DNA of 64,000 nucleotides, from positions 6,307,612 through 6,371,611 of the forward strand of contig JASCQW010000119.1 of NCBI GenBank assembly GCA_030264375.1, written 5' to 3'. Origin of the DNA: Carcharhinus longimanus (taxonomy: Eukaryota). The position numbers and the translations under genes are program-made. The notes beneath the pieces were generated by a model, which made no database searches, was not told the DNA's origin, and saw only the letters and a list, made by a program, of their open reading frames with translations. Of the stretch, positions 1 through 64,000 are shown piece by piece. Position 1 is the first letter of the stretch. Each line of letters opens with the position of its first letter.

Positions 1-545
1 TTAGGAGAGGGCCCAGCTAGAGTACTGTGTGCAGTTCTAATTGCCGCATTATCAGAAGGATATGATTGAACTGGAGGTATTGCAGAGGAGCTTCAACATG
101 GATGTTGCCTAGGATTGAACATTGTGTGATGAAGTTAGGTCAGGTAGGTTTGGGCTGTATTCATGGAAATGGAAAGGTCTGAGGGGCATCCTGATCGACT
201 GGTGCAATACAATGAGGGACATAGACAGAGTCGATAAGGAACCGCTGTTCCCCTTAGTTGAAGAGTCAGTCACAAGGGGATGTTGGGTTAAGTGAGGGCA
301 GGAGGTTTAGGGGAAATGTCAGGAAAACAACTTATACCAGAGCGTGGTGACGGTCTGCAATGCCTGTGAGTGTGGTAGTGGCTTTTTGCCTCACATCATT
401 TTAAATGTACTTGACACACCATTACATTTAGGGCTATGGGCCCAGTGCTGACAGATGAGTTTATGTGCGAGTTCAGGTGATGCTTATCTGTTTCTGCAAA
501 CTCGATGGGCTGAAGGGCCTCTTCTACACTGTATGATTTTCTGCT
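1..545 (+). mobile_element. CR1/HER1-type LINE, 3' end (decayed)
   Basis: Reads RPQLEYCVQF..HYQKDMIELE (ORF2 C-terminus), followed by the typical 3' tail gatgggctgaagggcct...ctgtatgatt. Confidence 0.8.
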
Positions 546-559
546 TCAATGCCAAACAA

Positions 560-1210
560 TTAGCGTTGCCAATGTGACCCCATTATGAACACAGTGAATG
601 CCAACATTGCTGAGAAAGAAGAATTGACATGGAGTGGCCATATCAAAGCTATTGCTGCAAGAGCAGGTCACATACTTTGGCAGGTGATTCACGTTTTGGC
701 ATTTGGAATTCCATCTGCAAGGCACGAATTAGGAGCCTGTATATTATGTTCCACTTACTTCCAATAGTTGCAGCATCTATATTAGAATAAAAGAAGCTTG
801 AAAACGTGCCAGACAAAGCCAGCCACTTCTTTGCACCCCATTCAATAAGTTCATCAGTCAGTCCTCTCACCAATTTTAAACACAAGGCGCAGCACCTGCA
901 TGAAGCATCTGGCAACATACTCATGCTCCTTCGACAGCAGCCTCCAAATCCGACAGACACAAAGCAATACCCGCACTTGAACTCGCAAACTCCGCCCAAA
1001 ACTCCAATCAACACAGGACCCTTAGTTGAAATTTCAAAGCCGCTTCTCCACCATTGCTACAATCTCCCTCCCTAACAGTCCTGTGGGTGTACTGTTACCA
1101 CGATGATTGCAAAGGTTTAAGCAAACACTTGCCAACCCTTCTTATAGGGCAGGTATGGATAACAAATTTTGGATGAGTCAACAATGTCCGCAACCTGCGA
1201 AATAATAAAA
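560..1210 (+). mobile_element. CR1/L2-group LINE (second family), 3' end fragment
   Basis: LTWSGHIKAIAARAG and KKLENVPDKA-like post-RT motifs with stops, ending in an A-rich tail near 1200. Confidence 0.6.
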
Positions 1211-2169
1211 CAGTTTTGTTGTGGTAATCAGAAATATATGGTGCATTTAAGCAAGTTACTGCAATAATTATGATCAATTAATACACATGCAGATTGGAAA
1301 GGTCAGATAGGGAAAGGTGGATTGGATATTTAGTTACACATACATAGTTGAGACGATTTCTTATAGCACAGTTTCTAATGCAATCGAGAGAGCAGGTTGA
1401 TCTACACTTGGTAATGCAAAGGGAGACACGATTGATCAAGACCTTCAGAGCAAAGATGTGTCCGCGTGAAAGAATCATAATGTGATAGAATTTTGCGTTC
1501 AGTTTTTATCTGAGAAACGTGGTATTGAGTCTTGTCTTTTAACCCAAAATAAAGACAATTATTAACGTGTCAAGGCACAGTAGGTTAATGCCGGACTGGA
1601 AACTGGCTGAAATCTTAGGACACTAGGGATGCAGTAGAAAACCGTTGAGAAAACATTCAATAATTCTCAGGAAAGATCTTTCCAGTGAGAAAGAAAGACA
1701 ACCGGAGGCAATGGAGGTGCACAGTAAATTTATCATTTGGTGTGTTGATGGGAGGTGTTGGAGGCAGCCAAAGTAATACCGGATTTCAACGTCGTATACT
1801 CTGAAATTTCGAATGTTAGTCAGTGGTTTGATCGACATTGTCAAGATATTCAGGAGTATTGACTGAATTTAAAATATTGATTGTTTTGTTGGAGGCATAG
1901 CCAAAGGGATTTCGACATTCATTAATTCAATAAGGACATTCAATAATAAGATTTAAATAATTTGCATGCAGACTTAAAGTTTCATTCCCCAGATTCTTTT
2001 AAGTTTTCTCGCTTCCTGAATCTTTTCCCATTTTTCCAGGAAGTGGAAGTGTGCATTCTTCCAATCAGGTTTCTGCCCCAGTACGTTACTAAAACGAGAC
2101 TTATCAAAGTGTCAAGTTAAATCACGAAGGCCTGTTACAAAGCAAAAGCTATTATTCAATGTTCATGTT

Positions 2170-3595
2170 GTCCCGCATATTGTCTGTGGTACAGACTAAT
2201 CACGCAACAGCCTGACATAGTCATTCTCACGGAATCATACCTTACAGATAATACCCGAGACACCACCATTGCCATCTCTAGGTATGTGCTGTCCCAATGG
2301 CAGAACAGACCAAACAAAGGCAGTGACACAATAGTATTCAGTCGGGAGGGTGTTGCCCTCGGATTCCTTAACATCGACTCTGAGCCCTATGAAGTCTCAT
2401 GGTTCCAGGTAAAATATGGGTAAGGAGACCTCTTACTGGTTAGCATGTGCCATCCTCCTTCAGCTGATGAATCAGCACTACTGCGTCTTGAACAATACTT
2501 GGAGGAAGCACCGAGGGTGGCATGGGCACAAAATGTACTCTGGGTGGAGGATTTAAAGGTCCACGCCAAGAGTGGCTGGGCAACAACACTACTGATTGAG
2601 CTGGTCGGGTCCAAAAGGATATAACTGATAGACTAAGTCTGTAGCAGGTGATGAAGGAACCAACAAGAGGAAAACATCTGCCGATGGCAGATGCATCTGT
2701 CCATTGCCGCATTGGTGAAAGCGACCACTGCACAGTTCTTGCAGAGGCAATATTTCACCTTCACGCTGAGAATAACCTCTGTCGTGTTGGGTGGCACTAT
2801 CACTATGATAAATGGGGCAGATATCCAACTGATCTAGCAGATCAAGACTAGGCATCCATAAGGCATTGCGGGTTATCGTCAGCAGCAGATTTGTACCCCA
2901 GCACAATGTGCAAACTTATGGCACCACATATCCCTCACTCAACCATTACCATCAAGCCAAGAGGTCAACACTAGTTCAACGGAGAGTTCAGGAGTCAGGG
3001 GCATGCCAGGGGCAGAACCAGGCATAATGAAAAATGATGTGTCAACCTGGTGAAGCTACCAAACAGGACTACTTTCATGCTAAACGGCAAAAACAGCAAG
3101 TGGCAGACAACACTAAGCGATCCCACAACCAACGGATCAGACCCAAGATCAGCAGCCCTTCAACACCTATTGTGATTGGTGATGGACAATTAAACAACTC
3201 ACTGCAGGAAGAGGCTTCACAAATACCCCCAACCTCAACGATGGAGGAATCCAACACATCAGTTCAAATGATAAGACTGAAGTATTCTCATCAACTTTCA
3301 GCCAGGAATGCCACGTGGATGATCCATCTCGGCCTCCTCCAGTGGTCGCCCCCATCTCAGGTGCCAGTCTCCAGCCAATTCGATTATTTCCACGTGATAT
3401 CAAGAACTGGTTGGCGGTGTTGGATACCACAGAGGCAAGGGGCCCTGATAAAACACCGGCAACTTGCTGCTTCCCTAGACAAGCTCTTCCAACACAGTTA
3501 CAACATTGGCATCTACCCAAAAATGTGAAACATTGCCCAGGCATGTTCTGTACACAATAAAGTAGGACAAATCCAACCCAGCTAATTACCTCCAA
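2170..3595 (+). mobile_element. CR1/L2-group LINE ORF2 relic (APE endonuclease to start of RT)
   Basis: QQPDIVILTESYL..., NVLWVED..., GESDHCTV (APE motifs) and DKSNPANY (pre-RT motif), with stops and frameshifts. Confidence 0.8.
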
Positions 3596-3959
3596 CTGTT
3601 CTTTCTTTATATTAATGTTTTGGAAGAGGGTACAGAAAGTATCTGATTTAGTTAGAAGACGGGAGTAATTGATGAGACAACAGATAATTGATCGGTTTTG
3701 AATTATATGCGTCACACTACATTGGAGAAGTCCTGCCGCTCTAACTCACAGCTGCCTTGACCTTTTGATGTTTTCTCTATTGGCAGCTGGTCTAAAAAAG
3801 TTACATCTTTAAACTGAGACACTGACTTCGTGAATCTTGTATTGTGTGAATTTCTGACGGTACCGGTCATCTCAGAAACACCACCAGATCTGTGGGAAGT
3901 GCTGCTAGGCCAACAAGCACTGCTGGTAACATGGCTATGGTTAGGGCTGTGAACGTTGC

Positions 3960-4230
3960 GAGTTGAGGACAAGTGTGTTCTTACTATTGCAGCTTTGGGG
4001 AGGTCGTTAATTTTCTTCCTACATTGCATTGTTTTCCTTCTAGGTAACCTGTTGCTGCTGAAAGCATTCTCCTCTGAGCATTCTGCCGTGATATTTTCAG
4101 ATAGTCTATTGCATACACTGGGAAAGAGGGTGGCTCTTGTCACATTGATTGCGTCCAACATCCGGCGCAGCTCCATTTCGAAGGAGCGTGGGACTGACCT
4201 CCTCCGGTTTTTATTTTCTATACCTTTCAT
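3960..4230 (-). mobile_element. Harbinger-associated Myb/SANT-like protein relic
   Basis: VPRSFEMELRRMLDAIN...TLFP...RRKTMQCRKKINDL matches the MSANTD/NAIF1-like pattern PRF..EL..LLD...LFP...QCRKK.NDL. Confidence 0.6.
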
Positions 4231-4429
4231 GTTTTTTTTTAAAGACTGGATATGTTTTGAATGTCACCATCCCCTTAGAGGAACCTGTTGACTATGAAGT
4301 TTTACTATTTCACTTTTAAATAACTTCCGCTTTTTAAATACATTTAACTGCAAGTGGTTGCTTGCAATTTGTGTTTGCGAAGTCCTGTCTATTGATGTTG
4401 AAATCGGGCTGCCCCCAATTTAGGCATTT

Positions 4430-4960
4430 GGTTTTGGAATATCGTTTCCAGTTCTATGATAACTTTGCAGATTTATGGTTACTATTCGTAAACTGATTAG
4501 CCGCGACCACTTCAAAACTTGCCTTGAATCACTTCCTTGCATTAGGTCAAGTACTGCCTCATCCCAAGGAGGACAACTTACGCAGGGACACAAATGGCTC
4601 TCCTTTAAAAAAAATCCAAATCTATCGCACAAAGGGGATTCCAGTTAAGGTGATGAAGTTTACCTACAAGACCACGACAACCCTATTCCCCTCATGCTTC
4701 TCTTTCCCGTACATAGCCGTTCGTCAATCTCCTTCCGACTGTCGTGAGGCCTGTCCAATAAACACAGCTGAGACACAATTCTTTTTATTACTACACTCCA
4801 CTCATTTAGCCTCGTGTGAAGAGCTGTCTAAGACGCTGTCCCTCATTCCACAGCAATAATCTCCTTTTTCGATAACACAATGCCTCCTCCTCTCTCATAT
4901 CGCAGTCTCCACCCCTGCCACATCAAGACACAACCTTTATCTTCTCCGGTGATGCGTTTA
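4430..4960 (-). mobile_element. CR1 LINE APE-domain fragment
   Basis: Reverse strand gives RGGGIVL, RVVVV and EAVLDL..G motifs of the CR1 endonuclease, degraded. Confidence 0.6.
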
Positions 4961-5119
4961 TCTTTTTTCTTATTCTGCTGATTTTCGTTTTTTGGATTGT
5001 GCATGTACTAGGCTGAAGATTGTTATGAAAATAACATTATTTTTGTGATCCAAGATCGCAGTCAGAAACTTTTTAGTCGAATAATTCAACTATGGATGCA
5101 ATTTATATGTACCTAAGTA

Positions 5120-5710
5120 ATACTTTGGCAAGGCCGCACCTGCCATACTAGTAGATAATCTAAAATCACTCGGAATTCGTGGTGGGTTGGCGAGATGAAT
5201 GCAGAACTGGTTTGGTCATGGATGACAACGAGCTCTCGTGGAAGGATGTTTTTGAGATTAGAGATCTGTAGCTAGTGGTGTGTTACAGTGATTAGTGCTG
5301 GAATATCAGTTGCTTGTACTATATATAAATGATCTGGAGGGAAATGTGTGGTCTGATTAGTAAGTTTATGTATGATACGAAGATTGGTGGAGTTACTGAT
5401 AAGCCCTAAGATTCTCAGAGAACACAAGAGGATACAGATAGATTGGAGAATTGGACACAGGAACGGCAGGTCGAGTTTAACAGGGACAATTGCGAAATGA
5501 TGCATTTTGGGGGATTAAATTTAGGTGTGAATTATTTTGTAAACATGTAAATGGCAGAACCTTTAGCAACATAAATACACAGAGGGTTCTGTGCGTGCAG
5601 GTCACATTTCCCTGAAGGTAGAAATATCTGTGACCAAGTCCATTAAGAAGACGCATGCCACACTTGCCGTCATCAGCCAGAACATTTAGAAACTCATGTT
5701 GCAGCTATAT
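5120..5710 (+). mobile_element. CR1 LINE reverse-transcriptase fragment
   Basis: SGVLQ*LVL..LYIND..ISKFMYDTKIGG (decayed SGVPQGSVL/FADD), then CEMMHFG. Confidence 0.75.
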
Positions 5711-5744
5711 GAATGCCAAGATCATCATGCCAAGATCATCTGCA

Positions 5745-7200
5745 ATCCTTATAAGATTGAAGTTTCCACTGCATCCAGCCATCCTGACAGTCATTCACCC
5801 GTGGTAGACAGTGGCGGTTGTTTAAATTTCCCCTCCTATATTCCGATGTGAGCAGCCAGATTGATTATGTTTTCTGAACTATCTGGTATGTAGAGGAACA
5901 GCCTGCCTCAATCACTGCACACGTCCCATCGCTTTTTGCCAAGACATAATTCAATGCCAAACTGATGCTGAAGCAACACAGGGCGCATGACAGTGATCTC
6001 ATTTTTTTTTGCAGCTATGTTAGTGGCTGTGTCATTGTTAGCTTGTTCAAAAAAAAATTGCGCAATGTTATAACCTCTCGCAATGCCTTAGCTATTCCAC
6101 TGCAGTATGCCAAAGAATTATTCTGCTTCTGAAATTGCTCGTCGATGTCTTAGCAAGGGAAGGAGTTTGTGGGTGTGACATATGCATAGCCGCACACACC
6201 CAAGGGAACACGGCCCTTTCCGTTCAATTGAGAGCCAAGGATATGCTTTGGCTCTGCAGATGGAATAATTCAATTGAATTTTGGGTACGTGTTGCTTAGT
6301 AATAGGATATCTTAGATGACTGGTCACTTTTGGGCGGATTTAGGTTGATCGGCTGTTCTGACCCATTTGGTAGTTGCAATCACCTACCGCTAAATTCTTC
6401 CCAGGGCCTTTCCGAGATTTTGCATACAGTAAGTCCCTTTTGATTTCGGGTTTGCTGTTCCAAAATCAGATTGGGAGCTTACTTTTTTTTGGTTTATATA
6501 CGGGTTTGTTCCATCTCATGTAACCTATCTTCCCTGCACAGTACCTACTGGTATGGCACTTTCTGCACATATCTGTGTTGTCAAATGCTGGTATATAGTG
6601 TCCAGGATGTCTAGTCTTCTGAACTATCTGATCTGTCATTATTAACTCTAGCCATGTCAGCAGTGTTGGCTTTAAAGGCATTCCTCTTCCCGCATGGATG
6701 GGAATATGTGAACAAAACCAACACTTTGGTTAGTCATCGCTGCATATGTATATGCCACATATAGATGTGTTCACACGTACTTCTCCAAATCAATGAAACA
6801 TCCCAGATATTGATTCTACTTCAGTCAACTTCTGTACATTCAATACTAAAAGAATAACGAAAGATGCAGTCATTATAACACAACTTTTGTCTTACAATTG
6901 GATGCAATTGTTGGACAATGTCAAGGCGTAATGGTAAAACGTATTTACAAAACGCTCTGGACTTGACTTGCTTCTGCATTGGGGGCTGTCTGGTTGATCT
7001 TGTTTGGAGCTGCGCCGTGATTGTAGTTGTCATTTTAGAGCTCCCTGTATCTTTGCTAGCATATAATTTGCAATAAAACCCAGAATGCTTTGTGGCTTTA
7101 TAATTAATAACAAAAAAACCTTGATCTAATCAGACTCTCTCTACTTCACTTATAATAATAAGTCATGATGTGTAGACAATAATAATAAGTCATCCAGTCA
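5745..7200 (-). pseudogene. env: Endogenous retrovirus env relic (gamma-type TM)
   Basis: CRAKAYPWL..KGPCSLG, furin site RHRR (6139-6150), heptad region, immunosuppressive-domain-like LLQHQ/LALNYVLAKSDGTCAVIEAGC followed by YIPDSSENI (about 5870-5990). Stops and frameshifts present. Confidence 0.8.
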
Positions 7201-7239
7201 TTGTGTCAGGTTCGCTGTTTGGAGGTTTCCCACTGGGAT

Positions 7240-9900
7240 AATATTTTAACTGAGTCCAGTGTCTGCACTTATCAATCAGGGTGATTGTTTGCCTTGTAAT
7301 CATCACATCAAAAGGTGCTTCCCAGTAGCATGAGAATCCCTTTTTTGTCAGTCATGAGTTTCATCATTGTCTTATCTCCTGCGGTGGGCAGTTTAGGCGC
7401 ACTGTTTCCTGTCAGTTTATTCTAATCTCTCAGCTGCTGTTGCACGAATACATTTTTTTTTTGAAAAAATGCATACGGTCTCTTATAACTCTCAGACAAG
7501 GTATGAGAAACGTTGTTTTATTCCCCACATTCGACAGACCACTTTCAAAACTCTACCTGTGAAATGGGTAGCCTGATGTGAATGTAACTGAAGAGGCATT
7601 CCCCACCTGCGAATTAGCTCATTTGCTAATGTCAAAGCTATTGTTTTGGCGGTTGCATCTTTACATTGGAATGCTTCAACCTATCGAGTAAACTGGAATG
7701 CAGGCTACGATTCTCCCAAAAGTGCTGAATTGGCAGGGAAACTGTTCCAAAACTGACTGTTTTGTCAGTTCAGTTTCTCACCCAAATCTCTCTACTCGAT
7801 GCACTGCAGAGTTCCCAATCGTGTATCATTAAAAAACTCAAGGGTTTGGGGTCTGTTTGCACGGAGTCTGGCAGTTCTTGAACACTGCACATGCCCAGTG
7901 GCTCCGATCTGTCAGATTCCGCGTTTGCTGGCTAGCTTAATGGCTGGCTAGCCTGCGACCCCCGCAATGCTCCCCCTCCAGACCCCTCCCCAGGCCCCAT
8001 CGCGGGCCCCCCCACAAATCCCGGCGCGCCCNNNNNNNNNNNNNNNNNNNNNNCCCCCCGGCCCCCAGCAGTGGCAATCCCCGCATTCCCCTCTACCCGG
8101 CAGAACACCCCCCCCCCCATCTCCCCCGGGGTCAGACCCCACCCCAACCCCCGGTGGCAGGCCCACTCGACAGACCACACACTCACCAGGCCACGCTGCC
8201 CTTGCTCCATCCCTGATCAAACGCTATGCAGACTGGCAGGAGGAAACCCCATCCCCACCAATTGCCCCTACACCCATTTCAGGGTAGGCCCTCCCCCGTT
8301 GGCACTGTCCCATGCCCGCTGGGCAGTGCCAAGGTGCCCTTCGGGCAACGCAGGAGGCATAGGCCGGCACTGCCAGTCTGCCCATGCCGAGGCGTGGTCT
8401 GTCCAGCGAGGTCTGTCCGACGACTTTTTGCAGGCATTGGAAATCCGGGAACAAGGCGCATCGCGCATCTTCCACCACGACTCAGCAGAAAATTTGTGAG
8501 TCGGGATGAGAGAATCGCGGCCACACTTATTAAACATTACGTTTTTCCCTGCACCCGTGGTAAAGGCCCTGTGAAATCCATTTGTAAATTTTCCCACGGC
8601 CCTAGGTGACGTAGCCGACATCCCACTTTTATCTTGCAGGCGCGACCAAGTTCCACGACGGCACACTGCAAGTCCGTCTGACAAAACTTTGCTATATCTG
8701 CACCCCCGCACCGCCCCCCCCCCCACGCCCATCTCTTTCCATCACAAGGTTTCTTCAATAAATCAACTATTCTGTCTCTGGCTGTGTGTGGTATTCCGAG
8801 ATAAATCTTCAAGAGCGAGTGCTGTGAACTTTAGGAGACATTATTTTCCCCGAACTCCTCCATATTCTATTATGACCTTTCCATCCTCCATCTTTTTTCC
8901 ATTGTTCCTTTTCCTTTTCATTTGCTTCTTCCTGCACTTATTTTGCATTAATATTTGGGGTCCCTCAACTGCTACAGCTGCTAATCATACAGGCTGTGAG
9001 CTCTCCTAATTTTGTTCACTAAGGTCTTTGTTACCTTGTCGGCTAAATCATTCCCTGGCTGTACTTTGCCCTGAATTTTCTTGTCAGCTGGGACTTTTAT
9101 TGCTGCTGCCCCCAAAGTAACTTGGAATAACTCTTTGGACAACGTTTCGATCTGCTTGTGACCCCCCTCACTTGATGTCACAAAAACACATCTGCCCCAA
9201 GCTGCCATTAAATCATGCACAATTCCCCAAAAAACATTACTACTGTCTGTAAAATCGATGACTCTTTTTTTCCTTTTCTCCACTCCGAAGCTGGAGTTAA
9301 AGCTACCAAGTCTGCTGTGTGCTGAATTAGTTCCTGGGATCTGCTCCCCCGAAATCACCTCTCCCTCTTTATTCACCACGGCGATGCTATATGCGTTCAC
9401 ATTAAGCCCTTTCAATCTGCCCGCTTCTAGGAGCTGGACAATAGCATTCGGCTTTGGAGAATTATTTTCCTCAGCAATGGAAGGGTCTCCGAAGCACTGA
9501 TCGCCGACCTGGCGCAAGCTAGCACACTCAGGCATTGTTGCATTCCTCTGGCAACTGAATTTCAGAAGTAATACTACACTGGTCTTAATCTGCCCCCATA
9601 CCGCTGAGCTGCCTGGATTCCATCATTTTCCTCACAGAATGTGTGGAACGGTTTGATGAGATCAGGCAATCCCAGTGCTGAGCCTCTCATAGCTTGTTTT
9701 AAATATGAAAGGGCCAATATTTCTGTCCCTTTCCACTCTATCTTTTCTCGATTTGCTCTCTCCCCCTTTATCACACCCTATAAGGGCTTTGCTGCTTGGG
9801 AGAAATCCTCCACAAAATCCCTACAATAGCTGAAGAGATTCCAATACTTGTCTTACCGCTTTTCTGGTGAGAGGCCTTGAGACACAAAGGATAACCTATT
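7240..9900 (-). pseudogene. pol: Endogenous retrovirus pol relic (RT thumb/connection, RNase H, integrase)
   Basis: TRKAVRQVLG..SYCR..AKPL; ALGLPDLIKPF; FTDS..GIVHD..IKVPA..GNDLADK; PWENLQMDFTGPLP; QFTR*VEAF..RWGMPLQL; WEAPFDV (GPY/F-like). Interrupted at 7703-8522. Confidence 0.85.
7703..8522. mobile_element. Non-autonomous DNA transposon (Harbinger-type MITE) inside the ERV integrase
   Basis: Imperfect TIRs ggctacgattctc (7703) / gagaatcgcggcc (to 8522). The integrase reading frame resumes across it, and there is a possible 3-bp TSD (gca/aca). Confidence 0.7.
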
Positions 9901-10899
9901 TCTTTAACTGAATTCTATAGCATTAGAACATCTTTGAAAAAAGGAATCACACCTTTCAATTCGATTTCAGGCAATAGCTTTTTTATTGTTCATTCTTTCT
10001 CTTATATAGCATCATTTTATTAAAGTAGTTTGCTTACTAAACATTTTCTTATGTCAGAATAATCCCAAACTTAGAAACCAGTGTTGGTGATTTTCAAATG
10101 TACATTAGTGTCTATCTGACCTCTTTTTCTAAAAAAAAATCTTTGTTCCTTCGTTCATCGCTACCACCTGAACTGTCGTTTACTTTTTTAGATTGTCTTC
10201 AAAAATCTATTTTCTCGTATCACCATTGTTGTTCCCTGTATTCATCAAATGAACCCCACGTTTAATTTTATACTACTCCTGTCCTACCAGGTCGTCTATA
10301 ACGTCTCCTTCATTACTCTATTCACTTCCTGTATCTCATCGATATCTCGCAAACCTGCTCCTTTCCTTGAATGCTCATTTATTGGACTCAATTATTTCCC
10401 TCATCTCCAACTATAATAATCTGTAAATGTAATGGTATTAAGACTTTGACACTTACTAACAATCTCTGCAGTATAGGCTTAACGTTTGGATGTTTAATTA
10501 TTTCTGCAACTCTCCTTCCAGTTTCCGAACCACATAAAATCAAATCAACTGTTTCCAAAAATAGTTAACTCTACTTGCAACTTTACGGATGTAATGTAAA
10601 GTAATTTCCAAATTGACGCAGTTCTTAAATTTACTTTTCCAAATGGCAGAGCTCAAATCTCTGTCAAATTGTTATTCTTTCTATTGAAAATTGTCATGGG
10701 CACCGACTATTTCCCAGATCAAAAAAAATTAAGAGTTAATATTTTAAGAATACATATACATTCTAATCTCTTTGATCTTAACTCTGCAACATTCTCACAA
10801 TTGTAAAATTCCAACTAGGGGTAAATAATTTATTGAACTTACACAAATAAGCACCAGTATAATTTTTCGTCCAACCTATTATTACATTTCAGACAAGAT

Positions 10900-11750
10900 T
10901 GTATTTTCTATCATACCCTAGTCTACCACAAGATGGCGTCCAACCCGTCTAATCTCACTCCGTAAACAAACAGGTTGTCTGCATTTCTCTCTCTCTCTCT
11001 CTCTCTCTTTATTAACTCCTTGCATCCCGCTCTNNNNNNNNNNNNNNNNNNNNNNNNNNNNNNNNNNNNNNNNNNNNNNNNNNNNNNNNNNNNNNNNNNN
11101 NNNNNNNNNNNNNNNNNNNNNNNNNNNNNNNNNTGCTTTCTTCTTTAATCCCTCGCTTCCCTCGCTTGTCTCTCTCTCTCTCTCTCTCCCTGACAAGTCT
11201 CCCACAGGTTCTCGTACCTTGGGACCTCTCCCTGTCGCCTCCCACACGTGGCTTCGTCCCCTATTCTCCCGAATCCGTGAAAGTTGGTTACAACCGCCAG
11301 GGCCAGCCGTCTTTGTTTGGACGGTCGAGTCCATTGATGCTAGCCTGCTGCACAACTTTTCGCTCTGCTGCATGGGGGAATCAAAGCTCCTGTCCCCTTC
11401 CCCTAAATTTAAGCATAGCTTCTCTTCAAATGTCCTTTCTGTCCGTTTGGCCCCAATTTTATTACTCTGCTGCTTAGGTGGGATTCGAGAGTCCATCCTC
11501 TGCTCTCTACATTAAACAGGGATTATGTACATGCAAACTGTTTTTGCAACTCTTCCCCAGTCCAAGATATTCAACTTGCTGCTTCTGACTGCCAAAGATG
11601 TGTAAGCCCCTGTCTTCTGCGGCTATTTTAAAGAAATTCACTCACTCACATTTTAGAAATAGGCCTCTCCTCTGGACACCGGTGTGTGTCCTTAACACCA
11701 GCGCCAAATCTTAAGAGCAATTTTCCAGGATATCCCACTGGGGATTCTAG
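10900..11750 (-). pseudogene. Probable gag/leader relic of the same ERV
   Basis: Lies upstream of pol on the same strand, with weak matrix-like motifs (CPEERP, LTHLWQSEAAS). No unambiguous capsid motif was seen. Confidence 0.35.
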
Positions 11751-13249
11751 TATTCAACTGAAACCGACCAACACAGAAACCACGAAAGACAGCATACAGT
11801 TACAGAACAAAAATATGTTTATTGCTAATGCATCCAACAGGAGAGAAAAAAAAAGTCAGCAAGCATCAGGGGATTGTCAATGTACCTTCATTGCAGTGTT
11901 AGTATAAGCCGACGCGTGGCAAACAAATAATTTTTAACTTTAACTTGAAGTAATCTTTCAGGTTTAACAGTACACGTGTCAGATTGATATACTCTTCTGA
12001 ACGCTTCTATTTCCCCCTCCAGCTTATCATCCAAACTGGAGGTTCCAATTGCAATATTGTGCATTATCGTATGAGCCAATAACTCTTTACCTATCAATTG
12101 GATGAGGGCTCATTATTCTATTGAACCTGAAAGTTCTTCCCTCGTTATTGGAAACATAACTATGCAAACCACGTAGATTCGAGGTCATTGCTACGACTGG
12201 CAAATTTTAATTGACAAGATGAGTCGATGCCCTCGTTTCAATTTTATGGGGATTTTATGCCCTTTTATATTACTCTCCTTGCGGCTCCTTCCCATGGAGA
12301 AGCACAACGACCTCGGGAACACGAGGAGAAGGACTCCAGACCGGGGCCCTTCAGTTAGAAAACCCTGGTTGTCTCCAGCCCACCTGACACTCCACTCCCT
12401 CTGAGCAGAAATCGTCTGGACGCTGACACCAAGGACGGAAGCAGTTACCCTTCTATACTGCGCGAAAGAATCAGTGGGCAGAACGTTCCAGGCATGAGAC
12501 GGTGCCCAAGGAGGTCATTTCAGGCCAAAGAGTTTGGAAACAGTACCCTCTACTTCAGTTGTAGATATTGAGGAAGCAGCTACCTGTAGTTGAAAGGTCA
12601 CAGAAATTAAACAAAACACACAAGTTGCTCATTGGGAAAGGGCGAATATTGGCACTCGTGTTGACAGGTCGCCGTTTTTTTAATGTTTGGCAGTAAATTT
12701 CACTTCCTTCTTCTATAGATCCTCTAGTCTGTCTGTTCATGGCAATCACTTTCGGACAACAACTAAAGTCTTCAGACGCCTCATCCTGTGGAATTTTGCA
12801 ATGTCAGTGCTATGCCCTCTAACCTCGATTCTAGTCCTCATCATGTAGGGAATTCCCTCATCTGTGATATGGATAGGAATCCAGGAAGGAGGTGTGACCT
12901 ATTTGCTAGACTTCGCAACTGCTTCAAAAATGGACGCCCCGAATAGTGTCAATGCTCAGGCCTGCAAGTGATTTTTCCCAGTCCTACTCCCCGAAATGGC
13001 GATTTTGGACCACATCGGCCTGAGTTGAACTTAGCTTTGTCCCAGAGGCCCTCCCCGTGCCCACTGAGTAGAGCACACTGTGGAAGTTGATGCCTGCCTG
13101 ATGTCTCACCTCCGAATGTACATCTGTCTTGAATGACTTTGGCAATACGTAACACTTACATTCGCTGAAGTTCTGGTGAGGGCGAAGACCGACCAGGGCA
13201 GAGTGTTACCTAGGGAACTGATTATGTATCAAAGAGAAGCTTCCTGAGC

Positions 13250-15450
13250 AGTTGACGTGTTTAATGCAATGAGAAGGGCAGAAAATCAAGAGACTACGTG
13301 AGATAAATAGAAATATAGCGTGAAATAAGAGAATAGAAAATGAAGGAGCAGAGGGCGTAGAAAGAAGAGAATGGGACAGAGTATGTTGTGAATAGTAGTA
13401 GAGGAGAGAAACGTGTGGAAGACGGAGATAGGTAGAATGAGGGAACTGTGAAAAGAACAATCGCAGGGCAGTATACGTCAGAGTAAAGTATTTGGGAATG
13501 AGGTATAGGATATTGAGGATTTGAGGAGTTTGGGGAGGAGAATGTGAGAGGGGTGAGTGTAGACAAATGACCCCTGGCCAGTGAGGACAAATACCAGACT
13601 TGGAATTCAACAATGCCCACTACTTTTTGTAGGGCAATTAGAGCAGAAAAAATGTTAGTGTGTAAGAAAGGGGCAGTATGAAGATAACTCATCTAAGAAC
13701 TGTAAACAATGCATGCATAAATAATAATGCACTATGATTAACAGGTCTTGTTGGACCGGACAAAAAAACGATGTGTCTTTGTGGAGGAACATACAAACAT
13801 ACAACAGAGATGAAAGAGGAAGACTAGGTGAGGGGAGGGGGAAGATTCTGGTCAGAAAGAAGGGACAGAATGAGAAAGAAATGAGAGAGAGAACGAGGGC
13901 AAAATACCAAAAAGACGAATTGATTATAGTGTCACAAAGAGTGTAGGGCTGTGGAAGCTAATGTCTGGAGAGACAAAGCATAGCGAGAAGAGAGATCAAT
14001 GGAAGGAAATGGGTTAAAGAGAGAACAAGATACATGGAGATTGAAAGAGATGGAGAGGCAGAGAGAGAGAGGTAGGTTGTTTGGTAGATAAAATAACATT
14101 ACATTATTAGAGGGAAGCAGACAAGAGACTGGAAAGAGGACTGATATTAGAATGGTAGAAAAGAAAACATGCTGGGATGAACGAGTACACTATCAAGGGC
14201 AGGAGTCTTGGTAGTGTTGAGGAGCAGAAGGATCTCGGGGTCCGGGTCCANNNNNNNNNNNNNNNNNNNNNNNNNNNNNNNNNNNNNNNNNNNNNNNNNN
14301 NNNNNNNNNNNNNNNNNNNNNNNNNNNNNNNNNNNNNNNNNNNNNNNNNNAAAAGACTTCTGGATGAGTATATGGGGTTTTATGGGATTGGGGGTTATAG
14401 ATAGGTGTTGATGTGATCGGCGCAACTTGTGGGCCGAAGGGCCTGTTTGTGCTGTAGTGTTCTATGTTCTAAATCTGAACAGAGTGAAGACAAATAGTTG
14501 GTGAAGAGGCAGGTTGCAATTGAGAGGTGGAGAAAGAGAGATAGCGTGGAGAGGGAAGGTGCGTGCGGCCGAGAGAGGATTGGAAGGGAGCCGTATGGTG
14601 GAGGACAAAGAAATCTGGTGGAGAGAGATATGCTTTGGAGATATTTGCGGTAGAGGGATGGGTTATTGGGCTGGGAGTTTGTACTTTTGCAAAGTAAGAG
14701 GGCAGCAGAGCAAGGGAGTGATAACGGTGGAGATAGAGAAACGTTGTGGAGGAGAGAGGGGTGGTAGAGAGAGAGTGGAGAGGGAGAAAGGATCAGGAGG
14801 GAAAACGTGGTGGAAGAGAAGTGTTCGAACGGGAAAGGTTATATTTCGAACAAGAGAGGGCTGTGGTGTCGGAGAGAGAGGGAGGGGGCGGATCTTGCAT
14901 GGTTCGTGGAGAGAAGATTTGGTGTAGATGAACGGATGGTTTTGGAGAGAATGTGATGATAGGACGATGAAGCATGAAGATTCAGAATCTGTGATAAACG
15001 AGGGGGCCATTGGAGGGAACGGGCATGGGTGGTAGTAGGAAGGTGATGTGTTGGGGGTGGATAGATCGTTGTGGTGGACAAACAAATTTGGTGGGAGTGG
15101 AGGGGAGTTGTTGAAGAGAAAATAAATAGAGAAAGAAGGTTGGGCACCGCTGAGATAGTCCTAAGTTGATGGAGCGAGAGAGGAGGTTGATGGATGGGGT
15201 CACAGCAGAAGTGGTGGAGCAAGCCTCTGGATATAGTGAAGCGATAGGGATGGGCTGCGAGACAAGGTGAAGGAGATAGAGCAGTGGAGAGACTGATCAG
15301 TATTTTGTTGAACAAGTGGGCGGTGCTTGAGAGAAACAAAAAATTGATGGCTGAAAGTGAAAGAGAGGTTTATATAGATGAGGTCAAGCTGTGATGGAGA
15401 GAAAGATGGGGACACGCTCCTGTAGTGTTACGACCAATAAAGGGGAGGGA
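13250..15450 (+). repeat. Purine-rich (GA) low-complexity tract
   Basis: About 2.2 kb dominated by gag/gga/aga words on the + strand, with no long ORF. Confidence 0.7.
14172..14472 (+). mobile_element. Young CR1 3' fragment spanning an assembly gap
   Basis: EYTIKGRSLGSVEEQKDLGVRV, then the 3' tail gggccgaagggcctgt..gttctatgttcta. Confidence 0.8.
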
Positions 15451-15475
15451 ACGGAATGTGTTTGGAAGGTGGGAT

Positions 15476-15743
15476 TCAATGTGCGACCAAGTTGCCTCCG
15501 TCAGTCAATGTGTCATTTCTGGACGACAGAGATATGCTCGATTCAATATGGCATTCAATTAGGAAAGGGTCAAGCAGTGACGAAGAACATGGTTCTTCCG
15601 ATGTCCCCATCAGAGAGGTAGAAATCCGTCTTCTCCCGTGTTCAATCGTAGCTAAGTTTGGCGAAGATCGGGGACCAGTGACGGGCGGAGGGGTGGTAAT
15701 GGTTCGCAGGGTTCTTAATATCTTGGCGAGAACATCCAATCCT
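15476..15743 (-). CDS. Candidate terminal coding exon, unknown product
   Basis: Strong acceptor ttcttattttgtgttgtgcag; open for 88 codons (GLDVLAKILRTLRTITTPPP...NLVAH*) in the phase set by the 15837-15879 exon. Confidence 0.35.
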
Positions 15744-15836
15744 CTGCACAACACAAAATAAGAAGTGAAACGATCATCAGCGGCTGCGTGGAGCTCTGCA
15801 CTGTGCGTGCGCGTCCAACACCCTACTGCGGCTCAC

Positions 15837-15879
15837 CGGCCAATTTCTATTCCCAGGGAAGTGGCCGATGCGCTGTCCT
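15837..15879 (-). CDS. Candidate 43-nt exon (xDSASATSLGIEIGR)
   Basis: Acceptor ttttctcccag, donor CG|gtgagc, then a 93-nt intron. Phase 1 in, phase 2 out, matching the next exon. Confidence 0.35.
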
Positions 15880-17721
15880 CTGGGAGAAAACCATTCGGCA
15901 CATGCGGAACGGCAACATTTGTGCAAAGTTTATTTTTCGTAAGCTGAAGATTATTACTGACATCGTCTTCCCGTCTGCTTTTGGATCCGTTCCCTTCCCA
16001 TTTCTTTGAGCCTCTTCTTCTTTGTTTTGTTTCGCCGAGTTCATAATTTACTTTTGTTAAAAACGTCAGTATGAAAGTCATTCAAATTGGGTCCCGGATG
16101 TTTCCTTAGTTGCAGCAACTTCTCCCAGATCTGGCACTGGGAGGAGCTGCTACAACTATGGCAAAGTGTGACGGCCGGGAGGGGAATCAACATCAGGCAC
16201 AGCCTCTCTTTAAAAAGATCCAGTTTAGCTTTCCGGAGACACCGCAAATCTCTTCAAATTTAAACGGCAGCTTCGCAATTTATTCACTTATACAGCGAGA
16301 ATGATTCTCTAATAGCTTCACTCGCATTCCACTGCAGAGTATATTCCACACAATCTCCTCTCAGACACTTCATCCGATTATATAATACATTTGGGACATT
16401 ATCACGTGTCGAAATTGTTTTCTGTTCAGGTGCTCCAAAATTGTAGAAAATTGGCAATTTCACTTCCACTCATAGCTTTAGGAATAAATTTATATCATCC
16501 AATTTTATAATAGTACACACAAAGATTTCTACCTTACATCGGTTATTCTTCTGATGTCGCGTCCTATGTGAACCAGCTCAGAATTTCATAAACCCTCGAT
16601 GGTCTTTGTCTTTGTAAGATGTTGTACATTTCTGCGATTATCCCTGTTTTCTCTTTCTGTTTCTGTCCGCATGTGACTGCGTAATTACGAATCTGTTTCT
16701 GTGCAATAAATGCATGTTTGAAACTGTAAATGCGTTTGTTTATAACTGTGCATGTGTGTCAACGTGTTAGTGATTTTGAATCATGTGTGTTCCTTTGCGA
16801 AAGATTCTGAATCTCTGTTTGCGCCTGCATCTGTTTGTGTTGTGCCTGTGTGTGTGTGTGTGTGTGAGTGTGCAATGGTTCAAGAAAGCAGCTCCCCACC
16901 ACCTTCTGATAGATAAGATTAAAGCCTCGATTGAGAAGCAGGATGTAGAGAGCGTGGGCCCCAGAGAGCCGGGGGGAGGATGTGCAGAAACAGAATTCGA
17001 GGTACAGTTACAGTGAGGGGCGGGCTGTGAGGATGGAGCCTGTACTAGTTGAAAGTGCCTCTCTTTCTGATTTTTATCAGCCTCTGGCCTATGAAGCAAT
17101 CCAGGCGGACCCTGCAGACAGTGTGTGTGGGTCAGAGACCCCCTGGGAGGGGCAGAATTTAAGGCAGAGTTATATAAGCTGACCCATCGTCGCCTCCAAG
17201 GGTGAGTGGGCCCAGGGGCCGGTGGCTAGGCAGCCATTGCATTCTGGGTAGCCAGAAGGGCTCAGTTGAACGCCAATAGCAATGAGTTGCACCAATCAGA
17301 TGCCTGCTTTAGTAGGGCTGTCAGATCACCTTATTCATTGGACGATGAAGAGAATGGAGGGTAATTATTGGTGGAAAGCAGCACTCGATGAAGTACCATT
17401 GATTGTATAAGATTACACAGGCGCCCTGCACCGATACTGAGCTTCGCAATGAGGAAACACTGCTTTATTCAAACGGCAGAGAACATCCTTACTGTACAGG
17501 TTTCCAGTGAGTGAGCGATGGATTAAATTAATGATCCAACTGTAACTTCCTCACAGAGAACACAGCTCGGGCAGAACAGTGAGAACAAACCGATCTGAAC
17601 TCATCCAGAACTCGCTGCATCAACTCACAGTAAATCTCACTCCCCTCAGCACCCAGTGTGCTCCCTGTCACTGCCTCCAATAACACCCTCACCTTCAACC
17701 TCACCTCCCCTTTCCAAAACC

Positions 17722-17883
17722 CCTCCCTATCCCTGTAACCTCCTCCAGCCCCTACAACTCTCCCTATCCCTGTAACCTCCTCCAGCCCCTACAACTCTCC
17801 CTATCCCTGTATCCTCCATCAGTCTCTACAACCCTCCCTATCTCTGTATCCTCCATCAGTCTCTACAACCCTCCCTATCTCTG
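17722..17883 (+). repeat. ~36-37-bp minisatellite (ctccctatccctgtaacctcctccagcccctacaa), probably LINE-derived
   Basis: 4-5 visible tandem copies running into an N gap. Confidence 0.8.
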
Positions 17884-19699
17884 NNNNNNNNNNNNNNNNN
17901 NNNNNNNNNNNNNNNNNNNNNNNNNNNNNNNNNNNNNNNNNNNNNNNNNNNNNNNNNNNNNNNNNNNNNNNNNNNNNNNNNNNCTGTTTGTGTTGTGCCT
18001 GTGTGTGTGTGTGTGTGTGTGTTTGTAAGGGGTGCTTGCACGAAAACTCGCATGTGACTCTGTGTTTTTGCGTGTGTATGCCCGTGCGTATCCAGTCGTA
18101 TTTCTGTGTGTGTGTGTGCGTGAGTGTATGTGCGTGTATTATATCTATGCTTTTGCGAGAGGTTGTGTGTGCATGTATGTAAGAGATGGACAGAGACTGT
18201 GTCCGTCTGCAATTATGCATGCCTGTTGGAGATTGAGATTATATAACACAAACTAATTCATCATTGAAACAGGATCACCTTTGTCGAGTGCGGAATTTGG
18301 ATGCTAACAGTTCAGATTTGTTTGAAGTATCATTTAGCCTCTTCGTCTTTCATGTGTTTTAGGAGATTGCCCACCTGATTCACCAGAATTAGCACTGAAT
18401 ACTTCCCAAACATTTATGCTTGAATTTCTGTGTATGTGCACAACTGGAGAGCAAATAAGAGGCAGACTGAGAAAAATGATCTCAGATTCCAGATCAATTG
18501 AACTTTCGGTCAATATACTTTTTTTCTCTCTCCCATTCGACTCTCTTGCGCTCTTTTGGTCTTAACGCCTTTAAAGCAGACTGATCAATTAGCGTTCTGC
18601 GATGTAATGTACTAAAATATTCTGGCCTGAATAATTTCTCCTCACAGATAATCTATCTTTAAATTGGACATTGTCTTAATCTTCAAAAAGAATCGATTGC
18701 ATCGAATAAAATCCTGCTTTCATCATTTCCTCCATGAACTCAGTAGGCGAAGGTGAACATTCCAAACTTTTTTGATGTTTTTATCCCGGATTTATTGTGG
18801 TGTCTTCAACTAAGTACAGCACAATCAGAAAAATAGAGCGAAAATGAACACACTCGGAACAAATGATTACAAGAAGTGCCTCCCCTGGAGTATCAATGAT
18901 TTTTCTTTTCCTCTATATCGATTTCATGGATGCGCAATTGTATTGGAAGATGAGGTGATAACTTAATTAATTCGGTAACACATGAATATATTAATAGATG
19001 CAAAGCAGATGTGAAATATAGAAGATGATTTTGTCAGAAGTTATAAGAAACCATATTCTTTGCCAAAGGGATTGATGAGAACCATTAGCTTAAAATCACA
19101 CACAAAAAAAAATGCCCAGGGGATCTGAGGAGACGGATTTCTACAGTCAGGGTTGATATTCTTTGGAATGTAAAGTCTACATGAGTGACGATATCAGAAA
19201 ACACTTAGAGGAATCGAGCACAAGCACATAAATGCGATGAATCAGCTGCAACAAAATGAAGATTGCGTGATGTCAGTTCAGTGCTGTTATGGGGTTATAT
19301 AGGTATTGGCGAGCGCAGCTGCGTCATATTATTTTTATATATCTTTGAACATTGGGGCGTGGCTTCACAAAGGATATTCAGCATAACCCCAAAACCCACA
19401 TACATCAACATCATTCCTTATGAATTTGTTTATTATCTCTCGATTTTATGGTTCTCCTGTCAGCTTTGCTCCGTTTGCAAGTGATTTCTACCTGCGAAAA
19501 TAAACAAAACACATCGTACGATACGCTTGGAACTAAACTCTTCATTGGTTGCATGGAGTCGAAACTGGGTAGATTTGAAACTGATCAGCTTTTCAAACTG
19601 TGTGGGCCTAATTGCTGAAACACAAGTGACCAGGGCCATGGAGAATGCTCAGCAAGTAATAATGTCCATTTCGAGGGCTGCAGGTTTCAAATATCGAGG

Positions 19700-20100
19700 A
19701 ATATACGTCTGTGCGTATAGTATGTTGATTGGACCACTTAGAACCACTGTTAGCACTGTTGTTCTCAGAGACCTTGGTCAGATAGAACTTTGAGCACTGA
19801 GAATAGTTTTCAACAACAATTTTTTGGGAACAAAATTGGAATCTTTGGGCCGTTTTTGTCTCGATATTTTAATGAGGGTATTGAGGTACTGGAGAGTATG
19901 CGAAGTGATAGCAGAAGCCTGCGTCTCTGAATAAGAAACAAGTTGAACTTGCTGGGAATTGATTTTCAGGGGAAACAGGGACACTATTTAATGAACTGCT
20001 GGAGATTTTTAATATAATGGAGCTGCGAATTGTATTCATAAGGAAAACTTATATGCATTTCGTGGGCAATCCAGAATCAGCGACCAAGACCAAAACATAG
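19700..20100 (+). mobile_element. Decayed CR1 3' fragment
   Basis: LIGPLRTTV... region and downstream DLI..YKI-like segment, heavily mutated. Confidence 0.5.
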
Positions 20101-20795
20101 TTAGGTGGAGATTTGCAATCTTATTTTATTATTTCAGGGGATGTAGGCGTCGCTTGCAAGGCTAGTATTTGTTGTCCGTCCCTAATTGTCCTCGCAATGA
20201 ATGGCTATCTTGCCGACTACTGAAGTCGGTTCAGAGCGAACCACATTTCTTAATGTGTGTAGACTTGTCGGGAGGTTAACTAGGCTAAGAATGGAAACTT
20301 TCCATCACGAAACACTAATTGTTAATCGGATTTTATTCCGCAACATTTTATAATTTCATTGATACCATAACTGAGAGAAAATTCCAGTTAAGATACTTAT
20401 TGATCCATTTAAAATTTTAGCAGCAGCAAAAGTGGGATTTGAATAGATACCCAGCCACACCCCCGCCCCCGCCCCGCCCCCCCTCCCACTCCCCCAGCCC
20501 TCCCCAGAGATCCGGCCTGTAAATTTGGTGCCTCGATTTCCAATCCAGTGATGATCCGGTAAAATGAAATGAAACTAAATACTTTTCTCTGGGCGGAATT
20601 CTGGAAATGCCGCGTTCTACAACATGATTATCTTATAATTGAGAGGTTGAGGCCAATTACATACTTGCAGTCGTGAAATTGAGTGAAAATGAGAGAGACA
20701 CAGAGAGAGAGAGAGGCAGAATGGATGAAGGATTGAGTCGATCATAGCAACATGCATAATATCGACTGATTTTTTCAATGATCAATGTATCCGAT

Positions 20796-21310
20796 CTAAA
20801 CCAGGGTTAAGGTGCCATCAGGGCTCGTGGTGACCCAGAGTTTGAAGACAGGGTAAACTTTGCCTGTGAGTTTGGCATTGAAGGTATGCACATGGGCTCC
20901 GTTCTCCGGGTTGTAGAAGGACACCCGTCCTTCCTTGTTGTCCACGTAGACCCCCAGTTTGCTCAGATGGGCCATCAAGACTGAAGTGCCCAGCGATCTT
21001 ACATTTTCCTTGTTGCCTTCGATGTTCCACATCATCAGGGCCCAGTAACTGTCCTTGGAAAACGGTCTGCTCCATCTGTTCATAGGTCGGACATTCTGGG
21101 AGACTCCTACGCTCCAGACTGTCCCTGGGCTGGCTGACACCTCCCAGTATTGCTTGCCAAGAGGAACACCGTCGCTTGCCCAGATTGTCCAACTGTCTGC
21201 AAATTGTAGCTCCTTGTTTGCTGCTGCTGTGTCATTCCAGCCGACGCTTTTGTTGTCTTTGCCAAAGGCGAACCGTGGATCAGCATTTTCATTATCGAAT
21301 ACAATCGGAA
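20796..21310 (-). CDS. Terminal exon encoding a complete B30.2 (PRY/SPRY) domain of a butyrophilin/TRIM-like protein
   Basis: Acceptor ctctctttgtttaccag, phase 1, 515 nt open to TAG: VPIVFDNENADPRF..GKQYWEV..WSVGV..YWAL..KLGVYVDNKEGRVSFYN..HVHTF..KVYPVF. Confidence 0.92.
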
Positions 21311-22183
21311 CTGGTAAACAAAGAGAGAAGAAAAGTAAGCATTGTATTCATGCAATTGTGCACAGTTCACAAATTAAATAATCAGCCCCTTTAAAGCAGC
21401 AGCAACAATGTGCAAAATTTCTGACGTACTTTGACCTGTCGCCTTTTGTTCTTTCCCCTGAATCATTGCTAAATTACAACGCATATACTTTATCCATAAA
21501 ATATCCAGTATAACTTTGCAAAATATTTCCAAATGTTCATCAAAGGAAGTGCAAGGAGATACAAATATCTCCATTGTTGTTGCTTTAGGAGCTCCAAATT
21601 GATAAAATTAACATTGCAAACATTTTCAAATATATTCGCTGCATTAAATACAACGATGTTTACATTAGCTGCATGGCTCTTTTTCCAATATAAGGAGCTT
21701 CCAATCATTAATAGTAACATCACATGCACATTTAAATGTTAATTGGAAAAATGATGCCCCACCTCCCACCCACCCCATACAGTACACAGCTCCACATTCT
21801 CCCGTCTGAGGCTCAAGCGGCTGGTGCTGCACCATATTTATGACAAAAAGTTGTTTCCGCCTCTGGAGCTTCACCCAGCTGGCTACTTTGTCTGATTGAC
21901 TCGTTCAAGGAATCTTCCCATCTCTACAAGTGCCTCTCGGAGACCATCAAAAAACCCCAGGAGGTTAAAAAAACTACACTTTGCAATTACTTCAAATTTT
22001 CCCTCACCTCTCGTCACGCGTTACGTTTCCACGAACTGCTGGAGTGACTCAGATATTACGAAATGGGGAAGGGTAGTCGATGATTGTGGAGTGATTGGAG
22101 ACATTTAGTAAAAGGGCGGTGTGGGGGTGGGGGGGGGGGGGGAGCGGGCTGCGGACAGTGAAGCAGAATTCATGATGGCTTAC

Positions 22184-22210
22184 CTTTATGCTTCGTTAGA
22201 ACTTTCCATT
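22184..22210 (-). CDS. 27-nt penultimate exon (EWKVLTKHK)
   Basis: tag|...AAG|gtaagc, phase 1/1. Resembles the short W-containing exon that precedes B30.2 in butyrophilins. Confidence 0.8.
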
Positions 22211-22374
22211 CTAGTAATAGTCATGTGGATAGCAGAGAAGGGAGGACAGTGAAACATCCCCAAAATCCATACTTATGACATCAGAGCTCTATTGCATTAA
22301 TACTCATCTGCCGGTAAGTGGAAATCGCTCTGTCATATTTAGGACTTAAGATCTTGAGCTTAATGGAGTTCAAA

Positions 22375-22650
22375 GAATCATAGAATCCCGACGGTGTCGA
22401 TAGATGTCATTCGGCCTATCGAACCGCACTGTTCACAATCCCACCCAGGCTCTATTTCTATAACGCCCCACATTTATCCTGCTAATTTCCCTGATACTAA
22501 GGGTTAATTTATCGTGGCCAATCAACCTAACCCGCATATATTTAGACTGTGGGAGGAAACCGGAGCACGCAGACACGGGGAAAACGTGCAATCTCTTCAC
22601 AGAAGTTACCCGAGGCGCAGTGAGGTAATAGTGCAAAACACTGTGCCACC
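22375..22650 (-). mobile_element. HE1-type tRNA/V-SINE
   Basis: atcatagaatc tail, ggccaatcaacctaacccgca core, and cactgtgccacc head on the reverse strand. Confidence 0.85.
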
Positions 22651-23429
22651 TTTCTGGGCTTTCGATTGAAAGGATACAAACTTTGACCAACCCCATACAG
22701 TGGAAACACTGAGGGAACGCTGTCTTTTAGTAAAATATTAAACCGAGGACCTTTTCAACCTGTCCTCGCGGATCTGCTAAGCGAGAGTGTAAAACATCCC
22801 TCAGAATATCACTGCCCAAAAAAATCTATAGGAGTTTTGATTAAAACCAACCGTCATCAAACAATGTCCTACCAAATAAACACAGCGGGCACAAATTGTC
22901 GGGGCAGAGAAAAATTAAGTACACCACTGATTGACCCATCATCAACTAAGCACAGTCCACTTGGAGTAATGATCTGGGTCAGGTTTCTGACTGCTTTTAT
23001 CCAAAAACCTGATGCAGTCTTGGCTTTTCCAGTATTGATCTCCACCTCCCATTTCCAAAATCAATGCTAATTGAACACCACTCGTGGGTAGGGNNNNNNN
23101 NNNNNNNNNNNNNNNNNNNNNNNNNNNNNNNNNNNNNNNNNCCGGGGGGTACGTGCTACTGATGGTATCATGACTAATTCCTCCGCTGCACTAGAACAAA
23201 ACGGATATCTCCTTCCATTGTCCCATAAGCTTCTGGATCCCAGGCAAAAAAAAGAGGTGGTGCCACCCCTATAACTAATGAAACTGAGTTTTTTGTTAAT
23301 TTAATTGTGCTGATTAATCATGAATTTATATTGAGGATACAGGTTCACCGGCCTTATATTCCAGGAACGGTGATTGAAGAAAAATATCCCTTTGCATTTT
23401 ATGTGACTATCCTTAATGTATTTACATGA

Positions 23430-25170
23430 CTAACCAGCACACATTTTTGTTATTTTACAGATTGATGAACATGTTGTGTATTTTCAAAATTATTGACAGT
23501 GGAGATTTTCTTAAAATATTCAGATATGGAAGTTGCTTTCATATTCATATATATGTGAGATGTGATTATGTAAATAGATCTGTGGAGGCTTTTTTAATCC
23601 ACAGTGATTAGTGGTCGATTTTCATATTTATGTCCATTGGAGATTCGCACCAGTTGCTTGCTCTGGGAATGTTTGTTCTGTTTGTTAGATATTATCGTTC
23701 ATGTAGATTGATTGAGAGATGTTGGGATGGATGCAGAAGATATTTTATGTGCTGACAAATAGGGGAAATGATTTCTTAATTTATGACAACGGAAATCTTT
23801 CCATGCTCATGCTTATCTACACCATATTCACACTGATGGAGATGAGAGGGGTTTTTGGATGTGACAGGTGTTTTCTGCACTGATAGATGGGGAAGATATT
23901 TCTCAGACTGATAGTTACGTGAGCTATTTCACACCAATAGGTGGAAGATCATTTTTCAAACTATTGAGTATTTCCCACGTTTTCATTATCATGCAATTTT
24001 CATCATGAAATATATGGGAAAAAATCAATTTAAAAGATATGGGAGATGTTGTTTCACGAATGGGAATGGGTGATAACTTCGTGTCAAAGGGTCGGGCTGA
24101 CATTTTATAATGATATATATTGGCTGCATTTGAGTGTTGATCGTAGTATGGAATGGCTTCATACTCCTGGATATGGGCGATTCTTTCATAATGATGGAGC
24201 TGGGCGATGCCTTTAATACTGTTGCATATGGGCAAAGTTTTCACACTGGTGGATATGGTACCCATTTTCACTCAGATGGATGGATTGCTAGTTAAGCAAA
24301 GTGTTTCCATGATGTTGGTCATGACGATGGAAATCCACAATTCTTTGCATTGATGGGCACTTGAGATGCTTTCATTCTCACGTGGGCCATATTTTCATGC
24401 TGATATATATGGCTAATTATTACATATTCATGGACAAAGACAATATTTCCATGCTGATGGATATGGGCGATGTTTTTTCTCTGACAGATATGGACGATTT
24501 TTACGTGATGATCTATATGAGGCATGTGCTCATACTGATTGTTATGTGGGATGCTTTCATATTGATGAATTAGGAGATTCGTTTACACTAATGCACCTGG
24601 GTTATACTAATGCACATGCAGAATTTCGTCACACTAATGGTCAAAGTATATATTTATTCCTGATGTTTATGACCATGTTTTCATACTAGTGGATGTGGCT
24701 GATGGTTTCACACGTCAATATGGGCGAAGTTCCCATGCTGACGGATATCAACATTGCTTTCATATCAATGAATGTACAACATTTTTCAACCTGATGGACA
24801 TAGGCGATGGTTTCATATTCATTGATACAGGCAATGCTTCCATGCAAATGTAAATGGCTGAATTGTTAAATCTCATATATAAGGAATATGATTCGATTTC
24901 GAAAGATCTGGGCCGTATTGTCATAAAGACTAAATTGATGAGGCTTTCATGATATTGGATATGGGTGGTGACTTCATTCGTAGAGAATGGGAAGAAGTTT
25001 TCATCCAAATTAACATGGTTAATATAATTCTACTGACATGTATGGACCACATCTTTGTATTGATGGATGTGGTCAAAGTTTGATGGACATGGGCAATCTT
25101 ACAACTGATAGATTGAGAAGAGTTTTCAGACTGATGAGTGTGGACATATTTTAAGCACGTCAATAAGCAC
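23430..25170. repeat. Decayed ~27-28-bp tandem array
   Basis: Recurrent unit resembling gatatgggcgatgttttcatactgatg, clearest at 24170-24290 and 24440-24560. Confidence 0.75.
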
Positions 25171-25774
25171 ATTTTTCGAGAGAGCCATAATGACTACACT
25201 TCGAAAACCCCATCATTTTTTGTCCTACTTCAGGAGACTTACTAGGCTTCATGAACCACATTTTAGAACTCCACACTCTTCGTCATTCAGCTTGTAGTAG
25301 CTGAACACATCAGAACAGAACAATCCAGATCACAGTTATCAAATTGTGTTGTTCCCAGATTGCGACTGAATTAGGTATAATTCAGATGTTAGACTGAAGT
25401 CGAGAGTACTCATAATTTGGCGTTTGGTTTTGAAATTCAAGAGTGGACCTTCTGACGATTATTAGATATAAATGTAATATTGGAGGGCCTGTTGCATGAG
25501 GTCTGCTGCGTTGAACAATGACACAAAGCGAGGAAACATCTTAAAATGGCAAATTAATGATATCCCAGCCTGAACAATATCCTCCACATAACCAAACGCT
25601 GCTTATTTTAAGGTTTGAAGCAGTCTATCTCCATGACTGAAAGGCAGTGGCACGTTATACCTGTAACCAAACGGAAAATTGTCGCACCTTTGGCGGGATC
25701 CACGCAACCTGTGTGGGAGTTAAGAAGAGAGTTATTGTTGTGATTGTGATTATAGTCGTCGGGCCAAATGTTAA

Positions 25775-26600
25775 GACCATAATACCTCGGAGCAAAAGTA
25801 GGTCATTCGGCCATTCATATCTGCTACAACATTCAATGATATCTTGGGAGAATTGAAATGTAATTTCCTAGTCCACTTTCCGACTTCAATTCAAGGGACA
25901 AATCCCTTGATTCCTTTACTGATAAAAATGCATTTACCTCAGCCCTTAGCAGGCTTACCAGCCCAGACACCACAGCCATCCGTGGTGAATAATTCAATAG
26001 ATTCAATATTCCTGCGATAATAAAATTCTTATCGTTTCTCTCAACGTAGGCGACACTTGACTGAGAATATGTCCTTGGAACATAAACAATACCGCAGTGG
26101 GAACCAACCTTCCCACATCTAAACTTTCAAGCATCCATGGAAATGCAATACATCTCAGACAAGTCATCTCCCAATCTTCTGTACTCGAGTGAATGGAGAA
26201 CAAACCTACTCAACGCCTTGAAAATCTATCTGCACCCAAGTTCACCTTGTGAACTTTGTCGAAACTGCCTTGAATATCAATATATATTTTGTTAGAAAAC
26301 GGAAGCACAGCTATTTGCAATATTTCAAGCGTGGCATAACAGGAGCTTTGTGTAGAAATGTGAGTCTCCTTGGAATGCGGACCTAATTCCCTTTGACATA
26401 ACGGCAAACATTCTATTTACTTTCATTTAGACTTTTTAAGACTGTCGGCTACGTTTTTGTTTTGCGTTTAATGCACAAAGATCCCCAAAAATATTTGTGT
26501 TGCATCTTTTTGCAGCCTTTTAATCAATTTCGATTATATTTACCTTCTTTGTTCTTCCTGCTACATTTCAAAATTGCACATTTGATACGTCATGTAGTTT
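25775..26600 (-). mobile_element. CR1 LINE 3' end
   Basis: ggagcaaaagtaggtcattcggcc 3' tail followed by the reverse-complemented ORF2 C-terminus. Confidence 0.7.
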
Positions 26601-27309
26601 CTGCCTACTTTTTGGTGACTNNNNNNNNNNNNNNNNNNNNNNNNNNNNNNNNNNNNNNNNNNNNNNNNNNNNNNNNNNNNNNNNNNNNNNNNNNNNNNNN
26701 NNNNNNNNNNNNNNNNNNNNGACTCACGTAACCTGTCTACATACAGTTTTAAATCCAACAATCAACGTTAGCCCTTGCCATCCCAATTTTTTAGAGACCA
26801 GAATCTTGCCAATATATATACAAATTTTTTCCCGCATCAGACCGGAGTAACCGTGTTTAGAATTCAGCATGATGACCCCAAAAAGCATATTTTTATTTTC
26901 CTTTGACACTTAGTAGATTGGTCAATCTTGTTCTTGAAAGCGATTATTGTTCTACCTCAAACAGTCGAATCCAAGATCAAGCACCGGTTTTATTTTATTA
27001 ATTATTAATTATTACAAGCCTTTTGTTTTGCTAAAGCTTCAAGATTAGTGCTTGGTGTTGGGACATTTCCTATTTTGTAGTGCCCTCTAATTAATAAGGA
27101 TTCTACAAAAGATGTTTGAGAAAAACTTGTTTTGCTTATGAAAGGTAAATAACTGGGGGTGTCGTTAATCAATTCCAAATGATTGTTAAACATAAATAAT
27201 GAACGTGGATGGTTTTGTGGCTTCTGATTTCCAATTGGAATATATATTGATTAGCGGATGATGGAAGTCACATGGAATGTTACCTTTTGTATAATTGACC
27301 CAATTCACA

Positions 27310-27510
27310 GAGTTACCGAGTAACAAACGGGTATTGGAGAACGGATGTATTGGTCCTGCAGAGAGCCAGAAAGAACCTGAGGCGCTGAAAGACCTCTTCT
27401 GCGAAGAGAGGGATAACTTTATCCATGTATTGGCCTGGAGATCAGGTAATAACATATTCGTCTGTGTTGGGGCGAAGCTTCCCAACATTAGACGCCCAGA
27501 GGAGATTGTA
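27310..27510 (+). mobile_element. Possible Gypsy integrase C-terminal fragment
   Basis: QRARKNLRR*...YWPGDQVI resembles ARENL...FQPGDQVL. Confidence 0.3.
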
Positions 27511-28049
27511 GATGCTCATTTGTGTCTTGCAGCATCTTATGTTGTCTGAATAATTTAATATTTTATTTATGGATGAACAGTTGACATATAAAAAAAATAA
27601 AAGAAGAATAAAAAGAAAAAAAAATGATATAAAAATATTAATTAATTATCGATTGTAACATTTTAACATTCACTTTCCGGATGTTTGACCAGGGAGTTAG
27701 ATTTTTTTTCTAATGACTGAACAGATTTGCTATAATACTTTTAGAATGTGTCGATGACAGTGGGATACAATGGCACCATCCATAAATTAATTATGCTTTG
27801 CGGCCTAGTACTATTCTGTACGCATGTTCGTAATTCTGTATAGTAAAATCTTCAAACTCGAAAGTGATAGCTCTTTTATTAGACAACATAAAATAGGATG
27901 TGCTTCCATCTGAGACACAGATAGGGTTCAGGTGGGAATTCTTGAATTTCAATGCCGGAGTAGACTTGAGAATTTAAAAGACGGGACCTTCCCTTTCTAT
28001 AACATAAACAGAGGGTTTTGAGTGAAAGTTGGAAGCAGATCAGTCTTAC

Positions 28050-28085
28050 CTTCATCACTTGCATCTTGAAGCTTACTCTCGAGTT
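28050..28085 (-). CDS. 36-nt micro-exon (ELESKLQDASDE)
   Basis: gtctgtgcctttcag|...GAAG|gtaaga, phase 1/1, open. Confidence 0.8.
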
Positions 28086-29489
28086 CTGAAAGGCACAGAC
28101 GTTAATGTTGCGTATTAACTGCAAGGCTTCCCCCTGTTCATGTTCATGAACTTCCAAACTTTATTCCCACTGTATCTATTTTCAGATACAAGGTGCAGCA
28201 GAACTGTGCAGGTCGTACAGCCATCGCAAATTTGGTGCTCAGTGAATCAAGGTAATAGAAAGATAAAGTGATGGAAATACTCAATGATCATGCAAGCTTT
28301 TCCTCATATATGGACATTGGTTATTTGCCCGCAGATGCTGCCAGATCTGCTAACCATTTCCGGATGAATTGTTGATATTTACAATTTGAACTATCCACCA
28401 TCTCTATGTCTTATATTCATGTCTGATATCTAACCCATTGTCATCAGTGCAAGGCTTTCCCCTGTTCCTAACCCATTGTCATCAGTGCAACAAAACAATC
28501 AGCTATAAGAATGTGTAAACTAAAGCTCAACTAATCGCTTCTTGTTGATCATTTTGAATTTGGAATTGTTGGGATGAAGGCTGATCTTTGTGTCTCCACG
28601 TGTCATTGGGAGTTGTATGTTTACTTCCCCGTCTATTCTATGAGGGCTTTATCAGTTTCAGATTCAGAAAACTGTGCATTCGTGTACGATTACATAGCTT
28701 AAGTACTAAACCCTTTGACTGTCTCTGCTGCTCAATGATTATTGAATTTTCGGATATGAAATCGTTCATTGCTGTTTTTGTTTAATCCATGCTCCCACTG
28801 CAGGAAATACCTGTTATTCCTGAATATGTCAGGGTGGTGGTTGGGGGGGGGGGGGGGATCTAAGCGCGTTAATAATGAATATTTTTACCTCAACAAAAAT
28901 CGTTAAGTGGAATTAAATCAAAATACATTGAAATATTCATCCACATGGTAGAGAGCAATTTGGACAGGATATGCCAAAAGATTGTCACGCTGTACGCTAA
29001 GATTTGCCTGAAGCAAAGGGAGCTGGTGACCCCCAGGTAGTAGAAAAGAGCCAAGCAACCAATGCATCCTGTGACCATTTCCCTGCCAAAAAAAAAATCA
29101 TCGCTTAGGATATTGTTGAAAGGAGTGATCTCGCAGTGGATAAAGGTTGCAGACAAATCTGAAGCACCACGGCTGTTTCTCCTGCAGAGTAGAGGATAAA
29201 AACGTACCAACATGAAATAGCATAGGGAATTCAATTATAATGAGAATAGACGGGCGTTTCTGTGGCCGCAAAGGAGACTCCAGTTTGGTATGTTGCCCCC
29301 TTTCTCCACGGAACCCACCTCATCACCAGTTCCAACCCCCCAATCCCCGCCCCCCTGTACACCCCACCTGTGCTCAGGTTATGGATTTCTCAGAGTGGTT
29401 ACGGGGTATTCTGGAGGTGGAGGTGAGCAACGACTGGTCCTGGCATATATCAGTACAGATAGCACAAATTAAAAAATAAAAGAAGTGAT

Positions 29490-32420
29490 CTTAAAAACCC
29501 AGTTGGGAAGAGAGTTGAGAGGTCAGAACCCAATGATAGAGATCGCAGGATTACGACCAGGGTCACGTGATAATTAAATTAGAAATTGTAGGACATGTCG
29601 GATGAAGAGATGGTATGAAGTGGAGGAGACCAAATTTCTGTGACTTTGGGACTGGTTCTGGTGGACTTGGGAATACTGCAATCTGGGCAGATTACACGTG
29701 GTCAGGACCAGGTCTGAGGTCCTCAGGGTCGTATTTCAAAGTATGATTGAGAACGAGTTAACTTAAAATGGCAACAGTTTGGGAACCTGTGCCAGGAATC
29801 AATCGAGGGAGAATCAAGGACAAACATCAAAGTCAGAAAGAGAAAGAAAAACAGTAAAAGCAGAGAAACTAAGGTCCAAGTCAAACGGGACCTCAGTGAA
29901 AATAATGGGAATAGGACCAATAATTTAAATAACGTTCTCCCTGAAGGCTTTGTGCGTTAATGCACGTAATTATTATAATACAATGGATGGATGAACAGGT
30001 ATGTGTAGTCGGGATTTGGGGCATGTGGCTATAGGGTGACCAAGGATGGAAACTGATCATGCAGGTATATTTAGAAATTAAAAAGAAAACGAGGCCTGGT
30101 TGCACTGCTGCTTGAGGATGAATTTAATACCATACTAAGGAAGAGTATTACTTCCAAAGAATGTGGAACTTATATGGTAGTGCTATGAAGCACCAAAGAT
30201 CAAAAGTGTTGGTGAGTATTGTACACCAACTCCCAAGCTGCCGTTGTGAAGCTGGTGATGACTTTAAACGGGAAATTAGAGATGCATGCGCAGAATCAGT
30301 ATCTGAAGTTATGGGTTCTTTTAATCTGTATATACATTGTGCAAAACAAAATAATAACACTACTATAGGCGAGGAATTCCTGCAGTGTATACATGATAGT
30401 TTTCTGGACCAATAAGTTGGGGAACATGCAATACAAGACTTGGCATTATGTAATGAGAGATGAAAGGTTGGCAATCTACTTACGCAAGACCCTTTTAAGA
30501 ATGAACAATCATTAGATGATGGATTTTTTTTTAATGAAGATGCATTGTGATTTTGAGACAAAACTATAGGATGGTAATAAAGGAATTTATGATGATGTAA
30601 GGTGCGAGTTGGCTATAATGGTTTTGGAAACGTTACTTAAAACTACCGCGATGGATACACAATGGCAAACATTCAAACAGCTTGTGGGTGAACTAAAACA
30701 ATTCTTTATTCCTGCCTGTCACAAAAGTCAAAGCGGAAAAGTAGCCAAAACATCGTTATAGTTCGCATTGTATCCGAGGAAGAGGAATTATAGTTGGTGA
30801 AGAAAGATCGACAGACCTGAGTATTGGGAACAGTTTGGAATTCAGCAAAGGAGGACAAAAGGAATGATTATAAAATGAGAAAAAAAAGTACAGAGCAAGC
30901 TTGCAGGAAAAGTAAAAAAAAACTGACCATGAAATTTCCTATAGGTATTTGAAGAAAATAACAAGATTGTTCAAGATTGATGAATTCATACAATGAGAAA
31001 TACGAGATTTTACATGGCGAAATATTAACGGATGGCCATCTGAATGCATACTTTGGTTCTGTCTTCACAATGGAGGTCACAAAAAAGATACCAGAAATGT
31101 TGGGAACCACGGGGCTTCATTGAATGGGAGAAACTGTAGGAGATTAATATTCGTCAAGAAATGGTGAAGAATAAACTGATGGGGCTGAAGCCCTATAGAC
31201 TGCCAAGGCCTGCTAAGCTACGGCTGAGAGTAAGTAACGAAATAGCCCCAAAAATCTCTAGATGCATTTGTGGTCATTTTTACGTTTTTCTATACACTGT
31301 GGAACAGATCCTAAAGATTATAAGTTAGCCAATGTAACCTCACTATTTTAGAAGTTAGGCAAGATAAAAAATAAGGAATTATAAACCAGTAAGACTGACG
31401 AAGTAATCGAAAAATAACTAGAATCGATTATCAAAGATTTTTTTCCAAAATACATGAAAGACAATGGTAGAATTGGACAGAGTTGGCATGAANNNNNNNN
31501 NNNNNNNNNNNNNNNNNNNNNNNNNNNNNNNNNNNNNNNNNNNNNNNNNNNNNNNNNNNNNNNNNNNNNNNNNNNNNNNNNNNNNNNNNNNNNNNNNNNN
31601 NNNNNNNNNNNNNNNNNNNNNNNNNNNNNNNNNNNNNNNNNNNNNNNNNNNNNNNNNNNNNNNNNNNNNNNNNNNNNNNNNNNNNNNNNNNNNNNNNNNN
31701 NNNNNNNNNNNNNNNNNNNNNNNNNNNNNNNNNNNNNNNNNNNNNNNNNNNNNNNNNNNNNNNNNNNNNNNNNNNNNNNNNNNNNNNNNNNNNNNNNNNN
31801 NNNNNNNNNNNNNNNNNNNNNNNNNNNNNNNNNNNNNNNNNNNNNNNNNNNNNNNNNNNNNNNNNNNNNNNNNNNNNNNNNNNNNNNNNNNNNNNNNNNN
31901 NNNNNNNTAATATTTCCACATTTTCAGACTGAGTTGGGTGCTGGATGGAAGGGTGAGCTTTGAGAAGGATACAGAGAAACCTCAAGTGTAATTTGTTCTT
32001 TGAGTGAACAAATTGAATGCAGTTGCAGCACAATTTGAATAAATGTAAGGTCACTCTCCTCGGTAGTTAAAACTGTTTGAACAATTACTATCCAAATGCC
32101 CAAAATTGGGAGAGAGGAAATTGAATGAAGCATGCCTTTGTGCATTAGTCACTGAAGGTAAGAATGCATGTGCAGCAGGCAGTGAAATAAAATGCAAATG
32201 CTATGCGAGTCTACACAGGATTAAGAGAGGAGTTAAAATATCAGAAATGATTAAAATAATTCAAAAACCTATGGAACTTCATATCATTATGACAAATTTT
32301 GAAATTTAACAAACATTATATTGATTTGTTAGGGCCTACGGGATTGTTAAACAATAATTATGTATTTTGCACACTGCTGGATTCCAGTTACACCTTATTC
32401 ACGAAGGAATCATCTTTTCA
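29490..32420 (+). mobile_element. Long CR1 LINE relic (end of ORF1, APE, RT, with gap)
   Basis: VMGSFN..GEEFLQCIHDSFLDQ; LNAYFGSVFT; ANVTSLF..NYKPV; C-terminal RT after the gap. Many stops. Confidence 0.85.
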
Positions 32421-32499
32421 AAGGTTTTTGTTACAGTGAGATTCATAGATGTGAAAGTTTACAACAATTCAAGGGACAGGACGTTGGCACTGCTACCCC

Positions 32500-32772
32500 A
32501 CAGCGCCAGGGACCCAGCTTCAAATCCCAGCTTGTGTCACTATGTGGAGTTTACACATTCTCCCGATGTCTGAGTGGGTTTCTTCCGTGTAGTCCCATTT
32601 CCTCCCACAGTCCAAAGATGTGCGGGTTAGGTGCATTGGCCACGCTAAATTGCCCCTTAGTCAGGGAGATTAGCTTGGGTATTGGGATAGTGTCTGGATG
32701 GTATTGTCGTCGATGCCAATTCGATGAATCGAAATGCCTCCTTCTGCACTGTAGGATTCTATGATTCTATGA
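32500..32772 (+). mobile_element. HE1-type SINE
   Basis: cacagcgccagggaccc head, cccacagtccaaagatgtgcgggttagg core, ctgtaggattctatgattctatga tail. Confidence 0.9.
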
Positions 32773-32857
32773 CTGTGGTGTCAAGTGCTAGTTAACAGAG
32801 TGAAACAATATTCTTACTTGTGAATAATAGCATACATTCGACTTGGACCAGACTTAC

Positions 32858-32884
32858 CCAGGAGTCTGGAACGGGCGTTAACTG
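32858..32884 (-). CDS. 27-nt micro-exon (xVNARSRLL) with NAGNAG acceptor
   Basis: ttactttttttctattgatgtccatctcag|CAG...TGG|gtaagt, phase 1/1. Confidence 0.75.
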
Positions 32885-33079
32885 CTGAGATGGACATCAA
32901 TAGAAAAAAAAGTAATCTGTCAGAAACTAAATTGATGCAATTCAAACAAACAACATCTCACGTTATTCTCCTGTTCTCGTGGCCAATGTAGGACTTTCCG
33001 AGGGGCGTTCAGCAAATTAGATGAACCATACAGATTTCCATTTCCTTGAGCCCACACTTCCAATCTTGTGCATCTGCAA

Positions 33080-33820
33080 ACATGGATGTTTGGTTCAAAT
33101 AAGAAAGTGTTGGTGGCAGCTAATATATACCATTCGAATTTCAGCTGCGTTTGATAGTGTAGATATAATTGAACATAAGAGGTTCTTTGTTGCACTCCAA
33201 TTTGTTGTTTTCCACTTGCTAAGTATTGTCCCAGAGCGAGCTTTGAAGACTGGGATTTTGCAATGTCCTGGCCAATGGTTTGAGGACCATGGGGCAGTGG
33301 CTGCAGAGGTGAAGTGGTGGAAATGTCATTCTCTAATGCTCTCCAAGCGTAGAATATGGAGAAACGTCTCATTGTGCATAACCCACTGCCATTATCTGCC
33401 CGATATGAGTTATATGTTTTAAATATCAGGAGTTTTGCAACTGGAATACAGGCAATCAGGCATGATATACTTTCTACAGCTGAATTTAGTTACACTTTCT
33501 TTGATCTGCCATTTCCATTCCACTGCCGTCCAGCTGCGTTCCAGGCTCACGTTTTAAACTGCATATGCCAACGGTTTTAATATCGGAAATGGGGTCTGCT
33601 CCCGTATTGCAGTATGTAATGTCCCAGCGTCTCAACATGAGGCTCCGGCTTTGGATTATTACAACGGGATGGGGATCAAGGAGGTGCCTTTGGAACGTTG
33701 GAGACACTCCTGGTCTAGAATTATTAGCTATGGTAACAGCCGAAACATTGTCATGGTGCTCGATTAGTTATGTCAAAGAATTGGGATCCAAGAGTCATTC
33801 TTGGAGACAAGCACGTTTTT
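33080..33820 (-). mobile_element. CR1/L2-group LINE APE fragment
   Basis: Reverse-complement similarity by eye to the 2170-3595 element. Confidence 0.55.
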
Positions 33821-34869
33821 TTAACCCACATGCTGAGGGGAAATAAATGGAAAGACATAACGTCCAGTTGTTTAGGAGTCCAGGACGAACGCATCTGAAC
33901 ATGAGTTATATCGTATCAACACCAGCGGGAACTCAGAAGAAAGGATTAACAGAAGATGGTCAGAATGTGCAATGCGTTACTCTATGAAGCATTGGGAGAT
34001 TTTTTTCGCACGTTTGAGAGAAAAAAATAACACGTTTAGAAACATACGGGGACTATGGTATGGTATCGAGATTGGTGAGACGCAAATGATTGTCTGGAAG
34101 TTCGTGTAGAGTATGTGACAGTGAGCAAGTTAATGTTTCCGTCAGGAGTGAAAACATGGAATACATTGTCTCATGCAATTTTGAGGGTGCCATCCTCAAG
34201 ACAGTTTACGGCTGATTTGCAGCGAAGGCCAGTCATTGAAAACAAGCTGTATCCACTCAGTTATCTGTGGTATTCCTTGCCCGTTTCTCTCTCCCATTTA
34301 ATTCAGTGCAACTTCATTCTGCCATTCGCTGAAGTGGACGGCAAAAGCATAATTAGTCCCTCTCTCACAGTTGTGACTCACGACTCTTGAATCCGAAGTT
34401 CATCGACGATGCATTTTGTTGAATGTCAGTAACTTCTGCGTCATATGATTTGCATGCAGGTGTCTTCTCACTGTTCCTCCATTAGCACACCATTACTCAC
34501 GCAGTGACTCAGTCACTCACTAACTCATTCTGACAATTCAGTTGGTTCCTTTAATAAGTTTTATTGGACAAGGCTCCGATTGAGTGTTAAAAGACATACC
34601 AGAACTTATCCTCAATCCAACTATATTCTGGTTCCCTGACTGGGGTTTACATCTTCAGGAACTATTACAGCAATTTTACAGGAGCAACCCACTAATATCG
34701 TTTAACATCACTGCGTTTTTGTTGGGGGAATCTCAAAGTTTGGAAGATGTAGGGAAGAAAACCTCCACAAAACATATCATTCTTAATTGCCATAGATTCC
34801 GATTAATTAATCTATGATTATAGATCATAAAGTCATCTTATTGCTATTGGCGTCACATGTCGGCTTATA

Positions 34870-35100
34870 TTAGCACTGCAATTAAGTTACTGTGAAACTC
34901 CCCTATGTGCCACGCCCTGGCGCCTGTCTGGGTGCAGTAAGAGAAATTTGGCATGGACAATGCACCTAACCAGCACGTCTTTAGGATTGTGAGACGAAAC
35001 TGGAACACCTGGATGGAAAGCACAGAGACACGTATTGAATATGCTGACTTCACATAGACAGTAACCCAAGCCGATCATCCAACCTGGTCCGTGGACTGTG
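34870..35100 (-). mobile_element. tRNA/V-SINE interrupted by the Penelope insertion
   Basis: ggacaatgcacctaaccagcac core. The head resumes at 36820-36855 after the duplicated target site. Confidence 0.75.
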
Positions 35101-35195
35101 ATGATGCAGAGATGCCGGCGTTGGACTGGGATAAACACAGTAAGAAGTCTCATAACGCCAGGTTAAAGTTCAACAAGTTTATTTGGTAGCAAATA

Positions 35196-35238
35196 CCACT
35201 CGCTTTCGGAGTGCTGCTCCTTCGTCAGGTGAGTGGGG
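35196..35238 (-). ncRNA. Minimal hammerhead-ribozyme-like motif (Penelope terminal repeat)
   Basis: Reverse strand reads cac-CTGACGA-aggagcagcactcc-GAAA-gcga-gtg; the cleavage triplet appears mutated. Confidence 0.45.
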
Positions 35239-36723
35239 AGTTCTGATCACAAAAAGGGCATATGTAGGCACACACTCAGTTTACAGAATACGGATAAGTG
35301 TATCTTCAAGNNNNNNNNNNNNNNNNNNNNNNNNNNNNNNNNNNNNNNNNNNNNNNNNNNNNNNNNNNNNNNNNNNNNNNNNNNNNNNNNNNNNNNNNNN
35401 NNNNNNNNNNNNNNNNNNNNNNNNNNNNNNNNNNNNNNNNNNNNNNNNNNNNNNNNNNNNNNNNNNNNNNNNNNNNNNNNNNNNNNNNNNNNNNNNNNNN
35501 NNNNNNNNNNNNNNNNNNNNNNNNNNNNNNNNNNNNNNNNNNNNNNNNNNNNNNNNNNNNNNNNNNNNNNNNNNNNNNNNNNNNNNNNNNNNNNNNNNNN
35601 NNNNNNNNNNNNNNNNNNNNNNNNNNNNNNNNNNNNNNNNNNNNNNNNNNNNNNNNNNNNNNNNNNNNNNNNNNNNNNNNNNNNNNNNNNNNNNNNNNNN
35701 NNNNNNNNNNNNNNNNNNNNNNNNNNNNNNNNNNNNNNNNNNNNNNNNNNNNNNNNNNNNNNNNNNNNNNNNNNNNNNNNNNNNNNNNNNNNNNNNNNNN
35801 NNNNNNNNNNNNNNNNNNNNNNNNNNNNNNNNNNNNNNNNNNNNNNNNNNNNNNNNNNNNNNNNNNNNNNNNNNNNNNNNNNNNNNNNNNNNNNNNNNNN
35901 NNNNNNNNNNNNNNNNNNNNNNNNNNNNNNNNNNNNNNNNNNNNNNNNNNNNNNNNNNNNNNNNNNNNNNNNNNNNNNNNNNNNNNNNNNNNNNNNNNNN
36001 NNNNNNNNNNNNNNNNNNNNNNNNNNNNNNNNNNNNNNNNNNACCACCCAGCCTTCAGGAGAACACCACGACACCACACAACTGTGTCACAGCAACCTCT
36101 GCAAGACATGCCAGATCATCGACACGGATGCCATCATCTCATGTGAGAATACCATCCATGAGCTACACGGCACATAGCCTTGCAACTTGGCCAACATTGT
36201 CTACCTGATACGCTGCAGGAAAGGATGTCCCAAGGCATGTTACATTGGGGAGACTATGCAGACGCTACGACACGGATGAATGAACACCGATCGACAATCA
36301 CCAGGCAAGATTATTCTCTTCCTGTTGGATAACACTTCAGCAGTCACGGGCCTTCGGCCTCTGATCTTCGGGTAAACGTTCTCTAAGGCGGCCTTCACAA
36401 CACACGATAACGCAGAGTTGCTGAGCAGAAACTGATAGCCAAGCTCCACACACATGAGGACGGCCTTAAGCGGGATCTTGGGTTCATGTCAGGTGAGTGG
36501 GGAGTTCTTTATTTGTAACACCCATAATTTGCCTGGGCTTGAACATCTCACTTACTGTCCTGTCTGGAGACAATACACAACTCTTTAACCTATGCTTAAT
36601 GCTATCTCCACTCACATTGTCTGCACCTTTAAGACTTGATTTGCTGTAAGGACTCACATTCTAATCAGTATTCTGTAAACTGAGTGTGTGCCTTTATTTG
36701 CCCTGTTTGTGAGCAGAACTCCC

Positions 36724-36763
36724 CACTCACCTGACGAAAGAGCAGCGCTCTGAAAGCTAGTGG
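36724..36763 (+). ncRNA. Minimal type-I hammerhead-ribozyme-like motif (Penelope terminal repeat)
   Basis: cac-CTGACGA-a-agagc-agc-gctct-GAAA-gcTA-gtg: core boxes, a paired stem II, and stem I cac/gtg. Confidence 0.6.
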
Positions 36764-38699
36764 CGTTTGTTTTCAAATAAACCTGATAAACTTTAACCTG
36801 GTGTTGTGAGTATTCTTATCGTGGACTGTGCCAACTAGTGTATCGCCATGCCGCCTGGTTATATGAGCATCAATTAGGAGTGAGAACATTGAATCAAAGG
36901 ATAAAGATCATTAACGTGTCGACGACTGAAAATAATTATGAAAAGCAGCCATCACTCAAGTCAGGTAGTTCGAGTCCATTTTAGGAAACTCAAAATCAAT
37001 TCTGCTCAGTTGTGAACTCCTGAGCAATGGTTAATCCAAGAGCGGCTTTTTTCACGTTGTTGGACGCATCAAGTCCCACTGGATATCTGGACGTGAAACT
37101 GGGAAATTTCCCGTGTGCACTCTTCCACTGTGTGTCCGTGGACAATAAGTTAATAAAGGTCCCAAGTACCCATTCTCATATTGCCGCTGTTTCAAAATTC
37201 ACTCGGATAATACATCATTGAATGTACTTGCGTAACAGACGTTTTTCCAAGATGCTACTACATCAGCAAGCTCGTATTAGCACCCGACCCTCACACAACT
37301 CTGTGCGACTTCCAGGGTTTTTGTCCAGCAGCATTAATTGGATGGCGATATTATGCCAATCTTTGAATGGCTTGGAGGGCTACTTGGAGATGATTTTTTT
37401 CCCCCTAGGTACCTGGTGCTTTTGACCTCCTAGATACGAGTGCCCTGGGTTTGGACGGCATTGTCTAATACTGCCTGATGTCTTATTACCGTGCATTGTG
37501 CAGGTATGCACAGTTCTGTCATTGTGCACTGGTGACGGCAGTGAATATTTATGGATATGTTTCGAATCAAACGGCTAGCTTTCTCCTGGACTGTTTCGAG
37601 CTTATGGGTATCAACTTGGAGCTGCAGTCATCCATCCAATAACAGAACATTCCAGCAAATGCTTTGCAAATTGTGGACAGGCGTTTGGGTGTCAAAACGT
37701 GAGTTTTTGCAACAGTACTCAGCTTTGCTCTGGCATCGACAATAGATAAGTGGTTTATATAGTTAAGTTTCTTATTAATTGAAAGGACCAGGATTTTGAA
37801 ACGATTCGAATGTATAATAATCAGTACTTTGATGTTTAATGATGGAGCATGCTCGAGAAGCTGACTTGTTTGATCCTCTTCTTCACTTAACTCTGTGTTT
37901 TACTGATCATCTTAAACTAACCTTTATTGTTGCCCGCGTACTTCAGCTTCTGGAGTTCTAATGAAGAAACCACAGACAAATTACTAGGTGCCGGTGTACA
38001 GCAGATTAGATTAACTATTCTGTCTATACTTCACATAAAATTAAAGTTTAGTCTTTGAAAAAGAAATGCATCAGCCGTGTTTTGTTTAATTACCCAAGAT
38101 TGTTTCTTCCAAATCTTTTTCTAAAGGAGGAAGAACAAAATTTCATTCGACCTGCACTGTAAGTATTAATTATTTGCTCGTCGTGCGTGACAGCTAATCA
38201 AAAAAAAAACAAACAGAACTTGTAACCTGATGCAGGACCAAATTTGCTCAAAATATAAATTAGGTGTAACTTAAAGCTTTTTGAGCGTTTTTTGGTTATC
38301 TGAATGTCTTGGATAGATAGCCAGAGAAAAAAATATACAGATCTTGAACCCAAATGTCTTGATGAAAAACGTTTCGAACCCTCTGTAGTAGTCAGGGTGA
38401 TATACATGAGACAAAATTAGGGAACTACGTACATCTTTCTGATTTTCATGCAGATTGGGTAAAACATATTAAACACAGAAGCACATTCTCCACTCAATGT
38501 TAGAGTCATAGATTTCGATACCTCCACGTAGAGTGTTCTGGTGAATTAGTTAACATTTAGTGCACTGTACCCAGGTTTGTCCTCCATTTTACCCTGACAA
38601 ATCAATCCCTGGAATTTTAGAATACCTCACAACGTTCGCTATTTATATTATGTACAAATTGTGTCACCCAGACACGTAAGCTAGACTGGAGTCAGGTCA

Positions 38700-38880
38700 T
38701 TGAATGACTTTAAGACAGAGATAGCTAGGTTCTTGATTAATAAGGGGATCAGGGATTATGGTGAAAAGACAGGAGAATGAGGATGAGAAAAAAAGAAACA
38801 GTCATGATTGAATGGCAGAGCAGACTCGATGGGCCGAGTGGTCTAATTCTGCTCCTTTGTATTATTGTTTTATAGTCTTA
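38700..38880 (+). mobile_element. CR1 3' end
   Basis: gatagctaggttcttgatt...gcagactcgatgggccgagtggtctaattctgctcct tail. Confidence 0.8.
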
Positions 38881-39516
38881 CGGAAAAGTTGCACACAATT
38901 CTTCTCTGGGCACAACTGGCTTAATTCTGCTCTCATTACCATAGACAATGTTCATGCCTGCATGTATTGCTGAAAGGACATATGGATGTGTGCAAACAGA
39001 TATGGGCTGAAACTCACAATTTGTGACTCGAGGCGTCAATGAGTGCGCCAAATCAGTTTAAAATAACAATATCTAAATGAAGCGAGTGGCAGCACTAACG
39101 TGCAAGAGGCTGTTCGCCATGAAAAACTGATTGAAACGTGTTGCTTCTTTGCATTAAATGTTGTTTTGTGCTGTCAGTTCCAAAGGATTATGATTATCTA
39201 TAGAACAATGTATTCAGAGCAGATGTCTTCCCGCGGAGTAACAATGAAACTATGTTCACCCAAATGATATAACAAGCTAGGTAAAGCGGCAGATACTCTC
39301 CCCGCTGCCCCCCCCCCACCCCCCCTCCCCCCAAAAAAAAGCAGTGAAACGGGTCGGCTTGATCAATGATAAATATTGGTTCCATGCTCACTATCAGTGT
39401 GGCAGATTTCACCTTCAAAACGTAACAATTTACTTGAAATCTCTGGACGTCTGGAATCCTCGTCCAGTGATAATATCAAGTCCACCCCTCCCGCTATTCC
39501 GACACGCGTTACTTAC

Positions 39517-39543
39517 GGCACTTTGCATTGATGTTTTCAAGTT
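39517..39543 (-). CDS. 27-nt micro-exon (ELENINAKC)
   Basis: ttctacatgtag|...GCC|gtaagt, phase 1/1, open. Confidence 0.7.
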
Positions 39544-40788
39544 CTACATGTAGAATGCAAATTTGAAATTACAGTCAAATTGTACTGGTTGCTGATGCGA
39601 TCATAGCACATACTGTTGATATGCGGACCCTCAGAGCTTAATTAAGTGAAGGTGCAACACGTCAGTGACATTTATTACTTAAGACTCCCCAAGTAACATC
39701 TGAATGCCTTTCTCTAAAGTTGTGCTGTTATAACTGCACGTCATGCTACAATAGTGGTATCAAATGATCGATTGACATAACTTTTCTAATTGCGTTCCAG
39801 CCTCCCTTATTTGTACGACATCTGCAGCTCTGACAGGTCGCAGTTCCCGTCCGAACTTTTCACTCATTGTTCGCTTGTACTCAGTGCTCCACACTGCCAT
39901 CTCAATGAGACTCAAAATGTCATTGTCTCCCTACTTTTCATGTTGTTACGTGGTTCCAGCGTTGATACCTTCGACTTTACTCTGAAATCTGCGGTGACTT
40001 CAAGATCTGACATCCAGTGCACGTTAACTTTCTTTCATACTACATTCCGAGGTGCATTATTTCCACGTTGGACATTGTTATAAAACGATGATTCTTTTTC
40101 TTGTAGTAAATAAGAACAAAAATAATTTTGCTTCGTGGTATTTTGCAAACGCATGGATCAATAAGAATTAGCATGATGGATAATTGTGTCGTCTGGAGGA
40201 GAGGGGTTGGTGAGGGTGTTTCCGCAGTTTTAATTTGCGAATAAATAATGCTCGATACACTCAAGTAGGTGATTCCATTCACAGTGTATGATGGGCCAAC
40301 GAAACAAGCTCTGGATTTAATTTGACCGCTGGAGTCGTCTCAAGCCAGAGGTATTGTTAGGTGTGGTTGTTTTTTTTTGTGTGTGTTTCTGGAGTACCAA
40401 GTTTTGTGTAACGCATTTCAAGTGATGCTAGAGCATTTTACTCTTCAGGCAAATTGTCTGTACCTAAATGCTTCACTGTGATATTTCCCGCAATTTCTGT
40501 CCACAAATGAATATTGCTTGTCTTTTTTTCCACTCAAATCAAAAGCGGTCAAAATCTAACCCTGAGATTTGTAATAACGTATGAAGAGATAAATATGATT
40601 TTGGAAAACAGGCCGTGTAGAGTTTGGTGTTCTGAACTCTATAAATCTTTCAGTTCCTTTAAGCTGCTTGTACGTTTACACAAAATCCAGTATCATTCAA
40701 GCTTTCAGGTAATTAAACAAATCATTTTGCGTCAACGCATTCAATAGAAAATAAGAGGAAATGATAAATATACTTTGTGGAATCTTAC

Positions 40789-40815
40789 CAATCGTTTTTT
40801 GTCGTAACTGTTCCT
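40789..40815 (-). CDS. 27-nt micro-exon (EEQLRQKTI)
   Basis: cttcctactcttatag|...TTG|gtaaga, phase 1/1, open. Confidence 0.8.
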
Positions 40816-42489
40816 CTATAAGAGTAGGAAGACTTTTCATTGTTTGTTGGAAACGAATCAGAGAAATTCAACGTCCAAATCCAAATTTACTGTGACAATG
40901 CATGACCCTGCACGCTGTTACTTTATAATTCTGAAGTATTCTACTTCTATGCTTTCAGGCAATTCAAGGTCAATAGATATCCCACCTGGAATGAGGATAA
41001 AATTTCATGATTTTCCCAATTGCATCAATAGAGAAATGACATTTTATCGACTAAGAAGACATAATTTTGAGTCACAGGACGATCCCATACTTAAAAGGAA
41101 TAAAAGCGGATAGATTTGGGATTATTGATACAACTTTAAAAAACATTGGGTATGGACTCGAATTGATTTATGGTACGTCCGCAATGGATTGAATCATGCG
41201 GCTCTGTCAGTGGAATATAATTTTCTAAACGGCCGTCATTTAGCAGTGAGTTTTCTACGAAACCTCGACAAAACCATTGTTAGACGTCAAGTTTTACATT
41301 GGAATGTACCTGCAATTGCCTTTGAAAACACATATCGTCAGGCTAGGACACAATTCTAACTCTTTGTACTACTTTACCATTCCGTGGTGTTTTCAGCATT
41401 GCTCAGCTACGTTTCAAGTGCTCGAATTGATTACTTAACAGCTAACTCAAATTACAAACCAAACCTGTCAATCCATGTGCAATTAATCGATCAACCTTTT
41501 GGTTAGCTGCAAAATTTAGGAACCATTTTTGTGAAGTATGCTTCCTGACATCATCCTTGAGCAAACTAATTGAATTCTTAACTTCCCAAATTCGCGTTCT
41601 GACTCCACATGTAACAATATTTCTTCAACTGCTGGAGAAAATATTTTATCAAATGCCCGCTTATATTCAGCATTCAACGCAACACAATAGAGCCATATTC
41701 AGTCGCTGCTGCTCATTTCAACCTTCATTTGGATGATTCCCAATTGCACTTAAGGGAAGCCTTCTGGATTTGTGTTGCCCAGAAATACATTAGAAATGTT
41801 CAAAACTTACTTAGCGACAGTATGCTATACACTCGGTTTACATGCCTGTTTTACTATTTGGGCTTTCGCCTGAAAGTGGCAAAAGCAGGCCAATGAAATC
41901 CAAATAAATTATTCACTTCGCAAGAAGACAGTTGGCATTTTTTTGTCACAGTGACTGTGATAATTGAAATAAACGGGTTACGACACTCTGTATTGGAATC
42001 CTTTCATCGTTGTTCAAATATTTCAATTGGTAATTATTAAATATAATACAACTCTTAGAATGCCTTACTAATGGGCCGTGGCATAGAAATTAAAACACTC
42101 AGAATGTGTGACTTTTACATCAATATGGACTGTGATGACCGTTTGCATTTAACAAAAGTCTTCAACATAATCTTGGCAAGGAAATACGTAAATCTATTAA
42201 TTAAATGTACCTGAACCCAAGTCAGGGAAAATACTTCAATGCTGCTATTATAAGTTGCAGCTTTTAAGGAACATGTATGTGTGTTTGCGTGTGTGTGTGT
42301 GTGTGTGTGCGTCAGTGTGTCTGTGTGAGTGTGCGAGTTAGAATGAGAAGTAGCGAATCTATGCATACTGTTGGGGGTGGGAGTTGTGGAGCCGGGAAGG
42401 GGAGAGGGAGATGGTGGGGGTTGAAACTGTGATGCCACTGGGTGAATGCGTTATTTCCAGTGAACACGTTTGAACTGGAAAACCCTTAT

Positions 42490-43690
42490 TTTATTCTAAT
42501 GAACTGTGGTCGTATTAATCTCCACTTGGAGAGCCAAGGATTAATCGAAACATGTCAGCATGGTTTTGATGGGAAGGGTGCGGAAGATTGCGTCTCTCAA
42601 GTTTGGTGGAATTTTTGAGACATTAGTTAGATTGTTTGGATGAAGGACGTGCAGTTGTTATAGTTAAACGAACTTCAGTCGGGCTTTTGAGAAAGCTCCG
42701 CCTGGGACATTGATCAGGATGCTAAGAGTCCATGGAACCCAACGCAATTTGGGAAATTAGTTACAAAACTTGCTTGCTGACAGGAGTCAGATGTAAGTAC
42801 TGCAATGCTGCTTTTCTGTAAGTGGAAGCCTGCTCACAATCGTGCCCGACAGGCGTGGTTCCTTCATTGCACGAATTTCTACTGTGCGTTTAAAATCTAA
42901 ACGTTAATGTAGGAAGCATGATTAGTAAGTTCCCAGATGAAACAATAATTCAAGGTGTGTTTAATAGAAAGGCAGAAATAATTACATTGCACGACGATTT
43001 CGAACGACTGGTTAGATGGACAGAACAGTGGAAAAATAAAGTTATCATCATAAAGTGTGAGGTGGTGCATTTAAGGACGGGAGCAAAACTGTGGGATGCA
43101 CAATGCACAGTCGTATTCGTCAAAGCACGGAGTACAAGAGGGACTTCCGGATCAACAATTTAAAATCCCTGGAGGCATCCGAACAGTCAGTAATGCAGTT
43201 CAGGATGTACGTGGGATATGTGCTTTTATTCGCTGGCGCAGAGAATGTAAGACCATGGAGATAGTTGGTACGCGTTTTAGGCCATAGCTGGAGTCGGGCG
43301 AGTATTTGCTGTTGCCAAAAACAGGACGCATGTGATTTTCCTGGAAGGAAAGAGGAAGAGATTCACGAGTATGCTGTCTGGGATCGAACGTTTCAACTAA
43401 GAAGGCACATGATTTGGCTGGCTCGTCTTTTTCTTAAAACTGAGAGATCTGAGGAGTTTCTGTTTGTTGTGTTTAATATCAGGAGGATTACACATAAGTT
43501 AGATATCGAACGAGATTTCACCTTTGTTGAATGTTCATTATTGATGAGACATAGATTTTGGATATGCAACAGAGGTTTCAAAGGGATAAAATAGAGTCAT
43601 TTTCGTCCAGTGGGTGACTGGAATCTGCCACTCACTTTTTAATACTTGTGAAGAAATCAGCCCATACAATACTTAAGAAGTCCATACATA
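42490..43690 (+). mobile_element. CR1 RT-to-3' fragment
   Basis: QHGF, MISKFPDETII (FADD-like) and KCEVVHL motifs, decayed. Confidence 0.75.
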
Positions 43691-44032
43691 ACAAGCTCAA
43701 AGTTTACAGCATACAATAGAACGATAGCATACTTACAATACAGAAATTGTTTATCTAGAACACCGATTCTGCACCGGCTCTCTGAAAGAGTGGCCACTCC
43801 AAGTCCTGCCCATGTTATGTTATGCACATAACACAGCACAGTTAACATAACTAATCCACCAGCTTATACAACTTTGAGCACTTAGAAGAAGTAGTTCAAC
43901 CTAAGCTACACCTTGAAATCTGAAGCAATTGAAGCATCATGAGGTAAGCCACACAGAAACAGAAGAACTTACAACGTCCACATGAGTTTGTAATTGACTC
44001 CTGGTCCCTAACACTGTGAGGCTGCAATGTGA

Positions 44033-44247
44033 AGCATTTAGAGTACTGCGTCCAGTTCTGGTCGCCTTACTACCGGAAGGACGTGGAGACTCTGGAGAGA
44101 GTGCCGAGGAGGTTTACCAGGATGTTGCCTGGTATGGAAGGACTGGGTTATGAGGAAAGATTGAACAAACTGGGGCTGTTTTCCCTTGGAAGACGGCGAC
44201 TGAGGGGGGATCTAATAGAGGTATATATGCTTATGAAGGGGATAGAT
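44033..44247 (+). mobile_element. Young CR1 ORF2 C-terminal fragment
   Basis: HLEYCVQFWSPYYRKDVETLERVPRRFTRMLPGMEGLGYEERLNKLGLFSL, intact up to the gap. Confidence 0.9.
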
Positions 44248-44347
44248 NNNNNNNNNNNNNNNNNNNNNNNNNNNNNNNNNNNNNNNNNNNNNNNNNNNNN
44301 NNNNNNNNNNNNNNNNNNNNNNNNNNNNNNNNNNNNNNNNNNNNNNN

Positions 44348-44550
44348 CACACCCCAAAGATGTGCTATTAGGCTGATTGGCAGTAATAAATTGTCCCTAA
44401 ATTAGTTTTCCTCAATGTGGATGGCCATAAAGCAATAGATAAGGGTCATGGGTGGAGGGGGGGACTGGTAGAGTTAAAATGGCGGCGCGGGCTCGTTGGG
44501 CTGTAAGGCCTGTTTCCCGGGCTGTTTTTGCTCTTTGTTCTTTGTTCTTT
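44348..44550 (+). mobile_element. HE1-type SINE 3' half
   Basis: ccaaagatgtgctattaggctgattggc core and (ttgttct)n tail. Confidence 0.7.
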
Positions 44551-45160
44551 GTAATCCTGCCAATTAAAGCTACGGACTAAGTTTTGCAAATGGAACTGAA
44601 AGATATGTGCTGTTTTGTACAAAGCGCAGACAACAGCATTTAGAACCACTTTTCATGCTGTAAAATTCTGTGGCACTTTCATTATGATTCAAGAATGAAA
44701 CAGCAGCTGCCCCCTGGGGTAGAGTATCTCGGAGGCCTGCACACCTCTGAATGAAGCCATACTTCCTCCTTTCATTCCTACGGCGATTGCACCTCATTAA
44801 TAAAAGTTGTAGCATGGTTCATTATGATATGAAGCTCCCAACATCAGCTACGCTCCAACCAGGGGAATCAACCCTCCTGAATTTACCTTGTATTTCTCTG
44901 TGACAATTTAGTATATTGGAATGAAATCACCTTTCAATCCTCTAAAAATCTGAGAATAACTTAAAAGTATATGAAACGTTAAGATGGAAAGAGCATTATC
45001 TTTGTTTGTTCTGAACCTATATTCAACGCTCAATCATGTATTTGTTTGTCGTCAAATGCTTAAAAAATTAAAAATAAACTGAATTGCATTGAATAATTGC
45101 AATGCACAATGAAGATTGGCAAGGGCATTTCAAAATGTCCACCAATTGCTGCTTTCTCAC

Positions 45161-45196
45161 CCAATTCCTTCAACTTTTTCAAATATAATTCTCTCT
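45161..45196 (-). CDS. 36-nt micro-exon (ERELYLKKLKEL)
   Basis: ttttgatcgtctttcag|...TGG|gtgaga, phase 1/1, open. Confidence 0.8.
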
Positions 45197-47471
45197 CTGA
45201 AAGACGATCAAAACAATATTTCAATCAAATAATTATTCAATCATACAACAGAATAAGAGGCCACTTGGAAGAACGTGGCGTTTCAACATTTTCAAAACTC
45301 TCGCATAAGGGCTCATGTTTCACAGCTTTCTACGCTTCGCCAATGTATTTAAAATACTTTGTCCCTCGAGGTTAAATATTCCAGCCTCTGCAAATGTGTA
45401 ATTCAGTCTCTGCAACGGCCAATGCGCAAACAGATCTACCTCTTTCTTAGCAGGATAATTAACTATTTACAAATATTTCAAAACTTATGAATCAAGTTGA
45501 TTATTCGTTAATACTTTCAATTTCTGCATTCGTCATCGAACCACCGTCCGCGTGAAAAGTAAAAATACACCTTTTGCCGATCAATATGTTGTATCCACGG
45601 CTCATAGTTATCTAAGATATGACTGGAGAACCACACGAATGCCGATGACAGGTGATTCCGGCATTCATAATAATACCTTACCTTATCAACAGCATTATTT
45701 GTACCTCGAAGAAAAACACAATCTGCCGCGGGTACTGGCGATAGTGGCCATTGAAGAAAACCCTCTGTTCACATTGCTCACAATGTCAAGGTGCAATTGT
45801 TTTCTTGTTTGTCCGGTGTACGAATTTATGCAGGACGTCATGCATTAACCATTGACCTTGAAGTTCTCCTATTAATTCAACATGCAGTCAAAGCGCTCTG
45901 CTGAAACACTTTCTTAATCCTGCCTGTTTGGCCCATTCCAAAATTGCCCATCAATTCTCCAACACTTCCCCAGTCCCTCGATATCGAACAGCAGTTGGCA
46001 TCCGGCTGTAGAGATCATCATTTGTTCCCCTGTCTGTGCTATCCCCTTAAAAGTTTTGCTTTTAAATCGTGCTCCGTACCCAAATAGGTGGATCTGGTGC
46101 GTTGTTGAAATGTTAAAAATTTCCATTATTTTTCTTATTCTCCTCCATACAGGCAGCTGTTATTCCCCTTGTCTTTGTTGTGATAAGCTCTTAGAAATCC
46201 ATGAGTCAAAGATACAAAATATTTATCGAAAACAACCGGAGGTGTATTTTACTTTTCCAAAAGCAGGGTGGTTAGATCAAAAATGAAGAAATTAGAAATA
46301 TTGTAGAAACGGACAAGATGGGAATGTTCTGTCATATGTGTTTAGCGTGGTTGCTTTTAGAGCTGATTATCTTATTTGATGTTGACCTCGTTATGGTATT
46401 TCAGAGGCATCTGTTTTACTTTGAGTTTGATAATCTGAAGAGCCGAAAGCACCTTTCAATAAAAGTTAGTGTGTCTGTTTGAATCTACATCTGGATTACA
46501 CATTTTTTAACGAAAAACACGCATCCTAGTTATTACACTTTCACAATGCATTTCTATCTGAGTTTTATGGAAATGAACTTTGACATGTTATAGGCATGGG
46601 TTGAAGTGTGGTGTAAAATTGTACAGTACATTAAAATTACTGAGCCTTGCAGGTTAGATGTTATGTCACAGTCCATGTTTCTGAGGCTTTTGTTTGCGCG
46701 GTGCCAAGAACTGAATACGACGTGTCTGAGAATTTTGTGGACTCACGTCTTTAACTTACCTTCACCACCGACGACATAACTTTTTCATCCAGGTGCCTTA
46801 TCATACCTAGTCTACATAACAGTAACTCACTCCAAATATTTCTGCGTAGCTTACAAATTGTTTGATTTTTGTATCATTCATGCAAATTCCCTTTTCCCAT
46901 GTTCCTCATAACTTTACCCCCAAAAGTAACATGGAGTCTATCACTGTGCCAAGTAATCTTTTTGCAATTCCAGTAAAGAGCATGGTGACCAGAACTGAGA
47001 ACTACATAAATTGCTGGATCGAACAAATTACATGGAGACGAGCATTGTCCACACTCATTGCTTCGTATTTAACTGTTATACGGAAATAAAAAATTTGCAC
47101 AGCGATCCGACGTTTGTGGTAATTAGATAAAATGTGAATAGAGCTGCAGACAATATTCGAGCATTATGCTGAACCAAGTGTATGGAGTCATGTCTTCGAG
47201 TATGCTGTATGCACAACATATGGAATCATTCAGGGTACCCACATGCCGTGGGTATGTACAACCAATGCATTTGTTGGCTCTAAATACCTATCGCATCCTC
47301 TATGTGTTTTGAAGTTGGATGAATCTGAAAAGTGACTTATGTACACTGCGGTTATTGTTAATGATAAGGCAGTGCATGGTATTGCTAAAGTCACGCATAA
47401 AGACCCAACCAATATCACACAATAGGATGCGTAGTTGAAAAAAAGAAACAAAGTGTTTTTGAAGAACTTAC

Positions 47472-47498
47472 CTTTCCCTTTCCTTTTCAGATCTTCCT
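47472..47498 (-). CDS. 27-nt micro-exon (EEDLKRKGK)
   Basis: ttccgtgttccgacag|...AAG|gtaagt, phase 1/1, open. Confidence 0.8.
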
Positions 47499-47894
47499 CT
47501 GTCGGAACACGGAACCAGCATTGTTACAATGGAAAAAAAATTGTCTCATTGTGCACTGGAAGCAGATTGCTGCTTTTCAATCTGTTACACATTGATGCGA
47601 ATTTCTTTGGAAATACAAACAGTATAGTGATATATTTATTGGTAAGTGCAACTAAGTTAATAAAAATGAAAACATAGGATTCATTGAGGCCAATCACTTA
47701 CTCGCAGTGACACTTTCAGACGGATTATCACACGTAATGAAATAACGCACGTTGAGGTTGCAAAACCCCCTCTTACCCAACAATTCTCATTCATTCTGGG
47801 TGAAACAGGAACAACGACTGGTGTCGCAGGCTGCATCGCCAAAGTTCAAATATGATGCACAAATGGCAGGAAACCCCAGAGTTACGGGACTGAC

Positions 47895-47978
47895 CTCTCT
47901 GACGGAGAAGTTTAAAATGGCAACTTAAAGGGAGAAGACACGTTCCGATGACCAGTATTTCCGATATCCGTGGCGAAC
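47895..47978 (-). CDS. Candidate 84-nt exon (GSPRISEILVIGTCLLPLSCHFKLLRQR)
   Basis: Strong acceptor cctttgtgttttcccccag, donor GAG|gtcagt, phase 1/1, open. Confidence 0.35.
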
Positions 47979-48725
47979 CTGGGGGAAAACACAAAGGACA
48001 GCAAGTCAGTCTGAGGGCGGCTGGGGTATTTTGCTGCAAGAGGTTTGGAACAGAATTGTGTTAGAATGGAAGAGGATGGTCTGCAGGAAGGCGGTGTGGT
48101 GGGCGGTGTTTGAGCTTATTGGGCGTGAATTGTCCAGGAGGGAGGTCTGGCTCAGATCCAGTGGAAGATGGGGTTGAACAGGTGGGAGAGTCTGTGTATC
48201 GGATTGCAGAAAGACAACGTATCCCACATGAGGGAGGGGGGATTCAGAACTGACGTGGAATAGTGGGACCAGTGGAGTAGGAAGGGAGGGCGGATTTTGC
48301 CGTGTGTTTCGATCAGTCTGAAGTGGGAGGAGGAAGGGGCTTGGTTAGTTGTCCTGTGGGAGTACTTTCAGCTTTGTTGGGTCATGTACGGAGTGCTTGG
48401 TGTGCAGGAGTCCCGGCTTGGACCAAGGGCACAAACAAGTGTGGCGGAATATTGTTCCAGAGGGACGTGTTGGCCACTAGCAGAATTGTGGTGTGTTGTT
48501 TAGGCTGGCGACTGGGGTTTGGTTTGGAGTGGTGGGGCGATGGTGCTGTGTGGGTGATTCGCCGGGTGGAACAGTACAGTGCATGGAGTCGTGACAATAT
48601 TAGAGCATTAACTTTAGATATATAAGTGATTTTGTTTCGTCCATTTCTGTCAGGTGCAATAATCAGCATAAAACTGTTGGAACCTTCCGAAGTTAACGTT
48701 TGAATCACTTATGTTCGATGATTGG

Positions 48726-49050
48726 GGCGGCACGATGACACAATGGTTAGCACTGCTGCCTCCCAGTGCCAGGGACCTGGATTCGATTCCCGGCTTGGCT
48801 CACTGTCTATGCAGAGTCTTCACCTTGTCCCCATGTCTGCGCGAGTTCCCTCCGGCTGCTCAGGCTTCCTCCCTCAGTCCAAATGCGGATTAGATTGATT
48901 GGTCATGCTAAATTGTCCCTTAGTGTCAGGAGGTACAGGGTAAATGAATGGGATGATCAGGATAGGGCCTGGGTGGACTTGTTGTCAGTGCAGACCTGAT
49001 GGACCGAATGGTTTCCTTCTGCGGTGTAGATTCTGTGATTCTATGATTCT
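48726..49050 (+). mobile_element. HE1-type SINE, near full length
   Basis: gggcggcacg..tggttagcactgctgcctc A box, gattcgattcc B box, ctatgattct tail. Confidence 0.9.
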
Positions 49051-51349
49051 CAGTCCAGTAAAATCGNNNNNNNNNNNNNNNNNNNNNNNNNNNNNNNNNN
49101 NNNNNNNNNNNNNNNNNNNNNNNNNNNNNNNNNNNNNNNNNNNNNNNNNNNNNNNNNNNNNNNNNNNNNCTTCTTTTTCAGTATCCACGGTAATTTGCTA
49201 AACTGATCGATCGTCAGGAAATTTGCAAACAGGACATAATCAGTGTGCTTTGTTATTAAGGTTTCAATTCCATAAATCAGCCCAGCACACAGATGTATGC
49301 ATCATTAATGTTTATATTTGAGTGAGTGTATATTAACGCTATTTCCGTTGAGGAAAGAATGATTGTCTTTCTTCACAACAATGTTTCGTCAATGTAGCCA
49401 ACTTCACACAGATCACTGACCGCACAATGACCTAGTCGTAGTTTTTAGCTTGACATGACTGTTTCAAGTTCTCTCTTGAGTGGCTTTTGGACGGATTATG
49501 TGTGCCAATGTTTTTGATAAGAAACAATACGGCACTGGGGATAGGGGGACGGGGAGGGGGCTGCCGACATATTTTCTTTGGGTTCAGCAATGGCGTTATT
49601 GGAAAGGTGTGAACAGACTTGGAAGCAGACAGAATAGATTAAGTATTTTGGAGTGACAAGTGAGTTTAGATGTAGGATCGCAATTTCTGTCAGTTAGTGT
49701 TTTGCAGTTCTTCTGACAGGGGTGAGCTCAGTAGCAATAATTAACAGAAAACGTCACCTGAAGAGAAATAAAAGCAGTACATAGTAAAATATCACGAAAC
49801 ATGTGTCCCAAGAGTGGAAGGTGCAAGATTATCAATTTAACGTGAATTTAAGAGAGGAATTGGGAGGTGAGTTGCACAATGGGAACACAGATAGGCAGAT
49901 CGCTAATTGTCCCAAACTGAGCTTCCAAAGGCATTTTAAAATAACTCACATTGCTGTCGGTATTGTGTCACAGGGAGGGTAGACGAGGTAAGGCTCAGAG
50001 AATTCCCTGGTGTCTCCTGCAGACCAATACCTTGCCTGGTTAAAAGTTGAAACAAAAAAACTGGGAGGTCAATTGTTCCGTGCTTCATTATCTGTATCAA
50101 CGTCTCCACTCATCTGAGCCAACATACCAACCAATCAACATGGTTTACTTATGGATAAGAATTTTATTCCTTTGTTGCTGTTGGCAATTTCTGGAATGCA
50201 ACGCTGATCAAGAGAAGCTACAATTAGTAGCATTCACCTTTTCAGCAAAAGCTAAGCACACAGCCATTGTTTATTTTATGTTGCCTCTAATTTTACTGCT
50301 CTGCCTCTCAGTTGTATTGAAACCGCTCAAACATTGTTTTCAAGTTGTGCCCTGTAAGATGTCCAATCTTCTGCATTGTGCACTGTTTATTTCATCTTAG
50401 AATTTATCCTTTTCTTCTTAATTATATTCCGAAACACCCTCTAGTCCCTCAATTTCTCAGTTTTGGTCATTCTAATGTATTCATTGAAATCAACGTGTTC
50501 CCTTTACACGAATGTCACGCATTTGTTTTGTTGCATATTTGCTTACAATGCCTCCCTGCGGCTCATTTTATTTTTTTCTGAATGTTTTGCTTGGAAACTC
50601 CAGCTCCTCGGAACATTAACAAGGAGTGAGGCATCAGTGCTGCAATGAAGAAGTACTGCGTCATCAGAGGTATATTTTACGAACATTGAGTCGCCTCTAT
50701 TTCCTCTTCAGTAAATGTAAAGGATTAATCAGGATGGTTTTTGTTTTGAAATGTGGGGAAGGTGTTCTTGGTTTTTTGAGCCAAAATTTTCTCTCGAATA
50801 CACTGATTTCATACATTTTCAGTCAGGCCTCTTCTTGTTTTCTTTAATCAATGTGCACATCTACTATTTCTAAGACGGATACGCCAAAAATGTACACCTG
50901 TTTGCCACTTTGCATTCTGATAGAACCCGTATGTAACACCTCTGATAGACAGACTTCCTTTCTCAATCCCTTGAATAGATGAATCCATCATTTACATTCA
51001 TGAATTATTATTTGTACCAGTGTGGGTTAATGATCAATAATACACTTCTCACCTAAATCTTGAAGTTTCTTTTTCAATATTTCTGTTTCTGAAAAAAAAG
51101 TATGCAGAGTTGAGTATCTATTCGAATATAAATATACATATGTTTAATAGGGGGAACTATGGCTCTTTGGTCAGGTTTTGTAATTGATTAAAATAGTGCT
51201 AGAACGGTGTAAATCAACTCAACGTTCTGGCTCTTTCTGCAGAACCTTTTTGTTCCTTTCAGTCCAATAAAATCCATAAGCAGCGATCTGAAAGTACTGA
51301 ACATGTTTATCTCCCTGCCTCAGAAAATCCAGATTTCTAATCATCGCAC

Positions 51350-51650
51350 ATAAAATCATAGATTCATGCCATACAGAAGAAGGCCATTCGGCCCTTTATG
51401 TCTACACCGAACGCAATCCCACCCAGGTCATATTCCCGTAGCCCATGCATTGACCCGAGTTAGTGCTGACACTAATGGGCAATTTAACATGGCCAATCCA
51501 CCTCACATGCGCGTCTTTGTGCTGTTGGAGGCAATCGAAGCACCCGGAAGAAACCCATATAGATACGGAGAGAATGTACAAACTCCACACAGACAGTAAC
51601 TCAAGCCGGGAATCGAATCCAACAGCAGTTCTAATCACTGTGCCACAGGG
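51350..51650 (-). mobile_element. HE1-type SINE
   Basis: aggccattcggccc tail, ggccaatccacct core, and cactgtgccac head on the reverse strand. Confidence 0.85.
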
Positions 51651-53194
51651 CAGCCATTTATAATGGTGCGATACAACACATGACAGTTCATCTCAAGTCT
51701 ATAGGATTGAATCCTTACCATGGTCGCCTCCTTCCAAGTTTAAGATGTTTCAACCAGGGAACATGATCTCAATTCCTGAACCTGTAAAACGCTGTGAATT
51801 TTGCATTCGTTAAAATCTCAATAGAATGGCTGCAGCAAAATGGGACAATTGGTTATGATGCAGAGACTATTTGGTTTCCTGCAATTAGAACCAAGTTCCG
51901 ACCAGTTCTGCATAGCCGAAATTGCGCTGTTCAATTACCTGTAAAATTCATTTTTCTTACGGCCGGGTGAAATTTGCCTCTTCAACACCACCAGGCAATG
52001 CATTGAATCTCTACATCTCAGAATCGCTCTTCACTTGAACCTGGGCTATACAACAATAAGCGTGCTGGCGTATAGAGTTACATGGGTGATGTAATAATTA
52101 GGCGGGGCACATGACAGATTTAAAAAATTGCAGAGCTGAAAATCAACAAACGTGTTTTAAATTTATCGTTGGTTTTGGCAGAGTTGCTATGGAGATGGCA
52201 TCTTCTCTTATGGAACTTGTATCGTTAGTTGGTTACAGGATATAGTTGTCCCCAAGCAAACCAATATGGAATTGAAAAGGAAGATCTTTACTCAAAGGGT
52301 AATGTGAATATGCAACACGTTACAATCGTGATTGGTTTCAACAAAACTGCACCGTTGCATGAGCTGGGAAGCTGGAAGAGAAATAAAGTGGCGGCCAAAT
52401 TACTAGCAGGTCAGTGGAAATAATGCTTGCCACACGTGATTTAAATGTGACAAGTTCCTAGAGGGATAAATTCGAGTCTAAATCTGGTGTCAATGTGTGG
52501 TACTGGTGTCTTATGATTCCCATATATCTTTTGCAACACGAGGTGTCACGTTGTCACGTGCTTATTTCTAAAAAAAAACAGCAGATGCCGTGATATGTAA
52601 GCCAAACGTTTTATGAATGGGATGGGTGAAATGCTTGTTTTTCGTTTTCGTTATAGCAGTGAAGTATGTTTGGACCTTTCTTGTAAATAATCGATATTTT
52701 GAGTCAACGCGTTATTTACACTCGTGCACTACAATGTCAAGGTCATTCGAAACACAATGTTTGTTCACATAAATGTCGTTATGCCTCGACAACACAGGAT
52801 TGATAATGTCTGCAACACATTCAAATAGAAACCATGTTGCTGCAGAATTTTACACCAGAGCAAAGGAGAAGACCCTGAAGCTCTTTCTAAATTATTGCAT
52901 TTCCAGCCTATCCAAACTCGTCTTACGATTAACCCCTTACTGATTCTCATCATTGGTCAAGTGGTATTGACCACTTCAGTGACATGCGATACTTCAATCA
53001 CAACAATGTCTTCCCTAACATTTAATAATTCGTAAGCTCCATTTCCCTTCTCTAGAAGCTCTAATTTTTTTGTGTGTTTAATGATTAAGTGTCGTATCTT
53101 AACTATGTTTGCGCCACATGCCGATTACCTCTTCCTTCATGCAGAGACATAACTCTGTGCTTGCAGTTTACCTTTGCGCCTTTCAAACTTGTAT

Positions 53195-53500
53195 CACAGT
53201 GGCACATTGGTTAGCATTGGTGCCTCACAGCGCTAGAGATCAGGGTTCGATTCCCAGCCCGTGCCACTATTTGGGTAGAGTCTGCACATTCTCCCTGTCT
53301 CTGTGTAGGTTTCTTCGGTGTCTCTGTAGGTTTCCTCCGAGTGCTTTGGTTTCCTCCCACAGCCTGAATGAGGTGCCAGTTAGTTGCACTGGCGATGCTA
53401 AATTCTTCCTCGATGTAACCAAATGCTGCAGACTGGCGATCAGGGGGTTTCCACAATAACTTCATTGTAATGTTAATGTAAGCCTACATGTGAGCCGATA
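53195..53500 (+). mobile_element. tRNA/V-SINE with an alternative 3' tail
   Basis: cagtggcacattggttagcattggtgcctcacagc..gggttcgattcc head and cacaataacttcattg..taatgtaagcctac tail. Confidence 0.8.
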
Positions 53501-54056
53501 AGTTCACTTTGAAATGTGGTTGATGCTGTTTCTTCTTTTGTTCGCAAATCATAGTATTTTCTGCTTTGTTGCTGGCTGAAGTGGAACAACATTTTTTTTC
53601 CCCAGCACTAGCATTCACCTTTATTCCTGTTTGTTACCTCTGCACTCTGCTTCAATCCATCCCCTGACAATATTGACTGAATCCATCCCAATTCTCCAGT
53701 GCCGTTGTTTCAGCTAAACGCCGGCTAATCAGGTGATGTACGAGTTGGAACAGATCCTTCAGTCTCCAGTGACTGTGATGTCATGGTTCTTACCACGTTG
53801 CAGCTTCTCCACTTGTTCATCTGTAATAAAACAAGGACAAACATTTTGGATTAATAACAGCAACTTCTGGAAAAAGAACATCATGCCTAGTTTTATATGA
53901 CAAGATTGAAATATATATATAGCATTTTGTTGCACTTTCCTCAGAATTGGACAATATTACGATAACATTAGCGGAACCCAGGTCGCAGTGATAACCATCG
54001 ACGGTGGTATGCACTGAAATGCTAAAATAACAGGGAGCGGATTGTGAATTCACATT

Positions 54057-57000
54057 GGGCCCCCTTTTACCATTTGCATTCTAAGTTCTGGGCGGACTTG
54101 AAACTGGGTTTGCTCCAGATCCGACCTTTTGGCTCGTTCTGAGGCGCCCCCATACACAGTCTGCCTGCAAAAATATCAGCGATTCCAAATCGCGCTATAC
54201 AAAGCTTTGGGCGGGGCTCTGCGCCCCAGAAACACTGCAGGTGCGATTGGAACTTCGAAATGCCATGCAAAAAGATTTTATATAATGCTCCCATCTCCTC
54301 CCCTGCCACACCCCTCCCGGGCCGGATAATGCCACCCTCCACAATTTGTCCTGCTCCCATAAAATTGCTGAGACCTTATCCCTTCACATATCAAACATAC
54401 AGACTGATCGTGACGCCCTTCTCCACTTCCCTCCGCTGATCTCATGCAGAGTGGCAGCGGGCCCCCATTGCCCCCCCTCCCCCTGATTTCAGACAGGAGG
54501 GCGGTGACCTCACTTCCTCTCCACTGATCTGAGGCAGAGCGGCTGNNNNNNNNNNNNNNNNNNNNNNNNNNNNNNNNNNNNNNNNNNNNNNNNNNNNNNN
54601 NNNNNNNNNNNNNNNNNNNNNNNNNNNNNNNNNNNNNNNNNNNNNNNNNNNNNNNNNNNNNNNNNNNNNNNNNNNNNNNNNNNNNNNNNNNNNNNNNNNN
54701 NNNNNNNNNNNNNNNNNNNNNNNNNNNNNNNNNNNNNNNNNNNNNNNNNNNNNNNNNNNNNNNNNNNNNNNNNNNNNNNNNNNNNNNNNNNNNNNNNNNN
54801 NNNNNNNNNNNNNNNNNNNNNNNNNNNNNNNNNNNNNNNNNNNNNNNNNNNNNNNNNNNNNNNNNNNNNNNNNNNNNNNNNNNNNNNNNNNNNNNNNNNN
54901 NNNNNNNNNNNNNNNNNNNNNNNNNNNNNNNNNNNNNNNNNNNNNNNNNNNNNNNNCCCCCCCTCTCCCCCCCCGCCGCCACAGATCTCAGGTAGAGATC
55001 CGTCCTCCTTCTTCCCCCACCAACCTCATGCACAGTGTACTCCGCCACCACCCCGGACCATTCTGCACAAAGCCACCATCTCCTCCCCAATTCGATGGCT
55101 GTATGACACCTCCCTCACTCCCCCCTGTCCCCAATCACTCCCTCCCCCGCTAGCACACCTTCAAGTGCTGACGTGCACTCCCCTCAATGCTTACAAGCAA
55201 AATGCATCTACAATGCTGAAATGTGCTGCCAAACTACTTGCAGCTGATCAGCCCTAACGAGGGGCAGTTCCATTAAAATAAAACAAGGATGCTCAAGGAG
55301 GCAGACAGTGTAGAGAGAGAGAGAAAAAAAACGGCCAGCCCGTGAGGCCAACTGAGGCCAACCTGTGGAGGCTGCTGGATGCGCAGGGGCAAGTTGGGAC
55401 ACACTCTTCCTCCCAGGAACGCGCAGGCCTAGGGAGGCTGGTGATTTGGGAGGCAGTCTGCACCTTGGTTAGTGCCATGGCACTGACTCCGAAAAGAGGG
55501 AAACAGGAGCATTGAAGGTGATCCCCATCTCACATCTTCCCTCAAATCGTCCCCAGACCCTTCCATCCCCAGCCTGTATGCTTCCTACCACTGGCCCCCA
55601 AACACCACCTTCCTACACCGCCCCCTCCCTCAAAAGTAAATTGGCTAGCATTCTAAGAGCCACTTTGCAGGAGTCGCGCCATCTTTTGTTTCATTGCTCC
55701 TTGTGTCTCCACAGGAGAAGACCGCCCAAAACAGCAGAGAGAGGGCGATGACAGGGAGTGGTGAGCCGGACCTTTGGTCCTCACCTCCTTTGAAGATTGG
55801 GCGTCTGATCAATTTGAAGCACCTTCTTGGGGGTATCAGTTTTGGGTGCGCGGGCATTGTTTAAAGGAGATGTACGAGGCATGTTTACTTGCATAGAGAG
55901 GGCAATGGGCGCCTGGAGCTCACTGTGAAGGGACGTCGCGGAGGCAGAAACCAGAGACACTTTTAAGGAGTGTTTTTACAGCTCCGTGAACGGAATGGAA
56001 ATGGAGGCATATGGTCCGCGGAAAGGTAAGGTGTTATAATTCAGATGGGCAGCCTGGTCGCTGCAGGCTTGGATACCTGACGGGCCTGATGAAGTAATAT
56101 AATATTCTTCGTGCTTTGTTCTATATTCAGTGGAGAAATGTGAATCACATTTGTGCATTCCGGATTCCTCTCCTTCCCTTACACTTGTGTCTTGTGTTGC
56201 AGAGGCAGATCCGGGCTCCACGGGACCATCCAGCACCGTGGCCCCGCTACGGCGCCTGCCCATCCTGATTCAGAGAGGTTGGGTACATCCTCGGAAGAAG
56301 AGACTTCTAAGGGTGCTGTTTTTTTTTGGTGCCAGCTTCCACCTCACCAGCACAGATACTGGCATGATGGTGTGTCCAGTTAGTTGCGAGGCTTCTGAGT
56401 AACTTTCTGGTGAGTACGACAGATCTGATAACGTGCATGAGCTGGAGCAAAGAACATACCATGCGTCTGACCCGCGGGTGCCTGCCAGTGGCGAGGACTC
56501 AGCAGGCTTCAGGCGAAATGTTGCGCTCTGAGACCATTGTTTCATCAGCTGTTGGAGGTGCAGCAACAAAGTCAGGGAATGCATGGGGGCGCTGACGGTC
56601 GCAATGTTACAGCTGCAAGGCTGTTGGGAGGAATCGGAAAGCTTTCAGGCGGAGCAGATACTCTCTGTCTTTCGTGGTTCCCAGGCCAACAGTGCAAAGG
56701 TGGCCTCTGTGATGGAAGTTCTGGGGTAGGGAATCGTCAGCATGAGTGCCAGGCTGCAAACGATGACCATGTCCATAACAGACCACAAGATTCTCAGAGA
56801 GCCGCGCCGAGATAAAGTGGGCGACAGCTGAGGGGCTGAACACATTTCTTTAGGTCCTGCGGCCCATGGCTGAGAGGCTCCAGAGCTTACCGGAGATCCA
56901 GAGGGACAACACTGGGACAGAAAGAGCTACAGCATCAGATCTTGTGAACGTGGCCCAGTTGCAGAGTGTCATGGCTGAAGGTGCAGGGCGTGGCCCAGTT

Positions 57001-57480
57001 TCAGAGGTCACTTGCTGCCGCCATTGACAAGTGGCCTCCGACTCAAGTGGCCATATCAGAGGCCTCAACCTACCTGGGAAGGATGCAGGTGGCCCTCCAG
57101 AAGTGGCGGGGCCAGGAGACCCGGAGCTTCTGGAGCTCATTGTGGATTGTCGCTCCGTCCCACACAGTTATATAGGTGCCCACAGGAATCCCAAGGGAAG
57201 AGAAAGTGGTGGAGCCCAGGCCAGAGCTTTCAATAGGAAACTGTGGTGTGGTTACACTACCTGACATCCCCCTCTCTGACACTGGGGCATATCAGGGGCA
57301 GCGGGGTGAAGAAGGTCTCATGGAAATGTCCCAGGCACCTGGAAGACAGTCAGGGCCTTAATGTTGAGGGCCTCCAGAGAACACACGCCACGCGCATCAT
57401 AGCCAATGGGACGAGATAGGCAGTTGCTCTCCTTCACCATCGGTGTACATTCTGGGGATAAACTGAGATGTAGTTGAAAT
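54057..57480 (+). mobile_element. Harbinger-family element relic carrying the Myb/SANT-like gene
   Basis: ANLWRLLDA..DTLF..WEAVCTLVSAMALT (55330-55520); second exon EKTAQNSRERAMTGSGEP (about 55715); GC-rich low-complexity downstream region; GGGC..TTTTACC TIR-like start. Confidence 0.6.
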
Positions 57481-58415
57481 GGTGTCATGGGGAGCAGATC
57501 GTAGATAGAAGAGACTATTTGTGTTATCCTCTGCAATAACCTTAATATAAGGCAATAAATTATTTTAGTTTATGCCCGTGAAATACTAATGAACACAACT
57601 GATTCCTCTCACTTTGTAATTTGATGCAGTAGTCAACTTAGTATTTTATTTGTTAAACAGAAGTAAGGCTTACATTAACGCAACAATGGAGTTATTGTGA
57701 AAATCCCATAGTTGCCACAGCCCAGCGTCTGTTCAGGTCAATGCACCAAGTCGGTTTGTCTTTCATAATCGAAATACTTCAAAATTGACTAGAGTAAGAA
57801 TGAAGGAGAATCGGAATGAAACCTAAACATTCTAACATGACAAGTGGGATATGAGTGAAACTTTCTGCCCAGCTGGTGACATAATCGCAGCATAAGGGAA
57901 AGGCCATTTCAACTGAGATAAGGAGGAATTGCTTCACTCTGAAATTCACAATGGTAAAAAAAATGGAAATCGTTGCCATGGACAGTTGTGCAGTCTAAAT
58001 CATTGAGTACGTTCAGAACACAATTCAATGCGTGTCTGGATGCTAGTGAAACCAATGGCAATGGAATGGGGGCATGGGCATTTTTAAGCTAGATGCGCCA
58101 GTATTAACTATTCAAATTGTGGAACAACATTTGTTGGCGGAATAGCCTTCTCTTTGACATTTGATAAAATTTCCACTGAAATAAGTACAGAAGCATTTTA
58201 GTTCCCCTGTTCTTTCACCAGCTTCATACGTTGCCATAGTTTTGAAACCGCAAGATTGCCTATTTAAAAAATATCTCTTGAAAGTTTGCACATATGCGCG
58301 ATTTTAAGACACAACAGCGTGAATACTTATAGTAAGTTTCAGTTCATTTCGATAGTATTTTATGATTAACTCATAAAAATGTTTTAGACATCTGTTAGAA
58401 CATGAGCAGACTTAC

Positions 58416-58442
58416 CTTTGATTCCACCCTTCTTCTTTAGTT
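58416..58442 (-). CDS. 27-nt micro-exon (ELKKKGGIK)
   Basis: ttggatttag|...AAG|gtaagt, phase 1/1, open. Confidence 0.75.
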
Positions 58443-58630
58443 CTAAATCCAACATATAGAGTTAATGCAACAAGTTGCAATGTTGGTAAGTTTAATGGTT
58501 GCGACTGTGGCAAATTTAAACAATCTTCCTTCCTCAGGTATGGAAACTATGTAATATATTGACTCGGATTATGTGGGTTGAAAAAAAAAGTCTATTCGAG
58601 TAAGAATGATTCTTCAAGTGTGGACGTTAC

Positions 58631-58657
58631 CCATTCCCGGCAGGGCAGGTGACAGAT
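58631..58657 (-). CDS. 27-nt micro-exon (DLSPALPGM)
   Basis: ttttgttttagtttgtttcctgtaacag|...TGG|gtaacg, phase 1/1, open. Confidence 0.65.
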
Positions 58658-59229
58658 CTGTTACAGGAAACAAACTAAAACAAAATGCTTTTGTATATCT
58701 AATACTCAGCAAAGAAAGGGATATTTAAAAATAATAATCATGTGAATTCTTCCATCATCGTATCATCATACTGATCATTGGATGAATTCTGTGTTCAGTA
58801 TAAGAACAACACATATCAGTATAAAACAATAGTTTTGAAGGGATACAGAATCGGTTATGTAGACATGGATAAATAGAGAATGCAAAAACAACCTAGCGGC
58901 AAATGAAAAAGAGGAAACATTTAAGAAAACAATTCAAAGATGTTGAACAAAACATTTTACAATTAAAAAAAACGATCATTTTGATAAAAAGTTGCTTACT
59001 CAAGAATTAATTATATTGTAAACTTAACATTAGGCATTTCTAAAGATTGTTTTAGAAATAAGCCGGAGAAGAATGTACACTGGAGAAGAAATGAGCGAAG
59101 TTTAGTGCACGCCTTTAATGAAGATGAAATCAGAGTGAAATTGTTTTCAAGAATGCTGGTTGAACAGGAGAACATCCAGAATATAGGTGATGTCTCAAGG
59201 ACACTACACAAAAAAAAAGCTTCGGGGTT

Positions 59230-59835
59230 CGAGTAATCTTGAGCTGGCCATGTTCGTGATAACAGGGGCGGAGGAGAGGGGAGGAGGGGACAACGGCATA
59301 GGAGGTGGCGAGCATCGAGAGACCACCACTAGAGCAGCCACCCACCAGTCCTCAGGAAGGAGGGCAAAGGGCTGCTGTTGAGGACAGGGAGGTGGGTGAG
59401 CAGCCTCCCGGGAGGGTGCACAGAAGACAGAGGATGCCGAGGTCAAGGGATCACAAGCTCTACGCTTCCTACAAGGCCCTCTCAGAGCAGATGAGCCATC
59501 GCCAGGGGCGTCTGTCAAAGACCACAATGCATCACATTTGTGAGGTGCTCTCCACATGCAACTTCGGGGGTGCAGTGGCTGCCCTCTCCCTGTGGATGTG
59601 AAGGTGACGGAGCCTCAATTTATATTCCTCTCCGTCATTCCAGACTTCCAGTGGCAAACTAGCTGGGATCTCCCAGGCCTCCTTGCACAATGTATGTGGC
59701 AGGTCTCAGATACCCTGAAAGCCCGGATAGGACAGTTCATTAATTTCGTTGTAGGTCATGCACAGCAGGAAGTCCGGGCTCTTGGCTTCGCAACTGTCGC
59801 CGGGATGTGCAGGGCACAGTGGATGGGAGTTCCAC
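59230..59835 (+). mobile_element. Harbinger transposase (HARBI1-like) N-terminal relic
   Basis: SYKALSEQ..RLSKTTMHHICEVL; PLPVDVKVT; QVSDTL..FINF..QQEVRALGFATVAG, with frameshifts. Confidence 0.75.
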
Positions 59836-60215
59836 ACACATGAGAACAGCCTGAATCGGGATCTTGCGTTCAGCTCACACTATCTGTAACCCCCACGACC
59901 TATCTGGGCTTGAAAAATCTCACTAACTCTCCTGACTGGAGACAATACACATTTCTTTAAACTTTGCTTATCCCCTTCTCCATTCACATTGTCTCTACCT
60001 TTCAGTGTTGATTACCTGTAAAGATTCACATTGCAACCATAATTTTGCAAATTGAGTTTGTGTCTTTATATGCCCTGTTTGTGGACAGAACTTCCACTCA
60101 CTTGATGAAGGAGCATCGTTCTGAAAGCTTGTGGCTTGTGCTACCAAATAGGCCTGTTGGTCTTTAATCTGGTCTTATTGTGCTTACACCGGTCCAATAC
60201 CGGCACTTCTACATC
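59836..60215 (+). mobile_element. Penelope-like element 3' terminal repeat, with a decayed hammerhead motif at about 60094-60134
   Basis: Colinear by eye with 36450-36820 (cacacatgag..cgggatcttg..ggagacaatacac..ccactcacttgatgaaggagc..gaaagc). Confidence 0.8.
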
Positions 60216-60520
60216 AGGCACATTGGCAGGCGTAGGAGGCTGATGACCGACATTTTTTTATCACGTCGTGAAAATACCTGCTGGCCTTAAAATCCTGAAG
60301 ATATTCTTGAATGCATAGTTTATTTTTTTTTCTTGCCCAGCGGCAGGAAAATAACGACACACTGCCTCCCCCTGGTTTCTAAGGATTCACTTAAAAAGTC
60401 TCTAGCAATTGCAATTGAATATTTGGTTATGAAAATATTTCTGATGAGGAAAGGGAAAAGGAACGGTGCACACAAACAGAAAATTAATGTTGTCGAATTG
60501 AAATTCATTCGCTTCCTTAC

Positions 60521-60547
60521 CTTCTTGATCTGAGGTCATTTTTCGTT
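60521..60547 (-). CDS. 27-nt micro-exon (ERKMTSDQE)
   Basis: ttcataatcatcttag|...AAG|gtaagg, phase 1/1, open. Confidence 0.75.
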
Positions 60548-61219
60548 CTAAGATGATTATGAATAATACTTTAGATACATCAGTCTTTTTTGCAGCCTTT
60601 TTTTAAACAAAATACAACATTACTTTTTTACGAACAGAATCAAATTGACACCGTCTTTTTGCAATTATGTAGATCCCCAGACACTTTGTAAAATGTTTGC
60701 ATTCTAAAAAAAATGCTTCAACGATGAATGAAAGGGACACAGTCGCGATAATCTGTACAGAATACCTGTGATTGGGTCTGAGATAACTCAGGCCATTGTT
60801 CCCATAGGCCAGTAATTAATAGCTGTGTGTGTCGAGGGACCCAGTTCCGGTAAACGAACATGTTTGAGAGTTGTGAACTTGAAAGGAATGATGACAATTG
60901 TTTGGGGATAAGAACACGTTTGTATTCAGATGCCCATTTAAAAATCGATCCGTTGCTTTATCGGGAACAAGTGTAAGACAGCGACCGAGGGAAGATCTTT
61001 AAATAGAACTTGGTGCACGCTAAGCTTCGGGCCTTCTGGTTTAGATCGTAGAACATTACAGACCAAATAGGAGTTGTCATATTCAATTCTGGGATTGTAA
61101 AAAACGAAGAGACAATGTGCCTGAAACAAATGAATGGACACAGATTCCAAGGTCGACGATATGCGAATGGGAATGTCTTAACATTTGAACAAAATTATTC
61201 CAGTTAGCAGCTTCCTTAC

Positions 61220-61234
61220 TGGTTCTACACTGAG
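61220..61234 (-). CDS. Candidate 15-nt micro-exon (AQCRT)
   Basis: catcctttgtttgtatag|...CCA|gtaagg, phase 1/1. Confidence 0.3.
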
Positions 61235-61984
61235 CTATACAAACAAAGGATGGTTGATATTATTTAATCGACGTATCTTCAGAAAAGATATGTAAAGATT
61301 TTGCATATGAAGAGTGAGTTTTGAAATTGCGCATGGAGCAACCACAACTACGATCGGTGCAATGTTTGACAGAGACGGACGTAAAGGTATGTGGAAAGAT
61401 CATGCCTAATTTCCACGAAAGGTCAATAAGAAGAACCGAACCTAACGTTTTCTATGCAGTAACAACATGTCAATCTGCATGATGCATTCATTTTTCTGGA
61501 TAGGAAACCAAATGAAATGGTTCCACTGCCGTGTGCACCAATGCAATAGTGCGTGTTTTGCAAAATATACTTCCTTTCATCTTATTAAATACAGTTGGGT
61601 CACTAGAATATTTTACACTTAAGGAATAGTAACCCTGCCTCTTTTTTTCCATCAGTCCTCAAAATTGATTTTTTTAAGCTCCCCATTCGTATTTTTTTGT
61701 TCAGTGATGATGGCTGGAATATGAAATCGTCTACTGCTCAAACGCCGGCACTGTGGAGGCAAATTTGACACCGATATTGAGTTATTTTACTGATATGAGG
61801 TAACTAAACGCACTGGGATAAACTCAAAATAATTTAGCATGCAGCGTCGATATTGTCAATGTCCAATGTAAACACCTTTTTTCTTTGGGCCACAAGCCGT
61901 CAAAGTATTGCTGTGACAAAAACGTGAAATAATAATCAAAATATGAACCAATACGCAAGACGCTGAAGTGCTCCCCGTGCTCAC

Positions 61985-62020
61985 CAGAATCTTGAAGCTT
62001 CTTCCTCAGCTTTTCCAGTT
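61985..62020 (-). CDS. 36-nt micro-exon (ELEKLRKKLQDS)
   Basis: ttcccccataag|...CTG|gtgagc, phase 1/1. Shares AAGCTTCAAGAT with the 28050-28085 exon. Confidence 0.8.
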
Positions 62021-62328
62021 CTTATGGGGGAATGGCGGGTGGTTATGTTGGGGAGGAGGTGTTGATGTGGCGTGGGTGAGTGAACAAAAGACAAACGTTA
62101 ATATTTACGACTGCACATGGAAAATATTTTTCTCGATTCAACCAATGGTAATGCGGCAGAAAATTATCTCCACTGTAGCGCAAAGAGGCTGGTTTTGATT
62201 TCGTATCTGGCTGAACATCCTGCCCGAATATCTGTTCAATAATATTTAACGGATGGCCACGATTACAAGACATGATGTAACGATGCTCGAATACTAGCCT
62301 AAGGAAAGAACAAATTATTTATTTTTAC

Positions 62329-62355
62329 CTGTCACAACTTTATAGAGGCTGGTGT
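62329..62355 (-). CDS. Candidate 27-nt micro-exon (DTSLYKVVT)
   Basis: tag|...CAG|gtaaaa, phase 1/1, open, but the polypyrimidine tract is weak. Confidence 0.3.
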
Positions 62356-63040
62356 CTACCTGGTTACAGTCATCACCCAAGGTGACACTGTACAGAAGCC
62401 CACCCTTACCGTTATGAACCACAATATGTTCCCAATTTGGCAGCCACTTTAATATTCAATCTTAATCTATAAGCATGTGGAATGTCCTGTCTAGTGTCAA
62501 TGCAGGATCTACTGATAGTGCACATTACGGGAATTAAAGGAGCTGGAAAATGCTCAATTCTTCCAATTACTTTAGTTCAGCATTTATTTTCTCGCATAAA
62601 ACATATAAATCTAGTATTATCCTAAATTTTCGAGGGATTGCCTTTGGATCAACATACATGTTTCTTAGTGGGCCTTTATTTCATCCATGCAGACGCTCTT
62701 ATATTTCGTTGACGAAATATTTGCCACTAATAAATCAACAGATTTTCCATTTATGTGACAAATGTTCATTGATTTACTTCTATAATGATGTATTTCTTAT
62801 TGCACAGGAGAAAACATGTTCGAAAGTTCAAAGCCGTTCAAAGCCTTTTACACAAATATTTAGGTTTGTGGATATATTCCAGGACAATCACTTTGAAGGC
62901 GTGCAAAATGTATACAATTGGTTAAGGTGAAATGTGAAAGAGCAAACCAGTATCTGTGCACGCAATACAACACCAGCATGTAAATGAAAACGAAACATAA
63001 TTGCGAAAAAAGTTAGCTGATAAACGGTTGGTATAATTAC

Positions 63041-63067
63041 CTCTGTCTTTCTTGCCTATTTGTTGTT
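63041..63067 (-). CDS. 27-nt micro-exon (EQQIGKKDR)
   Basis: atattccttgtag|...GAG|gtaatt, phase 1/1, open. Confidence 0.7.
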
Positions 63068-63179
63068 CTACAAGGAATATTAGTGGATTAAAGCATCAAG
63101 ATAATCATTTAATGATCAACAAGCTTGACCTATTTCTTATCAGAGAACAATATGTTGGGTTGCCATCTGCGAATCATCC

Positions 63180-63360
63180 AACTAACCATTCATGCATACA
63201 TGCATCCATCCATCCATTCATCTACCCATCTGCCCATCCGACCATCCTGCTGTCCGCCCGTCTGTCCATCCCTCCATCCCTCCGTCCCTCGGCCCGTCCG
63301 TCCGTCTGTCCGTCTCTCCGTCCGTCCATCCACCTCGTTCTCTCTCCATTTATTCATCTC
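63180..63360 (+). repeat. Degenerate (CCAT)n/(CCGT)n microsatellite
   Basis: Tetranucleotide repeats visible directly. Confidence 0.85.
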
Positions 63361-64000
63361 TCCACCTTTTTTTAAATTTTAATAATGTTTGTTCTTTTCA
63401 TGCGACTGATCGCTTGGGAACAGAAATCCAAAACCTCAAAAACTACAGTGAGCTAAATATATAAAGAAACTGCTGTCATTTCAGAGATAATTGGATCACC
63501 GCTTATACTTAAACATTATCCCAAAATCTAAACTCTCCTATAGTGAAAAACCTCATTTTACTATACCCCCTGAAAGTTCTCCTCAAAGTCTGTTCTGTTT
63601 TATTCAGATTGACTTATTATTGTGCCTTCCAATTGACACAGCCTCAGGCTGTCCTCTCCCCTCCCCCTCCCCCCCGCCCCCCCTCCTCTCATTGTATTCA
63701 GGCTCCTGGATTACGGCCATTTGAAGCACAGGTCCACAAGTTACTACGCGTACAAAGACCGGTTAATTTCCTCAGAAAATGCGGCAAACACAAAGCACGT
63801 TTCTAGTCTTCAATTACCTTCTCACACCACAAATATTTTGCACATTCCTCTCTCCATTTTAATGAAATAAAAACAAGACAGGAAAAAACAGTGGCTTTAA
63901 GTTGAAAATGGTATTAACGAAGGTGATGCAAGAACTGCGAGATTGTAGCTATTATGAAAGAAGGAACTGTTTGTGACATGTATCTTCCGGACCTAGAGCC

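Follow-up and report, generated by a model that had tools for sequence, protein, structure and literature searches.

A B30.2 exon preceded by a long series of minus-strand exons of only 27 or 36 nt raises the question of what kind of gene lies in this 64-kb stretch of Carcharhinus longimanus DNA (the whole stretch is referred to below as the window), and whether that gene belongs with the butyrophilins (BTN) and the chicken BG genes, as a preliminary description proposed. The window holds the 3' end of the gene, designated gene A; its paralogs, B to F, lie nearby.

Micro-exons and the terminal exon in the window

The preliminary description comprised 12 minus-strand exons of 27 or 36 nt, open in phase 1 and bounded by AG and GT, together with the B30.2 exon. 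Scans confined to the window recovered all 13, the 12 micro-exons starting on the minus strand at 63067, 62020, 60547, 58657, 58442, 47498, 45196, 40815, 39543, 32884, 28085 and 22210. The peptide joined from them is made of exons that are present, although that at 58657 is weak, and it is incomplete because five exons (53820, 51088, 38120, 37957 and the 21-nt exon at 25708), and possibly a sixth (23677), were left out. The features are listed below with their scores; the hold-out model is an exon model trained solely on four other paralogs.

20796..21310, minus strand: terminal B30.2 (PRY-SPRY) exon with the stop codon; phase-1 acceptor 21311/21310; Pfam SPRY 7e-12
22184..22210, minus strand: last stalk exon, 27 nt, described earlier; score 16.6; recovered by the hold-out model
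23651..23677, minus strand: possible exon, 27 nt, newly added; class score 15.3, weak generic acceptor (-5.6); uncertain
25688..25708, minus strand: one-heptad exon, 21 nt, newly added; near-identical peptide at the corresponding position in paralog C
28050..28085, minus strand: head exon, 36 nt, described earlier; score 24.5
32858..32884, minus strand: exon, 27 nt, described earlier; score 13.5
37922..37957, minus strand: head exon, 36 nt, newly added; score 25.9
38094..38120, minus strand: tail exon, 27 nt, newly added; score 25.8
39517..39543, minus strand: head-type exon, 27 nt, described earlier; score 26.5
40789..40815, minus strand: tail exon, 27 nt, described earlier; score 27.4
45161..45196, minus strand: head exon, 36 nt, described earlier; score 27.1
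47472..47498, minus strand: tail exon, 27 nt, described earlier; score 31.4
51053..51088, minus strand: head exon, 36 nt, newly added; score 41.3
53794..53820, minus strand: tail exon, 27 nt, newly added; score 21.9
58416..58442, minus strand: head-type exon, 27 nt, described earlier; score 25.0
58631..58657, minus strand: weak exon, 27 nt, described earlier; AG/GT; class score 4.1; absent from the hold-out model calls
60521..60547, minus strand: tail exon, 27 nt, described earlier; score 21.5
61985..62020, minus strand: head exon, 36 nt, described earlier; score 31.7; near-identical peptide in paralog B
63041..63067, minus strand: tail exon, 27 nt, described earlier; score 28.8; the array goes on past the window edge

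A Trp-led exon like 22184..22210 also precedes B30.2 in paralogs C and F and in a skate protein model. Reads of four runs over window positions 20300-31400 are continuous across introns and contain no exon-exon joint; they are DNA-like and uninformative on expression.

The shortness of the individual exons and the weakness of one of those first described could suggest chance splice-like sequence or a decayed repeat, an explanation rejected by tests of strand, length, frame, order, codon position and cross-species occurrence alike and, in our judgment, negligibly probable. With a generic splice score, the window contains eight 27-nt segments on the minus strand versus none on the plus strand, and four versus one of 36 nt, other lengths giving about 1.0 each. 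The hold-out model made 18 sense matches (17 positions) versus 3 antisense in the window, and 153 versus 8 over the whole of gene A. Sense candidates outnumber antisense candidates at 27 nt (74 versus 8), 36 nt (76 versus 8) and 21 nt (31 versus 12), and the six remaining lengths give 5-14 sense versus 4-13 antisense. Equal abundance of 27/36-nt AG..GT segments on the plus strand, named earlier as evidence that would count against the array, was thus not observed; the segments are strongly biased to the minus strand. Phase 1 is open in 148 of 155 sense candidates picked on splice score alone (the other frames in 59 and 71), versus 8 of 16 antisense candidates. Matches of at least 80% within the gene are limited to 2 of 165 exons, which argues against a decayed repeat.

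Extent of gene A and its paralogs

The array of gene A reaches at least 810 kb beyond the window, to approximately 875,000 on the window scale, giving a gene of at least 850 kb. At a threshold with zero antisense matches it contains 166 micro-exons encoding approximately 1,660 residues; ten are 21 nt long and all others 27 or 36 nt. The 5' side of the gene includes a run of 21-nt exons. Five paralogous B30.2 genes with micro-exon arrays of the same kind (B-F) are found within 5 Mb. The units of the family span 850 kb to 1.25 Mb and contain 160-230 micro-exons; B and C are in tandem on one strand, as are E and F.

Matched exons of A and B are 72/78/54% identical by codon position, compared with 28% in their flanks. 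The introns are no longer alignable, with just 443 of 193,057 bases aligning collinearly. The order of the exons is collinear in part (with anchors chosen by eye, Spearman -0.50, n=43, p 6e-4) and is kept across approximately 700 kb; among non-anchor best matches, 18 of 37 lie no more than 30 kb from where they are expected, versus about 8% by chance. For the 36-nt class alone, collinearity is not significant (n=17, p 0.22), and the exon-level alignment of A is better than within-class shuffles in only one of seven paralog regions. The idea that A and B form one gene whose arrays are linked through an assembly inversion was not retained: the array on the plus strand continues to a B30.2 exon of its own and is collinear with A.

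The public protein models that were found capture only the last few exons. Catshark model P0008 contains three paralog D exons, in order, before B30.2, and skate model P0004 consists of a coiled coil and SPRY only; neither contains a RING or B-box, and it seems to be solely the SPRY match that gave rise to their automatic names, TRIM39-like and TRIM69-like. Folded from its single sequence, the skate model scores poorly (pLDDT 45), with a helical stalk. For longer homologs, a single-sequence search yielded none among 585 candidates, and a profile search yielded 31 among 8,000 scored, one of the 31 belonging to the family.

Several shorter transcripts per locus, arising from internal promoters, alternative B30.2 terminal exons or heavy block skipping, could use real coding exons with no single giant chain. 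The public family models are indeed short (295 and 358 aa), the tandem B/C and E/F arrangements are compatible with such transcripts, and a unit of this size with so many micro-exons would be an extreme splicing task. The 5' ends of these short models, however, look like intron read-in, no second B30.2 exon was found inside the gene A array (133 of 133 candidates scored), and A/B order is conserved over long distance. We consider this possibility very unlikely.

Coiled-coil register and exon pairs

A 36-nt exon followed by a 27-nt exon encodes 12+9=21 residues, or three heptads; a 27+27-nt pair would yield 18 residues, a 7+11 repeat, and 21-nt exons would supply single heptads. Two 36-nt exons are neighbors in only 8 cases of 209 versus 28.3 expected (p 4e-10). 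The 3.5-residue periodicity of the exons in native order, 0.524 versus 0.272 +/- 0.031, exceeds that of 200/200 order shuffles (z 8). Periodicity and the SPRY match together point to a coiled coil followed by B30.2, the TRIM-type order. A quarter of neighboring junctions are off the 7/11 register, which probably stems from missed exons. The exons, their lengths, phase and order, the heptad periodicity, the coding constraint and the six paralogs are established at the level of the genome sequence.

The earlier proposal that any subset of exons could be skipped, tuning stalk length combinatorially, holds for the reading frame, as only 117 of 15,576 ordered exon pairs create a stop at the junction, and fails for the coil. 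Since the head-tail order preserves heptads across pairs, skipping a single exon keeps the frame but breaks the register. All 97 single skips are off-register and all 76 pair skips in-register, but the class definitions themselves dictate this outcome, which adds no independent evidence. Length tuning, if any, would therefore proceed by exon pairs, and the gene may have grown by duplication of register-preserving units.

Cysteine makes up 2.5% of the predicted rod and is approximately ten-fold enriched at the coil core (62 of 984 positions versus 13 of 2,058 elsewhere). N-glycosylation motifs are not enriched in the rod (4 versus 7.3 +/- 2.5 expected), and the B30.2 domain of the window gene contains no cysteine.

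Affinities, 5' end and predicted product

The preliminary description placed Ig and transmembrane (TM) or RING/B-box exons just beyond position 64000, where the array instead continues. Pfam, tblastn and our own HMMs, applied to 1.81 Mb of called bases, detected no exon for an Ig, RING or B-box domain. Pfam scans covered 78, 62, 150/177, 36/113 and 25/86 listed ORFs, the last two sets from 5' flanks only, and ORFs spanning boundaries were taken in by the tblastn and HMM searches. With 29 BTN/TRIM N-terminal queries, the best tblastn E was 0.051; the HMM scan of 48,852 segments gave a best E of 0.099 (0.88 for RING/B-box). The A/B interval, whose 5' part is 13.7% N, and the flanks of C (2% N) and F (5% N) contained no Ig match. 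An Ig-like regular-expression match near 815 kb has no Pfam match. Hydropathy scans for a TM exon returned weakly spliced candidates only, at background level. We conclude that the gene probably lacks Ig, RING and B-box exons.

For genes A and B, nothing convincing emerged from searches for a signal exon or first coding exon, and the four 5' flanks have no 5' exon in common, the top pairs in the anchored comparison being mainly repeat-like. In paralog C, an ATG exon whose end is hydrophobic and which has a phase-1 donor is a candidate 9 kb before the array; in a whole-genome search it matches only itself. The first array exon of C and, in paralog F, the first strong one each contain an in-frame Met. 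The N-terminus of the skate model is a hydrophobic 17-mer equalled by only 1 of 59 intron read-ins; at a lower cut 13 of 59 mimic a signal peptide, and this N-terminus may be a prediction artefact, since intron read-in before micro-exons often has this appearance.

The window B30.2 is similar to the B30.2 chains of TRIM58/BTN3A/TRIM7, and a fold search with a low-confidence model (pLDDT 57.5) returned PRYSPRY structures. In a tree, the family and a copy at C81:94.27 Mb form their own long-stemmed clade with 100/100 support; the backbone of the same tree does not separate a BTN from a TRIM origin. Compared with chimaera BTN, the B30.2 domains of paralogs E and F are only 31-35% identical and C81 copies up to the mid-60s. 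A whole-genome BTN search located canonical butyrophilin Ig and B30.2 exons on this other contig, C81, with Ig exons at 1e-23 to 1e-30. The earlier reading is thus borne out as to a cartilaginous-fish micro-exon coiled coil with B30.2 and phase-1 exons in BTN/BG style. Membership of the BTN/BG family is not, given the canonical exons on C81, the separate clade and, as assembled, the lack of Ig, RING or B-box exons in the searched sequence.

That this is a real coding gene with the predicted rod is very probable. Our preferred, still tentative, interpretation is that of a cartilaginous-fish family of coiled-coil rods with a B30.2 tip, likely secreted as disulfide-stapled oligomers. More than 160 phase-1 micro-exons, spliced mostly in fixed head-tail pairs, would generate a rod of approximately 1,700 residues ending in B30.2. 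At a coiled-coil rise of 0.15 nm per residue, such a parallel rod would extend for roughly 250 nm and, serving as a spacer or fibre, keep its B30.2 ligand-binding heads at a fixed distance. Butyrophilin modules are, as far as is known, all phase 1, and the family probably originated from a butyrophilin-type gene that lost its Ig and membrane exons, a signal exon becoming spliced straight to the stalk. Secretion is suggested by the core cysteines, the skate 17-mer and the candidate ATG exon of paralog C; pointing the other way are the failure to find a first exon of gene A, the sequon counts and the cysteine-free B30.2. Given no Ig, RING or B-box, we judge secretion marginally the better bet over a cytosolic location.

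Two alternatives change the location of the rod. Translation might start in or just before the array, yielding the same rod as a soluble cytosolic scaffold whose role, in trafficking or on the cytoskeleton, would resemble that of enterophilin or the chicken BG-tail zipper protein. Butyrophilin B30.2 is described as cytosolic (PMC6790196), and the zipper protein as a BG tail that is soluble and acts on actin-myosin (PMC4046983); the in-frame Met codons of C and F, the lack of a convincing signal exon for gene A and the unenriched sequons also fit. The cysteine content, with its concentration at the core, and the signal-like skate N-terminus argue against a cytosolic rod, which we hold to be fairly unlikely. 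Less likely again is a membrane BTN/BG-like immune receptor with Ig, TM, an extremely long cytoplasmic stalk and B30.2, its 5' exons lying in unread sequence or misplaced by the assembly. Such a receptor would account for the BTN-like phase-1 short exons before B30.2 and for the 5' run of 21-nt exons, the BG unit; its missing exons could lie in the N runs of the A/B 5' interval or in the D-E interval, beyond the sequence searched, and B and E might continue into C and F as their downstream halves. It is opposed by the absence of Ig matches in the A/B interval and the C and F flanks, by the location of canonical BTN genes on C81 and, as a lead only, by an Atlas cluster of 137 long coiled-coil+SPRY proteins, with a representative of 1,579 aa, that remains after removal of Ig/RING/B-box clusters (score 0.84).

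The preferred secreted rod can be extended, speculatively, to the whole locus: six giant genes, each of up to 1.25 Mb and up to 200 or more micro-exons, forming a previously undescribed cluster of 5 Mb and predicted from the DNA to encode secreted, disulfide-stapled, B30.2-tipped rods of 250-350 nm of butyrophilin-tail origin. A two-exon code (12+9 for three heptads, 9+9 for the 7+11 repeat) would set length and supercoil, and splicing in register-preserving pairs would tune the rod. If correct, the rods would constitute a new category of extracellular fibre or spacer that descends from a butyrophilin tail and is encoded by some of the most exon-rich vertebrate genes, largely missed by annotation.

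Standard annotation appears to miss this multi-megabase family because its coding exons are only 21-36 nt each. The encoding of coil register across exon pairs makes it possible to test directly whether protein geometry is respected by splicing. The family also bears on the origin of BTN/BG heptad tails, as an independent, five-fold larger expansion with different exon units and apparently no Ig head; if secreted, its products are candidates for a shark-specific structural or defence material.

Among known systems, TRIM-B30.2 proteins share the coiled coil followed by B30.2, whereas no RING or B-box was found in the catshark and skate models or in the loci. The guinea pig enterophilins, which are mammalian and cytosolic, combine an extended region of approximately 45 heptads with B30.2 and no known Ig domain, and enterophilin-1 is a partner of SNX1. 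Compared by architecture only, they resemble gene A, which has approximately 235 heptad-equivalents built from 9/12-residue exons. Butyrophilins, described also from cartilaginous fish (PMC12841164), have short phase-1 heptad exons directly before a C-terminal single-exon B30.2 in the accounts available (PMC6790196, PMC8813856), the arrangement seen in gene A; their heptad exons are few, compared with at least 160, their IgV and IgC were not found within the 1.81 Mb of called bases, and TM candidates stood only at background level. Chicken BG genes, as described (PMC4046983, PMC8813856), have 13-36 exons of 21 (sometimes 24) nt, IgV and TM, and no B30.2. Like the present family, BG and the zipper protein feature a long coiled coil from many tiny exons, a multigene cluster and a run of 21-nt exons; relative to that description, the family differs in its main unit, a 36+27-nt pair, in having approximately five times more exons and in the presence of B30.2.

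Micro-exon arrays on contig JASCQW010000119.1

The minus-strand gene of the window (gene A) is predicted to join a micro-exon array to a B30.2 exon, and five paralogs (B–F) lie on the same contig (C119). The window spans C119:6,307,612-6,371,611; subtracting 6,307,611 from a C119 position gives the window scale, which also serves for positions past 64,000.

B30.2 exons on C119
Gene A: window 21310-20796, minus strand; terminal SPRY/B30.2 exon inside ORF 20796-21347 (Pfam, solved-structure matches, fold search)
Gene B: 8.53 Mb, plus strand; B30.2 exon (family match)
Gene C: 9.02 Mb, plus strand; B30.2 exon (family match)
Gene D: 9.09 Mb, minus strand; B30.2 exon (family match)
Gene E: 10.68 Mb, plus strand; B30.2 exon (family match)
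Gene F: 11.29 Mb, plus strand; B30.2 exon (family match)

Scans of the window for AG...GT segments recovered all 12 minus-strand micro-exons of the preliminary description, together with five or six that it had overlooked; the original observation was real and under-called. Of 18 window micro-exons, 17 have a final G and most start with AA, AG or AT, so that junction codons are mostly Glu or Asp (93 and 26, respectively, of 164 across the whole gene). A strand test set beforehand, using a generic splice score, gave 8 (27 nt) and 4 (36 nt) matches on the minus strand of the window versus 0 and 1 on the plus strand, with about one match per length at other exon lengths. A hold-out model, for which 54 seeds of paralogs C–F served as the training set and no frame filter was applied, found 18 sense versus 3 antisense matches in the window and missed one weak reported exon, at 58657. 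At window 676-776 (minus strand), about 20 kb past the 3' end of the B30.2 exon, lie two short segments with splice-site flanks (18 and 39 nt), which chance or a neighbouring gene may explain. Window positions 22,100-22,900 and 30,700-31,400 carry a very high-copy interspersed repeat (read depth up to 186,000), which resembles the elasmobranch SINE.

When successive 200-kb stretches were scanned, the 27/36-nt exons extended past the window to 741,010 (window scale), followed by a sparser run of 21-nt exons reaching 875,004. The final model of gene A at a score of at least 15 comprises 166 exons, including an isolated match at 949 kb, and 1,657 codons, with 0 open antisense matches; at a score of at least 12, there are 179 sense versus 6 antisense matches. 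These exon counts are lower bounds because about 13% of the 27/36-nt tract is N. The median intron is 3.0 kb, and no second B30.2 exon was found within the array (133 of 133 candidates scored).

All five paralogs have the same upstream exon classes on the correct strand. Gene B is head-to-head with gene A, starting at ~7.277 Mb; of 20 pieces of 10 kb sampled as far as 8.45 Mb, 15 had plus-strand exons, and the sampled density (36 exons in 177 kb) extrapolates to roughly 230 exons over 1.25 Mb. The arrays of genes C and F start near 8.598 Mb and 10.734 Mb, and these two genes could be the downstream halves of B and E. Across all loci, 320 exons score at least 15 within the 1.63 Mb modelled.

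Exon grammar and coding constraint

Hydrophobic residues occupy positions 2, 5, 9 and partly 12 of the 36-nt class (79, 85, 80 and 43%), a single site, position 4 (86%), of the 27-nt tail class, and sites 2 and 5 of the 27-nt head class, as in the 21-nt class. Neighbours alternate (36-to-tail, 60; tail-to-36, 57; tail-to-head, 25; head-to-tail, 18), with 8 36-to-36 pairs observed versus 28.3 expected, so that a pair of 12+9 residues spans three heptads and one of 9+9 forms a 7+11 repeat. The 165-exon tract, taken in native order, has a 3.5-residue periodicity with z 8.0 above 200 order shuffles, and a spacing of 7 or 11 is kept at 75% of junctions versus 50% (maximum 61%) after shuffling. Introns at rule-breaking junctions tend to be longer (6-11 kb versus 1-3 kb elsewhere), as would follow from overlooked exons at those places. 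The suggestion that any subset of exons could be skipped to tune stalk length stands in that all exons are symmetric, but 9 and 12 residues are not whole heptads, so the register would slip two residues with a single skip. Tuning by free combination of exons thus appears unlikely, and tuning by exon pairs is possible.

Judged from sequence, the micro-exons are coding and under constraint. Pooled over the loci, sense and antisense matches numbered 74:8 (27 nt), 76:8 (36 nt) and 31:12 (21 nt), versus 5-14 sense and 4-13 antisense for six other exon lengths. Among 155 sense candidates chosen by splice score alone, the phase-1 frame was open in 148 and the other frames in 59 and 71; third codon positions were less informative in all exon classes. 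That the array is an artefact is accordingly a negligible prospect. The best A matches of sampled B exons are arranged collinearly (Spearman -0.50, n 43), and 18 of 37 non-anchor matches lie near the expected place versus about 8%; collinearity in the 36-nt class by itself was not significant, and exon-level alignment was better than shuffles in just 1 of 7 regions. Matched A/B exons are 72/78/54% identical by codon position, figures biased toward the first two positions since pairs were picked on protein similarity, and flanks are 28% identical; collinear DNA alignment covers just 443 of 193,057 bases. The public catshark prediction P0008 joins three gene D exons, in the same order, to B30.2.

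Relationships and the search for 5' exons

The closest proteins in searches belong to bamboo shark, catshark and skate, placing the source among the elasmobranchs. A tree of 38 rows groups the six B30.2 domains with the shark and skate proteins and one copy from another contig (C81) in a long-stemmed 100/100 clade, set apart from the BTN and TRIM rows, among which the backbone lacks resolution. On present evidence, the family belongs to neither BTN, BG nor TRIM, contrary to the BTN/BG-like assignment made initially. The C81 exon (94,266,552-94,267,061), sister to the C119 family, lies in a BTN/TRIM-rich region and may connect the family to its origin; no micro-exon matched in the 10 kb around it, one third of which is N. 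C81 carries a dense cluster of canonical B30.2 exons at ~85-102 Mb, in which IgV and IgC exons of BTN type occur at about 100.3-100.5 Mb.

Ig/TM or RING/B-box exons had been expected past position 64,000. Pfam scans covered ORFs 5' of the A array, between A and B, and in the flanks of C and F; apart from sub-threshold noise they matched one env and one RT fragment, and neither Ig nor RING nor B-box was among the hits. Neither tblastn with 29 BTN/TRIM N-terminal parts nor three HMMs built from them gave anything under E 0.05 outside B30.2 in 2.02 Mb, of which 1.81 Mb is called. A chimaera BTN, used with another tool as a control, recovered IgV and IgC exons on C81 (1e-23 to 1e-30). The A/B interval is 13.7% N and the flanks of C and F are 2% and 5% N, respectively, and short N runs may mask longer gaps. 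The env fragment (L089:2214-2585, minus strand; Pfam TLV_coat 2.3e-9) lies between genes A and B, and a diverged copy of the surrounding DNA lies upstream of gene F (C119:10,686,700-10,688,700 approximately). V-set exons on C119 at 1.15, 1.33, 2.16, 3.34 and 3.63 Mb are at least 2.7 Mb downstream of gene A and, as far as seen, not related to it.

The skate model P0004 begins with a signal-like 17-mer. The 5' parts of P0001, P0004 and P0008 resemble intron read-in before a micro-exon or the B30.2 exon; of 59 read-in cases, 13 began with a hydrophobic stretch, one of them as strong as the skate 17-mer. Such read-in looks like a recurring annotation artefact of the family, able to mimic signal peptides. 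In paralog C, a candidate ATG exon ends in a phase-1 donor and follows a TATA-like box; it has no counterpart elsewhere in the genome or in the other 5' flanks compared.

Predicted product and known systems

Our analysis of the DNA establishes six copies of an array of coding micro-exons that follows a heptad grammar and ends in B30.2. Each locus would produce a single transcript, and the gene A product would be a rod about 250 nm long, formed by a parallel coiled coil (at a rise of 0.15 nm per residue), with the B30.2 heads as predicted binding tips. We tentatively favour a secreted rod, at slightly less than an even chance. Core positions hold ten times as much Cys as the rest (62/984 versus 13/2,058), which suits interchain disulfides but also plain core packing. 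A cytosolic rod is rather unlikely, though a serious contender; enrichment of N-glycosylation sequons was not found in the gene A rod. A membrane BTN/BG-like receptor would need 5' exons unseen among the called bases, possibly within masked gaps, and is a less probable reading still. Among Atlas clusters, one of 137 long SPRY proteins lacks any Ig, RING or B-box member; at a score of 0.84, it is no more than a lead. Fragmented transcripts in place of one chain are improbable.

Searches by title and abstract opening found no published account of the family, which is not proof of novelty given that subscription journals fell mostly outside their scope; the supplements of PMC12841164 could contain shark BTN-like models. 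Butyrophilin exon modules are generally phase 1, and enterophilin has a long heptad region and B30.2 and is not known to carry an Ig domain. BG genes carry 13-36 exons, each 21 or 24 nt long, and lack B30.2 (PMC4046983, PMC8813856), butyrophilins combine a few heptad exons with B30.2 (PMC6790196, PMC8813856) and occur in cartilaginous fish (PMC12841164), and enterophilin-1 is a partner of SNX1 (PMC13749957). Compared with these known genes pairing heptad exons with B30.2, the shark family is extreme in scale and has its own two-exon register code.
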